NCBI GenBank assembly: GCA_964588165.1
Contig: CAZPMS010000006.1
Coordinates: 3,425-67,424 of the forward strand
Direction of reading: 5' to 3'
From: an uncultured Gammaproteobacteria bacterium
Lineage (GTDB): Bacteria > Patescibacteriota > Patescibacteriia > UBA1558 > UBA10009
Length of the DNA stretch: 64,000 nt
This document shows, piece by piece, positions 1 to 64,000 of this stretch; positions within the stretch are counted from its first letter, which is position 1, and each line of letters starts with the position of its first letter. A program made the position numbers and the translations under genes. The notes under the pieces are model-generated. The model did no database searches, was not told the DNA's origin, and was given only the letters and a program-made list of their open reading frames with translations.

Positions 1-643
1 CCCTTAAATAACCTTCCGAAAGCCTGGCGATATTTTCTAAAACTTTGCTTTCTACTTTAATTTTTTCCTTCTTGGCAATATATTCCAAGTGGGTGGCGAT
101 ATCGCCTATTGGCACCTTTCTGAAATCAAACCGCTGGCACCTGGAAATAATGGTTTCGGGAATTTTATGAATTTCGGTGGTGGCTAAAATAAATAAAGCA
201 TGAGCCGGTGGCTCTTCTAAAGTTTTTAACAAGGCATTAAAGGCCTCGGTAGTTAGCATGTGGACTTCATCTATAATAAAAACTTTATATTTGCCTTTTA
301 CTGGAGTATATTTTGTCTGCTCCCTTAGTTCTCTAATTTCGTTAATGCCTCTATTGGAAGCAGCATCAATTTCCACTAAATCTAAAAAGTTGCCCTCTCT
401 TACTTCCTTGCAACTATCACACTCACAGCAAGGTTCATTGCCTTTCCTGTTAGTACAGTTTAAAGTCTTAGCCAAAATTCTGGCAATAGTTGTTTTACCA
501 ATGCCCCTAGGGCCGGAAAATAAAAAAGCATGAGCCAGCTTGCCAGACTCAATTTCGTTTTGCAGGGTAACCTTAATGTGGTTTTGGGCGATAACTTCAG
601 CAAACTTACCCGGCCTGTATTTTCTATATAAAGTGGTAGACAT
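1..643 (-). CDS. dnaX: DNA polymerase III subunit gamma/tau, N-terminal part; continues beyond window start
   Basis: Reverse-strand translation from the ATG at 643-641 gives MSTTLYRKYRPGKFAEVIAQNHI...GPRGIGKTTIARILAKTLNC (AAA+ Walker A) and a CxxC zinc module, the typical DnaX N-terminus. The ORF runs off the 5' edge. The two plus-strand ORFs listed for this region (258..533, 540..749) are shadow frames. Confidence 0.85.
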   Translation of the reverse strand, partial: MSTTLYRKYRPGKFAEVIAQNHIKVTLQNEIESGKLAHAFLFSGPRGIGKTTIARILAKTLNCTNRKGNEPCCECDSCKEVREGNFLDLVEIDAASNRGINEIRELREQTKYTPVKGKYKVFIIDEVHMLTTEAFNALLKTLEEPPAHALFILATTEIHKIPETIISRCQRFDFRKVPIGDIATHLEYIAKKEKIKVESKVLENIARLSEGYLR

Positions 644-785
644 AAGCTATAAAATTTTAACAGAACGGATGATAAAAATCAACCTACAAAATTTACCTAT
701 TTCCATATTAAATTTAGCAGAAAATAAAAAACCCCGCACGTTTTGTTAATATTACGTGCGGAGTCAAAGCTCTAGAAGCTGGACG

Positions 786-1319
786 TTACACTACAAAAGC
801 CGCGGGGTCGCCGTGGCTGAAGTCATAACCAAGCCAGTGTCCAAGCCAGCCCCACCTGTCGTCGTCCCAGTAGAGGAAACGAACGCTTAGGTCGCCATTT
901 GGGTAGCGATATATGGTACCCCAGAAGAAGATACGTTTACTTTTCCATTCCTCAGGAATAAGGTACGGATAAGCAAGTAGGTAGTCAAGGACATTGGCGT
1001 TGAAAACGGGCTTACCTTTCAGCTCCTTGTAAAGCTCATTGCCTTCAATTGCACTATCACCTTCTTGCTTCTTGGAAAGATAGAAAGAAACCCCGTTGGG
1101 ATCCCATTCCAGCTGTCCGCCATTGGTATGCTCTTCGACTTTCCAGTCTTTGGGCGCGAAAGGTTTGGCATCGCAATCAATAATACTGGTACCTCTTAGT
1201 AAAATCTGCAAGCCGGCCTTGGTAATTCTTCCGCTCTCAATTTGAGCGAAAAACTCTTTTAGCTGAGCGGGCGTTGGAGCTTTTGGACCCCAGTCAGCAG
1301 CATGTGATCTATGCATCAC
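786..1319 (-). CDS. hypothetical protein, GC-rich orphan (177 aa)
   Basis: Intact ORF with AGGAGG ribosome-binding site 6 nt upstream (aggaggtgtgtgATG). Composition is clearly GC-richer than its neighbours. No recognisable domain. Confidence 0.5.
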   Translation of the reverse strand: MMHRSHAADWGPKAPTPAQLKEFFAQIESGRITKAGLQILLRGTSIIDCDAKPFAPKDWKVEEHTNGGQLEWDPNGVSFYLSKKQEGDSAIEGNELYKELKGKPVFNANVLDYLLAYPYLIPEEWKSKRIFFWGTIYRYPNGDLSVRFLYWDDDRWGWLGHWLGYDFSHGDPAAFVV

Positions 1320-1458
1320 ACACCTCCTATTTTAAACACTTTGCTAGAGGACTACCCCTTGTAGTCATAGCCAGAAATTACCATCCTTCGACAAAATATA
1401 GGATAACAAGTAACTTTTGGCTATAACTACTAGATTAAATGAACTTAAAGAATATATT

Positions 1459-1487
1459 ATACTAGCATATTTTACTTATTTTGTCAA
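1459..1487 (-). promoter_or_regulatory. sigma70-like promoter (TTGACA-17-TAGTAT on minus strand) upstream of ORF 786..1319
   Basis: The reverse complement of 1482-1487 is TTGACA, a 17-nt spacer follows, and the reverse complement of 1459-1464 is TAGTAT. Confidence 0.35.
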
Positions 1488-1608
1488 GTTTTTATACCGT
1501 CTCTATTAATCATACTTATTATGGTCATGCTATGACTTTAGCTTTCACCTAACCAAACCCAAAGCCAATAAAAATCAACTAGTGGAATTAAAAAAAGCTT
1601 TTCCTCAA

Positions 1609-1695
1609 TTGTCATTTCGAGCTCCGTCGAGAAATCCCGTTATAAACAGTACGTTTTAATAACACGGGATCCCTCCGCTCCGGTCGGGATGATAA
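1609..1695. repeat. ~85-bp imperfect palindromic element (H1 family: tgtcatYYYgagc...gRRatcccgtta...taaYacgggatYcctc)
   Basis: Sequence tgtcatttcgagctccgtcgagaaatcccgttataaacagtacgttttaataacacgggatccctc; co-linear, about 80% identical with the 57421..57535 copy; internal inverted repeats. Confidence 0.6.
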
Positions 1696-1749
1696 AAATC
1701 AAATCAAAAAACGGGGAATAAAATCCCCGCTTTTTTAAATATCTTATAT

Positions 1750-2283
1750 CTATTTTTTATTGATAACGTTCTCTATGGCTGCCCATTGGCTATCGGCTCC
1801 TTTGGGCACCAAAATTACCACTTCATCGCCCTCGCCACCTTTAAAATAAGTAACCGAGGCCAAAATAACTTTAAAGGCTTTCTTTTCTGCTAAGGCACTA
1901 TATTCACCGGTGGCTTCATCCCTAATAAGCTTGCCTACTAAACGTTCTCTTTCTACCGGGCCGATTTGCTTGTAAATAAAATTACCGGCTTCATCTATAG
2001 TTAATTTTAAAATATCTCCCTCAACCAATTTTGATTTAGAAATATAGTTGGCAGGAACTGAATATTGCTTGCCATCCGGGCCGATCATTTTTTCACCATC
2101 AAACACGCCTTCTATTATTCTTTCATCGCCCTTTTTAGTTTCCTCGCCTACTACAGAAGCTTTTTTGGTAAAGTCAGTTTTATCTGTCGGGCCAATGCTG
2201 CCCCCTTCTAAAATAACTTTACATTTTTGCACTTGGATTTCAATATTATCCAAAATTTGTTTTAGTTCATTTACGTTTTTCAT
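1750..2283 (-). CDS. hypothetical protein (177 aa)
   Basis: ORF with typical local codon usage, lying downstream of the VirD4-like ATPase gene. No domain recognised. Confidence 0.5.
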   Translation of the reverse strand: MKNVNELKQILDNIEIQVQKCKVILEGGSIGPTDKTDFTKKASVVGEETKKGDERIIEGVFDGEKMIGPDGKQYSVPANYISKSKLVEGDILKLTIDEAGNFIYKQIGPVERERLVGKLIRDEATGEYSALAEKKAFKVILASVTYFKGGEGDEVVILVPKGADSQWAAIENVINKK

Positions 2284-2387
2284 ATTTATTTTTATTTAAT
2301 TTTATTTTGTTTTATATCTATTTTTGATAGTATTTTAAATATATCAGTAACAATAAAGCTGTCAATTAATATCTTGTTAATAAATTG

Positions 2388-2510
2388 TGAAAAAATAACA
2401 CCAATAACACACGATGCTCACGAATGGCTCACAGATAGCGCGAGGATATATGTGCGCTATTAGTGTAATATCAGTGAGCAACAGTATTATTAGTGATTAT
2501 TCTGTTACTT
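2388..2510. repeat. intergenic element R, copy 1 (second copy at 47975..48095)
   Basis: Shares aataacac(ac)gaatgctc.c plus a ~50-nt block gtgcgctattagtgtWWtatcMgtRagcaacagtRttattagtKatt with 47975..48095. Contains TTATTAGTG direct repeats. Confidence 0.55.
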
Positions 2511-5075
2511 ATTAGCAGTGTCCTGCGAAAGCTTCATCCTTTCCAAAATCTCCTGTTCTACAATATTCCTGTCTCGGCCGTACTTTAAGCGCGAAGCTTC
2601 TTTAACTTTAAAAACGATTGATTTATCACCAGGCTTTGGCGGATAAGTTTTAATGTTAAAAGCCGGCACGTTCTGGTTATCTATTAATAATTTTAGATAG
2701 GCGTTAAACTTAGGAATATTTATTAAATCATATTCATTAAAAACAGGGTTAAACTGTTTAGCCACTAGTTCGGCATCATCCGGGCCTATCCTAAAGGAAG
2801 CCATTGTACCTACATTGCCAAAAACAGAATCCCTGATAGAAGTATCGTTGCCTTTTACCAGCTGGCCCACATATTGGTGCGCCACAGTTAAACTTAATTT
2901 ATATTTTCTGGCTTCTGATAAAATTATAGAAATGCTTTCGGTAATGAAATTTTGGAACTCATCTATATATAAATAATAATCGTGCCGCTTTTCTTCTGGC
3001 AATTCTACTCTGGAGAGGGCGGATATTAGAATCTTGCCAACAACTACCATGCCCAATAAATTTGCGGACATATCACCAATGGTCCCTTTGGCCAGTTTAA
3101 TTAGCAAAATCTTTTTCTTGTCCATTACTTCTCTAAAATTAAAAGAACTTTTTTGCTGGGCAATAATCGGCCTTAATAAATCGCTGGAGACAAATGGAGT
3201 TAATTTACTGGTGATATAAGGAACCATATTAGCCAATGATGCTTCGCCGCCGGCTTTTTCTGCCTCTTTCTCCCAAAAATCCCTTACCACCGGATTTACA
3301 CATTTAGAAAGCTTGTATCTCCTAAAATTAGGGTCGGCTAAAACCTTGGGTACTTCCAATAAAGTTGAGCCGGACACAGGATCTTCCATCATTAGCAGCA
3401 TGGCATTACGCATATACTGTTCAAACATTGGGCCACCGGTGGCTTTAAGGTCGTAGAGCTTATCAAAAATATTTATCATTTCGTTTATCACGAAAGTTTT
3501 TTGTTCCGGCGTGCTAAACTCCAGCATATTAAGCCCGATAGGCCTCTTGGTATCAGCTGGATCAAACAAAATTACATCGTCTACTCTGCCTTCGGGGATA
3601 TGCTCCATTACTGTTTCTATTAAATCTCCGTGGGGATCTATAACGCAAACGCCTTGGTTATTTTTAATGTCTTGGATTATCATGTTGGACATAAAAACAG
3701 ATTTACCGGTACCGGACTTGCCAATTATATACATATGCCTTAAGCGGTCCGAACTTTTAATTCTTATTGGCGCTTTTATTCCCCGATATAAATTCTCTCC
3801 CAAAATAAGGCCCTCTTTGGGTAAATTAAGAGGCGGCGTGGCCTTCCTGGCTTCTAACCAATTTATATTAGGTGTTTCTGAAGAAGGCAAAGGCAAGTGC
3901 CATAGGCTGGCCATTTCTTCAGCATTTAAAATTAAACTTTTTTTTGGAATAAAACTTCTATGGATAAAATTGGAGATCAATTTGGGAACTTTAATAAATT
4001 TTGCTTTTTTAAATCCATTGCCATATTCATAAATATTAAACTGAGAAAAAGCATTAATAATATTTTCTAAATAAGCCTCGGCCTTTTGCCTGTTTGGAGC
4101 AGAAACCACTACCCTTATGTTTGCTTCCATGCCTGCCTTGCTGGTTTTTTCTTCAATACCTTTTACCACCTCTGCTTCCATGGGAGAAAGCATTCTTCTT
4201 TCATCTGCTTCTTCTATATTTTTAGAAGCATCCTTTTTAGTTTTAAAAAAGCTTAAAGTGCCAACCACAGCGTTGGTTAGCTTATCAAAAATATTGCCTA
4301 AGCCTGCTTTCCTTAAAGCTACACTTAATTTTTTACCCTGTTGCATTTCTCTTGCTACAATTACTCCTTTGCGATGCCAGCTTTTATAAGCAGACCTAGC
4401 CACCAGCTGAATGGCTGCTCCTGATTCTTCACCTATTTTTGAAAAAGCATTGGTTAAAGCATTTAACGGATCGCTATCAGACTTTTTGTAAGTTTTAATT
4501 GGAAAAATAAAATCTCTGCCAAACTTTAAATAACTGCCAACCACCACGCCCTGGGCAGAAAAAATATTATAGTCTTCTAACTCCTCTATCTGTGCAAAAG
4601 GGTAAGAAGCATGGATTTGCTGTTCTAGGGTATCTTTTAAATAATCAGGAATGGCTACATAAAAATTAATCTTGCCATTTTGGGTTACGATTTCTACAGA
4701 AAAATGGTCTGATCTGCCAAAGATCCAGCTCTTTGTCCCTCTCTGGGCTTTAAGGCCGCCTAAAACAGAAAAAATGTTTTCCGCTACACCTATTTGTTCT
4801 TGGATTGTTTGGGGGGAATCATCGGCACCTTCTTTTTTTAAATTTTCTTTAGGCACGGTAATGAGCAAAATTTTCATTTTTAAAGCAGAAGGAACCTTAT
4901 TGCTTTTGGCTAAAAAACTTCTAACAATTAAAAAGGCGGTTATTAAAACCACCAACAAGATAAATATTAAAATAAAAGCTAAAAACCAAGTATTTTCCAA
5001 AAGGGCATTAGCCTGGGCAGTAAAAGGCGAATTTGACTCTATAACTATTTGCAAGGCAAACAAAGTTAAATACAT
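2505..5075 (-). CDS. membrane-anchored VirD4/TraG/TraD-like coupling-protein ATPase (FtsK/HerA superfamily), 856 aa
   Basis: N-terminal transmembrane helices; Walker A IIGKSGTGKS; Walker B YLYIDEFQNF; a long C-terminal domain as in the type IV secretion coupling-protein / DUF87 family. Confidence 0.55.
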   Translation of the reverse strand: MYLTLFALQIVIESNSPFTAQANALLENTWFLAFILIFILLVVLITAFLIVRSFLAKSNKVPSALKMKILLITVPKENLKKEGADDSPQTIQEQIGVAENIFSVLGGLKAQRGTKSWIFGRSDHFSVEIVTQNGKINFYVAIPDYLKDTLEQQIHASYPFAQIEELEDYNIFSAQGVVVGSYLKFGRDFIFPIKTYKKSDSDPLNALTNAFSKIGEESGAAIQLVARSAYKSWHRKGVIVAREMQQGKKLSVALRKAGLGNIFDKLTNAVVGTLSFFKTKKDASKNIEEADERRMLSPMEAEVVKGIEEKTSKAGMEANIRVVVSAPNRQKAEAYLENIINAFSQFNIYEYGNGFKKAKFIKVPKLISNFIHRSFIPKKSLILNAEEMASLWHLPLPSSETPNINWLEARKATPPLNLPKEGLILGENLYRGIKAPIRIKSSDRLRHMYIIGKSGTGKSVFMSNMIIQDIKNNQGVCVIDPHGDLIETVMEHIPEGRVDDVILFDPADTKRPIGLNMLEFSTPEQKTFVINEMINIFDKLYDLKATGGPMFEQYMRNAMLLMMEDPVSGSTLLEVPKVLADPNFRRYKLSKCVNPVVRDFWEKEAEKAGGEASLANMVPYITSKLTPFVSSDLLRPIIAQQKSSFNFREVMDKKKILLIKLAKGTIGDMSANLLGMVVVGKILISALSRVELPEEKRHDYYLYIDEFQNFITESISIILSEARKYKLSLTVAHQYVGQLVKGNDTSIRDSVFGNVGTMASFRIGPDDAELVAKQFNPVFNEYDLINIPKFNAYLKLLIDNQNVPAFNIKTYPPKPGDKSIVFKVKEASRLKYGRDRNIVEQEILERMKLSQDTANK

Positions 5076-5083
5076 ATATAATT

Positions 5084-5611
5084 TTACTTTCTATTTTTTA
5101 AACCTAATATCCTATCAGCTTTTATTTTAGCTTCTTGTTCTAAAAAAAACCTGTTTACTCCAGGAATAATTTTAAGCCAGTTTATAATTAGTTCAAATAT
5201 TTTTTGTGTTTTAATTTTGGCAGCGCCTAAGAGTTGTGAAATTTTTGTAGCTGTTTCTTCGCCGGCCTTTCTAAATTCCTTCTGTTTTTCGGGCGGCATT
5301 TTGCTATAAACTTCAGCAAGGCCAGTTTCTAAAACACTCTCTATTTGCTTAAAATAGACTCCTTTAGCAACTACTGGCTGTGTTTTTATTGGTTTTGCCG
5401 GAACTGAGATTGGCGGTTCCTCTTTTTTGCCTTTTTTAAATTCCTGGTCAGCCGGCAAAGCCTCTGTTTTAACCTCCTGTTTTTGTTCAGGAACTAAATC
5501 TGGAATTTCTAAAATCTCGGGCTGTTTTTTTATAGCCTCTTTTTTAGGCAACTCTGAAGCAACTTCCAGCCCTGCCAGCGGATCTTCTATTTTATCTTGA
5601 TTTTTATCCAT
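5084..5611 (-). CDS. hypothetical protein with a Lys/Glu/Pro-rich low-complexity N-terminus (175 aa)
   Basis: ORF immediately upstream of, and probably co-transcribed with, the VirD4-like gene. Confidence 0.45.
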   Translation of the reverse strand: MDKNQDKIEDPLAGLEVASELPKKEAIKKQPEILEIPDLVPEQKQEVKTEALPADQEFKKGKKEEPPISVPAKPIKTQPVVAKGVYFKQIESVLETGLAEVYSKMPPEKQKEFRKAGEETATKISQLLGAAKIKTQKIFELIINWLKIIPGVNRFFLEQEAKIKADRILGLKNRK

Positions 5612-5678
5612 CTTAGCTTTTATTATACAATATTATTGGTTAATCTTCAATAAAATGATATAATTTAAATGTAAAATA

Positions 5679-5707
5679 CTACACACTACCAACTACAAAC
5701 TAATACC
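5679..5707. repeat. G-less CTAC(A/C)AACTAC / CTACTCACTA repeat (T family), copy 1
   Basis: ctacacactaccaactacaaactaatacc directly before the corA ATG. Related copies at 6644, 6742, 10946 and 59724. Confidence 0.5.
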
Positions 5708-6640
5708 ATGCCAAAATCAAAAAACATCAAAGAGATTAAAACCAATAAAATGAAATGGATTTACTTAACCAATAACTCAAAAAGGGAAATTGATTATTTA
5801 AGGAACCATTTTTCTTTCCACCCATTAGATCTAGAAGATTGCCTTTCTCCGGCTCAACGGCCAAAGCTGGATGAATACCAAAACTATATTTTTATGATAA
5901 TGTCTTTCCCCTATTTTAACCGTTCTACCAGAGAAATACTGGCATCGGAAGTGGATTTTTTTATTGGCCCAAATTATTTAGTAACCGTTTCTGACGGCAA
6001 GCTGGCACCTTTAGCCAATTTTTTTGAACAATGCCAAATTAATGATTCTTACCGAGAAAAGTTTTTAGTTGATAGCCCGGCTTTTTTACTTTCAGAAATC
6101 TTAAATAAGCTTCAGCTTTACCTCCACCCAATGCTGGACCATATTCATGTTGATATCGAAAATGTCCAAAAAGTTATATTTGCCGGCTATGAAAAAAAGA
6201 TGGTTAAAGAAATTTTAATGGTTAAACGAAATATTATCAGCTTTAGAAAAATTATGCAGGCCCATAAAAACGTTATCCGCAAGCTCATTTCTAAAAAAGA
6301 AAAATTCTTTATTCCCAACACGGCTAATGTTTATCTTTCCAATAATCTGGAACAATCTAAAGATGTTTGGGATAATCTAGAAAGCCTTAAAGAAAATGTA
6401 GAAGCTTTGCATACAACCAACGAATCTTTAATTTCATTCAGGTTAAACGACATCATGAAAATTTTAACCATGATTTCTGTGATACTCCTGCCGATTAACT
6501 TAATTGCTTCCATTTTTGGCATGAACACGCCAATTATGCCTTTTATAAATAATCCAAACGGCTTTTATATTATTTTAGGCCTAATGTGCTGTTTGATAGT
6601 GTCTTTCTTCTTTTTCTTTAAAAAGAAAACTTGGCTATAA
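5708..6640 (+). CDS. corA: CorA-family Mg2+/Co2+ transporter
   Basis: 310 aa; C-terminal two transmembrane helices with the GMN signature (IFGMNTPIMPF). Confidence 0.8.
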   Translation: MPKSKNIKEIKTNKMKWIYLTNNSKREIDYLRNHFSFHPLDLEDCLSPAQRPKLDEYQNYIFMIMSFPYFNRSTREILASEVDFFIGPNYLVTVSDGKLAPLANFFEQCQINDSYREKFLVDSPAFLLSEILNKLQLYLHPMLDHIHVDIENVQKVIFAGYEKKMVKEILMVKRNIISFRKIMQAHKNVIRKLISKKEKFFIPNTANVYLSNNLEQSKDVWDNLESLKENVEALHTTNESLISFRLNDIMKILTMISVILLPINLIASIFGMNTPIMPFINNPNGFYIILGLMCCLIVSFFFFFKKKTWL

Positions 6641-6643
6641 ACT

Positions 6644-6668
6644 AGGTGGTAGTTAGTAGTTAGTAGAT
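6644..6668. repeat. T-family repeat (G-rich strand on plus), copy 2
   Basis: aggtggtagttagtagttagtagat immediately after the corA stop. Confidence 0.45.
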
Positions 6669-6741
6669 TCTTGATTAATTAAATATTGTTATATTAAAAA
6701 AGCCGTCCCGGATAAAACCGAAGGGCGGTTTTTAATTTTAA

Positions 6742-6778
6742 TCTACTCACTACAACCTACTCACTAAATACAACTATC
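6742..6778. repeat. T-family repeat, copy 3, overlapping the 3' end of ORF 6757..7173
   Basis: tctactcactacaacctactcactaaatacaactatc. The last 7 codons of the minus-strand ORF (EIVVFSE) are encoded by it. Confidence 0.5.
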
Positions 6779-7173
6779 TCCTCATTAGTTTCTTCCAACA
6801 TATACCTTAAAGTATATACTTGGCCGTCGGACCAATAATAATAAGAAATATTTTCTGAAGCTGATGGATCTTGAGGAACTTCACCTAAAGCATTAACTAA
6901 AGCTTCATAACCATTGCTGGCTTCATCATTTTGGAAAGGAAAATTGTTATTTTGGCTATTATACTCTGTTAACTTGTTTTGAACAGCTTGAATATCTTCT
7001 TTTCTCTTAATATCTCTTTGTTTTACCAATTCTTTTTCATGATCTATGCCAGCCATAACTCCAGTACTAACCAAACCGATAATAGCTAAAGCTAACGGAA
7101 TAACTAAGATAACAGCACCTTTTTTATCTCGCCATGAGTAAATTTGAGAAGCGGATTTATTAGTTAAATTCAT
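6757..7173 (-). CDS. hypothetical membrane-anchored protein (138 aa)
   Basis: Single N-terminal transmembrane helix (VILVIPLALAIIGLVSTGVMAGI); no domain recognised. Confidence 0.45.
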   Translation of the reverse strand: MNLTNKSASQIYSWRDKKGAVILVIPLALAIIGLVSTGVMAGIDHEKELVKQRDIKRKEDIQAVQNKLTEYNSQNNNFPFQNDEASNGYEALVNALGEVPQDPSASENISYYYWSDGQVYTLRYMLEETNEEIVVFSE

Positions 7174-7269
7174 ATTTTATTAGCTATATTTATATAGGTA
7201 ACTGAGGCATTATACTCTTTCTAAGAAAATCGTCAAGTTATCCTTGAAGTTAATTAAAATACATCCACG

Positions 7270-7318
7270 AGCTATCTGCGGGTAATCTGGCGGGTAATCT
7301 GTGTTATCTGCGACAGCA
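7270..7318 (+). promoter_or_regulatory. phased array of four ATCTGYG heptamers
   Basis: tATCTGCGggtaATCTGGCgggtaATCTGTGttATCTGCGa with about 10-12 bp spacing, directly upstream of a TTGACA at 7319. Confidence 0.5.
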
Positions 7319-7396
7319 TTGACAAACCTGCTATTTTATGATAAGCTGATTTATTAAATTCTTTAACAACACCAACAAAACATAGAGAGGTCTACC

Positions 7397-8260
7397 ATGA
7401 GAAGAAGGTGGATAAAAATTGACGGTACTGATACCGTTATCCGCGGTAAAACGGTAACTTTGAATTTAGAGTTACCGAGTGAATTCCAAAACGTTCACAG
7501 TCGTGATTTGGTGATAAACTGTGATGAAGGAAATGTACTGATTTGTGAAAGGGATGGTATTCACATCGCACCGACCATTGAAGTTTTTCCTGATACTCCT
7601 GATGTTCTTACTTTGGAAGTTAAGGGTAAGCTCATTCATCAACCAACAACAAGGACTGATTCTGCAAAGGAAACCGGCAGAGGAGATCCTTACAAAGTTG
7701 GCGAGCCACAGGTGGAACCGATTTTCGCCGATCCTGATCCGGAAGCTGAAGAAGAAGCAGAACTGGAACAGATTGGTGAAAGAATTACTATCACCCAAGA
7801 AATGCCGGTATACGAAACCACTGAAATCCATCACTTTGAGGCTGAAGAAAATTATTCTGCACGCTTTACTTTCAGGGTGATTGATTCTCGGCCGCTGATC
7901 AAACGTAACGAACTCACTGAGCTTCGGTTTGAGCTACCTGATGGTTTCGGCAAAATCAATGAACATCATCTACCAAAGATTTTGGGAAAGGGCGCCTACG
8001 TTACCGAGTGGCAACAGATAGGCCAAGCCTTAACTGTTTCGGTGAAGACCAAAAAGTCTTCACCCGAGGAAATTACTCTGCGGGTTCGCGGCATGTGTGA
8101 AGGCGAACATACTGAGGAATTCTTCAAAATTGATGTAGAGCCGGAAACTGAAAAGGTTAAGAGAAAAACTCTTATAGCCTTGGCAATACTTCTGCTGATA
8201 GCTGCCAGCTTTGTTTCGGGCATATACATTTCTACTCTTTTCCCTCTGTTATTTCAGTAG
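7397..8260 (+). CDS. hypothetical tail-anchored protein, GC-rich orphan (287 aa)
   Basis: ORF with GAGAGG ribosome-binding site. Acidic soluble domain followed by a single C-terminal transmembrane helix (LIALAILLLIAASFVSGIYI). GC-richer than context. Confidence 0.55.
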   Translation: MRRRWIKIDGTDTVIRGKTVTLNLELPSEFQNVHSRDLVINCDEGNVLICERDGIHIAPTIEVFPDTPDVLTLEVKGKLIHQPTTRTDSAKETGRGDPYKVGEPQVEPIFADPDPEAEEEAELEQIGERITITQEMPVYETTEIHHFEAEENYSARFTFRVIDSRPLIKRNELTELRFELPDGFGKINEHHLPKILGKGAYVTEWQQIGQALTVSVKTKKSSPEEITLRVRGMCEGEHTEEFFKIDVEPETEKVKRKTLIALAILLLIAASFVSGIYISTLFPLLFQ

Positions 8261-8276
8261 ACCAAGTTAATTTCAT

Positions 8277-8312
8277 TCCGTCGGTTAACACTAATAACCG
8301 GCGGTTTTTTAT
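8277..8312 (+). terminator. intrinsic terminator after ORF 7397..8260
   Basis: ccgtcggttaacactaataaccggcgg stem-loop followed by ttttttat. Confidence 0.5.
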
Positions 8313-8343
8313 TTAAAAAAACTTAAAAATAAAAAATAGTAGA

Positions 8344-8408
8344 TAGATATCCGCGGACTATCAGTGATTAATCAGTGATCGTTCCGCGAATATCAGTGAA
8401 TTATCTAT
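8344..8408 (+). promoter_or_regulatory. phased array of ATCCGCG / ATCAGTG(A) heptamers (four to five units)
   Basis: atATCCGCGgactATCAGTGAttaATCAGTGAtcgttccgcgaatATCAGTGAattATCTATG upstream of the promoter at 8416. Confidence 0.5.
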
Positions 8409-8415
8409 GAAAAAC

Positions 8416-8444
8416 TTGACAAAATCAATAAATTATGCTAAATT
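8416..8444 (+). promoter_or_regulatory. sigma70-like promoter TTGACA-17-TAAATT
   Basis: ttgacaaaatcaataaattatgctaaatt; same architecture as 14238..14266. Confidence 0.5.
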
Positions 8445-8515
8445 ACAATGTTAAAAATGTTGTTGAACATTGACAAAAAAACGCTAAACATAGACAAAAC
8501 AAAGGAGTACTGAAA

Positions 8516-10882
8516 ATGGCTACCACCGCAAAAGAAGTAGCTGGCGCAGCCACTGCTACCTCAGCTGCCGCAGCCAGAGAACAATTCCGTTTGGAACTGT
8601 GGCAAGTTTTCCGCGACATTCTTATCGGCAAAGACAAGTGGGTTGATGAAGTTGCCAGAACCCATTACGAAAACCAATTCAAGGAACAGTTTTCGGAGAA
8701 ATACGACCTACTTCTGAAAATGCTTCATCCCGACAACCTAAGTACTACCGACCAGCATTGCCTGGATATGGTGGCCTTGGAACATGCCAAGTTGGCCGAT
8801 AAATCTTTGCACGAAAAGGATACGGCTAAGCTCATACCAGGGATGTTTAAAATCTTCTGCGACAAGTTGGAAGAAGTTATTGACTTGGCTACCGAAGGTG
8901 ATGAGTTTGACGTCATCAAAGCGCACACACTGCTCCGGGACAAACGCTGGATCGGTCAGGGCTTCTGGGCTCAAAGGCTAAAGGAAAACATGGGTGAAAT
9001 TCTCAAGCTGGGTTGGATTTCTGAAGGCCTGAGAAGATTTATCCAATCTCCTATCGTTCATGACTTCATGGAAGGAGCTGAACAGCCTTCCATCGATTTC
9101 TTTGAATGGGCCCAGCAGCATTACAACCTCGCAGCCAAAATACGCAGCGGAGCACCCAGTAATCGCCGTTACAGCAACAACCCCTTCAAAAACTTTTTTG
9201 TAGGGCTGCAGTTGATGATTGGTGTTGCTTGGAACTATCTGATGGTAGGCTTGGGCAAGGTGAACAAGTTAAGGCAACAGAATTGGCACAGGATTGGCAA
9301 AAGGACCTTCTGGACAACCATAATTGTTCTGGGTGTGGTCATTGCTTTCCTGATACTGCTGGGATTAGGAATCCACAACAGCTACTTCAAAAGTACCAAC
9401 TACCTTTGGCTTATTGCGACTGCTGGAATTCTACTGTTCATCATCTTTGCTACACTCAAGATTATTGAGGCTGCACTGGGATTGGCCATCTTCACGGTAC
9501 GCTTGGCTTTTGCTGTTATAGCTAGGCCGTCCCTCTGGACCGTTGAACAAGGCGGTAAGTTTATCTGGCAAGTTGGTACTTGGCCAATTGAATTTGGCTT
9601 TGACGCTATAACCGACACCTTTAAGGGGCTATTAATGTTCTTAGGGGTTGATATTGAGGACATTGAACGGTTAAGCGACAGAAAATTCGAACTGACTGAA
9701 GCTCAGAAATCTGCTTGGGGAGATTTAAGTAAACGAACAGAAGACTTGATGAAAGGCGCCCGCCAAACCAGTATTTTCATCACTGTCGGCTTCAAGTATT
9801 TTGCGGCGCTGATAACTTCCACTTCTTTCCTGATCTTGGCCAAATGGCAGTTTTCTGGCGTAGACTCCAGTGCGGTTTTGAACAATCCGGTTTTTGCTCT
9901 GCTGATTCTTTTCCTGCTGGGCTCGCTTTTCACCCATTTTGGAATCCGTGAATATCAGGCAAGAATTGCTAAAGCTACCGGCTTAGATGACAAAAAGCGC
10001 TCCTGGCGAACAGTTAACCGGATTGCTTTTGCTTGCCTTGTTCTGCTGATTCTGGCTGAATGGCGATTTGAAACCGTCACTAACGTCTGGTACTACAATG
10101 CCAGGCAATCAGCAGCCATAACCGAACACGCAAACCAAGAAAGGAGGCTTAAAACTGCGATTTGGGAAAAAAATCGCAGTGCAACAATTCATCGTGGAGC
10201 AACTGTATTTTTGGCAGAAACCGATACAGAAAACGATGATGAGTCTTACATCGTCATAACCGACTCAACTTTCAGCCGGCCAAATCCGAATGTGGTTTAT
10301 GTGGTAAAACCTGCCCTTGAGCAAAACGGCCAGGTATTTACTATCTACAACCCCATTGACCAAAATGGCATCAGGCAAGCAAGCCTGCAATACGCTGTTT
10401 TGGCTCAATATCTGGATCAGGTTACTCCAAACGAGGCAGCCCGCTTGCTGGCTACCAAAACTGAGGCAAAGCCATCATTAATGCCTAGCTCCATTACTTA
10501 CAATCCGAGCAAAGGCATGGCAGTGCTTGGGTATGTTAACACCGATGATGTTCTTTATCTGGATCCTGTCCAACTGTCACTACTTAGCTGTCCTGAAGAA
10601 AGCGATATTGGACTGAAAGGTACCCATGGTACACCGCGTAGCCGCCATGAAGATTGGCCTGAAGAATTCGTTGATCAGCGCATGCGGCTTGGCGCCCTGT
10701 TGGTGAAATTACCAGCTTATGGTTGGCAACCTTTGTACCAAGCCGAGTCATTCAACATCCGTGGCAGCGGAACAGCCATGGTCTGCGTTAATACGCGGCG
10801 TGGGCTTTTTGGCCTTAACGAAGGAGGAATGGTAGATATTGCTATCAGGCTGGAAACCTATGCCGAAATGGCACAACGTTAA
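8516..10882 (+). CDS. large polytopic membrane protein of unknown function, GC-rich orphan (788 aa)
   Basis: AAGGAG ribosome-binding site. An alpha-helical N-terminal domain of about 225 aa, then about 7 predicted transmembrane helices in two clusters, then a C-terminal soluble domain of about 270 aa. No recognisable family. Confidence 0.6.
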   Translation: MATTAKEVAGAATATSAAAAREQFRLELWQVFRDILIGKDKWVDEVARTHYENQFKEQFSEKYDLLLKMLHPDNLSTTDQHCLDMVALEHAKLADKSLHEKDTAKLIPGMFKIFCDKLEEVIDLATEGDEFDVIKAHTLLRDKRWIGQGFWAQRLKENMGEILKLGWISEGLRRFIQSPIVHDFMEGAEQPSIDFFEWAQQHYNLAAKIRSGAPSNRRYSNNPFKNFFVGLQLMIGVAWNYLMVGLGKVNKLRQQNWHRIGKRTFWTTIIVLGVVIAFLILLGLGIHNSYFKSTNYLWLIATAGILLFIIFATLKIIEAALGLAIFTVRLAFAVIARPSLWTVEQGGKFIWQVGTWPIEFGFDAITDTFKGLLMFLGVDIEDIERLSDRKFELTEAQKSAWGDLSKRTEDLMKGARQTSIFITVGFKYFAALITSTSFLILAKWQFSGVDSSAVLNNPVFALLILFLLGSLFTHFGIREYQARIAKATGLDDKKRSWRTVNRIAFACLVLLILAEWRFETVTNVWYYNARQSAAITEHANQERRLKTAIWEKNRSATIHRGATVFLAETDTENDDESYIVITDSTFSRPNPNVVYVVKPALEQNGQVFTIYNPIDQNGIRQASLQYAVLAQYLDQVTPNEAARLLATKTEAKPSLMPSSITYNPSKGMAVLGYVNTDDVLYLDPVQLSLLSCPEESDIGLKGTHGTPRSRHEDWPEEFVDQRMRLGALLVKLPAYGWQPLYQAESFNIRGSGTAMVCVNTRRGLFGLNEGGMVDIAIRLETYAEMAQR

Positions 10883-10891
10883 CAACAAACA

Positions 10892-10931
10892 ACCCCTTAT
10901 CATTTTTTCAAAATGATAAGGGGTTTTCTTT
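10892..10931. terminator. bidirectional intrinsic terminator between convergent ORF 8516..10882 and dnaJ
   Basis: Perfect 14-bp inverted repeat ccccttatcatttt/aaaatgataagggg with T-runs on both sides. Confidence 0.7.
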
Positions 10932-10945
10932 TAAATAAATTTATT

Positions 10946-10976
10946 CTACAAACTACCAACTACAACCTACTCACTA
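10946..10976. repeat. T-family repeat, copy 4, abutting the dnaJ stop
   Basis: ctacaaactaccaactacaacctactcacta. Confidence 0.5.
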
Positions 10977-10978
10977 TA

Positions 10979-12097
10979 TTATAATCCTTCTTTTTCTAAA
11001 TCTTCCAATAACTTCTTTTGCTTCCGGCTTAAATTATCAGGCACTTCTACCTTTACTTCTACAATTAAGTCTCCCCTGCCTCGGCCTCTTAATTTATGGG
11101 AGCCTTTATTTTTAATATTAAATTGGCGTCCAGTTGGCGTACCAGCCGGAATTTTTAAACTTACTTTGCCGTCTAAGGTTTCTATCTGGACTTTATCGCC
11201 CAAACTGGCTTGAGAAAATTTAATGGTTTTAGTTGTATGCAAATTATCGCCTTCTCTGTTAAATATTTTATGGGGCAAAACCCTAACTGTTATATATAAA
11301 TCTCCGGCTGTGGAACCTTTTAAGCCAGCTTCGCCTTTACTGGTTAGCCTTACAGTTTCCCCGGTAGAAATTCCGGCCGGAATACCAACTTTAACCCTTT
11401 CTTTGCCTCTTACTATACCATTACCGTGGCACTTAGCACATTCTTTTTCCGGTTTTTTACCTTCACCCATGCAGGCTTCGCAAACAGCTGCTGTCCTAAA
11501 AGTGCCAAAAAAAGTATTTTGAGTTTTATTTACCTGCCCGGAACCGCCACAGGTTTTGCATCCGCTGATTTTAGTGCCTGGCTCTGCCCCATTTCCCTTG
11601 CATTTTTCACACAAAATATTTTTAGAAATATCCAAAGTTTTTTCTATACCAAAAATTGCTTCCTCTAAAGTAATATTTATGCCAGCTTCAATGTCTCTGC
11701 CTTTATAATTCCTTCTGGTTGCTTGTTGGCGTTGGCCACCGCCAAAAAAATCGCCAAAGATATCGCCCAAATCATCAATATTAATATTATAACTACCTTG
11801 TCTAAAACCACCTCCACCTGCTCCACCTTGCCTAAAGGCATCAGACCAGTTAAAACCGGCATCATAAGCTGCCTGGCCGCCCATGCCCTCAAAACTGGTT
11901 CCAAACTGATCATACTGCTTTCTTTTTTTATCATTGCCAAGAACCTGATAAGCTTCGTTTACTTCTTTAAACTTATCAGCATTGCCGTTGCCTTTATCCG
12001 GATGATGCTCATGTGCCTTTTTCCTAAAGGCTTTTTTTACTTCATCGGCAGTGGCGCTTTTCTCTACGCCCAATGTTTTATAGTAATCTTTTCCCAT
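10979..12097 (-). CDS. dnaJ: chaperone DnaJ
   Basis: J-domain with HPD (HEHHPDKG), Gly/Phe-rich region, four CxxCxGxG zinc-finger repeats. Confidence 0.92.
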   Translation of the reverse strand: MGKDYYKTLGVEKSATADEVKKAFRKKAHEHHPDKGNGNADKFKEVNEAYQVLGNDKKRKQYDQFGTSFEGMGGQAAYDAGFNWSDAFRQGGAGGGGFRQGSYNINIDDLGDIFGDFFGGGQRQQATRRNYKGRDIEAGINITLEEAIFGIEKTLDISKNILCEKCKGNGAEPGTKISGCKTCGGSGQVNKTQNTFFGTFRTAAVCEACMGEGKKPEKECAKCHGNGIVRGKERVKVGIPAGISTGETVRLTSKGEAGLKGSTAGDLYITVRVLPHKIFNREGDNLHTTKTIKFSQASLGDKVQIETLDGKVSLKIPAGTPTGRQFNIKNKGSHKLRGRGRGDLIVEVKVEVPDNLSRKQKKLLEDLEKEGL

Positions 12098-12149
12098 TAT
12101 AATATGTTAAGCCGACGGTTTTTAAACCGCCGGCCTGAACGTTTATTTA

Positions 12150-14084
12150 TTATTTATCTTCCTTGTCATCCGAAGAGGATGATTCCTTTACTTCTTCAAC
12201 TTCTGCTTCCACAGGTTCGTCTTTCTTTTCTTCTGATTGGTTTTCTTGACCTTCCTGACCTTCAGTTGGCTGTGCCTGCTCTTGCTGTTGTTTATACATG
12301 CTTTCACCAATTTTCTGGACAGTCTGGTTCATATCTTCCAAAGCCTTGTTAATAACTTCAGCATCTTCGCCATCTTTAACCTTTTTTAAGGCATCCATTT
12401 TTTCGGTTACTTCGGTTTTTACATCTTCCGGAACCTTATCAGCTGATTCCTTAAGTAGTTTTTCTGTTTGGAAGATTACTGAATCGGCATTGTTTTTAGC
12501 ATCAATTAAATCCTTTTTCTTTTTATCATCATCAGCATGAAGTTCAGCATCCTTTTTCATCTTTTCTACTTCATCTTTAGAAAGTCCGGATGAAGCGGTA
12601 ATGGTAATTGACTGTTCTTTACCTGTGGCTTTATCTTGCGCCTTAACGCTTAAAATGCCGTTGGCATCTATATCAAAGGTAACTTCCACTTGAGGAACGC
12701 CCCTTGGTGCCGGCGGAATTCCGGAAAGGATAAATCTGCCTAAAGTTTTATTATCTTGGGCCATTTCTCTTTCGCCCTGTAAAACATTAATTTCTACTGA
12801 TGACTGGTTATCGGCCGCAGTAGAAAAAATTTGTGTTTTAGAAGTTGGGATGGTGGTATTCTTTTCTATTAACGGAGTCCTTACGCCACCTAAGGTTTCT
12901 AAGCCTAGAGTTAAAGGAGTTACATCCAATAACAGCACATCTTTAACATCGCCTTGCAAAACACCAGCCTGGACTGCAGCTCCAAGTGCTACTACCTCGT
13001 CTGGATTAACTGAAATATTTGGCTTTTTGCCAAAATATTCCTCTACCTTCTTTAATACTAAAGGCATTCTGGTCATGCCGCCAACTAAAATTATTTCGTC
13101 TATATCTTCTTTTTTAAAGCCGGAATCTTTTATTGCTAATTCAACCGCTTTAAACGATTGTTCAACTAACTCTGTAGTTAACTCATCAAGTTTAGCTCTG
13201 GTTAATTTCATTACCAAATGTTTTGGCCCTGCCTGATCGGTTGTTATAAACGGCTGATTAATTTCAGTTTCAGTGGAAGTAGAAAGTTCTACCTTGGCTT
13301 TTTCTGCGGCTTCTTTAACTCTTTGCATGGCCATGGCGTCACCGGTTAAATCTATACCCTGGTCTTTTTTGAATTCAGCAATAATCCAGTTAATAACCTT
13401 CTGGTCAAAGTCATCACCACCTAAATGAGTATCGCCATTGGTGGATTTAACTTCTACAGTATCTTCAGAAACATCTAAAATAGAAATATCAAAAGTTCCG
13501 CCGCCAAGGTCATAAACTGCCAGCTGCTGATTTTTCTTTTTATCAAAACCATAAGCCAAAGCAGCGGCTGTTGGTTCATTAACAATACGCTTTACTTTAA
13601 AACCGGCAATTTCTCCTGCATCCTTTGTGGCTTGACGCTGTGAATCGCTAAAATAAGCCGGTACGGTAATAATGGCTTCTTCAATTTTTTCACCCAGTTT
13701 CTCTTCAGCATCAGCTTTTAGCTTCTGCAAAATCATGGCCGAAATTTCTTGGGGCGTATATTCCTTATCTCCCATTTTAACTTTAACGCCAGCACCTGAT
13801 TTGACGATTTTATAAGGCATGGTTTTAATGTCGTCTTGGACTTCTTTATCTTCAAACTTTCGTCCAATTAAACGTTTTATGGAAAACAAAGTACTTTCCG
13901 GATTGGTGACGGCTTGCCTTTTAGCCAGTTGGCCGGCTAACCTTTCGTTGGTTTTGGAAACAGCCACCATAGATGGGGTGGTTCTGTTGCCTTCTTTGTT
14001 TTCTAATATTTTTGGCTGTCCGCCTTCCATAACAGCCATGGCTGAATTTGTTGTTCCTAGATCAATACCTAATATTTTTGGCAT
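12150..14084 (-). CDS. dnaK: chaperone DnaK (Hsp70)
   Basis: [16 protein letters not shown] and Hsp70 signatures over the full length (644 aa). Confidence 0.95.
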
Positions 14085-14180
14085 ATTTTTATTATTAATT
14101 ATTAATAATTGATGATTAATGACTTATGATCATACTTATAATTAATTGATCATAAATCATAGTCCATAAATTAATTTCAA

Positions 14181-14224
14181 TATCTGCGAATAATCTGCGC
14201 GTCATCTGTGACCAATCTGCGTAT
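14181..14224 (+). promoter_or_regulatory. phased array of four ATCTGYG heptamers
   Basis: atATCTGCGaataATCTGCGcgtcATCTGTGaccaATCTGCGt upstream of the promoter at 14238. Confidence 0.5.
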
Positions 14225-14237
14225 CTCTTATTAACTA

Positions 14238-14266
14238 TTGACAAATCCTGTAACTGTTGTTAAATT
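14238..14266 (+). promoter_or_regulatory. sigma70-like promoter TTGACA-17-TAAATT
   Basis: ttgacaaatcctgtaactgttgttaaatt. Confidence 0.5.
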
Positions 14267-14306
14267 AACTTGAAATGTTCAACAAAACTTAACAAGGAGA
14301 TATCTG

Positions 14307-14762
14307 ATGGACCAGCATGTATTTACTTTGAAAGGACGCTTCTGGTGCCTTGGAGGCCTTAGCGTTCATAGGGCTTTATTAAGGCCAGCTGACTACCTGC
14401 AAGATCCTAGGCCGACTCTGGGCGAAATGACCAAGGCATTCTTTAACCTGATGCATCTGAAACTTGGCAGGCTCGAACTTCCTATCCAAAAGGGTGGCCA
14501 TGGAGAAATCTGGATTTTTTATCCTAATGGATCTGGATTTAAAATTGAATTCAGGGAAGGGAAATTATGCCTCATCCGTTTTGGCAAATTCAGTGATGAT
14601 AGTCTGGATGTAAAATATCATGAAAATATTCTCGCCAAAATACCAATAGGCTCCCTGCCTCCAGAAGCAATAAAACAAGATTTTGTGCTTGACAATGGAA
14701 TGATACTGAATCACGATTCAATATCTCAACTAGGAACTGTCTTTACTGGCCTAGCCGCCTAA
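14307..14762 (+). CDS. hypothetical protein, GC-rich orphan (151 aa), inserted antisense within the hrcA-grpE-dnaK-dnaJ cluster
   Basis: ORF with AGGAG ribosome-binding site and its own consensus promoter plus ATCTGCG array. Confidence 0.5.
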   Translation: MDQHVFTLKGRFWCLGGLSVHRALLRPADYLQDPRPTLGEMTKAFFNLMHLKLGRLELPIQKGGHGEIWIFYPNGSGFKIEFREGKLCLIRFGKFSDDSLDVKYHENILAKIPIGSLPPEAIKQDFVLDNGMILNHDSISQLGTVFTGLAA

Positions 14763-14812
14763 AGTACATTTTCATCCCAATGAAGAGTTTAACCGCTCTT
14801 CATTTTTTTTCC

Positions 14813-15148
14813 TTAAAATCCTTTCAATTTTTCTATAAAAGAACTATCTTTATTAATTAACTGATGAATCTCTAAAACATTATCAGAAATAATTTCTGGC
14901 TCCAATGTATAATCCATAACTTCTATTGCTGAAAGATCTGTTAAAATTGCATTGCCGATTAAACCGTGCGGCATGGTCATAACCCTTACAATAATACTGG
15001 AAGAACAGTGGCCACAGGTTAAATATGCCAAAAAGCCTTGTTCGTTTTCATCCAATATTTCAATCTTGCCTTCGGTATAATCATGGTTGCAAACCGGGCA
15101 TTTTTGAACCAATTTCAAACTAAATTGTCCTTTTTGACTGTTATTCAT
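14813..15148 (-). CDS. hypothetical zinc-ribbon protein (111 aa)
   Basis: CPVCNH...CGHC cysteine pairs; lies in the heat-shock gene cluster. Confidence 0.45.
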   Translation of the reverse strand: MNNSQKGQFSLKLVQKCPVCNHDYTEGKIEILDENEQGFLAYLTCGHCSSSIIVRVMTMPHGLIGNAILTDLSAIEVMDYTLEPEIISDNVLEIHQLINKDSSFIEKLKGF

Positions 15149-15152
15149 TTAT

Positions 15153-15584
15153 TTATTTCTTATTTTTCTTTTTAATTTCCACTTTAACGCTTTTTGGTTT
15201 TAATTTCTCTTGTTTTGGAATACTTATCTTTAAAATACCGTCTTCATATTCTGCCTTGGCCTTATCACCGCTAACTGAAACAGGCAAAGCCACGCTCCTA
15301 TGGAATGAACCGGTTCTGACTTCTTTTCTATAATAACTTTTATCATCAATTTCAGTCTTTTTTTCAATTTTACCATCCATGGTCAAAATATCATTTTCTA
15401 CCGTGATATTTACATCCTCTGGCTTAACTCCTACAAGTGGCGCTTCTACTATTAAATTTTTTTCATCTTGATAAATATCCAAAGATGGTGCAAAACCACT
15501 CTGTCTGTTACCAGGAAAATTGGTTATAAATTTGTCCATTTCATCAAATGGTTCAAAGAATGGACTCCATCTTATTAATGTCAT
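15153..15584 (-). CDS. Hsp20/alpha-crystallin family small heat-shock protein
   Basis: 143 aa; alpha-crystallin domain ending ...GILKISIPK. Confidence 0.8.
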   Translation of the reverse strand: MTLIRWSPFFEPFDEMDKFITNFPGNRQSGFAPSLDIYQDEKNLIVEAPLVGVKPEDVNITVENDILTMDGKIEKKTEIDDKSYYRKEVRTGSFHRSVALPVSVSGDKAKAEYEDGILKISIPKQEKLKPKSVKVEIKKKNKK

Positions 15585-15602
15585 AGGATTATTAACTATT
15601 AA

Positions 15603-16106
15603 TTATTTTTTTGAAACGATAACTTGGGCTGGCTGTAAAACACTATCCTTTATTTTGTAGCCAGACTTTATCTCTTTAATTATGATATTATCAGTTTGAT
15701 CTGACTCTTCCTGGCCAACTGCCTCATGAAATTCGGGATTAAATTCTTCTCCCACTGTTTTTATCTCTTCAATAGCAAACCTTTTTAAAAATTGATCAAA
15801 TTCAGCTCTAATATGTCCAAGACCCTCTAACCATTCTTGGTCTGACTTTTCTTTAGGTTGATGGTTTAAGGCTAATTTAAAATGGTCATAAATTGTTAAA
15901 ACTTCCAATATAATTCCGGCGGTAGAATATTCAACCAGATCTTTTACTTTTTTATCTGATTCTTTTTTTAGATTTTCATAATCTGCCTGAGCTCTTTTCC
16001 AGCCATTTAAATATTCTTCACATTTAGACTGAAGCTCCTCAACTTTATCCTGATCCTTGTTTATGGATCCTTGTTTATGAATTTTATTTTTTTTTGTCTT
16101 TTCCAT
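15603..16106 (-). CDS. grpE: nucleotide exchange factor GrpE
   Basis: Coiled N-terminus and a C-terminal GYKIKDSVLQPAQVIV motif. Confidence 0.8.
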   Translation of the reverse strand: MEKTKKNKIHKQGSINKDQDKVEELQSKCEEYLNGWKRAQADYENLKKESDKKVKDLVEYSTAGIILEVLTIYDHFKLALNHQPKEKSDQEWLEGLGHIRAEFDQFLKRFAIEEIKTVGEEFNPEFHEAVGQEESDQTDNIIIKEIKSGYKIKDSVLQPAQVIVSKK

Positions 16107-16114
16107 TTTACCAA

Positions 16115-16804
16115 TTACTTATTACTAGTCACTAAATTAATTAAACCTAAATTTTTCTCATAATCCATTCTTATGGGCCCCAGGATTCCTAAAAGGCCAG
16201 TTTGCTTATTTAATTGCCATCTGCCTATAACACTGCTGCAATCTTGCCCAAAAGGATTTTCGGAACCTATCAATACTTGGGTTTGGCTAATGTCTTCAAA
16301 AATATCGGAAACTACTTGTTCTAAATGGTCAATTATTAAACTAATATTATAAACCATCTCTGTTTGTTTAAATTCCGGCTGCGAAAATAAGTTAGAAATG
16401 CCGGTATAATATATATTACTGTCTGAGAAAGCCACAATCACGGCATTATTGGAAAACTCAGCCATTTTTTTAGCAATTGACTTTATTGACTGTTCAACTG
16501 ACTCTTTTTTAAAAATATTAATTATTTTTTGAATTTCTTTTTGCTCGGTTGAATTTATTTTGCCATCCTTAATATGATTTTCTAAAAAATACTTGTAGCC
16601 TTTTTCGGTAGGAATTCTGCCGGCCGAAGTATGTGGCTGGATAATATAACCCTCTTTTTCTAAATCAGCCATTTCGTTCCTAATGGTAGCTGAAGAAACT
16701 CCCAGTTTGGATTTATCTTCCAATAATTTTGAACCTACCGGGCTGGCTTGTTTAATATACTGTTTAATTATTTGGCTAAGTAAAGCCTTTTTTCTCTCTT
16801 CCAT
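16115..16804 (-). CDS. hrcA: heat-inducible transcription repressor HrcA (short form, 229 aa)
   Basis: N-terminal winged-helix region (LLSQIIKQYIKQASPVGSKLL...SSATIRNEMADLE); a CIRCE operator lies immediately upstream. Confidence 0.8.
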   Translation of the reverse strand: MEERKKALLSQIIKQYIKQASPVGSKLLEDKSKLGVSSATIRNEMADLEKEGYIIQPHTSAGRIPTEKGYKYFLENHIKDGKINSTEQKEIQKIINIFKKESVEQSIKSIAKKMAEFSNNAVIVAFSDSNIYYTGISNLFSQPEFKQTEMVYNISLIIDHLEQVVSDIFEDISQTQVLIGSENPFGQDCSSVIGRWQLNKQTGLLGILGPIRMDYEKNLGLINLVTSNK

Positions 16805-16819
16805 AGACTTGAGAATTAA

Positions 16820-16846
16820 CTAGCACTCAAGCCATATGAGTGCTAA
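16820..16846. promoter_or_regulatory. CIRCE operator (HrcA binding site)
   Basis: cTAGCACTC-aagccatat-GAGTGCTAa fits TTAGCACTC-N9-GAGTGCTAA. Confidence 0.85.
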
Positions 16847-16860
16847 ATTAGTATAACATT

Positions 16861-16884
16861 TTAAAAAAGAGTGTCAACACTCTG
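16861..16884 (-). terminator. intrinsic terminator after the ABC permease gene
   Basis: agagtgtcaacactct palindrome followed by UUUUUUAA on the minus strand. Confidence 0.65.
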
Positions 16885-16903
16885 TTCAAATAATCATAAA
16901 AGA

Positions 16904-18151
16904 TTACTCGTTCCTTAAAGCAGTAATAGGATCCATTTTAGCCGCCTTTCTGGCTGGCACAAGGCCGAAAATTAAACCAATGGCGATAGAAACACTGGCC
17001 GCTATTAAAAGTGATTCCGGTTTAATTATAAACTCCCAATCCATACCCTGGCTTTTGGCACCGATTGATGTTATAAAAGATATTAAAATTCCTAAAATAA
17101 TTCCCAAGACTCCCCCGCTAAAGGTTAACACTACCGACTCCCATAAAAATTGCGATAGGATGCTTTTATAACTCGCGCCAACGGCTTTTCTTAGGCCTAT
17201 TTCATAAGTTCTTTCCGAAACAGAAACAAACATAATATTCATAATGCCCACTCCGCCAACAATTAAGCTGATGGCTACAATAGACATTAATAATAAAGTT
17301 ATACCGGCAAAAATAGCATCCCAAATTTCCATCATTTCTTCCATGGTAATTACGCCAAAATCATCTTTATTAGGATCGGTTATGCCATGCCTATCTCGCA
17401 TTAATAAAGTTATCTCCTCTGAAGTGGCTTTGCTTAATTCTTGATCTATCAAATTTCCCATAATAAACATAACGTGGTCTATGCCCATTACCAATTTTTG
17501 CAAAGTCCTCAATGGAATCAAAATCATATCATCCATATCCATATACATTATGGCGCCCCTTTCTTCCATTACTCCGATAACTTTGTAATTATTCTTGCCT
17601 ATTTTAATAGTTTCACCAACTGCATCACTTTCACCAAAATAGTCCTCTTTTATTTTTTTACCGATCACAGCCACCTTAGCTAAACTTTTATCCTCTTGGT
17701 CTGTAAAAAATCTACCTTCAGCTATTTCTGAAGTGTCTATATCTAAATATGAAGACGTAACTCCCCAAATCTGCTTCATATCCGATTCATCGTATTTTGT
17801 TACCATAGCCTGCCCGATTATGGCCGAATAGACATCAGAAATATTTGGGTGCTTTTTTACTGCATCAGCATCAGACTCTTTTAAAGTGGTTATACTTACG
17901 CCCATAACCATACTGGTGGCGTTTTCTGATGAAGCATGCGAGGTGCTGGGAGTTTTAACTTCTATTTCAATAAAATCAGATCCCCAGGCTTCTATTTGTG
18001 AAAGCATTAATCCCTTTAGGCTTTCACCAGCCGAAAATACAAGTATCACAGAAGTTATACCTATAACGATTCCTAATATAGTTAAAAAACTTCTTAACTT
18101 ATTTACGGTTAAGGCATTATAGGCGATCTTGATTGAACTTAAAAATCTCAT
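16904..18151 (-). CDS. ABC transporter permease, FtsX/MacB-like
   Basis: 415 aa; N-terminal transmembrane helix, large periplasmic domain, three C-terminal transmembrane helices. Confidence 0.75.
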   Translation of the reverse strand: MRFLSSIKIAYNALTVNKLRSFLTILGIVIGITSVILVFSAGESLKGLMLSQIEAWGSDFIEIEVKTPSTSHASSENATSMVMGVSITTLKESDADAVKKHPNISDVYSAIIGQAMVTKYDESDMKQIWGVTSSYLDIDTSEIAEGRFFTDQEDKSLAKVAVIGKKIKEDYFGESDAVGETIKIGKNNYKVIGVMEERGAIMYMDMDDMILIPLRTLQKLVMGIDHVMFIMGNLIDQELSKATSEEITLLMRDRHGITDPNKDDFGVITMEEMMEIWDAIFAGITLLLMSIVAISLIVGGVGIMNIMFVSVSERTYEIGLRKAVGASYKSILSQFLWESVVLTFSGGVLGIILGILISFITSIGAKSQGMDWEFIIKPESLLIAASVSIAIGLIFGLVPARKAAKMDPITALRNE

Positions 18152-18261
18152 TTTTCAAAAATTCTAAGCGCTAAATCTTAAATACTAAACATTTAATTAA
18201 TTAGAATTTTGAACATTTGAATTTGTTTAGAATTTAGAATTTAGAAATTATGATTTAACAA

Positions 18262-19497
18262 TTATTCATGTCTCAAGGCTTCTATAGGATCTAATTTTGC
18301 CGCCTTTTTAGCAGGGAAATAACCGAATATTAAACCAATAGCGCAAGAAACAACAAAACCTACAATAACTGACGAAGGAGTTACAACATAATTCCAACTA
18401 TATCCTAAATAATTAGCCACCATGGCTACAGCTCCAGAAAATATAGAGCCAAATAAAATTCCTGTTATTCCGCCAAGGATTGTAATAATAATAGCCTCTA
18501 TTAAAAACTGGCTTAATAAATTTTGTTTTGTGGCTCCAACAGCTTTTCTTAAGCCTATTTCTTTGGTTCTTTCTGTGACTGAAACATACATTATATTCAT
18601 AATGCCTATCCCGCCAACTAATAACGATATGGCAGCAATAGCTGCTAAGAAAAATTTAAGCGCATCGGTTATCATAGTTAACATTTCCAAAGCTTCTGCC
18701 TGATTCCTGACTTCAAAATCATCCTCTTTAGGATTTTTAATGCTATGCCTGTCTCTTATTACCTGATTAATTGCTTCGGTGGCAATTTCCATATTTTGGC
18801 TGTTATCTATTTTAGCCCTGATTAAACTAACATGGTTTATGCCCAATAAAAGCTTTTGGGCCGTTTTAAGCGGAATAAAAACATGTTCGTCTACACTTTC
18901 AAAAGCTACAGTTCCTCTTTCCTTCATTACTCCAATTACTTCAAAACTTTCCCGCTTAATTTTTATTTTATGCCCTATGGGGTCTTCGTCCTCAAATAAT
19001 TCTTTAGCTGCTTGGAAACCCAAAACCGCCACCCTAGAAATTCCCTTTTCTTCTTGCTCAGAAAAAAAATGGCCGTTTATAACAGCCGTATCTTCTATAT
19101 CTAAATAGCTTGCAGTGGTGCCTACAAAAGTTGTATCTAATTTCTGATTCTGCCAAGAAAGAGTTTCTATTCCCCTAACAAATGAGGTGGCCGCTAAAAC
19201 TTCCGGTACTTGCCTGGCTATAGCCAAGCCATCTTCATATTTTAAAGTTGTAACTGTTATGCCAAAAGCAGCAGCCGGCGGCCCATCATCAGAGGCATTG
19301 CCCGGCATAACGCTTAATAAATTAGAGCCTACTTTTTCTATTTGAGATAATATTAAACTCTGGGCTCCGGCCCCAACAGACATAATAATAATTACCGCCG
19401 AAATGCCAATAATAATCCCTAACATAGTTAGGGCACTTCTGGTTTTATTCGTTTTTAAACCAATAAAAGAAATATTGATTATGCCTCTTAAATTCAT
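18262..19497 (-). CDS. ABC transporter permease, FtsX/MacB-like (paralogue)
   Basis: Same architecture as the neighbouring permease; 411 aa. Confidence 0.75.
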   Translation of the reverse strand: MNLRGIINISFIGLKTNKTRSALTMLGIIIGISAVIIIMSVGAGAQSLILSQIEKVGSNLLSVMPGNASDDGPPAAAFGITVTTLKYEDGLAIARQVPEVLAATSFVRGIETLSWQNQKLDTTFVGTTASYLDIEDTAVINGHFFSEQEEKGISRVAVLGFQAAKELFEDEDPIGHKIKIKRESFEVIGVMKERGTVAFESVDEHVFIPLKTAQKLLLGINHVSLIRAKIDNSQNMEIATEAINQVIRDRHSIKNPKEDDFEVRNQAEALEMLTMITDALKFFLAAIAAISLLVGGIGIMNIMYVSVTERTKEIGLRKAVGATKQNLLSQFLIEAIIITILGGITGILFGSIFSGAVAMVANYLGYSWNYVVTPSSVIVGFVVSCAIGLIFGYFPAKKAAKLDPIEALRHE

Positions 19498-19501
19498 AAT
19501 T

Positions 19502-20221
19502 CTATTTAACTAATTTTCCGTTGGAAGTTGACCTCCTACTGGTAACTTTAGAATCGCTGACAGCTCTGCCGTCTCTTAGTTTAATAATTCTTTCGGCATG
19601 GTTAGCTGTATCTTGCTCATGAGTAACCAAAATAATAGTTTTGCCGCTGGCATTTAACTTTTCTAAAATTTCCATTACCTGGTCACCTGATTTTGAATCT
19701 AAATTACCGGTAGGTTCATCCGCAAAAATAATATCCGGATCATTAACTAAAGCTCTGGCAATGGCCACTCTTTGTTTTTCTCCACCCGAAAGTTGGTTAG
19801 AAAAATGTTCTAACCTATGTTCCAAGCTAACAGCCTTTAAAGCTTTTTTGGCCTTTTCATCACTTACACCTTGGCTACTATAAACTAAAGGCAGTTTTAC
19901 ATTTTCTAAAACCGTAGTTTTAGGCAGTAAAAAAAATGACTGAAATACAAAGCCAACTTCTTTATTTCTAATTTCAGCCAATTTATCTTCATCAAAATCT
20001 TTTGTTTCTTTATCTTTATATAAAAAATTGCCCGAAGAAAGCCGGTCTAAAAAACCAAAAATATGCATTAAAGTGGATTTGCCAGAACCAGAAGGCCCCA
20101 TTATAGCCACAAACTCTCCCATACTAATTTCCAAATCTATGCCATGCAAAACTTTGGTGACCACTTCATCAGTTATAAATTCTTTCTTTAAATCTGTAAC
20201 TTTTATCAATGACTTGCCCAT
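19502..20221 (-). CDS. ABC transporter ATP-binding protein (MacB/LolD-type)
   Basis: Walker A GPSGSGKST, signature LSGGEKQRVAIARAL, Walker B IIFADEPTGNLD. Confidence 0.9.
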   Translation of the reverse strand: MGKSLIKVTDLKKEFITDEVVTKVLHGIDLEISMGEFVAIMGPSGSGKSTLMHIFGFLDRLSSGNFLYKDKETKDFDEDKLAEIRNKEVGFVFQSFFLLPKTTVLENVKLPLVYSSQGVSDEKAKKALKAVSLEHRLEHFSNQLSGGEKQRVAIARALVNDPDIIFADEPTGNLDSKSGDQVMEILEKLNASGKTIILVTHEQDTANHAERIIKLRDGRAVSDSKVTSRRSTSNGKLVK

Positions 20222-20227
20222 AAAATT

Positions 20228-21889
20228 CTATTTACTGCTCTTTATATAGGTAACAACTTCATCTCCCTTATTAAGTCCATTAATTATTTCAATTAAACCG
20301 TCGTCTCCTCTTAAGCCTGTGGCAACATCTTTCTCTATCATCTGGCCGTTTTCCATTGTTCTAACAAAACGCCTGCCATAAGCTTCTATTACTGCTCTGG
20401 CCGGAATATAAATAGCATCTTCACGCTCAGCTGTAGTAACTGATAAATTAGCTGTCATACCCGACTTAACCTCGTCACTAATCTCGTCAAAAATTACTTT
20501 TACCTTATAATATACAACATCGTTAATAATGGTTTCGGCCGGATCAACTAAAGTTATATGTCCAACGAATATTTTTTCTTCGCCAAAAGCATCCAAGGTT
20601 ATTTCTGCCGCGTCGCCTGCCTTTACCTTAGCAATATCTGATTCCGGCACATCAACTTCAATTTCAAAATTACTTTCACCGATTATGGTTAAAACAGGCT
20701 CATTAGAACTTATATATTCACCTATTTCATAATTTATCTTGGTTACAATGCCTTCTAAGGGGCTTTTAATAGTATAATCGACTAAATCAGCAACTGCCTT
20801 TTGCAAACTTGCCTGAGCTTGCCTTAATTTAGCTTCATACAAATCCACATTATAATCTGTTGGGCCGGCCTGTTTTAATTCCAGTTCCGCCTGGGCAACA
20901 GCTAAAGCAGCTTCGGCTTTTTGAATTTCCGCCTGGGCAATTTCTACATTATTATCATATTCCAAAACTCCTGTTTGTAGATCGGATTTAATGCTTTGAA
21001 CGGAAGAGATGTTAGCTGAAACACTGGTTTGGTCAGCTGCTATATTAGTTTTAAATGTATCAATATTTGCCTGGGTTAAACTGCCACTTGGTAAAATATT
21101 AGAAAGTAAATCAAAAGTATCAAAAAGAGCTATACTTGCTTTGGTTAATACTTCATCAGTTTCTGTTAACAAAAATACCAGTTCATCAACTGTGCTATCC
21201 ATTGAATAATTATCAATTATATCTTCTAAAATATTCAGTTCGGCTATTCCGCTGTTATAACTGGCTTTGGCTTTTGTATGAGTTACTGGATGATTGCTAA
21301 ATTGGATAGTATAGGAATTATCATTAATAAAATCATCTATATCTTCTAAAGATTCCTTTGCCACAAAGATTGACTCATTAGCCTCATTAACAGCCTGCTC
21401 TTTTAAGGAAATTATATTCTGGTCTCTTTCACTTATGGCATGGCTTAAGGTGTCCTGTTTAGCGGCTAAATCTGCTTGAGCCTGGCTTACTTTAGCACTA
21501 GCTACAGCTATCTCTTCTGCTGTAGAACCGGCTATAATAGTTGCTAAATCAGCTTCGGCTTGGCTAACCCCGGCCTGGGCATTAGCTACCTGGCTGGCAG
21601 CCTGGCCAGATTGCAGTTCGGCCAGTATTTGACCTTTTTTAACCTTATCTCCTACTTTTAAATAAAGCTTGGCTAAATTACCGCTATTGGTAAAATTAAG
21701 GTTTGTTTCGGTAGCAGATTCAACTTTGCCAGTGGCTGAAACAGTTTGCACTAATAAGCCTTTTTCAGCAAAAGAAGTAACTATTTCTTCTGTATCTGTT
21801 TTGTTTAAATTACTATATATAATGCCTCCTGCAACTATCACAATTATAAAAATTATCCAAAAAACCTTGCTCTTAAATATTTTTTTCAT
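20228..21889 (-). CDS. HlyD/MacA-family periplasmic adaptor subunit
   Basis: N-terminal transmembrane helix, long coiled-coil region, C-terminal beta-barrel; first gene of the efflux operon. Confidence 0.7.
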   Translation of the reverse strand: MKKIFKSKVFWIIFIIVIVAGGIIYSNLNKTDTEEIVTSFAEKGLLVQTVSATGKVESATETNLNFTNSGNLAKLYLKVGDKVKKGQILAELQSGQAASQVANAQAGVSQAEADLATIIAGSTAEEIAVASAKVSQAQADLAAKQDTLSHAISERDQNIISLKEQAVNEANESIFVAKESLEDIDDFINDNSYTIQFSNHPVTHTKAKASYNSGIAELNILEDIIDNYSMDSTVDELVFLLTETDEVLTKASIALFDTFDLLSNILPSGSLTQANIDTFKTNIAADQTSVSANISSVQSIKSDLQTGVLEYDNNVEIAQAEIQKAEAALAVAQAELELKQAGPTDYNVDLYEAKLRQAQASLQKAVADLVDYTIKSPLEGIVTKINYEIGEYISSNEPVLTIIGESNFEIEVDVPESDIAKVKAGDAAEITLDAFGEEKIFVGHITLVDPAETIINDVVYYKVKVIFDEISDEVKSGMTANLSVTTAEREDAIYIPARAVIEAYGRRFVRTMENGQMIEKDVATGLRGDDGLIEIINGLNKGDEVVTYIKSSK

Positions 21890-21924
21890 ATGTTTATTAT
21901 TTTATTATTTACGTTTTAAAAATC

Positions 21925-23049
21925 CTATAGAGTCCAAATGGTATAAATAATGCCTCCAACAAAAATAAGGGAAAGTAAAAAAACTATAAGAGGACTTTTA
22001 GAAAGTTGATACTCTGGTTGGCGCTCTTTTTTATCAGCAACTTTTAAATACATTAAACCAATTAAAATACCTTCTATGCCGCCTCCAATGGCTCCAACAG
22101 TTCCCATCACCTTAACAAAATTATTTAACCCTAGTAAAAAAACAATGAGCGGTATACTAATTGTTAAAAACCAAGCAAGATTCCTATTAAAGTTAAAATC
22201 AAACCGATAGGTATTTTTTAGAGCAAGGCCCAGAGTTAAAAAACTGGTAGCCATAGTAAAAAAAGCAAACAGATTGGCAAAAATTAACATAGGCCTGCCC
22301 ATAACATCGCCCAAACCAATGGTGGCCACTTCTGTTATCCTACTGCCAGCCACGCCCACCACAATAATTGTAAAAACCAAATAAACAATAAAGGGAATAC
22401 TGGTACCTATGATTATGCTTTTTTTCACCAAATTCTCACGACCTTTTAAAACCCGCCTTAGTTGTGGTACAGCTGAAGCACCGCCAATAGAAAAAAAGAT
22501 GACTCCGTAAGGTATTAATAGTTTAGACGCATCAAAAACTGCTAAGTTAGCCCAATTTAAATCTTTAATTCCCCAAAAGGAAATAACCACAACAATAAAA
22601 AGAATGGCTATAGTTAATAAAAATTCAGTTTCCTTAATTATAACTAATCCTAAATAAACCAATAGCGAAGCAAAAGCGAAAAAAATTAAACTGTAAATAA
22701 AAGGATTGCCGCCCGTTAAAGCTGCCAAAACTTTTCCTTCGCCAATTAGATAAGCAAGCATTGCTCCGTAAAAACCAAAAACCACAGAGCCAAACATTAA
22801 ATATTTCCCTATCTTGCCTAAATATTTTTCAGCGTAACCTGTAAGTTGGTGGTGCCTCTCGGTGCTTAAAACAATCTCGCCAAGATGTAAGTTAATCAAA
22901 AGTACAGCTAAAAATATTACCAACATTAAAATTCCCCCGGTAATAAAGCCAGACTGGTAAATTACATAAGGAATTCCTAAAACGCCGGCGCCGATAATAG
23001 TGCCGACCAGAATTGAAATAGCTTCAAAAAATGGTAGTTTCTTTTTCAT
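21925..23049 (-). CDS. amino-acid permease (hydroxy/aromatic amino acid permease (HAAAP) type)
   Basis: 374 aa, about 11 transmembrane helices, N-terminal SILVGTIIGAGVLGIPYV motif. Confidence 0.5.
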   Translation of the reverse strand: MKKKLPFFEAISILVGTIIGAGVLGIPYVIYQSGFITGGILMLVIFLAVLLINLHLGEIVLSTERHHQLTGYAEKYLGKIGKYLMFGSVVFGFYGAMLAYLIGEGKVLAALTGGNPFIYSLIFFAFASLLVYLGLVIIKETEFLLTIAILFIVVVISFWGIKDLNWANLAVFDASKLLIPYGVIFFSIGGASAVPQLRRVLKGRENLVKKSIIIGTSIPFIVYLVFTIIVVGVAGSRITEVATIGLGDVMGRPMLIFANLFAFFTMATSFLTLGLALKNTYRFDFNFNRNLAWFLTISIPLIVFLLGLNNFVKVMGTVGAIGGGIEGILIGLMYLKVADKKERQPEYQLSKSPLIVFLLSLIFVGGIIYTIWTL

Positions 23050-24156
23050 TTACTGTTGCTCCTTTGGTAAATTACCATTTATCTTAGGAAAGATGTCTCC
23101 ATTTATATCACCTTGTTTTTCTTCTGTGGTGATAACTTCTTTTTGATAAATCTGGCCTGCTTCTAATATTGGTATGATTGTCATTTTTAGATTAACGGAA
23201 CTACCCAGTTCCTCCGAAAGCTGGTTGGTTAAACTATCCATCTGTTTGGGGGTTAAATTATTTTTTGCCCTAACCACAATTTCAATAAATAAAACATCAT
23301 CTCTACCGGATAACTTAATATCAGAAATTTCACTTTGGCTGACTCTTAAGTTTATTACCCCTCTGACTATTTTAATTTGTTGGTTGTTTTTTAAAGTATC
23401 GCTGGTGATTATAATAAGCGGAATAATTATTATTATTAAAAATACTACGGACCAAACTACATTATTGCGCCTTCTTTCTAAACTTTCCTCTCCTGAAAGC
23501 GGCTTAAATTTAGCCAATACAAAAAACAAGGCTGCCGAAAGGATCATGGCGATCAAATTAGAAACAAAAAGTAGAAGCGAACCGGCCGCCTGGCCAAGAT
23601 TTTTTTCTGCTAAAGAGAGGCCTACAACGCATAGGGGCGGCACAACGGCAGAAGCAATAACCACACCGGCGATAAAACTGCCCAAACCGGGATAAGAAAT
23701 AACAAAAGCGGCTACAAAACCGGCAGCCAAAGCAATAAACAATTCTAAAATAGTAGGTTGGGTCCTAGAAATAACTTCCATGCCAAATTCATTAAAAGGC
23801 AAAATTAATCCCATTAAATAGGCTACTAAAAGTATGGAAGCTGTAGCCTTAAATAAAGTGAATAGCGACTGCTCGAATAATCTTAAGCTGCCTCTTATCA
23901 TACTAAGGGCCATAGCCAAAATTGGCCAAACCAAAGGTGCCATTAACATGCCGCCGATAATCACAGCGCTGCTATTTAAAATCAGCCCCAAGGTGATTAT
24001 TATTCCGGCAAAAATAGTTAAAGTAAAAAAATCCAAATCTCCTTTGGCACTTTCTTTTATCTGTTCTAATACTTTCACGTGCCTTTCATCAGAAAGCCGG
24101 AAAACATTAAAAATTTTTCTAAAATTTAATTGCATCTTACTTATATAATAACACAA
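23050..24156 (-). CDS. DUF389-like hydrophobic domain membrane protein
   Basis: Multiple transmembrane helices with GGMLMAPLVWPILA motif, then a soluble C-terminal domain. Confidence 0.45.
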   Translation of the reverse strand: MCYYISKMQLNFRKIFNVFRLSDERHVKVLEQIKESAKGDLDFFTLTIFAGIIITLGLILNSSAVIIGGMLMAPLVWPILAMALSMIRGSLRLFEQSLFTLFKATASILLVAYLMGLILPFNEFGMEVISRTQPTILELFIALAAGFVAAFVISYPGLGSFIAGVVIASAVVPPLCVVGLSLAEKNLGQAAGSLLLFVSNLIAMILSAALFFVLAKFKPLSGEESLERRRNNVVWSVVFLIIIIIPLIIITSDTLKNNQQIKIVRGVINLRVSQSEISDIKLSGRDDVLFIEIVVRAKNNLTPKQMDSLTNQLSEELGSSVNLKMTIIPILEAGQIYQKEVITTEEKQGDINGDIFPKINGNLPKEQQ

Positions 24157-24169
24157 TTTATAAGATTAT

Positions 24170-25168
24170 CTAATCTAACCAAATATTGGCCGCAGCCTGC
24201 CAAATATCCACATCTCCTTGCTGTTTAAGCCAATACCACCACTCAACTCCCCATAAATAGATAGGGCTTAAGCCTGTCCTTTTGGAGTAACTTAAATTCT
24301 TACTAAAAATAATAGGATCCATAGAATGTTTTTGTTCTTCCAAGGAAGTTAAAAGTATCTGCCTAGAAACCCAGGGTTCCATTTGCATCTCTGAAATGAA
24401 TATTGAATCTACATCAGTTACAGCCCTTGCTAGTAAGCTTTTTAAATAATAATGAGCAGGAGGCAAGGGATAATAAAAATAACCAAACCATTTATTCCAA
24501 GTTATTCTATAAATACTGGAGCCTACCATATCACCCAAAGAGGAGCCCCTAAGCCAAGTGGAAAGTTCTCCGCTCTCGGTAATTACCACCGGGCGATCAT
24601 CAAGTGATTTAACTAAAGCCACCTCATTTTTATAAAAATCCTTATCCAGCCTAGGACATTCACCAAAAACAGCCAAGTAAGGTTCGTTCTCTACCTGCCA
24701 GGCAATAATAGATTTATAATCTTTAAAATGATTAACTGTTTTTTTAAGCAAGTTTAAAATATGTTCTTGGCGTTCTTCTTCATTGGAGCCAAAAATCCAG
24801 GTTGGCCAATGGCATTCCGGCCACCTGGGAACCCTATTGCCGATAGTTAACAATATTTCGCCTCCCCTTTTTTCCACCTCTTTGATTTGCCATTCCAAAT
24901 TAGAAAAATCATACTTCCCTTTAGCTGATTCAATTTTATCCCAATAAGCAATTAACCTAAATTTTTTAACGCCTAGATCATCCAAGATACTGGTAAATGT
25001 TTTTTGCCAATCAAGCTCTAATTCTTCAGCATACTTTTGGCTAAAAGTAACACCATATTCTATTACCTTGCCTTTACTAAAATCAGCTAAGTAAAGCCAG
25101 ACTATTGAAAATATAATTGCCAAAATAATAAATAAGGAAAAAACTTTTTTATAATAATTTTTAATCAT
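24170..25168 (-). CDS. glycoside hydrolase, GH5-like TIM-barrel
   Basis: WQVENEP (catalytic acid NEP motif) and ITESG (nucleophile) spaced as in GH5; N-terminal transmembrane anchor. Confidence 0.6.
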   Translation of the reverse strand: MIKNYYKKVFSLFIILAIIFSIVWLYLADFSKGKVIEYGVTFSQKYAEELELDWQKTFTSILDDLGVKKFRLIAYWDKIESAKGKYDFSNLEWQIKEVEKRGGEILLTIGNRVPRWPECHWPTWIFGSNEEERQEHILNLLKKTVNHFKDYKSIIAWQVENEPYLAVFGECPRLDKDFYKNEVALVKSLDDRPVVITESGELSTWLRGSSLGDMVGSSIYRITWNKWFGYFYYPLPPAHYYLKSLLARAVTDVDSIFISEMQMEPWVSRQILLTSLEEQKHSMDPIIFSKNLSYSKRTGLSPIYLWGVEWWYWLKQQGDVDIWQAAANIWLD

Positions 25169-25228
25169 AAATTTTAGCTACTAGATACAACCCCAGCCAA
25201 AGGCTGGTGAGCCTACGGCTCATACTCG

Positions 25229-26137
25229 CTAGATTAGAATTAATACGATTCCTACAAACAAAACAGAGCTCCAAAGCAATTTTTGGAAAATAAATTTCTT
25301 TTTAATACTTTCTTTTAATACTTTGGGATAAAATTTTGACATCAAGTAAACCAAAAAGATTATAAAGAAAAACTGTATTCCATTTAAAGCCGATACTAAA
25401 ATTACATTGCCTAATTTAATAGCAACCTGCTGCAGAATTACTCCCAAGCTTCCAGCCAACTGGCCCAATAAAAAAGGCGCCCAAGGCTGCTTCTTTTTTT
25501 TAAACAGCTTTTTTTTCTTTCTTATTAAAACTTTAGACCATTTATTAAATAATGCCACAAACAAAACAGCGGCCATCACTGTAAACCATCTCATCCAAAC
25601 AAAAGCAGTAATAAAGGAGAGGTTATCATAGGCGATTTTACCAAAAACGTTAGAAGCACCCAACATTAAACTGGATACTATTACAAAAAGCCAGGTTTTT
25701 TTGTCCAGGTGGGTTTTTTTAAGCCCTACCTGTGAAAGCAAATAACTTCCGGCTACAATTAGCAGGGCACCAGCAACTCTTTTAACAGAAACAAGCTCTA
25801 TTTCTAAAAACCAAGAAAGAGCAAAAACTACAATTGGTATGAAACTTACTACAATAGGGTTGGATTTAGAAACTTCTGACCTGGCTATTGCTAAAAACAG
25901 ATAATAAAGTCCAAAAAATAATGAGCAGCCACCCGCCAATAGCACAGCTAACCAGCCGACGGGAAGATAAAAACCTTTTTCAAAAAAAATAAAAAAACTG
26001 CTGAGAACTCCTCCCAGCAATGATATGTAAAAAGCGAAAGAAACCGGCACTATCTTAGTTTTAGAAAGTAAATATTTATCAACCACAGCAGCTACCGCCA
26101 GAAGAAAAAAAGCAATTATGGATAAAATAAACCACAT
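25229..26137 (-). CDS. EamA/DMT-family membrane transporter-like protein
   Basis: 302 aa, about 10 transmembrane helices in two similar halves. Confidence 0.45.
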   Translation of the reverse strand: MWFILSIIAFFLLAVAAVVDKYLLSKTKIVPVSFAFYISLLGGVLSSFFIFFEKGFYLPVGWLAVLLAGGCSLFFGLYYLFLAIARSEVSKSNPIVVSFIPIVVFALSWFLEIELVSVKRVAGALLIVAGSYLLSQVGLKKTHLDKKTWLFVIVSSLMLGASNVFGKIAYDNLSFITAFVWMRWFTVMAAVLFVALFNKWSKVLIRKKKKLFKKKKQPWAPFLLGQLAGSLGVILQQVAIKLGNVILVSALNGIQFFFIIFLVYLMSKFYPKVLKESIKKKFIFQKLLWSSVLFVGIVLILI

Positions 26138-26139
26138 AT

Positions 26140-27492
26140 TTAATACTGTGAAATAGTTTCTAGTTTTTTAGCTTTGCCAATTTGCTTAGCCAATATTTTT
26201 TCTATATTATAGGTTCCCATTTTAGGGGCTTCTAAAAATCCTTGCGCGGCAGCCTCAGCCAGCCAGCCACTCCTAATGGCATCATCCAGCCATTCACTTG
26301 CATACCTTGGATCTTCTTGTTTTATGCCGGCGCCCAAATTAATCAGCCATCTTTGGTTAAATTCCTCTTGGGAGCCGATCGGCGGGGCAATTATAATTGG
26401 CAAACCAAGAGCGCAGTAAAAAGAAAGTTCCGAAGGCTTTGTCCATAAAATATCGGTTTTGGAAAGCAGGCTATTAAACTTTTTAAAATATTCTTCTTTT
26501 TCTCTTTCATAAAGGATGTTCACCCATTTGCCTAATTCATTAGATAATCCATTTTTTTTGATTGCCTGTTTAAAAAATTTATTTACCAAAGGGTGGATAC
26601 CGGCTATAAGATTCATTTTTAACTCATGATTTTTAATTTTACCAGCCAGCCGTTTAATTATTTCGGCTCCCAGTTCCCTTTGTGCCCCAGCTCCGCCAAC
26701 TGCAAAAGTTATAGTTAAAGGATGATTGCATTTTTTAGGAAAATTCTTTACCTTAAGTGTTTTTAATAAAGTATCTCGGTATTTATTGAGATAGTTTTTA
26801 TTGGGATCCAAATTTAATAATCGATGTTTTAGATCATCTCTAACCTTTTTAAAACTTGGCGCGCCAAGGTTAGCATCCGGCAAAGGAAAGCCGGTTAAAA
26901 AAATCCTTGATTTATCTACGCCATAAAGCTGCAGCCTATCGTAAACCCTAACATTTGGCACAAAATATTTTATCTTGCTCTTACTGGGCTCTGCCGAAAC
27001 CCAGGCCCGGCTGATATCTGCATCGCAGATTATGCAAAAAATGTCTCCAGGGTATTTGTGGACCTCCGCCATAATAGCTGTAGCAAAAAAAGAAGTTACA
27101 TATGGCAAATCAGATCTTTGGGAAACTTTTTCAATTAAATGCTTGCCCCATTTCTTATCTTTAATTACTCGAGTAGCCGAAAGTGTCTGGATTGAAGGCT
27201 TGGAAAGATCTCGCCTAGGATAAAAATTAGGAATTTCCTGAATTTTATTCATAATGCTAAAAAGTAGGTCCCCAAAAAAAGGTACTTTTTTAAAACGCGA
27301 GACAAATTCATAAAACTTTCTCTGGTTTAGCCAGATTTTCCTATCATATCTGGGAATGCCATTATAACTATTGGCATTAATAGTCCCCTGGTAAGCTTTT
27401 TTTCTTAACGGATGAGTAGCCCTTTGATGGCCATAGCCCATATCCACTGTAACCAGCCAATATTTTAATTTTTTTTTCTTTTTTAGAGGCAT
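26140..27492 (-). CDS. GT-B fold glycosyltransferase (MurG/MGDG-synthase-like)
   Basis: N-terminal VTVDMGYGHQRA Gly-rich loop and C-terminal GLPIIIAPPIGSQEEFNQ motif typical of the GT28 family. Confidence 0.5.
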   Translation of the reverse strand: MPLKKKKKLKYWLVTVDMGYGHQRATHPLRKKAYQGTINANSYNGIPRYDRKIWLNQRKFYEFVSRFKKVPFFGDLLFSIMNKIQEIPNFYPRRDLSKPSIQTLSATRVIKDKKWGKHLIEKVSQRSDLPYVTSFFATAIMAEVHKYPGDIFCIICDADISRAWVSAEPSKSKIKYFVPNVRVYDRLQLYGVDKSRIFLTGFPLPDANLGAPSFKKVRDDLKHRLLNLDPNKNYLNKYRDTLLKTLKVKNFPKKCNHPLTITFAVGGAGAQRELGAEIIKRLAGKIKNHELKMNLIAGIHPLVNKFFKQAIKKNGLSNELGKWVNILYEREKEEYFKKFNSLLSKTDILWTKPSELSFYCALGLPIIIAPPIGSQEEFNQRWLINLGAGIKQEDPRYASEWLDDAIRSGWLAEAAAQGFLEAPKMGTYNIEKILAKQIGKAKKLETISQY

Positions 27493-27563
27493 TTTTTAAA
27501 CAAAAATTATGAGAATATTTCTTCCCTTTGTTATCTTTAATTATAACATTTTTTTGCTATTCT

Positions 27564-28952
27564 TTAAAATAATTTATCCCACAAAGTTATGAAGGAAAAT
27601 AAGCCAAAAAATAGAAAGGCTATTAGAAGTATTATCTTACGATATAATTTTGGATGAAAAACTTTAGGCAGAGTTTTAAAATTCATGATATTTACTAAAG
27701 CAATGTGGATAAACATGGCGAAGGCATTAATAACTGCTCCCAAAACAATTAGCATTTTGGGTTCATAAATATTAAAAAGAAAAAGAATAATGCCAAAAGC
27801 AATTTGTGACCATAAAAAAAGATAATAGATCTTGGAAAGATTTATTTTTACCTGTTGAGTATGGTCTGATCTTTCTAAAGCGAAATTTTCAGCCATTACT
27901 CTAGAGGTTGAATCCATTATTCCTAATTGTGTTTGAAAAAGCATAACCGAAACCATTAGCAAAAATAAAACACCAACTATTGGAACTAAACTTTTACCGA
28001 TAGCTAAACCTTCATTTATAACAAAGTTAATTCCAGTAGCATTAGATTCCAGGCCAAAAGTGGTGGTATATGAGAGAATCATTAATAAACACATGGCCAC
28101 AAAACCAACTAGCCAAAATACTAACAGATGTTCGGTATTAATCCTTTTCCACCAAATTTTAAACCGGCTGATGTTTTCTTCATTCAATTCAAATTTTTCT
28201 CCGGTAAGTTTTATCTGATTTTCTTTCTTGCTCTTAAACAGGCCTGATATTTTTTGTGAATACTTGCCCATGCCATAGCCTTTTTCCTTAATATAAATTG
28301 ACTGGGTAAGGTTTAAATTGCCTCCGGCTCCAGAATAAGCAAAGGCGCCAAAAAATGTGCCGATAGCTATGCCCAAGGGCAAAAATTGATAACCCTGCCC
28401 TATGCCTATAATCCCCCGCCCCAGTTCTACCCAATCAGCATTTTTGCTAAGCATTACCGCTAAGACTAAAATAAAAGGCACGCCAATAAAGATTATAGTT
28501 TTGGTAACCCTTTCCATAACTCCATAAACTGTTTTTCCCAAACTTAGAATTAAGCCTACTACTATTAAAAGTAAGATGGCAATCCATTTAAAATTTTCTA
28601 TGCCAATAACAAAAGCAAAAACCTTGGCCGATGCCGCTACAATTCCTGGCAGGCCAAAACCAACAAAGGTTGAAAAAATAAACCAATAAGGCGCCAGTTT
28701 AAATATTTTATTTAATCCAACAAAAACGCTTTCTCCTTTTATTAAGGCGTAGCGCTCAATTTCCATATTAATAAAAAACTGGAAAGTAATTCCCAACAGC
28801 GCTCCCCAAACAAGCCCTAAGCCGTAATTTGAAGCCAAGTAAGGCCATAATATAACCTCTCCCGAGCCCAAACCAAGGGCTAAAATAATAAAGCTCGGTC
28901 CTATGAGCTTTCTTAATCTGACTGGTTTAGGAAATTCTTTTGTTTGCTTCAT
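27564..28952 (-). CDS. polytopic membrane transporter, family unclear
   Basis: About 11 transmembrane helices. Start assigned to the internal MKQTKEF to avoid overlap with the upstream AMMECR1 gene. Alternative start at 29045. Confidence 0.5.
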   Translation of the reverse strand: MKQTKEFPKPVRLRKLIGPSFIILALGLGSGEVILWPYLASNYGLGLVWGALLGITFQFFINMEIERYALIKGESVFVGLNKIFKLAPYWFIFSTFVGFGLPGIVAASAKVFAFVIGIENFKWIAILLLIVVGLILSLGKTVYGVMERVTKTIIFIGVPFILVLAVMLSKNADWVELGRGIIGIGQGYQFLPLGIAIGTFFGAFAYSGAGGNLNLTQSIYIKEKGYGMGKYSQKISGLFKSKKENQIKLTGEKFELNEENISRFKIWWKRINTEHLLVFWLVGFVAMCLLMILSYTTTFGLESNATGINFVINEGLAIGKSLVPIVGVLFLLMVSVMLFQTQLGIMDSTSRVMAENFALERSDHTQQVKINLSKIYYLFLWSQIAFGIILFLFNIYEPKMLIVLGAVINAFAMFIHIALVNIMNFKTLPKVFHPKLYRKIILLIAFLFFGLFSFITLWDKLF

Positions 28953-28965
28953 CGCTATTATTATA

Positions 28966-29526
28966 TCACTTTTTATGACTTTCCCTAAAGACTTCCGCTT
29001 GATAAGTATAAATTTTAATTTTATCCGACTGCCAGCAATCAGCATACCAGCCTCCTTTTAAACACAGGCTGGACAAAAATTCATCTGTTGAGGAAAATCC
29101 ATGCCAAACCTGGGGTAAATAGGTTGACCCCTTGTTTCCTTGTTTTAATATTACTCCATCAATACCCGGCCTAAGCTTACTGACATCTTTAAGCCCTTGC
29201 GGAGCAGATAAAATTGATATTTCAACAATAATATTACCAAGCTCATTTAAAGACAATGGCAAAAACCTATCATCATAAAATCCGGCAGCCACGGCATTTT
29301 CTATAACACCCTGATAAAGTGGCTTAATAGGTTCGATATAACCAACACAGCCCCTTAGCTTGCCTTCTTTTTCTAAAGTGACAAAAACGCCCCTTTTTTC
29401 TTTAAGAGGCTCTGTAACTTCTGATTCATTAACTGACAGTTGTTGGCCGGTTTTAAAATAATACTCAATGGACTTACGGGCCAGTTTAAAAAGTAAAGTT
29501 ATGTTATTTTTATCAATCAATTCCAT
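28966..29526 (-). CDS. AMMECR1-domain protein
   Basis: 186 aa with an LRGCVGY motif. Confidence 0.7.
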   Translation of the reverse strand: MELIDKNNITLLFKLARKSIEYYFKTGQQLSVNESEVTEPLKEKRGVFVTLEKEGKLRGCVGYIEPIKPLYQGVIENAVAAGFYDDRFLPLSLNELGNIIVEISILSAPQGLKDVSKLRPGIDGVILKQGNKGSTYLPQVWHGFSSTDEFLSSLCLKGGWYADCWQSDKIKIYTYQAEVFRESHKK

Positions 29527-29581
29527 AATTTAATTATATCAAAAAAAGACGCAAAGTCCTTAATTTGAAATTTATTTATAA

Positions 29582-30061
29582 TTATACTTTTAATTTTTCT
29601 TTCACTTTATTTACAACATCTTCTAATTTCCAGTCGCTTTTAATTAAATAATCATAGGCGCCACTTTCTAACATTTCAGCAATCTTTTCCCTATCATTTA
29701 AAACTGTTAATACTATTACCTGGACTTTACTACCCCATGTATCTTTTCTTAATTCCTTTAACATCTTTACTCCGTTCATCTTCGGCATAATAATATCTAA
29801 CAAGATAATATCAGGATGCTCTTTAAATGCAATTTCTAACCCTTCCTGGCCGTTTTTTGCCTGAAAAACCCCGAAGCCGTCAATCTTTGGCATAACCAGA
29901 TCTAAAAAAAGCAAATCAAACTTTTCACTTTTTAACAAATTTAATATTTCTTCACCATTATAAGCAACTTTTACATCAAAACCGGCACTTTTTAGTTTTA
30001 ATTCCAAAGCTTTAGCCATGGGCTTTTCATCTTCTCCTATTAAAATTTTCTTATTTGGCAT
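29582..30061 (-). CDS. stand-alone response-regulator receiver domain with internal duplication
   Basis: KILIGEDE acidic pocket; two tandem beta3-like segments (DLLFLDLVMPKIDG and DIILLDIIMPKMNG); VIVLT beta4; 159 aa versus a typical ~120. Confidence 0.7.
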   Translation of the reverse strand: MPNKKILIGEDEKPMAKALELKLKSAGFDVKVAYNGEEILNLLKSEKFDLLFLDLVMPKIDGFGVFQAKNGQEGLEIAFKEHPDIILLDIIMPKMNGVKMLKELRKDTWGSKVQVIVLTVLNDREKIAEMLESGAYDYLIKSDWKLEDVVNKVKEKLKV

Positions 30062-30129
30062 AAAAAATAAAATTATTGTTGATATTATACCATTTTATAT
30101 AATTTTTGTAACTAAAATAACTATTTCAG

Positions 30130-31371
30130 CTATTCTTCAAAAATAAAATCCGGATAATAATTTCTGGCGTTCCACAATAGCCAGCCAGCCGTACTAGTGG
30201 CTGCTTCTGTTACATTAATCTGACTTTTGATTTTCTGATAGTCATATGTTGCACCTAAACTGAAAGCTTGGAGCCAAGGCCTTAATTTGCCTCTTTTTTC
30301 TTCTAAGGCAGGTGAACTTATATTTAAGCCATAGCTGACTACTTGGCCTGGATAAGCAGCCGGATTATCAAAACCCAAATAATTTGGCGGATAATGCGAA
30401 GGATAAACCATTGGGCAAATAAAATCAAAACTTTCTGCTGCATCAACTAGAACCTGTCCTATGCCTAAATCATAGCCCGTTTCCACGTTGTCCAAAACTA
30501 GACCGAACAAATCAACGGATATTTTAGTTTTATCCGAAAGTTGGCTGGAGGCATAAATAAAAAAATCTTTTAAGGCATCTGATCTGGTTTTGCCTTCTGG
30601 TAAATTATAGCTTAAGTTCCCAATAGGGCCATCGCTGGGATAGCGGATATAATCAAAATTAATTTCATCAAAGCCTAATTCAATTGCCTCCTTACTGATA
30701 GATAAGTTATAATCCCAAACTTCTTGCTTTTGCGGGTCGGACCAAGGCCTGCCTGCATAATTATGCCAAGTGTTGCCATTATAAGTTTTTAAAGCTAAAT
30801 CAGGATTGCTACCAACCAGCTTAGGATCCTGGAAAATAACCTGCCGGGCAATAACGTAAATTCCTGCTTGATGAAAATCATCTAAAACTTTTTCTACATC
30901 AGGCATATGTAAAGTAACTGCTCCAAACTGTTTAACTTCTTCTATATCTGTATTATATAAAACCCGTCCATAAGCATCTTTAATATCAATAACTACTGAA
31001 TTAATATAGCCAGCTGACATTTTTTCAATCAACTGGCTGCGAAAGTCGTCACGGCTGGCTGAATATGCTGTTAAATATATTCCTCTAACATATTCGGGAA
31101 GCTCAACATGATTTTGTTCTTCTTCTATTGGTTTAATAGTTTCTAAAATATTCTGTATTGGAAACTGGCTGAAATTAATAATTTGTTCAAATTTTAACAA
31201 TTGACTTTGTTGTAAAATAAAAAAGCCACTGGCAATTACTGCCACAGCAAAAATTGAATAATAAATTATGGTTTTATGTTTGTTTTCCACCTCTTTATCA
31301 TATCTTATTTTTGCTGGTTTGAAAACTAAAAAACCAGCCGACAAGGCGGGTGAACTTTTTAAAAAATACAA
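30130..31371 (-). CDS. putative glycoside-hydrolase-like TIM-barrel protein (COG1306-like), membrane-anchored
   Basis: 413 aa; N-terminal transmembrane helix; RGIYLTAYSA...VIDIKD motif. Confidence 0.35.
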   Translation of the reverse strand: MYFLKSSPALSAGFLVFKPAKIRYDKEVENKHKTIIYYSIFAVAVIASGFFILQQSQLLKFEQIINFSQFPIQNILETIKPIEEEQNHVELPEYVRGIYLTAYSASRDDFRSQLIEKMSAGYINSVVIDIKDAYGRVLYNTDIEEVKQFGAVTLHMPDVEKVLDDFHQAGIYVIARQVIFQDPKLVGSNPDLALKTYNGNTWHNYAGRPWSDPQKQEVWDYNLSISKEAIELGFDEINFDYIRYPSDGPIGNLSYNLPEGKTRSDALKDFFIYASSQLSDKTKISVDLFGLVLDNVETGYDLGIGQVLVDAAESFDFICPMVYPSHYPPNYLGFDNPAAYPGQVVSYGLNISSPALEEKRGKLRPWLQAFSLGATYDYQKIKSQINVTEAATSTAGWLLWNARNYYPDFIFEE

Positions 31372-31374
31372 ACC

Positions 31375-31995
31375 TTATCCTTTAAAATCGTTTTTATATA
31401 TAAAATCTACAATATTTCGTATTTGACTCATGTACGGTAGATACATATCATGTAAAATGACTTTCTTTAATTGCCATTTTTCTATGTTTATATCCCGTTC
31501 AGATTTGTCACGATATTTAGCTTTCAACAATGCAATATTTTCAGGTGTATCAACCAAAATATTAAGATTGGATTGATTCTTAAAAATTATAGATGATAAT
31601 AACCCCTCAAAAAGAACTAATTTACATTTAGAAGCATCAATGTAAATTTCTTTATCTAACTCTCCGTTACTAATATTGTAACAATTTTTTTCTACAAATT
31701 TCTGTTTTTGTTTAATTTTTTCTAACACCTCCTGTGCCTTTTCTTTATTATACCAATCCATCAAAACACCTTTATCTTGCTCAAATTTATCTTTCCACTG
31801 TGTTCGAGGGATCTTGAAAAATAAATCCATCGTAAGTAAAATGGATTCTTTAAGGGAATATTTAATAATCTGATCTGCAAGATAACTTTTACCACTTCCT
31901 ACAATACCCTCAATAACTATAATAACTGGAAAATTTGTTTGCTCCTGTAAACTAATTATTTTTTGCTTAATTTTTTTAAATGTTACTGAGTCCAT
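31375..31995 (-). CDS. P-loop kinase (uridine kinase / phosphoribulokinase-like)
   Basis: Walker A GIVGSGKS at the N-terminus; 206 aa. Confidence 0.4.
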   Translation of the reverse strand: MDSVTFKKIKQKIISLQEQTNFPVIIVIEGIVGSGKSYLADQIIKYSLKESILLTMDLFFKIPRTQWKDKFEQDKGVLMDWYNKEKAQEVLEKIKQKQKFVEKNCYNISNGELDKEIYIDASKCKLVLFEGLLSSIIFKNQSNLNILVDTPENIALLKAKYRDKSERDINIEKWQLKKVILHDMYLPYMSQIRNIVDFIYKNDFKG

Positions 31996-32034
31996 AAAAT
32001 TCCCTTTTCAGTAATTAATATCTTATCATGCAAA

Positions 32035-32130
32035 TGGCAGGGATTTGCCCCGCTTTTCGTGAAAGGCGGGATAAAAACCCAGACCAACGGTTTTGGACCC
32101 AGCCCTTCGCGAAGGGCTGGGTGGAGACCC
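32035..32130 (-). pseudogene. partial copy of the tRNA-Trp 3' half interrupted by two GC-rich hairpins
   Basis: Minus strand reads GGTCTCCA[cccagcccttcgcgaagggctgggtcc]AAAACCGTTGGTCTGGGTT[tttatcccgcctttcacgaaaagcgggg]CAAATCCCTGCCA. It matches positions ~29-76 of the adjacent tRNA-Trp and has no 5' half. Confidence 0.6.
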
Positions 32131-32148
32131 TCAAAAATCATATTATTT

Positions 32149-32223
32149 TGGCAGGAGCGCTAGGATTTGAACCCAGACCAACGGTTTTGGAGACCGTCAT
32201 GCTACCATTGACACCACGCTCCC
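32149..32223 (-). tRNA. tRNA-Trp (anticodon CCA)
   Basis: GGGAGCGTGGTGTCAATGGTAGCATGACGGTCTCCAAAACCGTTGGTCTGGGTTCAAATCCTAGCGCTCCTGCCA; cloverleaf with anticodon loop CTCCAAA; CCA encoded. Confidence 0.85.
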
Positions 32224-32258
32224 ATCAAAAAAATATGATTATCTTAAATTTAATCTCT

Positions 32259-32483
32259 TTAAAAGACCATGATAAGCGATCCATATTGTTTTAGTTTTCT
32301 TTCCCTCACTTTGGCATCTATTTCTTTCTGATACGCTTCATAATAAAACAATTTGGGATTTTTCATCCGTTTAGTAGTATACACTTTTCCACTTTTATGT
32401 TCAGACAATCGTCTATTTAGGTTATTAGTATACCCTATGTATATTTTCCCATGATCATCAAGTTGTAAATAAACATAATACAT
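32259..32483 (-). CDS. small GIY-YIG nuclease family protein (74 aa)
   Basis: YYVYLQLDDHGKIYIGYTNNLNRRLSEHK matches the GIY-(10)-YIG...R...E core; ends 35 nt upstream of tRNA-Trp. Confidence 0.65.
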   Translation of the reverse strand: MYYVYLQLDDHGKIYIGYTNNLNRRLSEHKSGKVYTTKRMKNPKLFYYEAYQKEIDAKVRERKLKQYGSLIMVF

Positions 32484-32552
32484 AATCGCTTTTCTTAATT
32501 CTTAAAAATAGATATCAAAAAACACTACTTACCGATTACTGTTTACTAATAA

Positions 32553-32963
32553 CTAATTTCTCAGATACTGTTCAAGATTTAAATCATCAATAAGTTCTGG
32601 AAATTTCTTTAGCAAATAAACATGGCGATCTGTTCTTTCACCGGTAGCCTCATTAAACAGTGGGTTGCTGCCGGTATATACTGTATCTTTACTGTTACCG
32701 TATTTATTCAGGTTTTTTTCTTCCAGCCATTGGTCTATTTTTTCTTTGCCTTGTGAAGTGAGTTGAGCCACGAAATCATCAGCCCATCCTTCACCCTGTT
32801 CTTCCCACCAGTTTTGAGCTTCATCCAAACCTTGGTTGATTAGTAAAGGAGTTTTTTCTTCAACTTTAGTTTGCCAAGAAGCCAGCCAGGCAGAAATATC
32901 TTCATGCCAGATAAGGCCGACTAAAGCACCCATTATTATTATGAATAAAAGCGTCTTTATCAT
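32553..32963 (-). CDS. hypothetical secreted or membrane-anchored protein, Trp/acidic-rich (136 aa)
   Basis: N-terminal hydrophobic helix followed by an acidic, W-rich soluble region. Confidence 0.45.
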   Translation of the reverse strand: MIKTLLFIIIMGALVGLIWHEDISAWLASWQTKVEEKTPLLINQGLDEAQNWWEEQGEGWADDFVAQLTSQGKEKIDQWLEEKNLNKYGNSKDTVYTGSNPLFNEATGERTDRHVYLLKKFPELIDDLNLEQYLRN

Positions 32964-32981
32964 ACTTTTGATAAATTTAGC

Positions 32982-33137
32982 TTATTTAGTTTCTTTGTGG
33001 AGGGTATGTTTTTTACAATGTTTACAGAATTTCTTAAGTTCCAATCTTTCCTTTAAAGTTTTTTTGTTCTTTCTGGAATATTGGTTGACTCTTTTGCACT
33101 CTGTACATTCTAACTTTATCAAGTTATCTTGCGACAT
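32982..33137 (-). CDS. rpmG: 50S ribosomal protein L33
   Basis: 51-aa [54 protein letters not shown] with the C-x2-C...C-x2-C L33 pattern; missed by the ORF track (<60 aa). Confidence 0.85.
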
Positions 33138-33211
33138 AGTATTTTTAGTTAAATTACAAATTATTTAATGGCCGCGCCATGAAGTTTATGAGCGCAGCGA
33201 ATAATACTTCA

Positions 33212-33286
33212 TGGAGCCGAGAAGAGGAATCGAACCCCCAACCTACAGTTTACAAAACTGTTGCTCTACCATTGAGCTATCTCGGC
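33212..33286 (-). tRNA. tRNA-Thr (anticodon TGT)
   Basis: GCCGAGATAGCTCAATGGTAGAGCAACAGTTTTGTAAACTGTAGGTTGGGGGTTCGATTCCTCTTCTCGGCTCCA. Confidence 0.85.
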
Positions 33287-33308
33287 GTGTATCTATTTTT
33301 AAAATGTT

Positions 33309-33415
33309 CCTACAGTTTATGCCGCCTTTAGGAGGTGGCAAAACTGTTGCTCCCTGCCCCGTTTACTCCAAACAAATGTGAGGAGTTATGCGGGGTACCA
33401 TTGAGCTACAACGGC
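33309..33415 (-). pseudogene. partial tRNA-Thr(TGT)-like 5' copy with hairpin insertions in the D-loop and anticodon loop
   Basis: GCCGTTGTAGCTCAATGGTA[ccccgcataactcctcacatttgtttggagtaaacggggcagg]GAGCAACAGTTTTG[ccacctcctaaaggcggcataa]ACTGTAGG. Acceptor GCCGTTG differs from the intact gene (GCCGAGA). No T-arm or 3' end. Confidence 0.6.
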
Positions 33416-33553
33416 TCGTTAGACTCACGATGCCTCTCAACTTCGTTCGAGACACTCGACTTCTTCTTAATATATCTCATTATATATCTCATTAATAAAT
33501 TATGGTCGTAGGCCACGAGCGTAGTATCGAACAAAGTGAGATACGAAGTCGAG

Positions 33554-33638
33554 TGGTGGGCCGGGCAGGATTCGAACCTGCGAAGGCAGAGCCAACAGAT
33601 TTACAGTCTGTCCCGTTTGACCGCTTCGGTACCGACCC
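33554..33638 (-). tRNA. tRNA-Tyr (anticodon GTA), long variable arm
   Basis: GGGTCGGTACCGAAGCGGTCAAACGGGACAGACTGTAAATCTGTTGGCTCTGCCTTCGCAGGTTCGAATCCTGCCCGGCCCACCA. Confidence 0.85.
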
Positions 33639-33885
33639 ACAAATTTTTAACTAGCTCCTTAAAGGCTCTTCCTCCTTTATAAGATTTTATCAGAAGCTCT
33701 CTTTTATATGCATCTTGTTTAGAAAAATATCTTTCCGAATAAACCAACTTCCAAGGGACACCTGATTTTGTTGATTTTACAAAACCTTTATTATGTCTAG
33801 CTAAACGATTAAATAAATTCTTACAATGACCTGTATAGTATCTATCTAAAGATTTACTATGCAATATATAAACTATAAACATCAC
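33601..33885 (-). CDS. small GIY-YIG nuclease family protein (94 aa) whose last 13 codons and stop lie inside tRNA-Tyr
   Basis: FIVYILHSKSLDRYYTGHCKNLFNRLARHN GIY-YIG core. The C-terminus WVGTEAVKRDRL* is encoded by the tRNA-Tyr 5' half (tgggtcggtaccgaagcggtcaaacgggacagaCTGTAA), with TAA sitting in the anticodon loop. Confidence 0.6.
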   Translation of the reverse strand: MMFIVYILHSKSLDRYYTGHCKNLFNRLARHNKGFVKSTKSGVPWKLVYSERYFSKQDAYKRELLIKSYKGGRAFKELVKNLWVGTEAVKRDRL

Positions 33886-33938
33886 TTTTCATTTAAGATT
33901 TATGCCCGCCTATGGCGGCACCCCGCCGTAGGCGGTGG

Positions 33939-33995
33939 CAGTCTGTCCCGTTTATCCCGCCAAAGGCGGCGATTTGACCGCTTCGGTACCGACCC
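33939..33995 (-). pseudogene. partial copy of the tRNA-Tyr 5' half ending after anticodon-loop ...CTG, with a D-loop hairpin insertion
   Basis: GGGTCGGTACCGAAGCGGTCAAA[tcgccgcctttggcgggata]AACGGGACAGACTG then unrelated hairpin sequence; lies immediately upstream of the GIY-YIG ORF. Confidence 0.65.
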
Positions 33996-33997
33996 GA

Positions 33998-34085
33998 TGG
34001 AGCCGTTGTGCGGACTCGAACCACAAACCCCTTCCTTACCCCCGCAAGATTTCGTTTCACTCAATCTGCGGGGCAAGCATGGAAG
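33998..34085 (-). pseudogene. partial tRNA-Thr(GGT)-like 3' half with a 39-nt hairpin in the anticodon loop
   Basis: CTTCCATG[cttgccccgcagattgagtgaaacgaaatcttgcggggg]TAAGGAAGGGGTTTGTGGTTCGAGTCCGCACAACGGCTCCA; 3' acceptor strand CAACGGC complements the GCCGTTG of the 5' fragments. Confidence 0.6.
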
Positions 34086-34103
34086 TATATCCTGCCAATA
34101 GCC

Positions 34104-34179
<76 letters not shown>

Positions 34180-34202
34180 GCCTGGCTATTGGCAAAAAAT
34201 AA

Positions 34203-34273
34203 AAGTGCTCCCTGCCCCGCTTACTCCGAACAAAAGTAGGAGTTATGCGGGGTACCAACTGAGCTACAACGGC
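34203..34273 (-). pseudogene. partial tRNA-Thr(GGT)-like 5' fragment with a D-loop hairpin
   Basis: GCCGTTGTAGCTCAGTTGGTA[ccccgcataactcctacttttgttcggagtaagcggggcagg]GAGCACTT. It stops in the anticodon stem, where the 3' fragment at 33998..34085 begins (CTT overlap). Confidence 0.6.
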
Positions 34274-34318
34274 AATAATGTTTTTTTAAAAAAACATATT
34301 CTTATGGCATAACTTCTT

Positions 34319-34371
34319 TCTACCCCAGCCAAAGGCTGGTCCGCCTCTGACGGAAACTGAGCTATGTCGGC
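34319..34371 (-). pseudogene. third truncated tRNA 5' fragment with a D-loop hairpin
   Basis: GCCGACATAGCTCAGTT[tccgtcagaggcggaccagcctttggctgg]GGTAGA. Confidence 0.45.
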
Positions 34372-34394
34372 ACGTTAGGCATTACTTTATTTAA

Positions 34395-35279
34395 CTATAA
34401 CTTCTCAATCACTTCCTTAAATTCTGATAATTTTTGATTTTCAGGATTAACTTCCTTTAACTGGCTAAAAGCCTTTAAAGCAGCACCTTTATCTCGGACT
34501 ATTATACTGACTTCTATCAAAAAGTCAAGAACTTTGGGGTTATTAGGCTCAATACTGGCAGCACGGCTAATTATTTCAAAGGCCTGTTCCGGCTCATCTA
34601 AATTTAAATATACTTCGGAAAGGTCCAAATAGCTGGAAATATCGGTTGAATCTAATTCTAAAGATCTCTGTAACTCCTGCTGGGCCTTTTTTAAATCACC
34701 TTTATCTGAAGCAATTTCACCCAAGCTCCGATAAACAGAAGAATCCTGATCGTTTAAATTTAATAGGAATTCAAAGGTTTCTTTAGCGTGTTCGTAATCT
34801 TTCTGTTCTAAATAAAGTTTGCCTAAGCCTTTATAGGCAATAGTGTTTTTATTATCAACCTGCAGGATTTCAATATACTTTTTTTCCGCTTCAGCATATT
34901 TGCCAAGTTTAGCTAAAGTTTCTGCTTCAGTTAAAAGCTGGTTAGTAAACTGCTGTTTATCAACTTTATCTTTAAAGCTTGATTTGAGCGTCTTGTGCCT
35001 GTATTTTTCCTCCAACTCTATCAAGCGCTGATACCAATTTTTAGATTTACTTATAATTAGTCTGCCCAAGGGTTTTAAAAATAATAATGATTTATCCAGA
35101 GTTCCTTTAAATCTTCTATCTAACCTTTCTTCTAAAATTTTTCTTTTTACCTGAAGCTGCTTTACCATGGGGGTTGCCTTAGAATTTACAGCTACTGCCT
35201 TGGGTACCTTCTTTAAAAAAATGTAAGCAATAACTCCCAAGCTAACTATAATGATTACTATTAAAACGTAAAAAAACAT
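34395..35279 (-). CDS. TPR-repeat protein with N-terminal transmembrane anchor
   Basis: 294 aa; N-terminal helix, then several 34-aa TPR-like units (AEAEKKYIEILQVD..., AKETFEFLLNLN...). Confidence 0.6.
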   Translation of the reverse strand: MFFYVLIVIIIVSLGVIAYIFLKKVPKAVAVNSKATPMVKQLQVKRKILEERLDRRFKGTLDKSLLFLKPLGRLIISKSKNWYQRLIELEEKYRHKTLKSSFKDKVDKQQFTNQLLTEAETLAKLGKYAEAEKKYIEILQVDNKNTIAYKGLGKLYLEQKDYEHAKETFEFLLNLNDQDSSVYRSLGEIASDKGDLKKAQQELQRSLELDSTDISSYLDLSEVYLNLDEPEQAFEIISRAASIEPNNPKVLDFLIEVSIIVRDKGAALKAFSQLKEVNPENQKLSEFKEVIEKL

Positions 35280-35284
35280 ATTTC

Positions 35285-36139
35285 TTAAATATTAAATAAA
35301 TTGGCTTTTTTTTCAACTACTTGGCTTACTGCTTCTATAGAAGGTTTTATAACTTCACGGGGGTCAACTAAATTCCCTTCCATTTTTATAGTTTGTTTTA
35401 AACTATTGGTAAAGGCAATTCTTAAATCGGTATCCACATTAATTACCCTAACGCCGCCGCCGATTGCCTTTTTAACTTGTTTATCTTCTACGCCAGAACC
35501 GCCATGCAGAACAATGGGAATATCAATTTCCTTAGTTATTTTTTTTAATCTGGCAAAATCAATATTTTCTTCTCCTACAAAATTACCATGCATGCTGCCA
35601 ATAGAAACAGCTACAGTATTAACCCCTGTTCTTTCTATAAATTCCTTAATCTGTTCTGGATTTGTCATTAACTTTTTTAAATCTTCTCCTTGCTGCATCT
35701 TTATAAGCCCTTCTTTGCCGTAAATGTTGCCCAATTCTCCTTGAACCCAAACTCCTTTTTCTTTAGCTATTTCCACTGCTTCTTTGGTTAGCTTTATATT
35801 TTCTTCAAAAGAATACTCTGAAGCGTCCATGTGGACAGAAGAAAAACCCAGTTCAACACAAGCCCTTAGAACTTCCAAATTTTTACCGTGATCTAAATGA
35901 ATGGCTATAGGCACATCTCCACTTTCTTTTTCTATGGTCTTCTTAATTAAACAGTACAAAGCCTCTAAACCGGCATACTTTATGGATTTTTCAGTAACTT
36001 GAATAATAGCGGGTAAATTTGACTTCTTTATTCCACTGACAATACCTTGGGTAACTTCTAAATTAAAAGTATTAAAAGCGCCTGCTGCTGTTTGGTTTTT
36101 TACTTTTTCTTCAACTATTTCTTTAATATGAGTTAACAT
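35285..36139 (-). CDS. fba: class II fructose-bisphosphate aldolase
   Basis: 284 aa; IAIHLDHG zinc-binding motif, HGGSG motif. Confidence 0.85.
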   Translation of the reverse strand: MLTHIKEIVEEKVKNQTAAGAFNTFNLEVTQGIVSGIKKSNLPAIIQVTEKSIKYAGLEALYCLIKKTIEKESGDVPIAIHLDHGKNLEVLRACVELGFSSVHMDASEYSFEENIKLTKEAVEIAKEKGVWVQGELGNIYGKEGLIKMQQGEDLKKLMTNPEQIKEFIERTGVNTVAVSIGSMHGNFVGEENIDFARLKKITKEIDIPIVLHGGSGVEDKQVKKAIGGGVRVINVDTDLRIAFTNSLKQTIKMEGNLVDPREVIKPSIEAVSQVVEKKANLFNI

Positions 36140-36162
36140 AATATGATGATTGAAAACTGTTG

Positions 36163-36186
36163 ATTGATGATTGATGAATAATGATT
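36163..36186. repeat. leader motif TTGATGAATAATGATT, one of three exact copies
   Basis: Identical 16-mer at 36166, 42101 and 47829, each within about 30 nt upstream of a minus-strand start codon (fba, HD hydrolase, rluB). Confidence 0.5.
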
Positions 36187-36223
36187 AAAAACTAATCAAT
36201 CATTAATTTTTAATTATTAGTTA

Positions 36224-36988
36224 TTAGCTCTGTTTAACTAATTCAATAAATGTATCCGGCTTTAATGAAGCTCCACCAACTAAAATACCGTCCACCGTTG
36301 GCTGAGAAGTAAAACTGTTAACATTTTCCGGGTTAACACTGCCGCCATAAGTGATGCTGGTTTTCTTATCGGCAATCTCTAAAGATAATTTATCCAATAA
36401 AACCTGCCGTATTACCCTGTTAGTATGTTCTGCTTCTTCTGCCTGAACAGCCTGGCCAGAACCAATTACCCAAACAGGTTCGTAAGCAATTACCAAATAA
36501 TCATCCGATAAAATTTTAACATCTGCCAATGCCTTATTAATCTGCTCCATAATCACAAAATCTTTTCTGCCTTCTTTCCTTTGTTCAAAAGTTTCACCCA
36601 CGCAGATAATGGGAATTAAATTATTTTTAAGGGCAGACAAAACCTTTTTATTAACCATTTCATCTGTTTCTTTTAAATACTGCCTCCTTTCGGAATGGCC
36701 AACAATAACATATTTACAACCCAGCTCCTTTAAAACTTTAGGTGAAACTTCGCCGGTAAAAGCGCCTTCATCGTCCCAAAAGCAATTTTGGGCGCCTAAA
36801 GATACTTTATTTGAATTTTTTACAACCTCGCCAATGGAAGCGATTGAATCAAAAGTTGGACACAGTATAACTTCCACTTTTCCTTCTGACCATTCATTTT
36901 CTTTTTCTACAATTTCTTCTGCCAGCTTAAGGCTTTCGGAAGGTTTAAGATTCATTTTCCAATTAGCAATTATAATTGTTTTTTTCAT
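36224..36988 (-). CDS. tpiA: triose-phosphate isomerase
   Basis: IIANWKMN start, GHSERR, ILCVGE-like motifs; 254 aa. Confidence 0.9.
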   Translation of the reverse strand: MKKTIIIANWKMNLKPSESLKLAEEIVEKENEWSEGKVEVILCPTFDSIASIGEVVKNSNKVSLGAQNCFWDDEGAFTGEVSPKVLKELGCKYVIVGHSERRQYLKETDEMVNKKVLSALKNNLIPIICVGETFEQRKEGRKDFVIMEQINKALADVKILSDDYLVIAYEPVWVIGSGQAVQAEEAEHTNRVIRQVLLDKLSLEIADKKTSITYGGSVNPENVNSFTSQPTVDGILVGGASLKPDTFIELVKQS

Positions 36989-37007
36989 AATATTAAAATT
37001 TAAATTT

Positions 37008-37472
37008 TTAGAAAAAACTAAATATTCCCAAAGTTGCCAAAACCACCAAAACTGCGGAAAGGATAAGGCCGGTTATAATCAATAATAAAGCTCTATTTTT
37101 TGGAATGTCAAACAAATATGCGATTATAGCACCGGTCCAAAAGCCGGATCCTGGCAAAGGCACGGCCACAAATAAAATTAACGCCCACTGGCCATACTTC
37201 GTATATTTCTTTACCGCCCTATCTCTGGTTTTTTCAAAAATCCAGTTAAAAAATCTTTCTAAAAAACCAATATGCTTAGATAATAACTTAACCGCCGGAT
37301 CAATAAACTTAAGCAACAAATAACTGCCGATAAAACTGCCCAAAAGCGACCAAAGAACAGCTTGAAAAACAGACATTTTATAAACAACTATAGCCACAGG
37401 AATAGAAGCCCTAATTTCCCCTATAGGCAAAGCTGAAAGTAAAATTGTTAGTATTTCTGGTGGTAAATTCAT
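37008..37472 (-). CDS. small multi-pass membrane protein (COG2426-like)
   Basis: 154 aa, 4 transmembrane helices. Confidence 0.4.
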   Translation of the reverse strand: MNLPPEILTILLSALPIGEIRASIPVAIVVYKMSVFQAVLWSLLGSFIGSYLLLKFIDPAVKLLSKHIGFLERFFNWIFEKTRDRAVKKYTKYGQWALILFVAVPLPGSGFWTGAIIAYLFDIPKNRALLLIITGLILSAVLVVLATLGIFSFF

Positions 37473-37558
37473 CTTTAAAATAGCTTAAATTGCTAAATAT
37501 GTAAACATTTTAGGAGGTAAGGATGTTAGAAGGTTAGTTAAACCGACATCTTAGCATT

Positions 37559-38485
37559 CTAACTTTCTGACATACTAGTTTCTGGCCAATAATAGTTATC
37601 AAACGACCATTGTGATAAGGCTTTCACCTCTTGGAAACGGCTATCTTCTGTTTCGCTGCCTAAAACAACCACTAAAACCTCATGGCCATTATTATCAATA
37701 TTGCTTACTAAGCAGTAACCGGCTTCATCCAAAAAACCTGTTTTTCCGGAAACCACATTAAGGTAACTATTTAATAACCGGTCGGTATTTTTTAAGGTGT
37801 AGTTTCTGGGGGCATTTATGATGCTAAACTTATATTCTTTCTGTTTAGTGGCTGCCGCAATATCCGGTTGGCTTAAAGCCGTTTGGGCAAGTTTGATTAT
37901 ATCAAAGGCAGTAGAAACATTAGCGGGATCCAACCCAGTTGGTTCAAAAAAAATTGAATCAGACATGCCCAATTCTTGAGCCTTCTGGTTCATGGCTTCT
38001 ACAAACCCTTCTTCTGTAAGGCCAGTGGACCTTGCCAAAGCCATAGTTGAATTATTGGATGAAGCAACCAGCGAAGCATTAAACAAATCCTTTACATACA
38101 TTTTTTCTCCATTATAAACTCTTACTCGGCCACCTTCTCTGGAATCTGATTCTTGAATTGTAACTTCCGTTTGCCAGCCGGGATTATTATCCAAAAAAAC
38201 CAAAGCTGTCATTAATTTAGTAATACTGGCAATTGGACGGGCTTCTTCCGGGTTCTTCTGCCACAAAATAGAGTTGGTTCTTTTATCCACTACCATAGCC
38301 GAGGCAGCAGATATTTTTATACCCAAGGAACTACTATTTAATCTGTAAGGAGCATCTTTTTTATAAACAGCGCTGATTAAATTAATATTGCCTTCAACAT
38401 TGCTATCAATCGTTTGGGTAACAATGGCCGGTAAGGTAACCAGGCTATATAAACCTATTAAATTAGCTAAGATAGATAGTAACAT
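37559..38485 (-). CDS. serine-type D-Ala-D-Ala carboxypeptidase (PBP5/6 family)
   Basis: ASITKLMTALVFLD (SxxK), SSN triad motif (LVASSNNS), N-terminal signal/anchor. Confidence 0.75.
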   Translation of the reverse strand: MLLSILANLIGLYSLVTLPAIVTQTIDSNVEGNINLISAVYKKDAPYRLNSSSLGIKISAASAMVVDKRTNSILWQKNPEEARPIASITKLMTALVFLDNNPGWQTEVTIQESDSREGGRVRVYNGEKMYVKDLFNASLVASSNNSTMALARSTGLTEEGFVEAMNQKAQELGMSDSIFFEPTGLDPANVSTAFDIIKLAQTALSQPDIAAATKQKEYKFSIINAPRNYTLKNTDRLLNSYLNVVSGKTGFLDEAGYCLVSNIDNNGHEVLVVVLGSETEDSRFQEVKALSQWSFDNYYWPETSMSES

Positions 38486-38855
38486 TAAAAGGTCCTTTAA
38501 TTAAATAAAAAATACTTTTAAAATCAGTAAAGATTAAAGAGAGCCATAACAGAATAATTCCAATTATTGATAAGTTTATAATCATAAAAATAAACATCCA
38601 AACAGCTGCCACATAATTGGTTTTTAACAAAGTCTTGGCAATTGGACGTGCCGTTAATATAATCAACACAACAACTAAAATTATATAAAAAAACTTTAAA
38701 GCAATCTGCAAATTATTCATCCCTATATTGTTAAGCAGACGTGATAGGACAAATAAAACAATCCAGCCAATAATAGCTACTACATAAACTTTAACGCTTT
38801 CAGCTAAAGAAATCTGCCATAGTCTTTTTAATTTATTTTGATACTTTTTACTCAT
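38463..38855 (-). CDS. hypothetical small membrane protein (130 aa)
   Basis: Four predicted transmembrane helices; overlaps the downstream gene by 23 nt. Confidence 0.4.
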   Translation of the reverse strand: MSKKYQNKLKRLWQISLAESVKVYVVAIIGWIVLFVLSRLLNNIGMNNLQIALKFFYIILVVVLIILTARPIAKTLLKTNYVAAVWMFIFMIINLSIIGIILLWLSLIFTDFKSIFYLIKGPFNVTIYLS

Positions 38856-38976
38856 ATGATTTTTCGTCAGCGGTTAGCGAAAAGTCTGCGAAAGTTCGTG
38901 CGATATGTGATGTTAGCGAATTACGCATACCGCGCTGACACAACTGACCAATCGCAAACCGCGAACAATAATTTAT

Positions 38977-39579
38977 TTATTGATCACTACTTACCTCCAC
39001 CTTAACAACCTTATCTTCTTTTGCTTCTTGCTGGCTGACTTTACTATCCAGCAATTTATGTAAATTCTCATCACTATTTAGTTTTTCAAAATCGGGCAAA
39101 TCTACCACTGAATTTATGCCTAAGTGTTTAAGGAAGTCCATAGTGACTGAATAAACGGTTACGCCTTTTTGCTTGCTGTATTCCGCTTCTACCAAACCTC
39201 TAATCATTAAGTTCCTTAAGATTAGGCTGCAGTTAACGCCCCTTATCTGTTCCATTTCGGCTTTGGATACCGGCTGACGGTAAGCAACTATAGTCAAAGT
39301 TTCCAATGAAGGTTCTGTTAGTTCACCGGTTATATCATCTTTTAAATAAGTTTTAACCAAATCGGCATTGGCTGGATTAGAAGCCAGCTGGACTGAATTA
39401 TTATTTTTAATCAGCCTGATTCCCCCGCCATTTTGGTTGTATTCCTGATTTAACTGGACTAAAACTTCTTCTATCTTTTTTGGTTTAACTTTTAATATTT
39501 CTGCCAGTTTTTTTACGGAAATTGGTTTTGAAGTTACCAGTAATATACTTTCCAGTTGTGACTTTAATTGGTCTGACAT
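38977..39579 (-). CDS. scpB: segregation and condensation protein B
   Basis: Two winged-helix repeats (ISVKKLAEIL..., QPVSKAEMEQIRGV...) typical of ScpB; adjacent to scpA. Confidence 0.8.
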   Translation of the reverse strand: MSDQLKSQLESILLVTSKPISVKKLAEILKVKPKKIEEVLVQLNQEYNQNGGGIRLIKNNNSVQLASNPANADLVKTYLKDDITGELTEPSLETLTIVAYRQPVSKAEMEQIRGVNCSLILRNLMIRGLVEAEYSKQKGVTVYSVTMDFLKHLGINSVVDLPDFEKLNSDENLHKLLDSKVSQQEAKEDKVVKVEVSSDQ

Positions 39580-39600
39580 TTTAATTATTGATTATTTATT

Positions 39601-40314
39601 TTAATTATCATCTTGATGGCCATTTTTTTGAACAGTAATATCAGTAAATAAACCGCTCTGATCTACACTGATGGTTCGCTGTTTAACCAACTCCAGCATA
39701 GCTAAAAATGAAACTATCACTTCTGTTTTATCACCATTATTTAAAATATTCTTAAAGTTAAAAGAAAACTTTTCCATAATCATATTTTTTATATGTTTGA
39801 TCTTCTCGCCGATGGAAATAGTTTTTTTAATAACATCTTTAGGCAAATTTACAATTGGCTCTAATCTTTTTACAATTCTTTCAAATATTAATCCTAAATC
39901 CTTGGACCTTAGCTTTTCCGGTGGACTAAACCTAGGTGTAAATACCCTAATTGGCTTAGCTCTAGTAAACATAAAGCTCTCTTGCTTAAGCATCTGTTTT
40001 ATTTTTTTTGAAGCATCAAAATATTCTTTATAAATTTTTAGCTGGCGTTCCAAGGAACCCTCGTCTTCATCTTCAAAATCCAAACTTGGCATTAAAACTT
40101 TTGACTTTAATAGTAGAAGTTTTGAGGCAACAACTAAAAAGTCTGCCACCTCGCCCGGATTCATTTCTTCTGCTTCATTTACATAAGTAATAAACTGGTC
40201 AGCTACTTTAGCCAAAGAAACTTCCGTAATATCCATTTCCTGGTCTTCTATCAATTTCAATAAAAGGTCCAGAGGACCCTCAAATTGTTCCAGTTGTATT
40301 TTATATGTTGACAT
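39601..40314 (-). CDS. scpA: segregation and condensation protein A
   Basis: Starts at the ATG (40314) giving MSTYKIQLEQFEGPLDLLLKLIEDQEMDITEVSLAKVADQF; the ORF track's TTG start at 40329 is less likely. Confidence 0.8.
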   Translation of the reverse strand: MSTYKIQLEQFEGPLDLLLKLIEDQEMDITEVSLAKVADQFITYVNEAEEMNPGEVADFLVVASKLLLLKSKVLMPSLDFEDEDEGSLERQLKIYKEYFDASKKIKQMLKQESFMFTRAKPIRVFTPRFSPPEKLRSKDLGLIFERIVKRLEPIVNLPKDVIKKTISIGEKIKHIKNMIMEKFSFNFKNILNNGDKTEVIVSFLAMLELVKQRTISVDQSGLFTDITVQKNGHQDDN

Positions 40315-40484
40315 ATCGCAAAAACGCAAAAAATTGAAAACGCAAAATTTTTCTACTATATTTTTGCGTCAAAAGTTGTTTACAACTCTTTTAATCTCCA
40401 ATGTTGGTTTGGAAAAATTTAATAATAATCCTAATTTCAATCCAGTTGTTTTTAAATATGATAATAACTGCGCTTTATGTACAG

Positions 40485-41048
40485 TTATCTTTTCTTTTTC
40501 ACTTTAGTATTTTTTCTCTTTGGCTTTTTTGTGGTTCTGCGTTTTTGCGCTTTTGCGGTCTTCGCGCCTTTGCGTTTAATCTTCTTTATTTCTGAAAATA
40601 GATGGACTATTGGCTCTTCCAACTTTTTATAATCATTAACTGTCATTTTGATGCTTTCCACCAATGAACCTCCGGAAAAAATTACTTTCTTTACTTTGTC
40701 AAAACCCTTATCTAGAATAACTTCAACTTTATGGATAGAACCAAATCCGGTTAATGAACCGGGCTTAATTTTAAAAGCTTTAATAAGTTCCGCTTCTTTT
40801 GGAATAACCACTTTTTTGGCCTTAAGGGCTTTTTTTAATTTAGATAAATTTACGTTCTTGTCTGAAGCCAAAATTAACAAATAATAGTTCTTATCAGCTT
40901 TAACAACTAATGACTTGGCGATTTCATCTAATTTGACTTTAAGAGTTGCCGCAGCATCAAAGGCAGTATAAACTTTTTTATGCGGTACAATTTCGTATTT
41001 TACTTTTTTATCATCTAAATGTTTTAGCACTTTCTTTGAAGTTGACAT
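40485..41048 (-). CDS. YbaK/ProX-type aminoacyl-tRNA deacylase domain protein with Lys-rich C-terminal tail
   Basis: YbaK-like fold motifs (YLLILASDKNVNLSKL, GSLTGFGSI) followed by a K/R/A-rich tail. Confidence 0.55.
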   Translation of the reverse strand: MSTSKKVLKHLDDKKVKYEIVPHKKVYTAFDAAATLKVKLDEIAKSLVVKADKNYYLLILASDKNVNLSKLKKALKAKKVVIPKEAELIKAFKIKPGSLTGFGSIHKVEVILDKGFDKVKKVIFSGGSLVESIKMTVNDYKKLEEPIVHLFSEIKKIKRKGAKTAKAQKRRTTKKPKRKNTKVKKKR

Positions 41049-41063
41049 ATATTTTAATTTAAT

Positions 41064-41125
41064 TATCTGCGGAATATCTGCGTGTCATCTGCGCCTGCCC
41101 GCCTATTGCGGGGTCAATCTGCGTT
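41064..41125 (-). promoter_or_regulatory. array of four ATCTGCG heptamers (reads CGCAGAT in the direction of the downstream gene)
   Basis: ttATCTGCGgaatATCTGCGtgtcATCTGCGcctgcccgcctattgcggggtcaATCTGCGtt, ending 15 nt upstream of the ybaK-like start. Confidence 0.5.
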
Positions 41126-41429
41126 ATCTTTTTCCCTTTTTAAATTGAAAACTTTTTTGTTCGCCTAATAACTTTTTAGCAATTAAACGACCTTTAGGTG
41201 TTAGGCTTACTTCTTTAATAAACCACTTATGCTGAGTTCTTTGGCCATAACCGACCATTAAACCCTTATCAATTAATCTATCTATGCTTTTTGAAATTAT
41301 TTTAACCTGTTCTAATTTTGATGGAGTTTTTTTGCCGTTGTAATATTTATGGTAACGGCTGCGTAAAATCTTATTCCTTTGCCCAAAACTTTCTTTAAGT
41401 ATAAATTTTTGTAGGGCTGAAAGCTTCAT
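41124..41429 (-). CDS. hypothetical basic protein (101 aa)
   Basis: ORF overlapping the upstream HD-domain gene by 4 nt (operon). Confidence 0.45.
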   Translation of the reverse strand: MKLSALQKFILKESFGQRNKILRSRYHKYYNGKKTPSKLEQVKIISKSIDRLIDKGLMVGYGQRTQHKWFIKEVSLTPKGRLIAKKLLGEQKSFQFKKGKR

Positions 41430-42088
41430 GCTAATTTAAATTTATTTATTTCTAAGCTGAATTTATAACCTAAATATTCTGCCGAATGCCGACAATAAAC
41501 CATCCTGGCGGTAAATATTTCAAAATAATTCATTGGCTGGGTAAACTTGGTATCAATTGTTAAATCAAGAGTGATGGTTTTTTTGCCATTATTTATTTTA
41601 AGTTGGTTGTCCTTAACAGCATAATTAACTCGGTCATGGATATCCGCTTTTATTTTATCCATCTTTTTAGTTAAAACCCGGCTACGATGAACATCGGACT
41701 TATCGGCAATTATGGCAGCTGCAGAAACTTTACTCATTATATTTATATCTTCTTTATCATGGGCCACAATGGCTTCCATAATGTCAGAAACCTGTTTAAC
41801 ATCTTTGTTATTGCCAAAAACCTGATGGAATAAAAGCCCAGCCCAATAATGATGGTAAGTCCTGCCTAAAAAATTACCCATATCATGGCAATAGCCGGCT
41901 ATCTTGGAATTTTCCGTATCAACTTTGCTAAACTTTAAATTCCTGGCAATTTTTCCTGCCCTATCGGCCACAATGCCCACGTGCCTAAAACCATGGTCAG
42001 TATAACCAATATCTTTTAAATATCCAGCTGACTGTTTTATAAACTGCTGGATTTGCGGATTAGCTTTTACTTGTTCAAAGGTTATCAT
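41426..42088 (-). CDS. HD-domain phosphohydrolase
   Basis: HxxGxxH...HD (GFRHVGIVADRAG ... CHDMGN) metal-binding motifs. Confidence 0.7.
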   Translation of the reverse strand: MITFEQVKANPQIQQFIKQSAGYLKDIGYTDHGFRHVGIVADRAGKIARNLKFSKVDTENSKIAGYCHDMGNFLGRTYHHYWAGLLFHQVFGNNKDVKQVSDIMEAIVAHDKEDINIMSKVSAAAIIADKSDVHRSRVLTKKMDKIKADIHDRVNYAVKDNQLKINNGKKTITLDLTIDTKFTQPMNYFEIFTARMVYCRHSAEYLGYKFSLEINKFKLA

Positions 42089-42123
42089 GATTTAATAATT
42101 GATGAATAATGATTCATGACTGA

Positions 42124-43506
42124 TTATTTAATCTTTATCCCTAATTCTTTAAGTTGGTCTTTATCCACTTCCGATGGTGAATCCATCAATGGATCTCTAT
42201 TATCAGAAGTTTTTGGAAAAGCCATTACTTCTCTTATGCTGGTTTCGCCCGCTAAAATTGCGATTAATCTATCTAGGCCAAAAGCAATACCTCCATGAGG
42301 CGGAACACCATATTTGAAAGCCTCTAAAAGATGTCCAAACTTATCTTTAATTTCCTTATCTTTATGGCCTAAAACTTCAAAAATTTTATAAAGAATTTTA
42401 GGATCAGAAGTTCTAATAGAGCCGCCGGCAATTTCTTGGCCGTTTAAGGCTAAATCATATTGTAGGGCCCTAACATCTTTTAAGTCACCTTTTTCTACTT
42501 TATCTAAATCTTCGGAATTAATAGCGGTAAAAGGATGATGAGCTGCACCCCAACGCTTATCGCCTTCTTTATATTCAAACATCGGAAAATCAGTTACCCA
42601 AACAAAGGCTAATTCATTATCATCTTCTTTGTTTTTTCTAACATCTGGCTTGTCAGACTTATACTTTTCTATAGCTTCTTTATGTGTCATTCTAGAAATA
42701 CTCATTTTGGCTTCTGGCTTAACTTTGGCAACAACTGACTTTATCAATTTTTCTATCAAAGAAATAATTTCTTTTTGATTTACAAAGCTCATTTCCATAT
42801 CCAGTTGAGTAAATTCCGCTTGCCTATCGCCTCTTTGGTCTTCATCTCTAAAACATCTAACTATTTGAAAATATTTTTCCATCCCGGCAATCATTAACAT
42901 CTGTTTGTACTGTTGTGGGCTTTGAGGCAAAGCATAAAAATTTCCTTTAAAATTTCTTGAAGGAACTAAAAAATCTCTTGCGCCTTCGGGTGTAGACTTA
43001 GAAAGAAATGGGGTTTCTATTTCTAAAAAATCTTCTTTATAAAAGAATTCTCTAATAGTTTTAATAACTTCGTGCCTTAATTTAATATTTTTCTGCATTC
43101 TTTCATGCTTTAAGTCTAAATATCTGTATTTAAGCCTAAGTTCTTCGTTAGCTTGCCTATCTTCATTATCAATCTCAAATGGCGGAGTTACTGCTTCTGA
43201 TAAGATTTTGACTTGCTTAGCCAATACCTCAACTGTACCGGTTGGTATATCTTTATTAACCTGCTTATCACCTCTTTTATTGACGGTGCCGTTTATTTCT
43301 AAAACATATTCAGGTTTTATGTTCTTGATAATTTCGGCTGAATCTTTATCCAGTTCTGATGGCACCAGGACAACCTGAACAATGGCAGATTTATCTCTAA
43401 GGTCTACAAACATTATCTTGCCCATTTTCCGGACGCTATGCGCCCAGCCGGCCAGCAAAACTTCTTTATTAATTTGTTTAGTTGTTTCTATATTATTTAT
43501 TTTCAT
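42124..43506 (-). CDS. aspS: aspartyl-tRNA synthetase, short (archaeal/eukaryotic-type) form
   Basis: 460 aa; N-terminal OB fold; class II motifs FRDE, QLD.E and GGIAFGLDRL. Confidence 0.85.
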   Translation of the reverse strand: MKINNIETTKQINKEVLLAGWAHSVRKMGKIMFVDLRDKSAIVQVVLVPSELDKDSAEIIKNIKPEYVLEINGTVNKRGDKQVNKDIPTGTVEVLAKQVKILSEAVTPPFEIDNEDRQANEELRLKYRYLDLKHERMQKNIKLRHEVIKTIREFFYKEDFLEIETPFLSKSTPEGARDFLVPSRNFKGNFYALPQSPQQYKQMLMIAGMEKYFQIVRCFRDEDQRGDRQAEFTQLDMEMSFVNQKEIISLIEKLIKSVVAKVKPEAKMSISRMTHKEAIEKYKSDKPDVRKNKEDDNELAFVWVTDFPMFEYKEGDKRWGAAHHPFTAINSEDLDKVEKGDLKDVRALQYDLALNGQEIAGGSIRTSDPKILYKIFEVLGHKDKEIKDKFGHLLEAFKYGVPPHGGIAFGLDRLIAILAGETSIREVMAFPKTSDNRDPLMDSPSEVDKDQLKELGIKIK

Positions 43507-43518
43507 ATTTTACCTCTA

Positions 43519-43548
43519 CGTCATTCCGAGCGAGGCTAAACCCTCGCC
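43519..43548. repeat. H1-family short element (gtcattccgagc + gcgaggctaaaccctcgcc hairpin)
   Basis: cgtcattccgagcgaggctaaaccctcgcc; the hairpin module is identical to one in the 52379..52560 composite element. Confidence 0.55.
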
Positions 43549-43632
43549 TTAACGTTTAAATTATTAAAAAATTGTTTAACGAAGAATTCAGCTTATCATT
43601 CTAGTTTTTATATTTTTAGTTTTCATAAATTA

Positions 43633-43875
43633 TTACTCAACTGATTGACGTTCAATATCTTCCTCATGACTGGTAACAGTATCGCCCCAATCTCCATCTG
43701 TTTGATCAAGAGTTGGCTTGGTTCCGGTAGCCCTGTCTTTTTTAGGGGGTTGTTGAGTATCTTCCAAAAAAGCAGCGGCAACCTCCGGATCATTTGGTAC
43801 ACCAGATTGATCTAATAAATCTTTAGCCTCTGGTGGTATCTCCCCTCCGTTTTCAAATGATTTTCCGTCAAACAT
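43633..43875 (-). CDS. hypothetical small acidic protein (80 aa)
   Basis: ORF only; low complexity. Confidence 0.3.
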   Translation of the reverse strand: MFDGKSFENGGEIPPEAKDLLDQSGVPNDPEVAAAFLEDTQQPPKKDRATGTKPTLDQTDGDWGDTVTSHEEDIERQSVE

Positions 43876-43921
43876 ATTTTTATTGGTTAATTAATTATTA
43901 TTTTTTTTGTATTCTACTACT

Positions 43922-43965
43922 ACGCCATTCCGAGCTTGTCGAGGAATCCCGTTATTCCGGAAAGA
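43922..43965. repeat. H1-family truncated element
   Basis: ccattccgagcttgtcgaggaatcccgttattccgg directly 3' of the GIY-YIG gene. Confidence 0.5.
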
Positions 43966-44236
43966 CGATTTTTAAATTCTTATTAACTCGCTTTATTAAA
44001 TCCAATTTTTTAAAACGACTCCATTTTTTTAACTGTTTTTCTCTATCAATCGCTTCAATAATACTTTCATAACTTTCAAAATAAACTAATTCATCAACAT
44101 TATATTTTTTAGTAAATCCTTTTAATTTTAATTGATGTTCATCTAATCTTCTAGCTAAATCATTGGTAACTCCTATATAAATCACTGTTCTCCTATGATT
44201 CATTAAAAAATAGACGTAAAATTCTTTTTGTAACAC
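43952..44236 (-). CDS. GIY-YIG nuclease family protein (94 aa)
   Basis: FYVYFLMNHRRTVIYIGVTNDLARRLDEH canonical GIY-YIG core. Confidence 0.75.
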   Translation of the reverse strand: MLQKEFYVYFLMNHRRTVIYIGVTNDLARRLDEHQLKLKGFTKKYNVDELVYFESYESIIEAIDREKQLKKWSRFKKLDLIKRVNKNLKIVFPE

Positions 44237-44309
44237 ATTTTAAACTTTCCTACCCTGATACATTTATTAACGGGATCTCTCCACCTTGGTCGAGATGACG
44301 TCTGAGAAA

Positions 44310-45599
44310 CTACGGTTTTAATCTGGTAATCATTCTAGGAAATGGAATTGTTTCCCTAACATGTTTAGTACCGCAGATCCAGCCAACCAGCCTTTCTAAG
44401 CCAACGCCGAATCCGGAATGAGGCACACTACCGTATTTTCTTAAATCCAAATACCATTGGAAATCTTTTATAGGCAATTTGTGTTCTTTAACTCTTTTGA
44501 GTAAAGTGTCATAATCATCCTCACGTTGACTGCCGCCGATAATTTCACCAAAACCTTCTGGGGCTATCATATCATCACAAAGTGCCAACTTGCCGGACTT
44601 ATCGCGCTTCATATAAAAAGCTTTAATGGCTGCCGGCCACTTATCTACAAACACCGGCACATCTGAATCTTTGGTTAATAAAGTCTCATCATCGCCGCCT
44701 AAATCCTCGTTATCTTTAATATCTGATCCAAGTTTTTGAAGTTTTTTTACAGCCTCTTTGTGTGTCATTCTTACAAATGGAGCTTTGATTTTTTTAAGCT
44801 TAGCAGTATCCCGTTCTAAAATCTCTAATTCCTTTTTATTTTCTGAAAGTACCTTTTTAACAATATATGAGACTAACTCTTCCTGGATCTTCATATTTTC
44901 TTCATGTTCAACAAAGGCTGCTTCTGCGTCCATCATCCAAAATTCTGTAAGATGCCTGCGGGTTTTGGATTTCTCGGCTCTAAACACTGGGCCAAAGTCA
45001 AAAACCTTGCCTAACGAAAATATGGCCGCTTCTATATATAACTGTCCTGATTGCGAAAGGTAAGCTTTGCCTAGGTCAAAATAATCCAGTTCAAATAAAG
45101 TTGTGGTGCCCTCACAGGCGTTGGGAGTTAAAATCGGCGAATCAATCTTAATATAGCCCTGGTTATTTAAAAATTCGTAAATTGAGTTTATGATGGTGTT
45201 CCTAACTTTTTGGATGGCCCACTGTTTGTTTGAACGTAGCCATAAATGACGATTATCCAATAAAAAATCCGGTCCATGCTCTTTTTTGGAAATCGGATAT
45301 TCTTCAGCCACCTGGACTAATTCAATATCGCTGACTTGGAGTTCATATTCTTCCTTTTTTGGATGTTTACTTATTTTTCCAGATAATATAGCTGACGATT
45401 CTTGAGTGATTTTCTCAACTTCCTTCCATACCTTGCCAGATACTTCCTTTTTATTAACAATGGCCTGAATAAAACCAGAACCGTCTCTAACCTGTAAAAA
45501 ATAAAGGCTTCCGGAAGATCGGAAGTTATAAATCCAGCCCTGAATTTTTGCTTCTTTACCCTCAAATTCAGAAGCTTTCGTAATTGTAATTTTTTCCAT
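44310..45599 (-). CDS. asnS: asparaginyl-tRNA synthetase
   Basis: 429 aa; N-terminal OB fold; class IIb motifs FRAEKSKTRRHLTEFWMMDAE and GFGVGLERL. Confidence 0.85.
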   Translation of the reverse strand: MEKITITKASEFEGKEAKIQGWIYNFRSSGSLYFLQVRDGSGFIQAIVNKKEVSGKVWKEVEKITQESSAILSGKISKHPKKEEYELQVSDIELVQVAEEYPISKKEHGPDFLLDNRHLWLRSNKQWAIQKVRNTIINSIYEFLNNQGYIKIDSPILTPNACEGTTTLFELDYFDLGKAYLSQSGQLYIEAAIFSLGKVFDFGPVFRAEKSKTRRHLTEFWMMDAEAAFVEHEENMKIQEELVSYIVKKVLSENKKELEILERDTAKLKKIKAPFVRMTHKEAVKKLQKLGSDIKDNEDLGGDDETLLTKDSDVPVFVDKWPAAIKAFYMKRDKSGKLALCDDMIAPEGFGEIIGGSQREDDYDTLLKRVKEHKLPIKDFQWYLDLRKYGSVPHSGFGVGLERLVGWICGTKHVRETIPFPRMITRLKP

Positions 45600-45736
45600 A
45601 AGTTGTAGATATTATACTATTTTTTGACTATTTTGTGAAGTTAATGATTGTATTGACTAAACTAAGTTAACGTGTAAAAATATCCCTATTGTACATTACA
45701 AAACATACATCGTTTAACTAGCTGGAGATTAGAACC

Positions 45737-46354
45737 ATGAAGAAAGTTTTTGGAGTCTTAGCCGTTCTTTTATGCTTTCTGCTGTTGGTAGCTACCTTTG
45801 CCTTCCCATTCTGGAACGATAATCGGTTGGCCGTCAAAGAGCGCAGCGAAGCCATTGTAGCTGCTCAGGAATTCACCGTTGAAGGCCAATTGCTGGCTAC
45901 CGTTCACTATTCACTGGAAGGTATTGAAACCAAGGGAGAATTTAACCAGACTTTCATTGAACTGGTAAACCAACAAATTCCCTCCTACAACGACGCCGGC
46001 CAACGGCTGATAACCTATTGCTATATAGCCGGCCAAGAATCGTCTTCACAGCAAGAAATCTTATTGGCCAAACAGAACCTTAAGCCTTGCCAGAATTCGA
46101 TTATGATATTTTTGGCAAATTCCGAAGGGAAAACAAATTGCTACTTGATTATTGATAATTATTGGTCGAGCAACATGCCTGCAATTATGGGAATGTTTAT
46201 GAAGCCGAATACTGGACCGCTAACAGAGACTTTTACAGCTTTGATGATTGGCGCAACAATAAAAATTCCTTCAACTGTTTTATTGACCGGTGGCTGGATT
46301 CCCAATAACCTGGTGTATTTCTCCGATGAACAAATCCCTTATTTAACCAGTTAA
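45737..46354 (+). CDS. hypothetical secreted protein, GC-rich orphan (205 aa)
   Basis: Signal-peptide-like N-terminus, GGAGA ribosome-binding site, GC-richer composition. Confidence 0.5.
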   Translation: MKKVFGVLAVLLCFLLLVATFAFPFWNDNRLAVKERSEAIVAAQEFTVEGQLLATVHYSLEGIETKGEFNQTFIELVNQQIPSYNDAGQRLITYCYIAGQESSSQQEILLAKQNLKPCQNSIMIFLANSEGKTNCYLIIDNYWSSNMPAIMGMFMKPNTGPLTETFTALMIGATIKIPSTVLLTGGWIPNNLVYFSDEQIPYLTS

Positions 46355-46371
46355 TTATTTGACCACCTCTA

Positions 46372-46410
46372 TCCGCCAAGCTACTTATGCCTGGCGGTTT
46401 TTATTTTTTT
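46372..46410 (+). terminator. intrinsic terminator after ORF 45737..46354
   Basis: ccgccaagctacttatgcctggcgg followed by tttttattttttt. Confidence 0.55.
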
Positions 46411-46427
46411 ATAAAACTTTTAATTTC

Positions 46428-46558
46428 TTCTGAAGTTAATTCCCGCCAATTTCCAGGCGGTAAATCTTCCATTTTAATGCTACCAACTCTGATTCTTTTC
46501 AAACTGACCACTTCATAGCCTATATTTTCTACCATCCGCCTTATTTGCCTATTCCAGC
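46428..46558 (-). pseudogene. duplicated 3'-terminal fragment of rluB (~130 bp, ~95% identical to 47178..47308)
   Basis: ttaattcccgccaatttccaggcggtaaatcttccattttaatgctaccaactctgattcttttcaaactga.cac.tcatagcctatattttctaccatccgccttatttgcctattccagcc, then unrelated sequence. Confidence 0.75.
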
Positions 46559-46572
46559 CCTATTGACAATAT

Positions 46573-46601
46573 TTTTAATATATGATATTATTTATTATTC
46601 G
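46573..46601 (+). promoter_or_regulatory. sigma70-like promoter TTGACA-17-TATTAT
   Basis: ttgacaatatttttaatatatgatattat upstream of ORF 46683..47096. Confidence 0.45.
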
Positions 46602-46682
46602 ATCTTTCTTTATTGACCATTTAGTACTAATAGTACTAAACTTCAAAAGAGTGAAAAGTGCCAAACCACAGTGAGGGAAATT

Positions 46683-47096
46683 ATGAGGTATCCGAACTCT
46701 TTTCTGAAGAATGGTCCGCTTTATGTGGTCATTCTAGCTGCTCTCGTTTTCGTAACGGGGTTTGTTCAGTACAACAGCGACAGCCATCACTTCAGCATTC
46801 AGCACGAAACTTTCGTCGCAGGCGACAACCAGGCCTCATTGATCGGCTACACAGTTGCTGATCTGGAAAATTATGGGCAACGTTACCTTGAAGCCAAGTA
46901 TCCTGGGACATCCCAACTGCCACGCTTCGTAAACGTGGCATTAGGAATGATACCTGTACTACTTCTTCCACCAAACATTTTTTGGTCGCCAGCAATCATT
47001 CTTACATTTATGCTATGCGGAATCTGCGGAATATTGCTTACCGGAATAATTTCTAACCGCAATATGAATTGCCTCAAACCAACTTTATCACAATAA
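46683..47096 (+). CDS. hypothetical membrane protein, GC-rich orphan (137 aa from ATG 46683; GTG 46671 possible)
   Basis: GAGGGA ribosome-binding site; two to three transmembrane helices; GC-richer; sits between the rluB fragment and intact rluB. Confidence 0.5.
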   Translation: MRYPNSFLKNGPLYVVILAALVFVTGFVQYNSDSHHFSIQHETFVAGDNQASLIGYTVADLENYGQRYLEAKYPGTSQLPRFVNVALGMIPVLLLPPNIFWSPAIILTFMLCGICGILLTGIISNRNMNCLKPTLSQ

Positions 47097-47125
47097 ACAA
47101 TGAGAGGTACAAATTTTCTAAACGA

Positions 47126-47821
47126 TCATCCTCTGAAAGCCTCGGCAAATGCTGAGGCTTTTTCTTTTTCTGTAAGATTACGCCACTTACCGGGCGGTAA
47201 ATCTTCCATTTTAATGCTACCAACTCTGATTCTTTTCAAACTAAGCACCTCATAGCCTATATTTTCTACCATCCGCCTTATTTGCCTATTCCAGCCTTGG
47301 TGGACTACAATTCGTAATTTATTATCCGAAACTCTTAAAATCTTATCGGCCTTGGCAATTCCCTCCCTCAACTTGATGCCCTGTCTCAATTTTTTAATTG
47401 ACTGTTCATTAATTACTTGTTCAGTTTCTACTAAATATTCTTTTTCATGTTTGAACTTGGGATGCATTATTTTATTGGCAAAGTCGCCGTCATTAGTAAG
47501 GATAATCAAACCGGATGATTCTACATCTAACCTGCCAACCGGATAAATTCTTTCTTTAATATCAATCTTTTCTATAATATTATCTCTTTTTGTCTCATCA
47601 GTTGTGCAAATAACACCAACCGGTTTATGGTAAGCAATGTAAATTGATGACTGATGATTAATGATTAATTTTTTTCCGACCTTAACTTCATCAGTCTCAT
47701 CAACCTGGCTACCAAGTTCGGCTATCTCATCATTAATAAAAACCTTGTTTTGTTTTATTAGTTCATCAGCTTGCCTGCGTGAACAGTGTCCGCTTTCGGC
47801 TAAATATTTGTTTATTCTCAT
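47126..47821 (-). CDS. rluB: S4-domain pseudouridine synthase (RluB/RsuA family)
   Basis: N-terminal S4 domain (MRINKYLAESGHCSRRQADELIK) and the catalytic GRLD motif (YPVGRLDVESSGL). Confidence 0.8.
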   Translation of the reverse strand: MRINKYLAESGHCSRRQADELIKQNKVFINDEIAELGSQVDETDEVKVGKKLIINHQSSIYIAYHKPVGVICTTDETKRDNIIEKIDIKERIYPVGRLDVESSGLIILTNDGDFANKIMHPKFKHEKEYLVETEQVINEQSIKKLRQGIKLREGIAKADKILRVSDNKLRIVVHQGWNRQIRRMVENIGYEVLSLKRIRVGSIKMEDLPPGKWRNLTEKEKASAFAEAFRG

Positions 47822-47840
47822 ATTTAATGATTGATGAATA

Positions 47841-47928
47841 ATGATTAATGAATTATCTGTGAGTAATCCCTACCTTCCGGCAGGCAGGCGTGGGTCATCT
47901 GGTGGGTAATCAGTAAATATCTGTGACT
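47841..47928. promoter_or_regulatory. degenerate ATCTGTG / ATCAGTA array
   Basis: attATCTGTGag...tcATCTGGTgggtaATCAGTAaatATCTGTGacttATCCGTGttgaccc. Confidence 0.4.
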
Positions 47929-47974
47929 TATCCGTGTTGACCCTATTTTAACAGATTTAACTATATAAAACTAA

Positions 47975-48095
47975 TTTTTTCACATATAACACGAATGCTC
48001 GCTATTCTTTTACAGATTACACACTAATCCGTGCGCTATTAGTGTTTTATCCGTAAGCAACAGTGTTATTAGTTATTTACGCATAAATGAAAAAG
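47975..48095. repeat. intergenic element R, copy 2
   Basis: See copy 1 at 2388..2510. Confidence 0.55.
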
Positions 48096-48150
48096 CCACC
48101 CATTATAGAGATATGAGCGGCTTATTATGTTCTTCTTTTGAGTTGACGTT

Positions 48151-48645
48151 TTACTTTTTCAGCTTCTTGCCGAAGCCTTCATTGTCAAGAAATGTGAGCG
48201 CTTCAATCCAGAGAATGGCCTTAGCCATTTCTTGTGCGACACACTTCACGTTTCGACCACCAGGACCGTAAGTGAATTTACTGACACCCAGCGGGTATTG
48301 AGTACTGAAAGAGGCAATAATACCCTCAGTCATTTTCTGTTTTCCGCTGGTCTCGATAATTTGAGTTACGATTGGCCACTTAAAGTCATCACGGGTATGG
48401 TTGGATACCACTGCCCCGACTACCATCCCAAGGTTCCAGTTGACATCGCGTAGATGATCAAGCCCTTTGCCCTCAGCAAGCCACTCGTTGACCACCGTTT
48501 TTACTATTGGCCAGCTCCATTGCCAGCAACCAACTCCCACCAGAAGCAAATCACGATTGTCATGTACTCGAATGCCAGCCTTAGAAAACTTTATAAAGTT
48601 TTCTTTTAAAGCCCTTTCCTCTCGATTCTTCTCTTTGAAAGTCAT
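48151..48645 (-). CDS. hypothetical protein, GC-rich orphan (164 aa)
   Basis: AGGAGGAGAAG ribosome-binding site; strongly GC-richer; no recognised domain. Confidence 0.5.
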   Translation of the reverse strand: MTFKEKNREERALKENFIKFSKAGIRVHDNRDLLLVGVGCWQWSWPIVKTVVNEWLAEGKGLDHLRDVNWNLGMVVGAVVSNHTRDDFKWPIVTQIIETSGKQKMTEGIIASFSTQYPLGVSKFTYGPGGRNVKCVAQEMAKAILWIEALTFLDNEGFGKKLKK

Positions 48646-48703
48646 CTTCTCCTCCTAACAATAAGGGGATTATGCTGCGCCACCATTAGCACAGTCTGTT
48701 TAT

Positions 48704-48732
48704 AATGTAACATATTTTTATATTTATGTCAA
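48704..48732 (-). promoter_or_regulatory. sigma70-like promoter TTGACA-17-TACATT (minus strand)
   Basis: The reverse complement of 48727-48732 is TTGACA, the spacer is 17 nt, and the reverse complement of 48704-48709 is TACATT. Confidence 0.4.
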
Positions 48733-48811
48733 GTTTTACTGGATATCAAAAAACTCAATAAAATTGAGCCTTTTTTATGGCTGCCGGGGCTGGATTTTCA
48801 CCCCGCCGTAT

Positions 48812-48886
48812 TGGCTGTGGAGACAGGACTCGAACCTGTAACATTCGCATTAACAGTGCGACGTTCTACCATTGAACTACTCCACA
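48812..48886 (-). tRNA. tRNA-Asn (anticodon GTT)
   Basis: TGTGGAGTAGTTCAATGGTAGAACGTCGCACTGTTAATGCGAATGTTACAGGTTCGAGTCCTGTCTCCACAGCCA. Confidence 0.85.
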
Positions 48887-48975
48887 ACTAATGTAGATAG
48901 ACGAAAATACTGCCCGCCAAAGGCGGGTCCGCCCTTGGCGGAAACTACCCGGCAAACTTGTTCGCCGAAGAGGCG

Positions 48976-49004
48976 AAATAAAAAACCCGCCGAACTTGGC
49001 GGGA
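48976..49004 (-). terminator. intrinsic terminator after the lipoprotein gene 49157..50077
   Basis: Minus strand cccgccaagttcggcggg followed by ttttttat. Confidence 0.6.
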
Positions 49005-49156
49005 TTATTACTTTTTACTAAATAACAACTCACCAAGTTCTAAACCGGTTATTATTGTTTAAATTGTTGTCTTTTCTTAACATATTAATAATTTATCAGA
49101 TTTAATCTATTTGTCAACTCTTCCTAGTTACTAATTACCAGTTACTAATTACCAAC

Positions 49157-50077
49157 TTATGGCTGCAAAGCAGACTGGCTATCCCCTTCTACCTGGATTT
49201 CCACCTCTTTAATTTCTAAATCAGTAACTTCATTTAAAGACATTAAAGTTTTGGCTATCTGGCTCCTGCGCATTTCCATTAAACAACTGCCTCCGCCTTC
49301 ATTTAAATCAGCATTAAAATTAACAATGGCCTTATTATCTTCATAACCAAATGACCTGATCCTGGTATTAATTGGGATAGCAGTTAATAAATTTTCCTGT
49401 TCCAGATCTTCCGGAACCGAAAGCTGAATTAACAACTTTATAATTTCCGGGATTAAACCTAAATCTTCACTAGGCCTTCTAATTGTGGCCGTTTTTACGG
49501 CTGTAGCCTCACAGTTAAAATTTTCTAAACTGGCACTATCAAAATAAAGTTTAACTGTAATATTTTGGCCTTTTTTAGTTGAATCAAACTTAGCAAACGA
49601 GAAGTCGCTTATAAACTTGGCAAATTCAGCTGAGCCCGGTTTGCTATTAGTAACTAAAATTATAAATTCTCCGGTTTCAATTATTGCACCTTCAAACCTG
49701 TTATTATCATTTGTAGTACCAAATAAACTTGTGGCCAAACTGGCAAAAACTTCTGTTTGGCTTTGGCTTTCTATATTATAATCTTTTAAGACTTCGTCTG
49801 CCGTTGTTTGATAAAAAATCTCTACCTTGGTAGTTTCTTCTAGATTTGAAAAACTGACTTTATCGTTAAAACCCTCTAAATTTCCAGTGGAAGTTTCTTC
49901 AACTAAATTATTATTCAAATACCTGGCAGTAAAAGAAAACTTTTCAAAAAGCTCACTTCGATAAATCTCGTAGCTAATTTCAGTCTCTTTTAACTGATCA
50001 TCTTCTTGTTTATTTAAAAAACAACCACTTATTATCAGTGGCACTATTAATAATAGCAATAAATAATATTTCTTCAT
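49157..50077 (-). CDS. hypothetical lipoprotein (306 aa)
   Basis: Signal peptide with lipobox LIISGC; no confident domain (GerMN-like C-terminus is possible). Confidence 0.5.
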   Translation of the reverse strand: MKKYYLLLLLIVPLIISGCFLNKQEDDQLKETEISYEIYRSELFEKFSFTARYLNNNLVEETSTGNLEGFNDKVSFSNLEETTKVEIFYQTTADEVLKDYNIESQSQTEVFASLATSLFGTTNDNNRFEGAIIETGEFIILVTNSKPGSAEFAKFISDFSFAKFDSTKKGQNITVKLYFDSASLENFNCEATAVKTATIRRPSEDLGLIPEIIKLLIQLSVPEDLEQENLLTAIPINTRIRSFGYEDNKAIVNFNADLNEGGGSCLMEMRRSQIAKTLMSLNEVTDLEIKEVEIQVEGDSQSALQP

Positions 50078-50079
50078 AT

Positions 50080-51591
50080 TTAGTGTTTAAAAGCTCTAAT
50101 TTTTGTAAAGACCATAGCCATTTTAAGTTCATCTGCTGCGGCAATTACTTCTTCATCTTTTATTGATCCTCCAGGCTGTACAATAGATTTTATCTCATTT
50201 TGGGCTAACTTGTCAATACTATCTCTAAATGGAAAAAATGCATCAGAAGCTACTGCACAGCCCTTAATATTTTCAGCTGCTTTTTTAATAGCCATATCCA
50301 CAGCGTCTACCCTGGACATTTGTCCGGCACCTATTCCTACTGTGGCTCCTCCTTTTACCAAAACAATAGCGTTGGACTTTACATGCTTAACAACTTTCCA
50401 GGCAAATAATAAATCTTTTAATTGATTTTCTGACGGTTTTTCTTTAGTAACGATTTTTAAATCTTTTTGACTAAGTTGATGGTTGTTATAATCCTGCTCT
50501 AAAATCCCACCAACCACTTTTTTATAATCTTTTTGATTCTTGATTATGGATAATGGGTTATTGATTTTCAAAATCCTAATATTCTTCTTTTGCTTTAAAA
50601 TATTGAGTGCCTCAGCTTCATAATCCGATGCTATAACAATTTCTGCAAAAACTTTGTTGATTTCTTCAGCAATCTCTTTGGTGCATTCTCTATTTAAAAT
50701 TATAATTCCGCCAAAAGCTGAAAGAGAATCAGCAGCATAAGCTTTTTTAAAAGCTTGGGTGATGTTATCAGCTACCGCACAACCGCAAGGGTTAGTATGT
50801 TTAATTACTGCGGCTGCCGGTTCATCAAACTCTCTGATTAGATTTAAAGCACCATCAGCATCTAAAATATTGTTATACGAAAGTTCTTTTCCATGAAGTA
50901 CCTCCGCATTAATAATGCCTTGCCCCTTGTTACCTGCCCCTTGTTCCTCAAAAAGAGCAGCTTTTTGATGTGGATTTTCACCATACCTTAAATTATATAG
51001 TTTTTTAAAGTTAAGTGACAAATTCTTTCCTCCTGAAAAATAATCGGCAATCATAGCATCATAATCAGCCGTATGACAAAATGCTTTATAAGCCAATTCC
51101 TTTCTTAAATCTTTCAGTCTTTCAATCTTTTTATCTTCAACTTCAGACAAAGCTTCCAAAATCATATTATAGTCCTCAACATCACTGACAACTGTAACGT
51201 CTTGATAATTTTTAGCTGCCGCTCTTAATAAAGTAACACCGCCAATATCAATATTTTCTATGCCTGGCTCTTTGTCAAATTGATATAAATTACAGACTAC
51301 TAAATCAATAATAGGTATCTTATTGTCTTCGGCCTGATTAAGATGATCTTCTTTTGATCTATCAGCCAGAATCCCGCCAAATATCTTGGGATGTAAAGTT
51401 TTAACCCGGCCATCCATAATTTCCGGAAAGCCGGTAATTTCTTCCACCTTTTTTAGATTTTTGATGCCTTCCCCCTTTAATAATTTATACGTACCGCCGG
51501 TAGAAATTATTTCATAATCCAAAGAAACCAAACTCTTGGCAAATTCAGCTAAACCTTCTTTATTGCAAACGCTGATTAAAGCTTTTTTCAT
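50080..51591 (-). CDS. purH: bifunctional AICAR transformylase / IMP cyclohydrolase
   Basis: 503 aa; N-terminal MGS-like domain MKKALISVCNKEGL; AICARFT domain. Confidence 0.9.
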   Translation of the reverse strand: MKKALISVCNKEGLAEFAKSLVSLDYEIISTGGTYKLLKGEGIKNLKKVEEITGFPEIMDGRVKTLHPKIFGGILADRSKEDHLNQAEDNKIPIIDLVVCNLYQFDKEPGIENIDIGGVTLLRAAAKNYQDVTVVSDVEDYNMILEALSEVEDKKIERLKDLRKELAYKAFCHTADYDAMIADYFSGGKNLSLNFKKLYNLRYGENPHQKAALFEEQGAGNKGQGIINAEVLHGKELSYNNILDADGALNLIREFDEPAAAVIKHTNPCGCAVADNITQAFKKAYAADSLSAFGGIIILNRECTKEIAEEINKVFAEIVIASDYEAEALNILKQKKNIRILKINNPLSIIKNQKDYKKVVGGILEQDYNNHQLSQKDLKIVTKEKPSENQLKDLLFAWKVVKHVKSNAIVLVKGGATVGIGAGQMSRVDAVDMAIKKAAENIKGCAVASDAFFPFRDSIDKLAQNEIKSIVQPGGSIKDEEVIAAADELKMAMVFTKIRAFKH

Positions 51592-51785
51592 ATTTGACTG
51601 ATTTACTTATTTTTGATAATTTTTAATTATACTGTTCTTTACTAGGAGTTTAAGATGAGCGATGAAAAACCAGATACCGAACAAGATGAGCCCACCCCAG
51701 CAGAATTAAGTGGAATGGGACTAGCACATGATTTGTGCGGCAAATAACATCTACCCAGGACCGCCTCTTTACTAAGTTGCGGTTT

Positions 51786-52370
51786 TTATTTCGCCTCTTC
51801 AGCGAACATTTTAATGCCTTCTAAAATAACTTGCTGTTCTAATTTTTGAACCTTATTTCTTAATGACTCTACGGTTTCATTTTCAACAATTTTAACTTTT
51901 TTTTGAATAATGGTTGGGCCCCCGTCCAAATCTTCATTTACAAAATGCAAAGTGCAACCGCTTTCTTTTTCTTTATTAAATAAAACTTCTTTATGAACAT
52001 CCAAATCCATACCCGGATATTTAGGCAACAGCGAAGGATGAATGTTCATTATTCTATTTTTATACGGATTGATAATAACTGATGTCATTATCCGCATATA
52101 ACCAATTAGTACTATCAAATCAATTTTATGCTCCTGGCAAACCTTTAAGCATTCTGCATCAAATTTTTCTCTGTTTTTATTTTTTTGATTAATGTAGATG
52201 GTATTAATACCGGCTTTACGGGCACGTTCCAAAGCATAACAATCTTTTTTATTGGATAAAACAAACTTTAAATCAGCAAACTCAAGATTACCAGATTCCT
52301 TAGCGTCAATTATAGCTTGTAAATCTGTTCCTTTGGTTGAAGCAAATACTGCTAAATTGATTTTATTCAT
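51786..52370 (-). CDS. purN: phosphoribosylglycinamide formyltransferase
   Basis: 194 aa with a NIHPSLLPKYPG motif. Confidence 0.85.
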   Translation of the reverse strand: MNKINLAVFASTKGTDLQAIIDAKESGNLEFADLKFVLSNKKDCYALERARKAGINTIYINQKNKNREKFDAECLKVCQEHKIDLIVLIGYMRIMTSVIINPYKNRIMNIHPSLLPKYPGMDLDVHKEVLFNKEKESGCTLHFVNEDLDGGPTIIQKKVKIVENETVESLRNKVQKLEQQVILEGIKMFAEEAK

Positions 52371-52378
52371 AATTTTAT

Positions 52379-52560
52379 CGACGAGGATAAATTCCTCGCC
52401 TGCGGAATATTATATTTATTAGCGAGGCTAAACCCTCGCCTGAACGATCTACTATCCCCAAAGTTGAGCAGAGGGTTTAGCCTCTGCATAAAATCCGTAG
52501 ACTATAAATGTAATAAATTACTTAACAAAATACCGTAACAGAGGAATTTATCCTCTGCAA
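52379..52560. repeat. ~180-bp composite nested palindrome in the purN-purD spacer
   Basis: gaggataaattcctcgcc...gcgaggctaaaccctcgcc...gcagagggtttagcctctgc...cagaggaatttatcctctgc; the outer and inner arms are mutually reverse-complementary. Confidence 0.7.
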
Positions 52561-52562
52561 AT

Positions 52563-53933
52563 TTAAGACTTTAATTCTTCCATCATCTTAATTCTTTTTT
52601 CTATCAATTCCTTAGTTCCAATATCCGGCCTATAGAAAACCGGACCGGTTATCTTTTTTATTTCTGCTTCTACCATTTTTTCTGCTTCATATAAATCTTC
52701 ATGAATACCCACTAATGCCACGGCCCTGGAACCGGCTAGATACAGGCCGTCTTCTCTTTGATCGACTGAGGCATAAAAAACTTTAACTTTAGACTGGTCT
52801 ACTTTAGAAACATCAATCTTTTTATCTTTGGTAGGATTTTCCGGATAACCTTCTGGCACTACATATTTACAGACTGTAGATTTTTTTTGAAGCTCTGGCT
52901 TTAATTGATCTAAATTACCGTTAATAATGGCTGAACATATTTCTAAAAAATCTGCTGATTTGTTGGCGGGAAAAGTTTTAGGCGGGAAAAGTGGCAACAC
53001 ATTCATGGCCTCTGGATCGCCTAACCTGGCATTATACTCAATCAGTTTGACTCCATTCTTAGTTAGCATAAAACCGCCATACAAAAATCCCTTATAGCTT
53101 TTACCAAACTTCTTTTTTAAAGCAACAGCCGTAGCTTCATTTACCCGACGGGCTTCTTTAATATCTTCTTCATCTAAAAATGGTAAAGAAAAATCTGCCA
53201 TAGAATAAGAACCCATGCCACCGGTATTAGGTCCTTTATCATCTACTAGAGCTCTTTTATTATCTTGAACCGCTGGCAGATGTAATAAATGTTCGCCATC
53301 ACAAAAACTCATCAAACTAAATTCCTGGCCAACCAATTTTTCTTCTATAACAACCTTATGACCTGATTCAAAATGTTTTTTTATAATCTCCAGGCCTTCG
53401 TTCATATTTTTAAAATGGTCGCCAGCCACAGTTACTCCTTTACCGCCAGCTAAACCGTCTTGTTTAATTACAAAATTTTCTTCCAAATGTTGAATCCAGT
53501 CTTCTACCCCTTCCATATCTTCACCCAGTCCTTCGCGAAGAGCTGGGTCAAAAACCATAAACTCGGGACTGCCATTTATTTTATAATCCTTAAATAATTC
53601 ACGAGTGAAGGCTTTACTGGTTTCTATCTGGGCTAAATCCTTGTCCGGGCCTACTGATGGAATGCCAACTTGGGATAAAACATCTACTACTCCTTGGCCT
53701 AAAGGAGCTTCTGGACCGATAAGGCAAAAATCAATAGATTTTTCGGTGGCATAACTAACTATAGAAGTATTATTTTTAAGCTCGCCAACTTTATAATCAG
53801 TTGCCAGCTCTTTAGTGCCTGGATTTGTGGATGAGGCAAATACATAAAGCTCTATTTCTTCTTTAGAAGATTTTAAAACAGAAGCCATGGCATGCTCTCT
53901 GGCACCAGAGCCAACTAACAAAACTTTTTTCAT
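52563..53933 (-). CDS. purD: phosphoribosylamine-glycine ligase
   Basis: 456 aa; ATP-grasp motifs; LIEYNARLGDPE. Confidence 0.9.
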   Translation of the reverse strand: MKKVLLVGSGAREHAMASVLKSSKEEIELYVFASSTNPGTKELATDYKVGELKNNTSIVSYATEKSIDFCLIGPEAPLGQGVVDVLSQVGIPSVGPDKDLAQIETSKAFTRELFKDYKINGSPEFMVFDPALREGLGEDMEGVEDWIQHLEENFVIKQDGLAGGKGVTVAGDHFKNMNEGLEIIKKHFESGHKVVIEEKLVGQEFSLMSFCDGEHLLHLPAVQDNKRALVDDKGPNTGGMGSYSMADFSLPFLDEEDIKEARRVNEATAVALKKKFGKSYKGFLYGGFMLTKNGVKLIEYNARLGDPEAMNVLPLFPPKTFPANKSADFLEICSAIINGNLDQLKPELQKKSTVCKYVVPEGYPENPTKDKKIDVSKVDQSKVKVFYASVDQREDGLYLAGSRAVALVGIHEDLYEAEKMVEAEIKKITGPVFYRPDIGTKELIEKRIKMMEELKS

Positions 53934-55456
53934 AATAATGAAGATTTACCGTGGTTATTATTAATATTTGATCTTTCTTGCTTTCTTCGTTTTTCTATTT
54001 CAACTAAAACTTCTTCGTTTATCTCTTCGGTTGGATATTTGCCATCAAAATAAGCGCAGTGCGGCCGGCTGAATTTTAGTTTTCCTTTCCTGGTTACTGC
54101 CTCTATTAAATCATCTAAATCTTGATAAATTAAAACATCTGCTCCAATACTTTGCTGTATTTCTTCTACACTGCGGTCGTAGGCAATATATTCTTCTCTG
54201 GTAGGCAAATCTATGCCATAAATATCCGGCCATCTAAGAGGCGGGCTGGCTGAGCCAAAATAAACTTTTTTAGCTCCATTCTCCCTCATTAACTTAACTA
54301 TATGCCTGGATACATTACCTCTAACAATACTATCATCTACTACCAATACGTTTTTATTTTTGATTTCTTGCTTAATGGCTGATAATTTATATTTGTTGGC
54401 TTTTTGCCTGGCTTCTTGGCCCGGCATTATAAATGTCCTGCCAATAAAAGGATTTTTGTAAATACCCTCTGTATATCTAACTCCTAATTCATTAGCGCAA
54501 GATAGGGCTGCTGTAGTAGCACTTTGCGGTGCCGGAATTACCACATCAATATCTAAACCGGGATGTTCTCTTTTAATTTTTTTAGCTAAGTTTTGGCCCA
54601 TTCTTAATCTGGATCTATATATGCTAACTCCGTTTAAGAATGAATCTACTCTGGCAAAATAAACATATTCAAAAATACAAGGCTTAAATTCTTTCTCTGT
54701 AACTCTTTTAGTTTTAACTTCTCCGTTTAAATCAATAAAAACAACCTCTCCTGGTTCTATGTCCCTATAAAAATCGTAGCCTAAAATTTGCAACATGGTA
54801 TTTTCGGAAGCAAAAATATGTTCAGTTTTAAAACTGGTTTTCCTCTGGCCCCAAATTAGCGGCCTGATTCCATGAGGATCTCTAAAAACAACCATTCCCT
54901 TATCGGCAATCATAGAAACTACAGAGTAAGCCCCTTTTACTCTTTTATGAACACTGCTCACTGCCTGGCAAACTGAATCAAAAAAATCACGATGGCAAAA
55001 CCGCGAAAGTTCATAAGCAAAAACATTTAAAATTACCTCCATATCACTGCTGGAATTTGTATGCCTTAGATCATTTTTAAACAACTCTTCCTTAAGCTGC
55101 CAATAGTTATAAACATTGCCATTATAGGCCATAGAAATTCCATAGGGAGAATTAACGTAAAATGGCTGGACTTCTTCTTTAGTAATAGCACCTACTGTAG
55201 GATACCTAACCTGTCCAATACCCATATTGCCTTTGAGATCAAAAATATCTTCTTGAGAGAAAACCTCTCTTACCAAGCCTAGCCCCCTTTTTTGATGAAA
55301 ACACTTATTATAGGTGGAAATGCCAGCACAATCCTGGCCCCGATGCTGCAAGGCCAATAAACTTTCATATAATTCTGTAGAAACTTGACCATTGCCAATT
55401 ATTCCGGCTATTCCGCACATAAATTTTATAATTAATGAACCATGATCAATAATCAA
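53930..55456 (-). CDS. purF: amidophosphoribosyltransferase
   Basis: Propeptide then CGIAGIIG N-terminal nucleophile; PRTase domain. Confidence 0.9.
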   Translation of the reverse strand: MIIDHGSLIIKFMCGIAGIIGNGQVSTELYESLLALQHRGQDCAGISTYNKCFHQKRGLGLVREVFSQEDIFDLKGNMGIGQVRYPTVGAITKEEVQPFYVNSPYGISMAYNGNVYNYWQLKEELFKNDLRHTNSSSDMEVILNVFAYELSRFCHRDFFDSVCQAVSSVHKRVKGAYSVVSMIADKGMVVFRDPHGIRPLIWGQRKTSFKTEHIFASENTMLQILGYDFYRDIEPGEVVFIDLNGEVKTKRVTEKEFKPCIFEYVYFARVDSFLNGVSIYRSRLRMGQNLAKKIKREHPGLDIDVVIPAPQSATTAALSCANELGVRYTEGIYKNPFIGRTFIMPGQEARQKANKYKLSAIKQEIKNKNVLVVDDSIVRGNVSRHIVKLMRENGAKKVYFGSASPPLRWPDIYGIDLPTREEYIAYDRSVEEIQQSIGADVLIYQDLDDLIEAVTRKGKLKFSRPHCAYFDGKYPTEEINEEVLVEIEKRRKQERSNINNNHGKSSLL

Positions 55457-55483
55457 TTATTATCATGGTTTATGGTTTATAGA

Positions 55484-56839
55484 TTATTTAATATACTTAT
55501 CTACCAGCTTACTGGCTAAACCGATATAATTTTCCGGGGTAAGCTTTAGCAGCTGATCCTTTGCCTGTTTGCTTATCTTTAAACTTCTAATGAATTTATG
55601 AAGCTCAATTTTATTTATAGTTTTTCCTCTGGTTAATTTTTTTAAAGCCTCATACGGTTTAGGATAGCCTTCTTTTCTTAAAACCACCTGGATTGGTTCG
55701 GCTAAAAGCTGCCATTGGTCTGATAATTCCTCTGCTACTTTTTGTTTATTTACTTCTAAACGTGATAAGCCTTTTAAAGTTGATTTTAAGGCCAATAAAC
55801 TATAGCCAATGGCCACGCCTTGGTTTCTCAATACTGTACTATCAGAAAGATCACGTTGCATCCTGGAAACTGCTAATTTTTCTGCTAAATGATTTAGAAT
55901 TGAGTTGGACAGCCCAAGATTACCTTCACTATTTTCAAAGTAAATTGGATTTACCTTATGGGGCATGGTTGATGAACCGACTTCTCCCTTAACTTTTTTC
56001 TGTTTGAATATGCCACGACTGATATAAAGCCAGATATCTTGATCTAAATCTTTGATAATATTATTAACTCTTATTAAATGATGGTAAGCTTCAGCTGATC
56101 CGTCATGAGGCTCTATTTGAGTTGTTAAAGGATTAAATTCAAGGCCGAATGATTCAATAAAATTTTTGCTAAAGCCAAGCCAGTCTACTTTTGGATAAGC
56201 AACCAAATGGGCACTCCAATTACCAACTGCTCCGGAAAATTTTCCTTTTAACGGCAACTGATTAATTTGATCATTGATTCTCTTATAAAAAACTGCTAAC
56301 TCCTTGCCAATGGTAGTTGGGCTGGCTGGCTGGCCATGGGTTAAAGCCAGTAGTGGAGTCCTGCGATGCTTGACTGCTGTTGACCTTAGTTCTTTCAATA
56401 ATTTATTTAAAGATTTTTTATAAGTAGCTAAGCCATCTTTTAACATTAAGGTGTAAGCCAGATTATTTATATCTTCTGAAGTTAAGCCGAAATGAATAAA
56501 TTCCTGATAGTCTTCCAATCTTTTAATCTTCTTAATCTTCTCCTTCAAATAATATTCAACCGACTTAACATCATGATTAGTTGTTTTTTCTATCTTCTTA
56601 ACTTTCTCAGCCTCCTTTATATCAAACTTTTCATAAATAGTTCTAAGTAGCACTCTTTCTTCGTCTGTGAATTCCCGCACTTCCGGAATTTTTGATTCGT
56701 TGGATAAGGCGATTAAATATTCCACTTCAACCTTAAGCCTGTACTTCATTAAAGCACTTTCAGAAAAAATTGAGTTTAGTTCTTTAACCTCATTATAATA
56801 ACGACCATCCAATGGAGAGATTGATGTTAAATTTGACAT
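55484..56839 (-). CDS. purB: adenylosuccinate lyase
   Basis: 451 aa; GSSTMPHKVNPIYFENSEGNLGLSN signature. Confidence 0.9.
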   Translation of the reverse strand: MSNLTSISPLDGRYYNEVKELNSIFSESALMKYRLKVEVEYLIALSNESKIPEVREFTDEERVLLRTIYEKFDIKEAEKVKKIEKTTNHDVKSVEYYLKEKIKKIKRLEDYQEFIHFGLTSEDINNLAYTLMLKDGLATYKKSLNKLLKELRSTAVKHRRTPLLALTHGQPASPTTIGKELAVFYKRINDQINQLPLKGKFSGAVGNWSAHLVAYPKVDWLGFSKNFIESFGLEFNPLTTQIEPHDGSAEAYHHLIRVNNIIKDLDQDIWLYISRGIFKQKKVKGEVGSSTMPHKVNPIYFENSEGNLGLSNSILNHLAEKLAVSRMQRDLSDSTVLRNQGVAIGYSLLALKSTLKGLSRLEVNKQKVAEELSDQWQLLAEPIQVVLRKEGYPKPYEALKKLTRGKTINKIELHKFIRSLKISKQAKDQLLKLTPENYIGLASKLVDKYIK

Positions 56840-56946
56840 AAATGATTAAATTACCAATTAACAATTTCCAATAACCAATAAAATTCCAATTCTAAATTTA
56901 ATAATTTTTAATTTATTGGATATTGGTTATTGTAAATTAGATATTA

Positions 56947-57393
56947 TTAAAAGCTTTCTTTTATTTCCTTGATCTTATTTTTAACTTTATTTTGGATTGA
57001 CTCATCGGCCAAACCAAATATCCTAGCACAGGCAGCAGCCACATTTTTAGGATCCAAAACTGTAAGTACCGGCGTATCAGAAGGCATTTGCAAAGTTGAA
57101 TTAATGTTTACCATCATGTCTGATTTATCTTTAAAAGGCGGACAGGCAATAACCGGATGGACGGAATTGGCAGCCACTACTCCGGAAAGGCCGTTTGACC
57201 TACCGGCAATAGTTACGTAGACCAAATCTTTTTCCTTATTATTATTTTTTACAATTTCAAAAACCTTTTCCGGCACTTTATGGGCCGAAGCTATAATGGT
57301 TTCTGATTCTAAATCCCATTTCTTTAATTCCGATGATATTTTGTCAGCCCAATCTTTATCGGACGGACTGCCCATTATTAGAATGACTTTCAT
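56947..57393 (-). CDS. purE: 5-(carboxyamino)imidazole ribonucleotide mutase / PurE family
   Basis: 148 aa with a MGSPSD motif. Confidence 0.8.
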   Translation of the reverse strand: MKVILIMGSPSDKDWADKISSELKKWDLESETIIASAHKVPEKVFEIVKNNNKEKDLVYVTIAGRSNGLSGVVAANSVHPVIACPPFKDKSDMMVNINSTLQMPSDTPVLTVLDPKNVAAACARIFGLADESIQNKVKNKIKEIKESF

Positions 57394-57420
57394 AAATTTA
57401 TGAATAAAAAATGTTATGGA

Positions 57421-57535
57421 AAACTTTACTTCTATCTGTCATCCTGAGCTTGCCGAAGGATCCCGTTACTTTTAGTACGTGCTATATAATACGGGATTCC
57501 TCAATGTAACTCAGAATGACAAAAAGTAAAGTTTT
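57421..57535. repeat. H1-family ~110-bp palindromic element in the purE-purC spacer
   Basis: aaactttactt...tgtcatcctgagcttgccgaaggatcccgttacttttagtacgtgctatataatacgggattcctcaatgtaactcagaatgaca...aagtaaagttt. Confidence 0.7.
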
Positions 57536-57544
57536 ACCTGATTA

Positions 57545-58546
57545 TTATACAAGATAACCGCTTTTTTTCAAATTTTCTTCTATTCTATCCTTAATACTAC
57601 CCTCTTTGGCCTTAAACTGTTGGCCAGTTATCATTTCATACAGTTTTATATATCTGGATGAAAGTTCCACGACAAGCTCTTTAGGGGCTTCTGGCAGTTT
57701 TTCGTCATTATACGGATCACAGTGATCTTTAAACCACAATCTTAAAAATTCCTTATCAATATTATCAGGTTCTTTGCCATCTGATATTCTTTGTTGATAA
57801 GACTCTGCCAGCCAATACCTGGATGAATCCGGCGTATGGATTTCATCTATAAGCATAATATTACCTTCTTCATCCTTTCCGAATTCATATTTGGTATCAA
57901 CTAAAATTAAGCTGTTTTTGCTGGCTACTTCTTGGCCGAATTTAAAAAGTTCCATAGCTTTTTGGGAAATATAATCCCACTCTTGGGCAGTAGCAAAATG
58001 TTCCAACAAAATATCATTTTTGGAAATATTCCTGTCATGTTTTTCAAATTTAGTGCTGGGCGTAATTATTGGTTCCGTAAACTTTTGATTCTTCATCATA
58101 CCTTCTGGAAGTTTATTGCCGCAGAATTCCCTAACGCCTTTTTGATAATTAGTCCAAACTGCTGTATCAGTAGAACCAGTCATGTATCCCCTAACAATTA
58201 CTTCAAACGGAAACACTTTACATTTTTTACCAACTACTACGTTAGGATCAGGAATATCTAAAACAAAGTTGGGAATAATATTTTTAGTTTGCTTAAACCA
58301 CCAGGCGCTTGTTTGGTTTAGAACTTGGCCTTTAAACGGAATTGAGGCTAGCACTCTATCAAAAGCTGACTGCCTATCAGTTGTAATTAAAATTATTTTA
58401 TCTTCTGCTTGTCCTGAACCAGCTTTAGCTTGGTGCTGGATAAAATAGGTATCCCTTACTTTACCTGTCTTTTTTTCACCAAGGCCTTTAAAGTCAATCT
58501 CGGTTAAAACGTTATGAATGTTTTTTTCAATAATTTTTTTATCCAT
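57545..58546 (-). CDS. purC: SAICAR synthetase, long form
   Basis: 333 aa; SAICAR_synt motifs (GKVRDTY..., LILVDTKYEFG). Confidence 0.8.
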   Translation of the reverse strand: MDKKIIEKNIHNVLTEIDFKGLGEKKTGKVRDTYFIQHQAKAGSGQAEDKIILITTDRQSAFDRVLASIPFKGQVLNQTSAWWFKQTKNIIPNFVLDIPDPNVVVGKKCKVFPFEVIVRGYMTGSTDTAVWTNYQKGVREFCGNKLPEGMMKNQKFTEPIITPSTKFEKHDRNISKNDILLEHFATAQEWDYISQKAMELFKFGQEVASKNSLILVDTKYEFGKDEEGNIMLIDEIHTPDSSRYWLAESYQQRISDGKEPDNIDKEFLRLWFKDHCDPYNDEKLPEAPKELVVELSSRYIKLYEMITGQQFKAKEGSIKDRIEENLKKSGYLV

Positions 58547-58559
58547 ATTATTATTTTAA

Positions 58560-59123
58560 TTATTTTCTAGCTTGTTTAAGGGCTCCTGCATACCATTCCA
58601 GTTCATCTAAAAAATTAACTACCCGCTTATTATATTTTTCATCCAAGGCTTTGCCATTTTCATCAAAAGCATCATTAATCCCGGAAACCATAAAGGAAGT
58701 TGGAATACTAGATGCGCCAAGTTCACCCATTACCGCCCTCAAAGGATTTAAAACTCTAACCCCAGCAAACGGACCTGCAGAATAAGTTACAATTCCACTG
58801 GGCTTGTAATGATATTCAGCTTGAAAATGGTCTAAAATATTTTTTAAAACCGGCGGCACACCATGATTGTATTCACCGGAAACCAATACAAAACCATCGG
58901 CCTGCTCTAAAACCTGATGGACTTTTTCTATGGGCTCTGGAGCTTTGCCAGCATCATATTCCTTATACATTTTATCTAGCATAGGCAAATTAAATTCCAG
59001 TTGATCAACTAGTGTAACTTCGTGTCCGCGCTCTTTTAACTGGTTGGTAATAAATTTTGCCAGTTTAGTGCCCTGGCGTTCGGTCCTTACGGAACCGTAA
59101 ATTACTGCAATATTTAAAGACAT
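58560..59123 (-). CDS. NAD(P)H-dependent FMN reductase-like flavoprotein
   Basis: MSLNIAVIYGSVRTERQGTKLAKF flavodoxin-like N-terminus. Confidence 0.55.
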   Translation of the reverse strand: MSLNIAVIYGSVRTERQGTKLAKFITNQLKERGHEVTLVDQLEFNLPMLDKMYKEYDAGKAPEPIEKVHQVLEQADGFVLVSGEYNHGVPPVLKNILDHFQAEYHYKPSGIVTYSAGPFAGVRVLNPLRAVMGELGASSIPTSFMVSGINDAFDENGKALDEKYNKRVVNFLDELEWYAGALKQARK

Positions 59124-59134
59124 AATTTTATTGG

Positions 59135-59533
59135 TTAATTTTTTTTTTCACTGAGAACTTCTTCTATAGTTCTCTTTTTTATAATTAAAGGATGATAATA
59201 AAAAACTGATTGATTATTAAATTCACCTACAAGATATATTTTCAACTTCTTATCTTTAGCCTGAAGCGCTAAAGCCATTCCCAGTTCCACATACTTTCCC
59301 CTGCCTTCAGCAGGATCGGTAAATAAAATAAATACATCTGCTTCCAATAATCCATCTAAATCCCTCACTGCTCTAAAGCTGGCTTCTTCTGATTTGGCTT
59401 CCCTTTCTTTAGTAGAAATCGGCACGTCATTGAACCACTCAACAACGATTTCATGTCCTGATTTTTTAACCAGATCTGCTGCCTTAACAACTTCTTCTTT
59501 GCTTTCTAAAGTTCCGGCCAAATAAACTTTCAT
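59135..59533 (-). CDS. nucleoside 2-deoxyribosyltransferase-like protein
   Basis: MKVYLAGTL N-terminal motif, 132 aa. Confidence 0.45.
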   Translation of the reverse strand: MKVYLAGTLESKEEVVKAADLVKKSGHEIVVEWFNDVPISTKEREAKSEEASFRAVRDLDGLLEADVFILFTDPAEGRGKYVELGMALALQAKDKKLKIYLVGEFNNQSVFYYHPLIIKKRTIEEVLSEKKN

Positions 59534-59535
59534 AA

Positions 59536-60771
59536 TTAATAATTTTCAATTGATTGAGAAAAAGGATTTGCTAAAATATTTGATTCTAAAATTTTCTGCC
59601 AGTCATCTGCTGAACATTCAACTTCCCACAAAACTCCATTTTTTATTGAACTGATCTCGGACATATTTAATCTATTATTTAATGTATCAAGTTTTGCCTG
59701 CCCCGTAAAATCGTCTTTGTATCTAGTGAGTAGTTTGTAGGTGGTAGTGAGTAGTTTTGATTTGTCATTAATATAAGGAATCTCCTTATTGGTATTTAAC
59801 AGTTCGTTTGATTTTATTAATTGGTCCACAAACTGTTCTGACTGATCAATAGATTGAATTTCCCAATGAGTATAACGTTTAACTTTGACGCCACTAAAAC
59901 CAAGGTTATTTAAAGCAGTTTGAAGGGTTTCTGCTTCATTGTCGGTAATTATAAGTTCAACCAACATTTCCATAGCCTCTTCCGGTTTTTTATATTCCCC
60001 ATTTTGAATTTGATTATTAAAATTTTGTATCTTGTCTGTTTCTTGCTTCTTGTTTCTTGCTTCTTGTTTATCTAAATAAGCTTTCATTGATTCAAATATA
60101 ATCTGTCCATCATCCGTTCTTTCCGGATGAGGCATTAAAGCTAAAACATTACCAGCCGGATTGCTAACTCCGGCTAAATTATAAACAGCACCATTGGGAT
60201 TAATAGGAAATTGATCTTTTACTTCCCCATTTTTGTCACAATACCTAAAAACTGTCTGGCCATTTTCTTTTAATTGATTTAAGACATCCTCATTAATAAC
60301 AAACCTGCCTTCACCATGGGCAATGGGTAATCCAAAATGATGGCCTTGTTTATAATTATTAAAAGCTGATCTTCCTGACTGAACATCATTTTTAATTCTA
60401 ACCCAAATATTTAAATAACCATGGTTATTCCAAGCCAAGGATGATCCTAAATGGTGGTTTTCTAATCCAGGAATCAATCCAGATTCAACCAAAATCTGAG
60501 CGCCATTACATATACCAATAACCGGCTTGCCTTTGGCTGACTCTTGTTTAACAATATCCATCAAAGGATCCCGGCCGGCAATAGCGCCTGACCTTACTCT
60601 ATCTTCGTAACTAAAACCACCGGCAATAAAATAACCGTCAAATTCCTTTAATTTATTATAATCATCGTTCCATCTAAAAAATTCCGCGTCCATACCGGCT
60701 TTTTTTATAGCCCGAGCTGACTCGTACTCACAATTAGTGCCGGGAAATTGAATAATAGCTATTTTATGCAT
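59536..60771 (-). CDS. purQ: FGAM synthase glutamine amidotransferase subunit fused to PurS-like domain(s)
   Basis: N-terminal ~230 aa PurQ (class I GATase: IIQFPGTNCE, GICNGAQ, HPER); C-terminal ~180 aa with two PurS-like segments (MLVELIITDNEAETLQTALNNLGFSGV..., ...LANPFSQSIENY). Confidence 0.75.
   Translation of the reverse strand: MHKIAIIQFPGTNCEYESARAIKKAGMDAEFFRWNDDYNKLKEFDGYFIAGGFSYEDRVRSGAIAGRDPLMDIVKQESAKGKPVIGICNGAQILVESGLIPGLENHHLGSSLAWNNHGYLNIWVRIKNDVQSGRSAFNNYKQGHHFGLPIAHGEGRFVINEDVLNQLKENGQTVFRYCDKNGEVKDQFPINPNGAVYNLAGVSNPAGNVLALMPHPERTDDGQIIFESMKAYLDKQEARNKKQETDKIQNFNNQIQNGEYKKPEEAMEMLVELIITDNEAETLQTALNNLGFSGVKVKRYTHWEIQSIDQSEQFVDQLIKSNELLNTNKEIPYINDKSKLLTTTYKLLTRYKDDFTGQAKLDTLNNRLNMSEISSIKNGVLWEVECSADDWQKILESNILANPFSQSIENY
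59724..59754. repeat. T-family repeat, copy 5, in frame inside the purQ-purS fusion
   Basis: tagtgagtagtttgtaggtggtagtgagtag on plus; encodes LLTTTYKLLT in the inter-PurS linker on the minus strand. Confidence 0.55.
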
Positions 60772-60773
60772 AA

Positions 60774-61607
60774 TTAATTTGTATCAATATTATTTTGTAG
60801 TTCTTCATTGGAAATAAATTTTGGCCAATTCGGAAGTTGTTGATTACTGTATCTGATAACCTCTGCTTGTGGGGTTTTCTTTTTCCTAATTTCTTCTCTA
60901 TCTTTTATTTCATCTAAAATACCGAATAACATTCTAAAGCTTCCATTATGCCCGGAAACTAAAATTTTTATTGGTCGGTTATTTTGTTCTTGAAACTTTT
61001 GGGCTAATTTATATACATCATTTAAAAACCAAATAAGTTTCCCCAGCACCATTGAATAATTTTCACCGCCTGGAAAAAATCTGCCATAAGAGAATCCCTT
61101 AGCTTTTTCTTCGGCTGCCAATGAATCTTTTTTCTGGCCACCATATTCACCGTAACACCTCTCATTTATTCTTTGATCGATAACAAACCTTTCTTCAGGA
61201 ATTTCTATACCAGCTGACTTTAAAGTTTCTCTGACAGTAACATCAGTTCTGCTCAAACCAGATCTAACTACCAAATCAAATTCTTCTCCTTCTAAATTTT
61301 TACCCATAGCCTGAGCCTGTTCATAACCTTTCTCGGTTAATTCAGCATCAACTGTTCCGGTAAATTTTTTTGCCTCATTATGGGTTGTTTGGGTATGCCT
61401 GATAAATGAAAAATCTATTGCTGTTTTACCAATCTCTTCTTTTAACTTTAAATATTGCTGATATAAATATTCTATTTTGGGTAAAATTTCTCTTAAAATA
61501 TCCGGAGTGGGAATATCTTCTAAATTTTTAGACAAGGTTGAAGCACTTTCCCATAGTTCTCTAATAGAAATTCTCTCTTGCTCAAATTGTGGACCCTCTT
61601 CGTTCAT
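60774..61607 (-). CDS. histidine phosphatase superfamily protein (phosphoglycerate-mutase-like)
   Basis: RHTQT (RHG-type) and SGHNGSFR motifs; 277 aa. Confidence 0.55.
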   Translation of the reverse strand: MNEEGPQFEQERISIRELWESASTLSKNLEDIPTPDILREILPKIEYLYQQYLKLKEEIGKTAIDFSFIRHTQTTHNEAKKFTGTVDAELTEKGYEQAQAMGKNLEGEEFDLVVRSGLSRTDVTVRETLKSAGIEIPEERFVIDQRINERCYGEYGGQKKDSLAAEEKAKGFSYGRFFPGGENYSMVLGKLIWFLNDVYKLAQKFQEQNNRPIKILVSGHNGSFRMLFGILDEIKDREEIRKKKTPQAEVIRYSNQQLPNWPKFISNEELQNNIDTN

Positions 61608-61627
61608 GTTTAAATTAATTTATTGCT

Positions 61628-61766
61628 GACAGATTTTAAATCTTTTTTATATGATGCGGACAGATTTTAAATCTGCCCCTTTCTTACCGCTAACCACTTT
61701 ACCTATTTCGAAAACTTTCTCACCTGATTTTTCCAATTCTGAACGAACAGATTTTAAATCTGCCCC
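61628..61766. repeat. three copies of a 16-21-nt near-palindromic repeat (g/a)acagattttaaatct(gcccc) at the purM 3' end
   Basis: Copies at 61628-61643 (just past the stop), 61659-61679 (last 9 codons) and 61747-61766 (in CDS); encodes ADLKSVR twice in the PurM C-terminus. Confidence 0.6.
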
Positions 61767-62684
61767 GACGATTAATACCATGCCAATGCCCATATTAAAA
61801 ACTCTATACATTTCTTCTTCTGCCACTTCTCCAACTTTTTGGATTAATTTAAAAATTGGCAGTATGTCCCAGGAATGTTTTTTTATCTCAACAGATAAAC
61901 GTTTTGGCAAAACTCTGGGAATATTATCTATAAATCCACCGCCAGTTATATGAGCAATACCGTTTATTTTTTCAACTAAAGGCAAAACTGACTTTACATA
62001 AGATTTATGTGGCATAGCCAACTCTTTGCCTAAACTAAAATTCAGTTCATCAAAATGGCTATCGGCCGTGTAATTATTTGCTTCAAAAAATATCTTTCTA
62101 ATTAAAGATGCGCCGTTAGTATGCATGCCGGATGATGCTAATCCCAGTAAAACATCACCTTCTTTAATTTTTTCACCGGTGATTATTTTATCTTTTTCTA
62201 CAATACCCGTAATACAGCCGGCTACATCATGTTCGCCTTTAACGTAGACTCCCGGCATTTCTGCAGTTTCTCCGCCAATTAAACTGACTCCGTTTTCCAT
62301 GCAGGCTTTGGCCATGCCTGTAACTATTTCTTCTATTTCTTTAGGATCAAGCTTATCGGCAGCTATGTAGTCTAAAAATGTTAAAGGTTTAGCTCCTTGG
62401 CACAAAATGTCATCACAGCAATGGTTAACAATATCCTCACCAACAGTTTCTAGGTTACCAACCATTTTGGCAACTTTAAGCTTAGTGCCTACGCCGTCTA
62501 TGCTTTGGACTAAAATTGGTTGGTTATAATCTTTTAATTGGCTGGCATCATACATGGCTCCAAAGGAACCTAAACCGGTAACCACATTGGCATCAAAAGT
62601 GGCCTTTACTTTATCTTTTATTTTATTTACTGCTTCATTACCGGCATCTATGTTAACACCAGAAGATTTATAACTAATTGACAT
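61647..62684 (-). CDS. purM: phosphoribosylformylglycinamidine cyclo-ligase (AIR synthetase)
   Basis: 345 aa; AIRS and AIRS_C domain motifs. Confidence 0.9.
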   Translation of the reverse strand: MSISYKSSGVNIDAGNEAVNKIKDKVKATFDANVVTGLGSFGAMYDASQLKDYNQPILVQSIDGVGTKLKVAKMVGNLETVGEDIVNHCCDDILCQGAKPLTFLDYIAADKLDPKEIEEIVTGMAKACMENGVSLIGGETAEMPGVYVKGEHDVAGCITGIVEKDKIITGEKIKEGDVLLGLASSGMHTNGASLIRKIFFEANNYTADSHFDELNFSLGKELAMPHKSYVKSVLPLVEKINGIAHITGGGFIDNIPRVLPKRLSVEIKKHSWDILPIFKLIQKVGEVAEEEMYRVFNMGIGMVLIVGADLKSVRSELEKSGEKVFEIGKVVSGKKGADLKSVRII

Positions 62685-62738
62685 ATTTTTTACTTATTAA
62701 AAATATTTTAACACCGGCTTGTCCGCCGAAGCCTTGGC

Positions 62739-62790
62739 GTAGGTGGGCATCAATATTAACGCCTGATGATTTATAATCTATTGACATATT
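62739..62790 (-). pseudogene. duplicated purM start region (~50 bp, ~80% identical to 62641..62692)
   Basis: atgtcaatagattataaatcatcaggcgttaatattgatgcc encodes MSIDYKSSGVNIDA versus the real PurM MSISYKSSGVNIDA; opens a 37-aa ORF ending before the true start. Confidence 0.6.
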
Positions 62791-62847
62791 TTATTTATTA
62801 TATAATATATATTAATTCGTACCTTTAAACCAACGAGGATTAAAAAA

Positions 62848-63345
62848 ATGCGTTTACGCAGCAGTGTTTTTCTAGCTTTATTACTGTTTTTGCTGTTTGG
62901 TTGTGGATTTATGTTTGAAGAACCGGAACAACCGACCTTTGAAGAAACCCTGAATCTAGTCCAACAATATACCTTTGAAGGGACGGTAGAAAAAACAGAA
63001 ATGCCCATATTTGATACCATTATCATATCTGCAAAGTCTGGAGGAAGAATATACACAATAGGGGTAATGAATCCCAACTGGATCTACTATAACCAAATGG
63101 ATCCTATTGCCCAGTTTGAAAACCCCTTTGATTATGAAAATGTTCATAATCTAAAAAATCAGTTAACAACTGGCTCCCGAATCCGTATTGCTATTAATCA
63201 AGCTCTACCAATTGAATGCAGTGTCCCTTTCAGACTAGTTTACGCAAATAATGATAGTATTCCTTATATCGACTATTTCCTCGAAGGTTTTACTATTCCA
63301 GCATATTTTTCTCCAACTGGTATTACTGAAATACCAATTCCTTGA
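62848..63345 (+). CDS. hypothetical lipoprotein (165 aa)
   Basis: Signal peptide with lipobox LLFGC; the only plus-strand ORF in the purine operon region. Confidence 0.5.
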   Translation: MRLRSSVFLALLLFLLFGCGFMFEEPEQPTFEETLNLVQQYTFEGTVEKTEMPIFDTIIISAKSGGRIYTIGVMNPNWIYYNQMDPIAQFENPFDYENVHNLKNQLTTGSRIRIAINQALPIECSVPFRLVYANNDSIPYIDYFLEGFTIPAYFSPTGITEIPIP

Positions 63346-63400
63346 ATAACTCATTTTCCAAACAGATAGCTTAGGCTGTCTGTTTTTCTTATTTAAAAAA

Positions 63401-64000
63401 CTAATTATTCATTTTATCCCTTAAACCGTTCAACCATTTATCTGCCATTTCTTGAACTGATAAATTGATAATTTCTTGTACCGACGCAATGTCATCCTGA
63501 GCGGAGCCAAAGGATTGCGTCGCTACCTTTAGCGACTGACCACCAGTCTTACCTATTTCAATAGCTTCAATATTATATTTCTCACAAATCTTCTGTACCG
63601 ACGCAACATCCTTAGTTTCTAAAACAAAGCCGCCTGTTTCGGAAAATAATTTCCCTGACGGATAAATTCCGTCAGCTGCGGTTTGGGTGAATTCTATTTC
63701 GCAGCCAATTTTATTTTTCCCATTCCCGCCAAAACACATTTCAGCAAGAGCAACTGCCAATCCACCGTCTGATATATCATGGCAAGCCAACAGTAATTCA
63801 TTATCAATCATATCTGTTACTGCATATATTTGATTTTCTGCCTCTTTAAAATCAGGCTTTGGCACATTGGCACCTAACTCGTTATGGATTTGATAGTAGA
63901 CCGAACCGCCCAGTTCATCTTTACGTTGGCCAATTAATAAAATTGACGAACCGGTTTTTTTAAATTCCATAGTAATGGCCTTATTATAATCCTGAATTCT
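63401..64000 (-). CDS. purL: phosphoribosylformylglycinamidine synthase subunit PurL, C-terminal part; continues beyond the window end
   Basis: The open frame continues upstream of the M at 63970 to the window edge. PurL C-terminal AIRS_C-like region. Contains an in-frame hairpin element (see repeat 63482..63536). Confidence 0.75.
   Translation of the reverse strand, partial: RIQDYNKAITMEFKKTGSSILLIGQRKDELGGSVYYQIHNELGANVPKPDFKEAENQIYAVTDMIDNELLLACHDISDGGLAVALAEMCFGGNGKNKIGCEIEFTQTAADGIYPSGKLFSETGGFVLETKDVASVQKICEKYNIEAIEIGKTGGQSLKVATQSFGSAQDDIASVQEIINLSVQEMADKWLNGLRDKMNN
63482..63536. repeat. H1-related palindromic element in frame within purL
   Basis: cgacgcaatGTCATCCTGAGCggagccaaaggattgcgtcg plus gtcgctacctttagcgac hairpins; encodes ...SFGSAQDDIASV... 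Confidence 0.55.

What the first reader, a model, noticed from the sequence alone, without database searches (positions are those of the whole stretch)
1609..63536. H1 family of ~30-110-bp imperfect palindromic elements (core GTCATYCYGAGC ... GGATCCCGTTA) in operon spacers and inside purL
Six related copies occur:
- 1609-1695;
- 43519-43548;
- 43922-43965;
- 52379-52560 (composite);
- 57421-57535;
- 63482-63536.

They share the core GTCATYCYGAGC followed by a GC-rich hairpin such as gcgaggctaaaccctcgcc or ...atcccgtta.../...taacgggat.... Most lie in short spacers between co-directional genes (purN/purD, purE/purC, upstream of aspS), where they would form stable RNA hairpins in polycistronic transcripts.

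One copy sits in frame inside purL. Relative to the Bacillus subtilis PurL C-terminus, which I recall from memory, it adds about 14 residues (ATQSFGSAQDDIAS). In-frame spread of palindromic elements is known from Rickettsia palindromic elements but not, to my knowledge, from a genome like this one.
Basis: partly seen in the sequence, partly recalled or inferred. Interest (0 to 1): 0.55.

Follow-up and report, generated by a model that had tools for sequence, protein, structure and literature searches.

The report
Hairpin repeats of a GIY-YIG nuclease
The short palindromic repeats are real and belong to a recently described family of DNA hairpin motifs that travel with a tiny single-strand-specific nuclease gene, which is itself present in the window; one copy has indeed been inserted in frame into the purL gene.

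Summary
A covariance model built only from motifs in other genomes finds seven ~33-nt units in the window. They lie at five loci. Each unit has the form YGTCAT, a 5-bp covarying stem, a GAGC..CGAR loop, then ATCCCGTTA.

The units match the NTS / "Ssn-related motif" (SRM) repeats of Chenal et al. 2025. Those repeats are single-stranded-DNA hairpins bound and cut by SsnA, a ~94-aa single-domain GIY-YIG nuclease. The window encodes such a protein at 43952-44236 (-). Inverted units flank it, heads outward, which is the published SRM-ssn-SRM layout.

In 74 of 80 loci from many phyla, homologues of this protein have the same GTCAT hairpins next to them.

The purL claim holds, but the insertion is 11 residues (33 nt, one unit), not 14. 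It is absent from all 17 nearest PurL homologues compared.

The "composite" at 52379-52560 is a different hairpin family. The copy at 43519-43548 carries only the 12-nt head.

A role as stable RNA hairpins is untested, and single units fold weakly.

Verdict: a new member of a known kind. The added point is that these motifs insert in frame into housekeeping genes, here and in other metagenomes.

The parts
1608..1642 (+). SRM-type unit, left half of a tail-to-tail doublet: ATTGTCATTTCGAGCTCCGTCGAGAAATCCCGTTA
   Evidence: R1 37.5 bits, E 2.2e-07; sequence read
1662..1696 (-). SRM-type unit, right half of the doublet. The head is degenerate (ATCAT). The two cores are about 31 nt apart.
   Evidence: R1 28.3 bits, E 4.8e-05
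43517..43548 (+). Partial or chimeric copy. It has an exact CGTCATTCCGAGC head, followed by an unrelated hairpin GCGAGGCTAAACCCTCGC. There is no closing stem. It lies 13 nt upstream of the aspS start codon.
   Evidence: Exact core hit; not detected by R1; hairpin shared with 52422-52439
43921..43954 (+). SRM-type unit flanking the 3' end of the GIY-YIG gene, on the opposite strand with its head outward. Its tail overlaps the TAA stop codon. The head is GCCAT.
   Evidence: R1 17.7 bits, E 0.025; translation across the gene end; sequence
43952..44236 (-). Gene for a 94-aa single-domain GIY-YIG nuclease (GTG start), the candidate Ssn-family partner of the repeats
   Evidence: Pfam GIY-YIG E 4.8e-17; 5317 homologues of ~90-120 aa; family-invariant residues retained; homologues flanked by GTCAT hairpins in 74 of 80 loci
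44268..44302 (-). SRM-type unit on the gene strand, ending 31 nt (44237-44267) upstream of the GIY-YIG start, head outward: GACGTCATCTCGACCAAGGTGGAGAGATCCCGTTA.
   Evidence: R1 28.6 bits, E 4.2e-05; strict-motif hit; sequence
57418..57538 (.). Tail-to-tail doublet in the purC-purE spacer, made of units 57435-57468(+) and 57489-57523(-). An extra outer inverted repeat (AAAACTTTACTT / AAGTAAAGTTTT) is present. The whole region folds as one 121-nt hairpin.
   Evidence: R1 E 1.4e-04 and 1.8e-03; ssDNA fold -21.7 kcal/mol, z -5.9; neighbours identified as SAICAR synthase and AIR carboxylase
63488..63522 (+). SRM-type unit inside purL, antisense to the gene. Read on the coding strand it encodes ..QSFGSAQDD.. 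and accounts for an 11-residue (33-nt) insertion.
   Evidence: R1 24.9 bits, E 3.7e-04; translation; 11-column gap in all 17 PurL homologues; AIRS_C domain
52379..52560 (.). NOT part of the SRM family. Four hairpins (GAGGATAAATTCCTC and GCGAGGCTAAACCCTCGC types, with inverted partners) form a ~180-nt palindrome in the purD-purN spacer.
   Evidence: No R1 hit; hairpin census; fold -27.2 kcal/mol, z -5.7; found only in this genome among 207 loci

Best explanation
**What it is.** The H1 elements are copies of an Ssn-related motif (SRM; NTS-like repeat). Each is an oriented ~33-nt module made of:
- a non-palindromic head, YGTCAT;
- a 5-bp stem (A-T, T-A and three variable pairs that covary between copies);
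- an 11-12-nt GAGC..CGAR loop;
- a tail, ATCCCGTTA.

**The partner protein.** It is the 94-aa single-domain GIY-YIG nuclease encoded at 43952-44236(-). This gene lies between two inverted units with their heads outward.

**Proposed action (inferred, not shown here).** This step rests on biochemistry done on Neisseria and Wolbachia homologues.
- When DNA is single-stranded (replication, repair, incoming DNA), the GTCAT-bearing strand folds into the hairpin.
- The nuclease binds the hairpin and nicks a few nucleotides 5' of it.
- The nuclease does not act on duplex DNA, on RNA or on the complementary strand.

**Doublets.** The two gene-less doublets (1608-1696 and 57418-57538) have the same heads-outward geometry as the gene cassette. 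They look like its ends without the gene, so they are analogous to a MITE or REPIN.

**How copies arise.** New copies arise by insertion. In essential genes only insertions that keep the frame and contain no stop codon survive. This explains the exact 33-nt, 11-codon unit in purL.

**Shown versus inferred.**
- Shown here: family identity, association with the gene, covariation of the stem, and insertion relative to orthologues.
- Inferred: cleavage by this particular protein and the way copies spread.
For: 1. The published NTS (CGTCATTCCCGCGMAVGCGGGAATCYRG) and the SRM-ssn-SRM architecture match the layout found at 44302-43921.
2. Model R1, built from 67 motifs of other genomes, recovers seven window units at E 2e-07 to 0.025. 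The next hit is at E 0.22.
3. Homologues of the window protein (46-63% identity) were collected from many phyla: Patescibacteria/Saccharibacteria, Cyanobacteriota, Bacteroidota, Proteobacteria, Clostridia and others.
   - They carry GTCAT-hairpin-ATC motifs in 74 of 80 loci.
   - There are 310 motif hits, against 4 in shuffled loci.
   - 143 hits lie within 150 nt of the gene.
   - 35 loci have both an upstream same-strand copy and a downstream opposite-strand copy.
   - 11 loci match the published SRM string within 300 nt of the gene. One (L063, Methylomonas) has the exact NTS consensus.
4. The stem covaries among the window copies (ATTTC/GAAAT, ATCTC/GAGAT, ATCCC/GGGAT, ATCCT/AGGAT, ATTCC/GGAAT). 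All 35 cells are paired, and 0 of 500 shuffles reach this.
5. Tail-to-tail doublets with 10-35-nt spacers are the dominant arrangement across the family: 88 convergent, 32 divergent and 27 tandem pairs.
6. There is evidence of insertion.
   - PurL has an 11-aa gap in 17 of 17 homologues.
   - The same motif lies in frame in a UvrA-like protein (L097), an ArgRS-like protein (L093, two sites) and an M50-protease-like protein (L086) from other metagenomes. The first two are insertions relative to solved structures.
Against: - The literal published degenerate SRM search string finds nothing in the window. That string also fails next to 69 of the 80 homologue loci, so it is narrow.
- I could not compare the protein directly with N. 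meningitidis SsnA or assign it to CDD cd10448 (one search returned no Neisseria protein). Family membership of the protein therefore rests on its size, its single domain, its flanking motifs, and homology to proteins flanked by canonical NTS.
- Predicted single-unit hairpins are weak.
- No biochemical activity, copy-number polymorphism or empty site was available. The other samples carrying this region are 99.9-100% identical.
- Only about 73 kb of this genome was examined (the window plus about 8.7 kb of L204). Genome-wide abundance is unknown.
Confidence: 0.82

Rival explanations
1. RNA-level elements. In this reading the copies function in polycistronic transcripts as stabilising hairpins, processing sites or attenuators. 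This is the first reader's interpretation and is analogous to REP effects on mRNA decay in E. coli.
For: - Several copies lie in short spacers between co-directional genes: purC/purE, upstream of aspS, and upstream of an 80-aa ORF.
- The 57418-57538 doublet would form a very stable hairpin (z -5.9).
- Stem covariation is compatible with either RNA or DNA structure.
Against: - Single units fold weakly.
- No unit is followed by a T-run, and none is called terminator-like.
- Units occur in both orientations relative to transcription.
- One unit lies inside a coding region, and two flank a nuclease gene.
- No Rfam family matches.
- The homologous protein does not bind RNA (PMC11893778).
- The same motif is tied to GIY-YIG genes across phyla, whatever the operon context.
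Confidence: 0.1
2. REP/REPIN-type elements, mobilised by a REP-associated tyrosine transposase (RAYT, an IS200/IS605-like Y1 enzyme) encoded elsewhere in the genome. On this reading the GIY-YIG gene is a bystander.
For: - The doublets are inverted pairs of short hairpins forming a longer hairpin, like REPINs.
- The hairpins carry an oriented 5' head, as REPs do.
Against: - The head is GTCAT, not GTAG.
- No Y1 transposase or any other transposase domain was found in any of the roughly 60 window ORFs scanned, nor in the extra 8.7 kb.
- The motif co-occurs with the GIY-YIG gene in 74 of 80 independent loci, in a fixed flanking geometry.
Confidence: 0.04
3. Chance similarity, or native sequence. 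On this reading the copies are unrelated GC-rich hairpins or terminators, and the extra PurL residues are an ordinary lineage-specific loop.
For: - With 2 mismatches allowed, the 12-mer is not enriched: 9 hits against 6.0 expected.
- The PurL loop varies in length among homologues.
Against: - Exact core: 3 hits against 0.01 expected.
- Tail: 5 hits against 0.19 expected.
- An independent model gives E down to 2e-07.
- The PurL insertion coincides with a model hit at E 3.7e-04. Its size equals one unit, and it is absent from 17 of 17 homologues.
Confidence: 0.02

Closest known systems
NTS / Ssn-related motifs (SRM) with SsnA nucleases (Chenal et al., Nat Commun 2025; PMC11893778)
   Same: - Oriented hairpin repeat with a conserved (C)GTCAT head and ..ATC tail.
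- Multi-copy and mostly intergenic.
- A ~94-aa single-domain GIY-YIG gene flanked on both sides by inverted copies.
- Homologues of the window protein are flanked elsewhere by the canonical NTS sequence.
   Different: - The hairpin is shorter: 5 bp plus a GAGC..CGAR internal loop, instead of the perfect ATTCCCGCG/CGCGGGAAT stem.
- There is a genome-specific CCCGTTA tail.
- The published degenerate search string does not match.
- The host is a low-GC uncultured bacterium, not a proteobacterial symbiont.
- One copy is in frame in an essential gene. NTS are reported inside genes in only 2% of cases, and in-frame insertion is not discussed in the sections and keyword searches of that paper I read.
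- Activity is untested here.
Neisseria dRS3 repeats (ATTCCC-N8-GGGAAT). That dRS3 repeats bound Neisseria intergenic mosaic elements is from my own knowledge.
   Same: About half of dRS3 copies are NTS. Both are short inverted repeats that bound intergenic mosaic segments.
   Different: There is no sequence identity beyond the ATTCC/GGAAT stem type. No mosaic RS elements are seen here.
REP / BIME / REPIN elements with RAYT transposases (IS200/IS605 relatives)
   Same: - Short oriented hairpins with a conserved 5' head.
- Inverted doublets form long hairpins.
- A single associated gene is flanked by copies.
- The hairpins are presumed to be recognised as single-stranded DNA.
   Different: - The head differs (GTCAT against GTAG).
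- The associated enzyme is a GIY-YIG nuclease, not a Y1 HUH transposase.
- Transposition has not been demonstrated for Ssn.
Rickettsia palindromic elements (RPE; in-frame insertion known from Ogata et al. 2000, cited from memory; RPEs are mentioned in PMC1779305 and PMC10969869)
   Same: Palindromic repeats that are tolerated as in-frame insertions within conserved protein-coding genes. The Ssn paper lists Rickettsia among genomes with more than 300 SRMs.
   Different: - RPEs are longer (about 100-150 bp).
- Sequence relationship to the units here was not tested.
- The host lineage is different.

Membership tests
SRM / NTS repeats (Chenal et al. 2025) | A 20-50-nt inverted repeat able to form a hairpin | tested here: met
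   The 5-bp stem is paired in 35 of 35 cells across seven units. Three of the five pairs show compensatory changes.
SRM / NTS repeats (Chenal et al. 2025) | A conserved non-palindromic 5' flank (C)GTCAT that gives the repeat an orientation | tested here: met
   GTCAT is exact in five units, and is GCCAT or ATCAT in two. Y precedes the head in seven of eight copies.
SRM / NTS repeats (Chenal et al. 2025) | Match to the published degenerate search string HGTCWYN(0-2)YYVSBRHN(0-5)WNVSBRGN(0-2)RNCYNB | tested here: not met
   There are 0 hits in the window. The string also matches near only 11 of the 80 homologue loci. It is an operational search tool for the CCCGCG-stem subtype rather than a definition.
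SRM / NTS repeats (Chenal et al. 2025) | Spatial association with an ssn gene, ideally flanking it on both sides | tested here: met
   Units at 44268-44302(-) and 43921-43954(+) bracket the GIY-YIG ORF 43952-44236(-).
SRM / NTS repeats (Chenal et al. 2025) | Many copies per genome, enriched over shuffled sequence | tested here: inconclusive
   There are seven units plus one partial copy in 64 kb, and none in a further 8.7 kb. Enrichment within the window is clear. The whole genome was not available.
SRM / NTS repeats (Chenal et al. 2025) | Strand-specific binding and cleavage as single-stranded DNA by the cognate nuclease | not testable with these tools
   This needs biochemistry.
Ssn nuclease family (CDD cd10448) | Single GIY-YIG domain of about 90-100 aa, with no extra DNA-binding domain | tested here: met
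   The protein is 94 aa. Pfam GIY-YIG covers residues 6-77 at E 4.8e-17 and there is no other domain.
Ssn nuclease family (CDD cd10448) | Homology to N. meningitidis SsnA (E < 1e-10), or assignment to cd10448 | tested here: inconclusive
   - Neither CDD nor the Nm SsnA sequence was available.
- A search seeded with a betaproteobacterial homologue listed no Neisseria protein.
- Indirect support: the protein is 47-58% identical to proteins flanked by the canonical NTS or by the published SRM string (L063, L078, L027, L026).
Ssn nuclease family (CDD cd10448) | Conserved catalytic residues of the GIY-YIG fold (two Tyr, Arg, His, Glu, Asn) | tested here: met
   Y9, Y20, R30, H34, E66 and N85 are invariant across 18 homologues, including the window protein.
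REP/REPIN with RAYT | A GTAG head, and an associated Y1 (IS200-like) transposase gene | tested here: not met
   The head is GTCAT. No transposase domain was found in the window ORFs. The rest of the genome was not examined.
Intrinsic terminators | A GC-rich stem-loop followed by a T-run | tested here: not met
   None of the units is among the terminator-like sites between 43400 and 58000.
Any Rfam RNA family | A score at or above the family's gathering threshold | tested here: not met
   Only five tRNAs reach threshold in the window.
Rickettsia palindromic elements | In-frame insertion of a palindromic repeat into conserved genes | tested here: met
   PurL has an 11-aa insertion. This is a likeness of behaviour only. 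Sequence homology to RPE consensus sequences was not tested.

The most novel reading that the evidence does not exclude
SRM units are (or recently were) mobile single-stranded-DNA hairpin elements, spread by the small GIY-YIG Ssn nuclease. On this reading the gene-bearing cassette is the autonomous form and the heads-outward doublets are its MITE-like derivatives. These elements repeatedly insert in frame into essential housekeeping genes (purL here; uvrA-, argS- and M50-protease-like genes in other metagenomes) and add hairpin-encoded loops to proteins, as RPEs do in Rickettsia. That would make Ssn/SRM a new class of nuclease-driven mobile element rather than only a host system that modulates transformation.
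Probability: 0.3. Interest if true: 0.7.

Novelty: new member of a known kind. Interest (0 to 1): 0.35.

Why it matters
**What this locus adds.** The repeat family and its nuclease were described in 2025, mainly from Neisseria and other Proteobacteria.
- It places a clear SRM-ssn-SRM cassette and its gene-less doublets in a low-GC uncultured bacterium.
- The subtype escapes the published search string, so published counts of SRM-bearing genomes are probably underestimates.
- Units of this family have been inserted in frame into conserved enzymes, here and in other metagenomes. This is direct comparative evidence that the repeats arise by insertion, a point the original paper left as a hypothesis.

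**Practical consequences.**
- These motifs create spurious short ORFs and odd peptide insertions (..SFxxxQDD.., ..RHSEQSEESR..) in annotation.
- They appear to break assemblies. One related contig ends 55 nt from the purL copy.

Tried and rejected
- **Published SRM string.** 0 hits in the window. Rejected as a membership criterion because it also misses most motifs next to homologues.
- **Supplementary tables of the Ssn paper.** Not held.
- **Direct link to Neisseria SsnA.** The third protein search, seeded with a Burkholderiales homologue, listed no Neisseria protein. PDB has no Ssn structure, only weak UPF0213 hits. NCBIfam has no specific model.
- **First attempt at locus retrieval.** An 18-sequence alignment had no usable conserved stretch. 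A 6-sequence alignment worked.
- **Empty-site search.** Contigs from other samples carrying this region (L205, L206, L207) are 99.9-100% identical to the window, so no polymorphism is visible. L206 ends 55 nt short of the purL unit.
- **Left-flank extension.** The ORF is not on record. The exact 94-aa GIY-YIG with its GTG start is also not on record.
- **Taxon.** No source names any of 12 window proteins. Named homologues of the nuclease and of PurL include Patescibacteria, but the taxon is not established.
- **Other readings tested and not supported.** Terminator, known RNA family, RAYT-mobilised REP.
- **MAFFT alignment of mixed-length motifs (A5).** It misplaced gaps in the 3' stem, so the model was built from the 35-nt subset only (A6).
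- **The 52379-52560 composite as a diverged SRM.** Rejected: it has no head, no R1 hit and a different stem/loop type.
Full report
**Context**

The window is about 35% G+C. GC skew on the + strand is uniformly negative, and nearly all genes lie on the - strand. It comes from a 167-kb metagenomic scaffold that is also present in several other samples.

Genes next to the reported elements were identified with Pfam and NCBIfam:

| Coordinates (- strand) | Gene or product |
|---|---|
| 42124-43506 | aspS |
| 43633-43875 | 80-aa ORF with no family |
| 43952-44236 | 94-aa GIY-YIG protein |
| 44310-45599 | asnS |
| 51786-52370 | purN |
| 52563-53933 | purD |
| 53930-55456 | purF |
| 55484-56839 | purB |
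| 56947-57393 | purE |
| 57545-58546 | purC |
| 61647-62684 | purM |
| 63401 to beyond 64000 | 3' part of purL |

**Checking the observation**

I read all six reported places.
- The exact core GTCATYCYGAGC occurs 3 times, against 0.01 expected.
- With two mismatches allowed it is not enriched: 9 hits against 6 expected. The 12-mer alone is therefore a poor detector.
- The tail GRRATCCCGT occurs 5 times, against 0.19 expected.

Writing the copies out shows a common ~33-nt unit: YGTCAT, three variable bases, GAGC-N4-5-CGAR, the complement of the three variable bases, then ATCCCGTTA. The A-T, T-A and three variable positions form a 5-bp stem that differs between copies but stays complementary. 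The observed stems are ATTTC/GAAAT, ATCTC/GAGAT, ATCCC/GGGAT, ATCCT/AGGAT and ATTCC/GGAAT. On the alignment of the seven units, all 35 cells are paired. Three of the five pairs show changes on both sides, and none of 500 shuffles reaches the observed values. The alignment was fitted to the model, so this is supportive rather than independent.

**Identifying the family**

The unit at 43921-43954 abuts the stop codon of the 94-aa GIY-YIG ORF. A literature search led to Chenal et al. 2025 (PMC11893778). That paper reports the following:
- The Neisseria repeat NTS, CGTCATTCCCGCGMAVGCGGGAATCYRG, and related "Ssn-related motifs" (SRM) are hairpins with a conserved, orienting 5' flank.
- SsnA, a 94-aa single-domain GIY-YIG protein (CDD cd10448), binds them specifically and cuts just upstream of them.
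- This happens only on single-stranded DNA. Duplex DNA, RNA and the complementary strand are not cut.
- The ssn gene is typically flanked by SRMs on both sides.
- The authors note the likeness to an insertion sequence and to REP/RAYT systems, but they do not show mobility.

**Testing the link**

The literal published degenerate string gives no hit in the window. I therefore tested the association directly.

The window protein has more than 5,000 homologues of similar size. It keeps all family-invariant residues: Y9, Y20, G22, R30, H34, E54, E66 and N85.

I retrieved 80 genomic loci encoding homologues, 46-63% identical, from many phyla. I scanned them for GTCAT-NNN-(3-22 nt)-complement(NNN)-ATC.
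- 74 of 80 loci carry the motif.
- There are 310 hits in 704 kb, against 4 after shuffling.
- 143 hits lie within 150 nt of the gene.
- 49 loci have a copy upstream on the gene strand, 47 have a copy downstream on the opposite strand, and 35 have both.
- Eleven loci match the published string within 300 nt of the gene. One (L063) carries the exact NTS consensus.

The published string is therefore a narrow detector of one subtype, and the window protein belongs to the same gene-plus-motif system.

It ends 31 nt (44237-44267) upstream of the GIY-YIG start, measured from the edge of the 44268-44302 model hit. The gene thus sits in a canonical heads-outward cassette running from 44302 to 43921.

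**An independent model**

I built covariance model R1 from 67 same-length motifs taken only from those other genomes. Searching the window with filters off returns seven units:

| Unit | E-value |
|---|---|
| 1608-1642(+) | 2.2e-07 |
| 44268-44302(-) | 4.2e-05 |
| 1662-1696(-) | 4.8e-05 |
| 57435-57468(+) | 1.4e-04 |
| 63488-63522(+) | 3.7e-04 |
| 57489-57523(-) | 1.8e-03 |
| 43921-43954(+) | 0.025 |

- The next hit, at E 0.22, is AT-rich noise.
- A fragment at 33434-33451(-) (E 1.2) resembles a decayed copy.
- R1 does not detect 43519-43548. That copy has the exact head, but the head is followed by the hairpin GCGAGGCTAAACCCTCGC and there is no closing stem.
- R1 also detects nothing in 52379-52560.

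The composite at 52379-52560 consists of four hairpins of two other types: GAGGATAAATTCCTC and GCGAGGCTAAACCCTCGC, plus their inverted partners. They are arranged as a ~180-nt palindrome. Its only link to H1 is the hairpin module it shares with 43530-43547. Among 207 fetched loci this module occurs only in copies of this same genome.

**Anatomy of the doublets**

Both doublets are tail-to-tail pairs with their heads outward, and the cores are 31-33 nt apart. This is the same geometry as the units that bracket the nuclease gene. Across 160 loci from other genomes it is the predominant arrangement of neighbouring units: 88 convergent, 32 divergent and 27 tandem pairs, with spacers mostly of 10-35 nt.

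The purC-purE doublet has an additional outer inverted repeat. It folds as a 121-nt hairpin (-21.7 kcal/mol, z -5.9). Single units fold weakly, and the 1605-1700 doublet is only marginal at z -1.6.

**The purL copy**

The frame is open to the end of the window. I aligned the fragment with the 17 nearest PurL homologues, the two closest being 60% and 59% identical by BLASTP. The window has an 11-column insertion that all of them lack: LKV-ATQSFGSAQDD-IASVQEI against LQIKDNG-REI. The Thermus PurL structure does not extend through it either. Eleven codons equal 33 nt, the size of one unit, and the insertion coincides with the R1 hit at 63488-63522.

The proposed refutation, that orthologues share the residues, does not occur.

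The exact junctions cannot be set at 60% identity. A 9-nt inverted repeat (CGACGCAAT / ATTGCGTCG) brackets the core in this copy.

**In-frame copies in other organisms**

Only 3 of the 80 loci held carry an Ssn gene within the fetched stretch. Three of them carry the motif in frame inside housekeeping-type genes:

| Locus | Gene type | In-frame peptide | Check against solved structures |
|---|---|---|---|
| L097 | UvrA-like, 1005 aa | TGSFANTQDD | Lies in a stretch about 30 residues longer than in Geobacillus UvrA; a second 19-residue insertion lies further on |
| L093 | ArgRS-like | RHSEQSEESR, at two sites | Both sites fall where the alignment to solved ArgRS breaks, with about 28 and 23 extra residues |
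| L086 | M50-protease-like | A doublet, including TGSFTDVQDD | No structure or Pfam comparison was run; identified only from the translated sequence |

In-frame insertion therefore looks like a recurrent property of this repeat family.

**A second in-frame palindrome in this window**

PurD carries the 27-nt palindrome GACCCAGCTCTTCGCGAAGGACTGGGT (53523-53561 region), which encodes DPALREGLG.
- It is absent from solved PurD structures.
- It is absent from the 13 closest library representatives.
- It is 90% complementary to an intergenic palindrome beside tRNA-Trp at 32089-32127.
- It has no GTCAT head and is a different family.

**Mechanism**

Shown here:
- family identity;
- association of the motif with the gene;
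- covariation of the stem;
- insertion relative to orthologues.

Inferred from the published biochemistry of homologues:
- the GTCAT strand folds when the DNA is single-stranded;
- the 94-aa nuclease binds it and nicks just 5' of the motif.

Inferred from anatomy:
- the cassette and the doublets are related as an autonomous element and a MITE/REPIN-like derivative;
- copies arise by insertion, and purifying selection leaves only frame-preserving, stop-free units inside essential genes.

**Rivals**
- *RNA-level role.* It cannot be excluded for the very stable purC-purE doublet. It has no positive support: there are no T-runs, no Rfam match and weak single-unit folds, and units occur in both orientations.
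- *REP/RAYT.* The head differs, and no transposase domain occurs in the ORFs scanned.
- *Chance.* Excluded.

**Limits**
- I could not compare the protein with Neisseria SsnA or with cd10448.
- The taxon is unresolved.
- No near relative lacking an insertion was found, because the other samples are 99.9-100% identical.
- Only about 73 kb of the genome was seen. The additional 8.7 kb of L204 has no further unit.

**Verdict**

This is a real repeat family that is already known in kind (the NTS/SRM-Ssn system). The window holds a new member and subtype together with its nuclease gene. The added point of interest is that units are inserted in frame into purL here and into other housekeeping genes elsewhere.

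Noticed in passing
window 53523-53561 (inside purD, 52563-53933 -): A 27-nt palindrome, GACCCAGCTCTTCGCGAAGGACTGGGT, encodes DPALREGLG. It is a 9-residue in-frame insertion, absent from solved PurD structures and from the 13 closest library representatives. It is 90% complementary to an intergenic palindrome at 32089-32127 beside tRNA-Trp. It has no GTCAT head, so it is a second, different palindromic family inserted in frame.
   Followed up: yes
window 52379-52560 and 43530-43547: A separate hairpin family: GCGAGGCTAAACCCTCGC (three copies counting the inverted one) and GAGGATAAATTCCTC (two copies). In the purD-purN spacer they form a ~180-nt palindrome (z -5.7). Among 207 fetched loci the GAGGATAAATTCCTC hairpin is found only in copies of this genome. 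Its partner protein, if any, is unknown.
   Followed up: partly
window 31990-34400 (- strand): A tRNA island with partial tRNA duplications.
- The 5' half of tRNA-Tyr is repeated at about 33925-33990. The repeat is interrupted by GC hairpins and followed by a second 94-aa GIY-YIG ORF (33601-33885), whose 3' end runs into the intact tRNA-Tyr (33554-33638).
- The 3' half of tRNA-Thr(GGT) is duplicated (33998-34040 against 34104-34146).
- Part of tRNA-Trp is duplicated (32069-32097 against 32163-32191).
- A third GIY-YIG ORF (32259-32483, 74 aa) lies just upstream of tRNA-Trp.

This suggests other small GIY-YIG cassettes inserted at tRNA genes.
   Followed up: partly
window about 33385-33420 and 34225-34280 (- strand): Two copies of an odd tRNA-like 5' fragment, GCCGTTGTAGCTCA(G/A)TGGTACCCCGCATAACTCCT.., followed by a hairpin. 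Neither ARAGORN nor Rfam calls them.
   Followed up: no
window 63655-63675 (inside purL): A perfect 8-bp-stem hairpin, CTGACGGATAAATTCCGTCAG, encodes ADGIYPSG. It shares GGATAAATTCC with the composite hairpins at 52382 and 52541. PurL is 2-6 residues longer here than its homologues. It could be a third in-frame element or chance.
   Followed up: partly
window 25193-25222, 34325-34339, 48913-48942, 48986-49003: Short GC-rich hairpins of the type CC(A/C)GCC-AAA-GGC(T/G)GG occur, often in tandem pairs, in intergenic regions near tRNA genes. Some are called terminator-like.
   Followed up: no
window 29582-30061 (-): The response-regulator receiver protein has an internal partial duplication of the receiver domain (..EILNLLKSEKFDLLFLDLVMPKIDGF.. 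/ ..GLEIAFKEHPDIILLDIIMPKMNGV..). Pfam matches it in two stretches.
   Followed up: partly
L097 1780-4794 (-), L093 11616-13493 (+), L086 1815-2972 (+): In other metagenome contigs, SRM units or doublets lie in frame in a UvrA-like, an ArgRS-like (two sites) and an M50-protease-like protein. The UvrA-like protein also has a second, 19-residue insertion, SSQFNGEAGSFRSTRVEAG.
   Followed up: partly
L206 (ERZ23499057 scaffold_49509), end corresponding to window 63433: A 1.9-kb contig of the same organism from another sample ends 55 nt from the purL SRM unit. This is consistent with assemblies breaking at this repeat.
   Followed up: no
window 1463-1493, 8410-8440, 48700-48737: A shared promoter-like sequence, AAAAACTTGACAAAAT..N..TATGCTA / TAAATTATGCTAAATT, appears upstream of several genes. 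It shows up as long inverted-repeat pairs between distant sites (I5 and I7).
   Followed up: no

Follow-up and report, generated by a model that had tools for sequence, protein, structure and literature searches.

What are the phased heptamer repeats that recur in front of unrelated genes of this genome, and do they form the operators of a common regulator? The question matters since bacteria of the candidate phyla radiation (Patescibacteria) encode only a handful of transcription factors and do not grow in isolation, and to our knowledge almost nothing is known about how they regulate transcription. The window analyzed here is a stretch of 64,000 nucleotides from an uncultivated member of the Patescibacteria, in which an earlier note had described five intergenic arrays of the word ATCTGCG and its variants. 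All five are present on the plus strand (A1 to A5). The count was nevertheless incomplete, as two further arrays were found, one on the minus strand (A7) and one past the end of the window (A6):

A1, 7274-7312, plus strand: four units (ATCTGCG, ATCTGgCG, ATCTGTG, ATCTGCG) spaced by 11, 12, and 9 bp
A2, 8349-8409, plus strand: six units (ATCCGCG, ATCAGTG, ATCAGTG, TTCCGCG, ATCAGTG, ATCTATG) spaced by 10-11 bp
A3, 14182-14229, plus strand: four units with an exact 11 bp period, followed by a degenerate ATCTCTT
A4, 41065-41132, plus strand: three units at 11 bp, a GC hairpin, a fourth unit, and a degenerate ATCTTTT
GC hairpin of A4, 41094-41112: 19 bp, making a 30-bp gap between units
A5, 47855-47936, plus strand: six units, several of them degenerate (ATCTGTG, ATCCCTA, a GC hairpin, ATCTGGT, ATCAGTA, ATCTGTG, ATCCGTG)
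A6, positions 901-939 of L285, about 7.7 kb beyond the right end of the window: four units at guaB (IMPDH)
A7, 2399-2447, minus strand: a degenerate array (ATCCTCG cgct ATCTGTG agcc ATTCGTG agc ATCGTGT gtt ATTGGTG) spaced by 10-11 bp

The good units of A1 to A6 number 4, 6, 4, 4, 6 (several degenerate in A5), and 4, respectively, and degenerate units are located at the promoter-proximal end of A2, A3, A4, and A5. Unit spacing has a mode of 11 bp and a range of 8-12 bp, while the hairpin gaps of A4 (30 bp) and A5 (31 bp) correspond to about three helical turns. The variants had been described as departing from ATCTGCG by one base; for A2 this is true only with respect to ATCTGTG, as its units differ from ATCTGCG by two bases. 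At its far end, the degenerate ATCTTTT of A4 overlaps the stop codon of a 101-aa gene. The arrays are identical across at least five independent assemblies and are thus not unstable tandem repeats.

Several statistics separate these arrays from chance. The exact heptamer ATCTGCG is observed 14 times against an expectation of 3.6, clusters of at least three units did not arise in any of 100 runs of a first-order Markov simulation, and a position-weight-matrix scan predicts 0.1 cluster per 64 kb by chance. Furthermore, the density of the heptamer is 17-20 times higher in intergenic than in coding sequence and no array lies inside a gene, so that a compositional artefact, against which the earlier note had proposed exactly this comparison, is not supported. 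In a matrix built from 35 units, the information content is 1.4-2.2 bits at the heptamer positions A, T, C, G, and G and 0.4-0.7 bits at T and Y, as opposed to 0.05-0.3 bit, about 0.1, in the spacers between heptamers. Because the heptamer is informative whereas the spacers are near random, selection acts on the heptamer word and not on the whole repeat unit. Even the spacers between the four perfect ATCTGCG copies of A4 are unrelated to one another.

The arrays are linked to promoters. A TTGACA hexamer is found no more than 45 nt downstream on the same strand for four of the seven arrays (P = 1.7e-7), and the promoters or promoter-like sequences that follow arrays within the window are:

2337-2365, minus strand: promoter of the orphan gene 1750-2283, TTGACA-N16-TGaTATATT as read from the sequence, with A7 33 bp upstream
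7319-7347, plus strand: promoter of the orphan gene 7397-8260, TTGACA-N17-(TGa)TAAGCT
8416-8444, plus strand: promoter of the orphan gene 8516-10882, TTGACA-N17-(TGc)TAAATT
14238-14266, plus strand: promoter of the orphan gene 14307-14762, TTGACA-N17-(TGt)TAAATT
41145-41173, plus strand: a decayed TTGAAA-N17-ATAACT, the sole promoter-like sequence after A4
47937-47965, plus strand: a promoter-like TTGACC-N17-ACTATA following A5

At A1, A2, and A3, which had been noticed to sit just upstream of TTGACA, the gap from the last unit to this hexamer is indeed 6, 6, and 8 bp. The −35 element is an intact TTGACA at these three arrays and at A7, with the array ending 6-33 bp upstream, and A5 is the only array whose last unit directly adjoins the −35, in this case that of the promoter-like sequence. 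The promoters of A1, A2, A3, and A7 are near-consensus sigma-70 promoters with an extended −10 (TTGACA-N16/17-TGnTAnnnT). A7, which is on the minus strand, is co-oriented with a minus-strand promoter, indicating that array orientation follows the promoter and not replication. The element following A5 is succeeded by about 180 nt without an open reading frame and then by a terminator-like hairpin near 48090-48150. A4 is located inside an operon between two co-transcribed housekeeping genes, where it is antisense and has no working promoter, a placement which is hard to explain for a selected operator. Its proximity to the ybaK-like gene had been recognized; 16 nt separate it from the start codon, but the array is in the opposite orientation.

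Arrays lie next to three of the eight GC-rich orphan genes (Fisher p = 0.005). The proposed link to these genes is therefore real, yet partial, since the other targets comprise one orphan that is not GC-rich, one non-coding stretch, and guaB. Likewise, the statement that housekeeping operons lack such arrays holds within the window but not about 7.7 kb past it, where A6 ends 2 nt before the start codon of guaB, an AUG without a Shine-Dalgarno sequence. The orphan genes have no match in Pfam, NCBIfam, PHROGs, PADLOC, or PDB, and no homologue of orf788 was found among 5.8 billion proteins. The array-linked orphans are lineage-specific and probably recently acquired.

The same family of heptamers is present in the closest relative that was found (L286/L287; DnaK 88% identical, GC 0.37). 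Here, four clusters of ATCTGTG, ATTTGTG, ATCAGTG, and ATCCGYG occur at non-orthologous loci, each with a promoter-proximal arm pointing at a TTGACA consensus promoter. Each cluster of L286 also has a second, inverted arm which faces no promoter; these promoterless arms count against an operator model. No arrays were detected in 517 kb of more distant Patescibacteria loci or in relatives with a GC content of 0.48-0.49, and the array-bearing genomes among the relatives examined are two only, closely related to each other. A literature search with the heptamer returned primers only, and no paper on operators of Patescibacteria was found.

Taken together, the conservation of the heptamer alone, its helical phasing, the co-orientation with promoters, and the recurrence at non-orthologous promoters in L286/L287 suggest that the arrays are multi-site operators for one oligomerising, sequence-specific DNA-binding protein. 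This reading, which the earlier note had already favored, is the best-supported explanation, and we assign it a probability of roughly 0.6. Each array would offer four to six sites to a protein recognising ATCTGYG, or more loosely ATYNGYG, which would bind head-to-tail with one subunit per helical turn on a single face of the DNA. The predicted layout is a 7-bp recognition word with a free spacer of about 4 bp, in which four or six good units are complemented by weaker promoter-proximal "extension" units. The strong promoters linked to arrays would serve lineage-specific genes, which entered a conserved gene order by insertion.

Near-consensus promoters with an extended −10 are typical of repressed, not of activator-dependent, genes, and because the array-linked promoters are of this kind, we lean towards repression as the net effect. 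The binder would then mainly restrain intrinsically strong promoters by filling its sites cooperatively, with occupancy extending across the degenerate proximal units into the −35/UP region, whereas at guaB the bound protein could act as a roadblock in the leader, up against the start codon. An activator role may apply at A1, A2, and A3.

The design has well-studied counterparts. Streptomyces PhoP operators contain as many as six repeat units of 11 nt, which comprise a core and poorly conserved extension units (PMC2275107), and mycobacterial PhoP, which acts as both activator and repressor, assembles 2, 4, or 6 subunits into tandem dimers with a 4-bp spacer (PMC11825685). The arrays described here share with the PhoB-PhoP direct-repeat units the 11-bp unit of about 7 conserved and about 4 variable bases, the organization of two to six units per operator into a core and degenerate extension units, and the location at or upstream of the −35, from which PhoP either activates or represses. 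PhoB and PhoP occupy such units cooperatively and head-to-tail, as predicted for the present binder. They differ from PHO boxes in their word (ATCTGYG), in their targets, which are orphan genes and guaB instead of phosphate genes, and in their patescibacterial host. The array core CTGTG(A) nevertheless resembles the CTGTCA of the E. coli pho box. Promoters activated by OmpR or PhoB usually have a weak −35 that is overlapped or substituted by the proximal site; in contrast, the −35 here is intact and near-consensus, with the well-conserved units located upstream.

ArcA sites comprise between two and five direct repeats whose centres are 11 bp, occasionally 22 bp, apart (PMC3798270), and in E. 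coli the weaker distal units are filled cooperatively, mainly leading to repression (PMC3798270; PMC4173790). Like the present arrays, ArcA operators are 11-bp direct repeats of which some are displaced by whole turns, but ArcA recognizes another word, and its sites overlap with the core promoter, while most arrays here terminate 6-33 bp before the −35. In operators of MraZ/AbrB-fold proteins, a short word is likewise repeated directly at about every turn, ahead of the promoter of the regulator's own gene, although MraZ boxes are located at one locus (mraZ/dcw). By analogy with these systems, our best guess for the family of the binder is an OmpR/PhoB-type winged-helix response regulator acting as tandem dimers, with an AbrB/MraZ-type protein as the alternative. 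The largest array cluster of L286 (1952-2127) is located upstream of a gene for a 94-aa AbrB/MazE-like protein (2296-2580), for which the Pfam match is weak. In the 84 kb read from this genome, neither an AbrB-like gene nor any other gene for a candidate binder was detected; this region also encodes no winged-helix output domain, and its only two-component protein is a receiver-only protein (29582-30061). The 101-aa gene beside A4 was considered as a binder and rejected, as it belongs to a conserved Patescibacteria family with relatives lacking arrays.

How the arrays reached their present sites bears on a different reading, according to which they are copies of a dispersed copy-and-paste repeat, i.e., a small module spread by mobility or recombination, alone or together with a promoter, that inserts randomly between genes and has no host function. 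Gene order indicates that A4, and A3 together with its orphan gene, were gained by insertion. A4 corresponds to an insertion of about 60 bp relative to relatives in which the same two flanking genes (neighbouring proteins 72 and 91% identical) are only 20 and 4 bp apart, and A3, its promoter, and orf151 form a joint antisense insertion in the otherwise contiguous hrcA-grpE-hsp20-p111-dnaK operon. A3 and A4 share similar spacers and the terminal degenerate unit (84% over 38 bp, the best match between copies), which points to module copying rather than independent site evolution and counts against the selected-operator reading. A mobile repeat would likewise account for the GC hairpin at the same place within A4 and A5, for the 28 of 31 identical positions between the A2 promoter and a promoter at 1463-1493, and for the restriction of arrays to two closely related genomes. 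However, neither terminal inverted repeats nor near-identical copies were found among the arrays, the A4 insertion is not flanked by a target-site duplication, and none of the arrays is accompanied by a transposase. Copies decaying neutrally would not retain a conserved heptamer between near-random spacers, the motif is retained in the sister species L286/L287 at other loci, and orientation and distance to promoters are consistent. As a functionless repeat, the arrays are thus unlikely to be explained. Mobility and operator function are compatible, and the two readings do not exclude each other.

There is a more far-reaching proposal, which we consider speculative and somewhat unlikely: the array and its consensus promoter might constitute a clade-specific "plug-in" cassette that spreads by insertion within this Patescibacteria lineage. 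It would bring newly acquired orphans, and now and then a housekeeping gene such as guaB, into one regulon, governed by a single lineage-specific DNA-binding protein that may be of the AbrB type. Similar to putative mobile promoters, promoter modules are found here before genes that are unrelated and probably of recent acquisition, with at least one of the copies clearly inserted; unlike those, the copies share little besides the heptamers and promoter hexamers, and the mechanism of mobility is not visible. If true, gene acquisition in a minimal episymbiont genome would be linked to a mobile module made of operator and promoter. The arrays themselves are conventional as cis-elements, a familiar design in a group in which regulation is almost unstudied. 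A defined operator word with at least seven sites in 84 kb, which is also present in a sister species, yields a concrete and testable putative regulon, and if its targets are host-interaction genes, it would provide a first handle on their control in such episymbionts.

Phased repeats may also serve to load or titrate a replication, partition, or nucleoid protein, as do iterons, centromere-like sites such as parC/ParR or the StbA repeats, and loci that titrate DnaA. For a specific regulon, seven arrays within 84 kb are a high density, and arrays of this pattern on viral contigs resemble phage or plasmid iterons. The parC site of R1, the stb repeats of R388, and low-affinity DnaA-box arrays of oriC all consist of 4-6 phased direct repeats with units of 9-11 bp, and the sets of R1 parC/ParR, R388 stbDRs/StbA, and iterons overlap promoters as well. 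Conversely, the par and stb repeats lie at one locus beside the gene for their binder, while the present arrays occupy at least seven chromosomal loci next to unrelated genes; downstream of them are unrelated orphans or guaB instead of a binder-partition operon. Replicon iterons measure 17-22 bp and are confined to one origin, where a rep gene, an AT-rich unwinding element, and DnaA boxes accompany them, as opposed to 11-bp units at seven dispersed loci here. No rep, par, or dnaA gene neighbours any array, the units are unlike the DnaA box, whose canonical form is no more frequent than expected by chance, and the arrays are tied to and co-oriented with promoters. A loading function is accordingly quite improbable, and the term "iteron-like" of the earlier note, if taken in the replication sense, is not supported given the seven dispersed loci and the lack of a nearby rep gene.

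Alternatively, the repeats could act in RNA, with AUCUGYG or CGCAGAU bound by a protein that controls translation or stability, as known for TRAP or CsrA targets. The position of A6 in the 5′ leader of guaB, directly before its AUG without a Shine-Dalgarno sequence, agrees with this idea, as do the transcripts of A4 and A5, which would carry CGCAGAU repeats just upstream of minus-strand start codons, and the frequent location of such arrays between co-directional genes among the matches listed from other phyla. But A1, A2, A3, and A7 precede the −35 and are thereby absent from the downstream mRNA, leaving A6 as the only array clearly in a leader, and both orientations stand side by side in L286. 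The folding energies of the arrays are no better than those of shuffled sequences (z −0.5 to +1.2), and no Rfam match was obtained. We regard an action in RNA as highly improbable.

Some other candidates were rejected. DnaA boxes were considered, and E. coli guaB is DnaA-regulated; TWATCTGYG shares TTATC with TTATCCACA, but the CACA half is unmatched and canonical boxes are at chance level. The RNA polymerase pause consensus GG-N8-YG does not fit the spacer bases. An orientation set by replication, suggested by the lagging-strand position of the first six arrays, was ruled out by A7 and the inverted arms of L286. A universal ATCTGCG-binding factor was dismissed as well. The pattern ATCTGCG-N4-ATCTGCG-N4-ATCTGYG is found in at least 119 loci of many phyla among 185,579 species genomes, which amounts to background, and 24 of the cross-phylum matches listed stem from one Acidobacteriota MAG. 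In control scans of viral contigs, three shuffled heptamers gave 34, 29, and 2 loci compared with 8 for the real heptamer. Since shuffled heptamers match as often or more, phased 11-bp arrays exist for arbitrary words, and the cross-phylum matches are uninformative on this element. The viral matches L125 and L129 correspond to one coding repeat and one phage iteron-like region.

The window has a GC content of 35% and carries most of its genes on the minus strand. Phased arrays, in which units of the heptamer ATCTGYG or a variant recur at a spacing of 11 bp (range 8–12), were found in all five intergenic regions where the earlier note had described them (A1–A5). A degenerate minus-strand array (A7) and an array at guaB (A6), found in 8.7 kb read past the right end of the window (L285), complete the set:

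A1, 7274–7312, plus strand: four units
A2, 8349–8409, plus strand: six units, with the variants ATCAGTG, ATCCGCG, TTCCGCG and ATCTATG
A3, 14182–14229, plus strand: four units exactly 11 bp apart, plus a degenerate fifth
A4, 41065–41132, plus strand: three units, then a 19-bp GC hairpin followed by unit four and a degenerate fifth
A5, 47855–47936, plus strand: six units, of which several are degenerate; a GC hairpin follows the second
A6, ~71746–71784 (L285 901–939), the window's plus strand: four units
A7, 2399–2447, minus strand: degenerate, 33 bp upstream of the TTGACA-N16-TGaTATATT promoter of an orphan gene (1750–2283)

A6 reads ATCTGTG agcc ATCTGCG tat ATCTGCG aacc ATCTGTG, stops 2 nt short of the guaB (IMP dehydrogenase) ATG and lies ~60–100 nt downstream of a TTGATT-N17-TATAAT promoter. 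The claim that no arrays precede housekeeping operons therefore holds only inside the window. A large de novo purine cluster (purF, purD, purN, purL, purM, purQ, purC, purE, purB, purA, guaA, guaB, folD) spans 49157–64000 and L285 1–21038, which is unusual since nucleotide biosynthesis is generally missing from Patescibacteria genomes. A cluster of TTCGCG-type words (ccgTTCGCGgTTCGCGaaaa ... aaTTCGCGaaatg ... cTTCCGCGaacc) separates the divergent guaA and guaB (L285 1075–1190, ~7.5 kb right of the window), and TTCCGCGAA also occurs inside A2; the TTCGCG-type word may be a second operator word.

Exact copies of ATCTGCG number 14 in the window against 3.6 expected, and ATCWGYG occurs 33 times against 14. 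Clusters of at least three units at 8–14 bp spacing were absent from 100 first-order Markov simulations of the window (0 found), and a position-weight-matrix scan predicts 0.1 cluster per 64 kb. Heptamer density is 17–20 times higher in intergenic DNA, which makes up 13% of the window, and no array lies inside a gene there; the phased clusters are thus not equally frequent in coding sequence, as a compositional artefact would have them, and the array observation stands. When 35 units are aligned, the A, T, C, G and G positions of the heptamer hold 1.4–2.2 bits and the T and Y positions 0.4–0.7 bit, while every spacer position holds 0.05–0.3 bit; A4 joins four perfect ATCTGCG copies through unrelated spacers. 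A drifted tandem duplication would erode heptamer and spacer alike, whereas here only the word is kept. The hairpin-holding gaps of A4 and A5 measure 30 and 31 bp, near three helical turns, which leaves the units on either side on the same helical face. Because the arrays are identical across at least five independent metagenome assemblies, they are not unstable repeats. Hairpins similar to those embedded in A4 and A5 crowd beside tRNA-Asn, where four of the GC-rich CCCGCC...GGCGGG type occur (48890–49010). AT-rich 7-bp tandem repeats lie directly upstream of several minus-strand gene starts (14094–14130, ATTAATG; 18226–18265, TTTAGAA; 36144–36186, TGATGAT; 47825–47853, TAATGAA; 56849–56945, AATTACC).

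A1, A2 and A3 end 6, 6 and 8 bp before the TTGACA of TTGACA-N17-TGnTAAnnT promoters, in agreement with the earlier placement of three arrays just upstream of the −35 of GC-rich plus-strand genes. The last unit of A5 abuts TTGACC-N17-ACTATA, and behind A4 there is only a decayed TTGAAA-N17-ATAACT. Overall, a same-strand TTGACA lies at most 45 nt downstream of four of the seven arrays (per-array chance 0.008; binomial P = 1.7e-7), and as A7 and its promoter are both on the minus strand, arrays are oriented with the promoter rather than with replication. The near-consensus extended −10 promoter TTGACA-N14-TGnTAnnnT has six occurrences in the window, where 0.03 would be expected by chance (7319–7347, 8416–8444, 14238–14266 and 46563–46591, and on the minus strand 1459–1487 and 48704–48732). 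All six precede GC-rich unannotated genes (GC 0.42–0.49 versus 0.35 for the genome) and three carry arrays; no comparable promoters were found at the housekeeping operons of the window. The A2 promoter matches that at 1463–1493 at 28 of 31 positions. The proposed tie of arrays to GC-rich orphans is borne out in part, with arrays at 3 of 8 such genes versus 1 of 56 others (Fisher p = 0.005). The orphan genes returned no family matches, and orf788, an antisense orphan of the dnaK region, has zero homologues among 5.8 billion proteins. Behind A5, ~180 nt without an ORF (47966–48150) run from the promoter-like site to a terminator-like hairpin common with the convergent gene 48151–48645; this stretch, which has no Rfam match, is a candidate small RNA.

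The closest relative found (L286/L287; DnaK 88% identical, GC 0.37) carries four heptamer clusters (ATCTGTG, ATTTGTG, ATCAGTG, ATCCGYG) in a 970-bp intergenic region (L286 1326–2295). They form two inverted pairs, each with reverse-complement units followed by direct units. The promoter-nearer arm of the first pair points at TTGACA-N17-TAAGAT and then small orphan ORFs, and downstream of the second, larger pair come a hairpin and a TTGACA-N16-TATAAT promoter, which belongs to a 94-aa AbrB/MazE-like gene. These loci are not orthologous to the array loci of the window. Persistence of the word in both species, at changing sites, is to be expected if a conserved DNA-binding protein targets it. No such cluster was found in relatives with GC 0.48–0.49, nor, save one chance-level match, in loci of more distant Patescibacteria totalling 517 kb, and a de novo search of the same relatives' loci for any phased heptamer returned only coding repeats.

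Comparison with relatives indicates that the arrays are gained. The closest DnaK sequences (88% or less) are from Patescibacteria, near Komeilibacteria, and the family of the 101-aa gene beside A4 occurs only in Patescibacteria (Parcubacteria, Veblenbacteria, Uhrbacteria); the window is accordingly assigned to a candidate-phyla-radiation genome. Where the 101-aa protein is 72% and 91% identical, its gene is separated from the ybaK-like gene by 20 and 4 bp; in the window the gap is ~75 bp, of which ~60 bp are A4. Similarly, hrcA-grpE-hsp20-p111-dnaK-dnaJ is contiguous in a dozen relatives, with 25 bp between p116 (the counterpart of p111) and dnaK in the closest one, while in the window a terminator, the orphan gene orf151, its promoter and A3 intervene in antisense. 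A3 and A4 are 84% identical over 38 bp, beyond the heptamers, with the spacers cgtc/tgtc and acca/gtca and the terminal degenerate units ATCTCTT/ATCTTTT, and A4 and A5 have a GC hairpin in a similar place; this likeness suggests that array modules were copied. After the orf151 interruption, two more antisense orphans (orf788, orf287) follow in 10979–16804, as compared with L204, L207, L208, L286 and L288, and a different relative (L288/L289) carries other, unrelated orphans in antisense, both in the dnaK-dnaJ gap and after dnaJ; the hrcA-dnaJ region may be a gene-insertion hotspot. An IS1595-family transposase adjoins a P63C-domain protein ~1.4–3.2 kb left of the window (L284 16512–18264), near the orphan block and VirD4/HerA-like ATPase (2505–5075) at the window's left end.

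A functionless dispersed repeat would fit both the insertions and the A3/A4 similarity, but it does not account for word-only conservation, promoter-oriented arrays or the persistence of the word in the sister species, and no transposon features were found at the arrays. A role in replication or partition meets no rep, par or dnaA context, and DnaA boxes occur at chance frequency. Action at the RNA level fits the guaB array, but only that one; no array folds better than shuffled sequence, and none has an Rfam match. Given word-only conservation, promoter orientation and the sister genome, the earlier proposal of multi-site operators for one regulator is the best-supported reading: the arrays are putative operators for one oligomerising DNA-binding protein. 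Their value would lie in a well-delimited regulon open to testing, in a lineage with unexplored regulation, and in the hint that operator-promoter modules are inserted along with new genes.

The proposed operator combines a 7-bp word, a free 4-bp spacer, an 11-bp period and 4 or 6 good units with weaker units at one end, a design shared with sites of the OmpR/PhoB family. In ArcA sites, direct repeats number from two to five and are set 11 bp apart, with shifts of one full helical turn in some cases (PMC3798270). Streptomyces PhoP operators hold up to six 11-nt repeat units, a conserved core with poorly conserved extension units being filled cooperatively (PMC2275107), and mycobacterial PhoP, which can activate or repress, attaches as tandem dimers, two, four or six subunits in total, to sites with a 4-bp spacer (PMC11825685). 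Unlike in that family, the −35 at the arrays is intact and consensus and is not replaced by the proximal site. We lean towards repression, since the promoters are strong in themselves, guaB has its array downstream of the promoter, the last A5 unit touches the −35 and the degenerate units reach out in the direction of the −35; alternatively, A1–A3 may serve activation from positions −42 to −100. No candidate binder was found in the 84 kb read of this genome; its only two-component protein, of 159 aa (29582–30061), has response-regulator receiver sequence alone, with matches in two stretches that suggest a partial duplication, and no output domain. The AbrB/MazE-like protein encoded beside the largest sister-genome cluster offers a lead as a candidate binder; it has no homologue in the same 84 kb.

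When 185,579 species genomes were scanned for three copies of the word in phase, at least 119 loci in many phyla matched; among the matches listed, Acidobacteriota MAGs prevail and ~88% of arrays are intergenic by a crude gene call. In viral contigs the same scan gave 8 loci for the real word versus 34, 29 and 2 for three shuffled words, the eight resembling common iterons of phages or plasmids, or else repeats in coding sequence. Phased 11-bp arrays thus exist for any heptamer, so no inference is drawn from the cross-phylum matches, which at first had looked like a universal motif. One Acidobacteriota MAG (MFD02979.bin.2.36, contigs CAWIWS01) accounts for 24 of the 119 listed loci (L006–L124). 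Its intergenic AATCTGCG arrays (e.g., L071 6994–7248), with spacers grading from TTT/TTC to GCC and sometimes arranged as inverted pairs ~130 bp apart, are a lineage-specific repeat family that happens to share the heptamer.

Follow-up and report, generated by a model that had tools for sequence, protein, structure and literature searches.

A palindrome-bearing half tRNA-Trp beside a GIY-YIG gene and an intact tRNA-Trp in a Patescibacteria genome: a candidate remnant of tRNA gene replacement

The DNA analyzed is a stretch of 64,000 nucleotides (the window) from a member of the Patescibacteria. At its middle, a GIY-YIG open reading frame (ORF), tRNA-Trp, a 15-nt spacer, and a partial copy of the tRNA follow one another on the minus strand. 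The features of this locus, and a related one further along the window, are as follows.

32239..32483, minus strand: GIY-YIG nuclease gene with a frameshift, from a stand-alone family of 81-aa proteins (PF01541, tblastn)
32232..32240, minus strand: leader arm of an inverted repeat, AATCATATT, prolonging the acceptor stem of the intact tRNA-Trp
32149..32223, minus strand: intact tRNA-Trp(CCA) with encoded CCA (ARAGORN; Rfam RF00005, 55.4 bits)
32137..32145, minus strand: trailer arm of the leader/trailer inverted repeat, AATATGATT (repeat search, fold)
32035..32133, minus strand: pseudo-tRNA-Trp, a 3' piece covering tRNA positions ~25 to 76 (direct reading; direct repeat)
32094..32125: palindrome copy 1 in the anticodon loop, a 24-nt core (CCCAGCCCTTCGCGAAGGGCTGGG, 32098-32121) plus a TCCA duplication
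32047..32072: palindrome copy 2 (ATCCCGCCTTTCACGAAAAGCGGGGC), a decayed one that separates GGGTT from CAAATCC in the T loop
53521..53550: palindrome copy 3, with two mismatches and a TCA duplication, inside purD

The neighboring ORFs encode a PRK-like kinase, a DUF4015 protein, and L33; a 206-aa neighbor protein had no relatives in JGI metagenomes. The locus sequence is 99.4 to 100% identical in seven independent assemblies, which, together with analogues in more than 40 species, rules out an assembly artifact. Given these assemblies, a folding z-score of −3.8 for the region, and two occurrences of the 24-mer in the window (≤3 mismatches) versus 0 expected, the pattern is not due to chance.

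The intact tRNA-Trp is the functional copy, and it probably arrived with the cassette proposed below. An inverted repeat surrounds it (arms 32136-32159/32217-32240 in the repeat search), and in the minimum free energy fold it is clamped by leader and trailer. Leader/trailer inverted repeats of other sequence are also present at loci L014, L042, L046, L048, L063, and L108.

An earlier note on this DNA, made from the sequence alone, had reported a partial tRNA copy beside tRNA-Trp, and direct reading and a 29-nt direct repeat (90% identity; repeat search) between the copy and the intact gene bear this out. The copy begins with TGAgGGTCTCCA (32133..32122; 11/12 identical to tRNA positions ~25 to 36), nearer to position 25 than to the ~29 proposed in the note. 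After a palindrome it continues with TCCAAAACCGTTGGTCTGGGTT (32097..32076; 22/22 identical to the intact tRNA) and, past a second hairpin, with CAAATCC and then CTGCCA, ending at 32035; an 8-nt deletion (TAGCGCTC; T-stem/acceptor 3' strand) lies between these last two blocks. The 5' acceptor strand and the D arm (positions 1 to 24) are missing, and neither ARAGORN nor Rfam called a tRNA in the copy, even at an E value of ≤10 (chance matches only). Of its two palindrome insertions, the one in the anticodon loop is perfect and the one in the T loop is decayed; with positions 1 to 24 and 8 nt missing, their removal would not give a full tRNA. An archaeal-type intron or split tRNA is ruled out, the exons being incomplete and an intact gene adjoining.

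Integrase-type elements classically leave a partial 3' copy beside an intact tRNA, and an attachment-site duplication by an element of this kind, targeting the 3' end of tRNA-Trp, was considered. Such an origin is highly improbable and effectively refuted by the local anatomy: the gap between tRNA and copy is only 15 nt, no integrase is found among the neighboring genes (PRK-like kinase, DUF4015, L33), insertions break up the copy, which begins at the anticodon arm, and equivalent loci carry upstream 5' copies, which integrase attachment sites do not produce. Local tandem duplication, by replication slippage or break-induced microhomology recombination, with later decay and unrelated palindromes, is a better candidate, although we consider it unlikely. 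The GIY-YIG gene upstream would then at most stimulate breaks. This explanation accommodates the identity of the fragment to the adjoining tRNA over 22 + 7 + 6 nt at a distance of 15 nt, as well as the independence of the dispersed palindromes, and it has a precedent in SegB, the GIY-YIG protein of a phage tRNA cluster, where breaks and microhomology drive tandem amplification of tRNA plus truncated segB (PMC13096335).

The open part of the nuclease gene (74 aa; 32259-32483, minus strand) matches Pfam PF01541 (E = 8e-13) and ends 35 nt before the tRNA, in agreement with the earlier note. The gene itself is frameshifted: residues 1 to 69 are in one frame and the tail, AYHGLLKRLNLR followed by a stop and reaching 32239, is in another, just as family aa 1 to 69 and aa 70 to 81 fall in separate frames by tblastn. 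DNA just upstream of tRNA-Trp (caatatggatcgcttatcatggtct), considered as a decayed 5' tRNA half, is this frameshifted C terminus. Homologues are typically 81 aa long, ending ...KLKQYGSSYxGLLKRLxLK (79 to 85 aa across the family), and are invariant at Y5, Y15, G17, R25, H29, E49, R60, and E61. All of these core residues lie within the in-frame first 69 residues, which places the protein in the PF01541 superfamily.

The nearest solved structures are the UPF0213 proteins 1zg2 (E = 1.1e-6, profile positions 2 to 66) and 1ywl (E = 8e-5). Like UPF0213/COG2827 proteins, which have a single domain of ~80 to 110 aa, the family can be aligned over the whole domain, and in size and domain it resembles BH0048 (1zg2), EF2693 (1ywl), and the E. 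coli YhbQ family; we know of no described link of these proteins to tRNA genes or mobility. TIGR01453 reached 21 bits against a cutoff of 56 and covered the first ~35 residues only, the I-TevI structure 1mk0 matched at E = 0.42, and no PHROGs family matched the tRNA-linked clades. Enzymes of the I-TevI/Seg type join a catalytic domain to a C-terminal sequence-specific DNA-binding domain (~200 to 250 aa in total), an arrangement that this family, at 79 to 85 aa, does not have. The lack of the DNA-binding domain of characterized GIY-YIG homing endonucleases counts against a cassette moved by this protein; ORF decay of the sort typical for selfish nuclease genes, seen as the frameshift in the window, as truncated matches at L043, L047, and L079, and as an ORF lost before the tRNA-Thr(GGT) of the window, speaks for it. 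The third GIY-YIG ORF of the window (43952-44236) adjoins no tRNA; the tRNA link is specific to certain clades, not general to GIY-YIG genes.

Palindrome copy 1 is flanked by TCCA at 32122-32125 and 32094-32097 and is thus an insertion with a target-site duplication; the earlier note had placed it exactly after the anticodon. The note's 27-mer is not itself palindromic, although a perfect palindrome of 26 nt (ACCCAGCCCTTCGCGAAGGGCTGGGT; inverted repeat 32097-32109/32110-32122) with a 24-nt core is present. The second hairpin does lie in the T loop, as the note stated, and is in addition a decayed member of the same family (32047-32072); its hairpin spans 32049-32070 and resembles ATCCCGCCnTTCGCGAAnGGCGGGAT of L009, L013, L015, and L018, and the downstream fragment of L014 carries palindromes in the same two loops. 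Copy 3 forms a 27-nt in-frame insertion in purD encoding ..PALREGLG.., at exactly the point where alignments with PurD structures in the PDB show a 9-residue gap. Templated "filler" from purD is an unlikely source of the palindromes, since purD too acquired its copy by insertion, with a duplication of its own, and the family is widespread.

Exact copies of the palindrome occur at 80 metagenome loci. Four-nucleotide duplications flank 27 of 70 unique sites (TCAA at 16, TCCA at 9), and duplications of ≥3 nt are found at 29 of 70 versus 6.3 expected. With terminal inverted repeats, target-site duplication, and many dispersed copies, the family is MITE-like and forms a separate group of mobile mini-insertions that are dispersed independently. 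Its density within 150 nt of tRNA-linked ORFs is 4.1 versus 0.25 per kb (16-fold), which, like its mobility, speaks for the cassette; most metagenome copies have no GIY-YIG ORF on the same contig, which counts against it. As a pointer to a mobilizing enzyme, the co-occurrence with GIY-YIG genes is no more than suggestive. Rickettsia palindromic elements, yeast mitochondrial GC clusters, Allomyces double-hairpin elements, and REP/RAYT are likewise GC-rich dispersed hairpins of AT-rich compact genomes, with target preference and insertions in frame in protein genes (compare purD) and in RNA genes. The element described here differs in being a perfect palindrome of only 24 bp with a 4-bp TCAA/TCCA duplication and in its concentration in tRNA-fragment loops beside GIY-YIG genes.

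A functional RNA, in which the hairpin-bearing piece is cotranscribed with the tRNA as a processing, insulating, or terminator element or pairs with a 5' piece into a split tRNA-like structure around the ORF mRNA, seems to us quite improbable. It would account for an unusually good fold (z = −3.8, with both palindromes as hairpins), for the covariation of palindrome arms between loci, for terminator-like T-runs after some free palindrome copies, and for leader/trailer pairing that is kept while its sequence changes. The window, however, has no 5' partner; the piece has lost 8 nt and its second palindrome has decayed; no terminator-like site was scored (promoter/terminator scan at background) and no Rfam match was found; and an intact tRNA-Trp is always nearby. 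The perfect loopless palindromes with target duplications, one of them inside a protein gene, argue instead for insertion at the DNA level.

Relatives of the ORF are encoded at 82 loci, comprising 80 from GTDB species representatives plus L008 and L009 (a first family alignment was too diverse to serve in the locus search). At 46 of the 82, tRNA-Trp(CCA) lies 0 to 130 nt downstream on the same strand, usually at 5 to 20 nt; at one further locus the identical arrangement involves tRNA-Arg(CCT), with an anticodon loop one base off that of Trp, and two loci have tRNA-Trp directly upstream of the ORF. Palindrome-interrupted tRNA-Trp pieces are present in most tRNA-linked loci, and other GIY-YIG clades adjoin tRNA-Tyr, tRNA-Ser(GGA), tRNA-Ser(CGA), tRNA-Thr(GGT), and tRNA-Ala with like fragments. 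The association that the earlier note proposed counting is thus present, in the tRNA-linked clades.

The pieces are strictly polar. Of 48 loci, at least 34 carry a 5' half upstream of the ORF and none carries one downstream; 3' halves follow the intact tRNA at ~11 loci and lie upstream at only two (L034 and L041). The 5' pieces end at tRNA positions 39 to 45 in 12/15 cases, and the 3' pieces begin at positions 25 to 29 in 4/4. In L011, L012, and L030 the anticodon stems of the 5' pieces are chimeric across the palindrome, and in L009 and L012 divergent 5' pieces carry compensatory stem changes. L028, which shares its ORF leader with the window, still has a 5' piece, and L040 has the order tRNA-Trp, ORF, displaced 3' piece. 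Pieces analogous to that of the window lie downstream at L013, L014, L023, L042, L046, L063, L073, L080, and L118. The 3' piece downstream, which the earlier note took for a distinct geometry, belongs to the same nested architecture as its downstream arm, with some ten other examples. Linkage, polarity, and piece boundaries in these sequences point toward a cassette. Tandem duplication leaves the strict polarity and the recurrent anticodon-arm boundaries across species unexplained, along with the divergent 5' pieces of L009 and L012.

An empty site is offered by the syntenic relative L191 (gene L33, 78% identity; a 136-aa ORF, 56%), where tRNA-Trp stands without ORF, fragment, or palindrome; occupied and empty alleles at one conserved site are a trait shared with I-TevI/Seg-type homing endonucleases. 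This comparison, which the earlier note had called for, and the linkage at related loci both favor its idea of a recurring trio of GIY-YIG ORF, intact tRNA, and hairpin-bearing partial tRNA. Between the window and L191, tRNA-Trp is identical at only 53/75 positions, versus 72/75 for tRNA-Thr(TGT) and 78/85 for tRNA-Tyr; tandem duplication gives no account of this discordant allele. Yet the displaced piece matches the adjoining intact tRNA-Trp and differs from the L191 allele, a point against the cassette, and for this reason the piece cannot be claimed as the original resident: travel with the cassette, homogenization by gene conversion, or local duplication may each account for it.

The tRNA-Thr(GGT) of the window fits a foreign functional gene with a displaced native one: its old Thr fragments are of the acceptor type of the resident tRNA-Thr(GGT) of L191. 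When the inner tRNA and hairpins were deleted in silico, ARAGORN-valid old tRNAs were restored at this locus (tRNA-Thr[GGT]), at L038 (tRNA-Thr[TGT]), and at L016 (tRNA-Trp), a nesting that tandem duplication does not explain. The nested tRNA-Thr(GGT) is bounded by 11-bp inverted repeats and flanked by a 4-nt ACTT duplication; the inserts nested at L016 and L038 are bounded by terminal inverted repeats and sit where the hairpins do in the anticodon loop. As junction evidence, 97% identity between L191 and L192 begins at the anticodon-loop hairpin. The ORF has been deleted before the tRNA-Thr(GGT) of the window and is present there in L191; since ORF-less nested tRNAs exist (this one and that of L038), the ORF is not always part of the arrangement, which counts against the cassette. 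Incoming and old tRNAs share the anticodon arm in the window tRNA-Thr(GGT) and L016, so a nuclease specific for that arm would cut the cassette's own tRNA, a further point against the cassette; for the same reason, immunity of a "resistant allele" through an altered anticodon arm is not supported. Overall, two of the five tRNAs of the window look like recent xenologous replacements amid the layered remains of predecessors.

These nested units also bear on transposition of hairpin elements, which we regard as possible, though doubtful. The GIY-YIG protein would here be the nuclease of a transposon-like system acting on DNA bounded by inverted repeats, with palindromes as cargo-less minimal elements and repeat-tRNA-repeat units, with or without ORF, as cargo-bearing ones. 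Insertion would take place at short tRNA-loop targets with ~4-bp duplications, and the fragment in the window would be an older tRNA copy that was struck. The 4-bp duplications at palindromes, the 11-bp repeats and ACTT duplication of the nested tRNA-Thr(GGT), and the sites and termini shared by the L016 and L038 inserts are all consistent with this, as is the 16-fold enrichment of palindromes beside ORFs. Palindrome type also tracks ORF clade (CCCAGCC/CCCCGCC..TTCGCGAA in one, CACCCGTCGCTCGCGAGCGACGGGTG in another, double mini-hairpins with Tyr/Ser), and a mechanism of self-immunity would not be needed. Against it, we know of no GIY-YIG enzyme that acts as a transposase; leader/trailer repeat sequences vary by locus, so the protein could not recognize them as ends; most palindrome copies have no ORF on the contig; and palindrome type could follow clade through common descent of the hosts.

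The reading we prefer, at a probability of roughly 55%, is that the half-tRNA is a dead remnant flanking a selfish cassette of GIY-YIG gene plus tRNA-Trp that took over the tRNA-Trp locus, i.e., a decaying replacement cassette nested in an older tRNA gene and later colonized by palindromes; the chemistry of cutting and insertion is conjectural. The nuclease, or a partner activity, would first break the resident tRNA gene in its anticodon arm. The cassette would then be installed within the old gene, a step to which layout, polarity, the empty site, allele replacement, and in silico restoration all point, and for which the mode of break repair can only be supposed. Because the cassette supplies its own intact tRNA of the same identity, insertion would not be lethal. 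Pieces of the old gene, if such they are, would remain as flanks in the arrangement observed, 5' upstream of the ORF and 3' downstream of the new tRNA, usually including the anticodon arm. The 24-bp GC-rich palindromic mini-element, as its family, its duplications, and the in-frame purD copy indicate, would enter at TCAA/TCCA with a 4-bp duplication, with TCCA of the Trp anticodon loop and TTCA of the D and T loops as targets; presumably through selection, only dead tRNA copies could keep it. Lastly, the complementary leader and trailer may, as a clamp, let the live tRNA fold beside look-alike pieces. The window would represent a late, decaying stage, with the nuclease frameshifted, the 5' piece gone, and the 3' piece bearing two palindromes and a deletion.

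In arrangement, the locus comes closest to mobile ORFs of fungal mitochondria, which bring replacement gene ends with them. Mobile endonuclease ORFs create gene hybrids in Allomyces atp6 and in Glomus atp6, atp9, cox2, and nad3, inserting into an essential gene (a GIY-YIG ORF in Glomus atp9) and providing a foreign replacement, while the native part persists beyond as an unexpressed duplicate (PMC3630166). The ORF, tRNA, and 3' piece of the window, and the strict polarity at 48 comparable loci, are alike; L040 literally has the fungal layout, which is the mirror of the window arrangement. Here, however, the host gene is a bacterial tRNA rather than an organellar protein gene, a whole tRNA nested in the old one is supplied at many loci, the ORF usually lies upstream and the displaced piece is the 5' one, the protein has only 81 aa, and the remnants are colonized by a dedicated palindrome family.

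Seg proteins (SegB) of T4-like phages are also encoded by GIY-YIG genes amid tRNA genes, with breaks favoring the inheritance or duplication of tRNA plus nuclease and with truncated nuclease copies. They differ in being phage-borne proteins of ~200 aa with DNA-binding domains, whereas the proteins here have UPF0213-type domains and are encoded on cellular Candidate Phyla Radiation (CPR) chromosomes at the native tRNA-Trp locus; to our knowledge, neither nested tRNAs nor hairpin-interrupted tRNA halves have been described for Seg proteins. Archaeal disrupted tRNA genes (multiple short introns, split tRNAs) similarly have short hairpin inserts in D, anticodon, and T loops. The pieces here are, in contrast, incomplete, beside an intact gene, in a bacterial host, and marked by DNA target duplications, and no bulge-helix-bulge context was seen by eye.

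The putative tRNA-replacing module occurs in dozens of ultra-small CPR/Patescibacteria; no earlier description of one was found in the literature searched. tRNA genes usually count as the most stable, vertically inherited parts of genomes. If the preferred reading is correct, a minimal nuclease gene would be able to invade an essential single-copy RNA gene without killing its host, which would survive because the cassette carries the replacement, a bacterial, tRNA-level counterpart of the fungal mitochondrial mobile ORFs. A subgroup of the uncharacterized UPF0213 family would gain a function, pseudo-tRNA calls and broken annotations of CPR genomes would be accounted for, and a 24-bp mobile palindrome that also inserts in frame in proteins would come to light; tRNA-Trp gene DNA and the palindrome would be concrete substrates for biochemical tests. 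More speculatively, and with a low likelihood in our estimation, the stand-alone 80-aa GIY-YIG proteins of CPR could be the engine of an unrecognized class of mobile DNA that replaces tRNAs by nesting (leaving stacked "fossil" halves) and mobilizes hairpin DNA, from 24-bp palindromes to tRNA cassettes bounded by inverted repeats, through structure- or loop-directed cutting. In that event, the turnover of tRNA genes in minimal genomes would be parasite driven.

On the minus strand of the window, a GIY-YIG open reading frame (ORF) is followed after 35 nt by tRNA-Trp and, 15 nt further on, by a partial second copy of that tRNA:

32483..32259, minus: GIY-YIG ORF, 74 aa (Pfam PF01541, E=8e-13)
32223..32149, minus: intact tRNA-Trp(CCA) (ARAGORN; Rfam, 55 bits)
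end at 32035, minus: partial second copy of tRNA-Trp, after the 15-nt spacer

The earlier note had described an intact tRNA-Trp with its own partial 3' copy carrying two hairpins and a GIY-YIG ORF 35 nt upstream. This arrangement was confirmed, with the palindrome corrected from 27 to 26 nt, the spacer from 20 to 15 nt, and the start of the copy from tRNA position ~29 to ~25. The copy opens with TGAgGGTCTCCA (11/12 identity to tRNA positions ~25-36), followed directly by the perfect anticodon-loop palindrome (24-nt core, 32098-32121; TCCA duplicated on both flanks), TCCAAAACCGTTGGTCTGGGTT (22/22 identity to tRNA-Trp), a second hairpin, and the ending CAAATCC and CTGCCA, between which 8 nt (TAGCGCTC) are absent. 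The second hairpin is a decayed member of the palindrome family, in the T loop; the related locus L014 carries palindromes at the same two loops. The 24-mer occurred twice in the window (≤3 mismatches; zero expected), and the arrangement was 99.4-100% identical across seven independent metagenome assemblies. The folding z-score of the tRNA-Trp/fragment region was -3.8; that the region encodes a functional RNA is very unlikely.

Homologues of the ORF (115 at E≤1e-5) were nearly all ~81 aa long and shared the C-terminal end ...KLKQYGSSYxGLLKRLxLK. In the window, residues 1-69 lie in one frame and the tail, AYHGLLKRLNLR*, in another, ending at 32239, 15 nt 5' of tRNA-Trp; the frame change is a 1-nt deletion, which makes the ORF a damaged member of this 81-aa family. 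The nearest solved structures were stand-alone UPF0213 GIY-YIG proteins (1zg2, 1ywl), the I-TevI match was marginal, and the group-I-intron endonuclease model scored far under its cutoff. The 81-aa protein consists of the catalytic domain alone plus a short basic tail, and is not of Seg or I-TevI type.

A profile search with the 81-aa family against one genome per GTDB species returned 80 loci, all from MAGs or single-cell genomes, mostly named as Patescibacteria/CPR groups and some under other automatic labels; L008 and L009, two further related loci, brought the tally to 82. An association of GIY-YIG ORFs with tRNA genes, to be counted genome-wide, had been proposed earlier. It held in 46 of the 82 related loci, where tRNA-Trp(CCA) lay on the same strand 0-130 nt downstream of the ORF (typically 5-20 nt), and failed for distant relatives below ~47% identity and for the third GIY-YIG ORF of the window, which were unlinked to tRNAs. 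The third ORF (43952-44236, minus, 94 aa), with no tRNA near, has an aminoacyl-tRNA-synthetase-like gene on one side and the next ORF on the other; it is bracketed (43946-44276) by a perfect 9-bp inverted repeat (atcccgtta/taacgggat) and small hairpins whose loop resembles TCGACAAGCTC, a motif with a similar counterpart in L008.

The trio of GIY-YIG ORF, intact tRNA and hairpin-bearing partial tRNA, suspected earlier to be a recurrent pattern, was borne out across loci. Most carried a 5' part of tRNA-Trp upstream of the ORF, broken by perfect palindromes of that family, one to three in number, with TCGCGA at the centre and covarying arms. In ~11, as in the window, a palindrome-bearing 3' part lay downstream of the intact tRNA (e.g., L013, L014, L042, L046, L063, L073, L080 and, from metagenomes, L118). 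Polarity was near strict: 5' parts were never downstream, and 3' parts were upstream in two loci only. The ends of the 5' pieces fell at tRNA positions 39-45 and the starts of the 3' pieces at 25-29, so both usually span the whole anticodon arm; an integrase att scar is a hardly credible source of such pieces. Identical architecture was found in L019 on tRNA-Arg(CCT), whose anticodon loop is one base off that of Trp, and in mirror form (tRNA, ORF, displaced 3' piece) in L040. Other GIY-YIG clades were placed alike on tRNA-Tyr, tRNA-Thr(GGT), tRNA-Ser(GGA), tRNA-Ser(CGA) and tRNA-Ala.

For the empty-site comparison suggested in the earlier note, we used L191 (with L190 and L193), a syntenic relative with the gene order TPR protein, tRNA cluster, L33, 135-aa ORF and, last, tRNA-Trp (its TPR protein, L33 and 135-aa ORF are 64%, 78% and 56% identical to those of the window). 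Its tRNA-Trp stood alone, without ORF, fragment or palindrome. Identity between L191 and the window was 72/75 for tRNA-Thr(TGT) and 78/85 for tRNA-Tyr, and 53/75 for tRNA-Trp and 60/76 for tRNA-Thr(GGT); the discordant two are exactly those with leader/trailer inverted repeats and older flanking fragments. The old Thr(GGT) fragments (5', 34272..34205, acceptor GCCGTTG; 3', 34090..33998, CAACGGC) are mutually complementary, have the acceptor type of the L191 resident gene, and lie on either side of the intact gene with a duplicated 4-nt ACTT. Deleting the inner gene and hairpins in silico restored a valid tRNA-Thr(GGT), and likewise a valid tRNA in L038 (Thr-TGT) and L016 (Trp). This nest (33998-34272, minus) has no ORF; both old halves bear hairpins, and the intact gene (34179..34104) has 11-bp leader/trailer inverted repeats.

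Comparison of L016 with L043 revealed a second tRNA-Trp nested within the tRNA of a first cassette (nuclease gene plus its own intact tRNA). The cassette tRNA-Trp (AGGGCCA type) is intact in L043; in L016 (1750-2011) the same tRNA is split at the anticodon loop by a different, ORF-less tRNA-Trp of AGGCTCG type, a contrast that reads as serial invasion. Junctions between resident and incoming sequence lay at the anticodon-loop hairpin, and in some 5' pieces the anticodon-stem strands were mismatched across the palindrome. The tRNA-Tyr anticodon-loop hairpin of L191 and L192 (~1086-1105) marks a recombination or rearrangement breakpoint: 97% identity begins there and continues downstream, and upstream of it the two contigs differ wholly in their genes and also in the tRNA-Tyr 5' allele.

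The palindromes form a mobile mini-element in their own right. Scanning JGI metagenomes for the exact pattern gave 80 loci (70 unique sites), 9 of the 70 in the tRNA-Trp anticodon loop. A 4-nt direct duplication was present at 27/70 (TCAA, 16; TCCA, 9), and one of at least 3 nt at 29/70, versus 6.3 expected from re-paired flanks. A third window copy (53521-53550) lies inside purD (52563-53933, minus), where 24 nt and a TCA duplication make up an in-frame insertion of 27 nt that gives PurD the extra stretch ..PALREGLG..; all solved PurD proteins have a 9-residue gap exactly there. Within tRNA genes, such targets include TCCA of the Trp anticodon loop and TTCA of the D and T loops, which would account for the insertions falling in loops and for their being kept by dead tRNA copies alone. 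Several sites preceded TTGACA and some T-runs, and promoters and terminators may be made or disrupted by the element. Free palindromes in L093, L114, L125, L136, L144, L148 and L152 were often of the form TTGA[core]TTGACA, an insertion within a -35-like hexamer, others standing before T-runs. Most sites had no GIY-YIG ORF on the contig; palindrome density was 16-fold higher within 150 nt of tRNA-linked ORFs than beyond, and palindrome type followed ORF clade. A functional palindrome-nuclease link is therefore possible, and a transposon-like "hairpin element" system driven by the GIY-YIG protein is conceivable, on the unlikely side.

We favor, at a probability of about 0.55, a selfish nuclease and replacement-tRNA cassette. 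Once the anticodon arm had been broken, the cassette would be set inside the resident tRNA gene; the displaced halves would stay as flanks, may act as homology arms for further spread, and would then be colonised by palindromes, the nuclease gene decaying later. The architecture and its polarity, the empty site, the discordant alleles, the nesting, the mobility of the palindromes and the decay of the ORF are established; we infer the protein's part in making the break, the cut position and the copying of the cassette. Against this reading, a DNA-binding domain is missing from the 81-aa protein; the anticodon arm is unchanged between old and new tRNA, which leaves self-immunity unexplained; and the window 3' piece matches the adjacent intact tRNA-Trp, not the L191 allele. 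That piece may have come along with the cassette, become homogenised or originated locally. A plain tandem duplication through breakage or slippage, of the sort seen with phage SegB (PMC13096335), also comes into consideration here and is rather improbable. Within the cassette reading, the window shows a late stage, with frameshifted ORF, lost 5' piece and damaged 3' piece; L028, which has the ORF leader attaagaaaagcgattATG in common with it, still carries the 5' piece.

Cassette-borne tRNAs had leaders and trailers complementary over 9-15 bp, lengthening the acceptor stem (32136-32159/32217-32240 at tRNA-Trp and 34086-34112/34175-34201 at tRNA-Thr(GGT) in the window; also L014, L035, L038, L042, L046, L048, L063 and L108). 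Their sequences varied among loci with pairing preserved, and several leaders had TGAT immediately before position +1. Pairing of at least 7 bp was found for 21% of 148 tRNAs, versus 3.8% with shuffled flanks; our guess is a folding clamp or processing stem.

The window has other remnants. In the tRNA-Tyr module (33554-33995, minus), the 5' half (33995..33905) differs from the intact gene only by a D-loop mini-hairpin and an anticodon-loop double hairpin. The GIY-YIG ORF that follows (33885..33601) runs 38 nt into tRNA-Tyr (33638..33554), with the anticodon's TAA as its stop codon; its relatives are ~79 aa and stop just 5' of the tRNA (L191). At 34273-34371 (minus) lies a 5' piece of tRNA-Thr that is older still (GCCGACATAGCTCAGTT, double hairpin, GGTAGA), with aagaagttATGccataagaatATGttttttt after it; at the equivalent position L191 has an intact 81-aa GIY-YIG gene before tRNA-Thr(GGT), and the window gene appears to have been deleted. 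Directly upstream of intact tRNA-Thr(TGT), 33309-33415 (minus) holds a 5' remnant, with acceptor GCCGTTG, of a gene resembling tRNA-Thr(TGT); it has an anticodon-loop hairpin at TTTG^TAA and a long D-loop hairpin in common with the old Thr(GGT) fragment (34205-34257). GC-rich mini-hairpin clusters (CCGCCnnnGGCGG, CCAGCCAAAGGCTGG) at 48913-49003 and 25193-25221 are of the same double-hairpin type as Thr fragment 34325-34355; one is upstream of tRNA-Asn by a possible 5' tRNA scrap (GCCGGGTAGTT), the other in an ordinary intergenic spacer.

The systems nearest in logic are fungal mitochondrial mobile ORFs, which insert in atp6, atp9, cox2 or nad3 and bring a foreign C-terminus as replacement, the native C-terminus persisting as a downstream duplicate (PMC3630166). 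Free-standing GIY-YIG endonucleases of phage tRNA clusters and GC-rich palindromic mini-elements of AT-rich genomes are further near relatives; archaeal disrupted tRNA genes have a superficial likeness only. None of these unites a bare 81-aa GIY-YIG protein, nested whole-tRNA replacement and a dedicated 24-bp palindrome in bacterial chromosomes, and no prior description of the GIY-YIG/tRNA/palindrome combination was found in the literature searched. The window locus is a degenerate copy, and the family that it reveals matters more than the locus itself.
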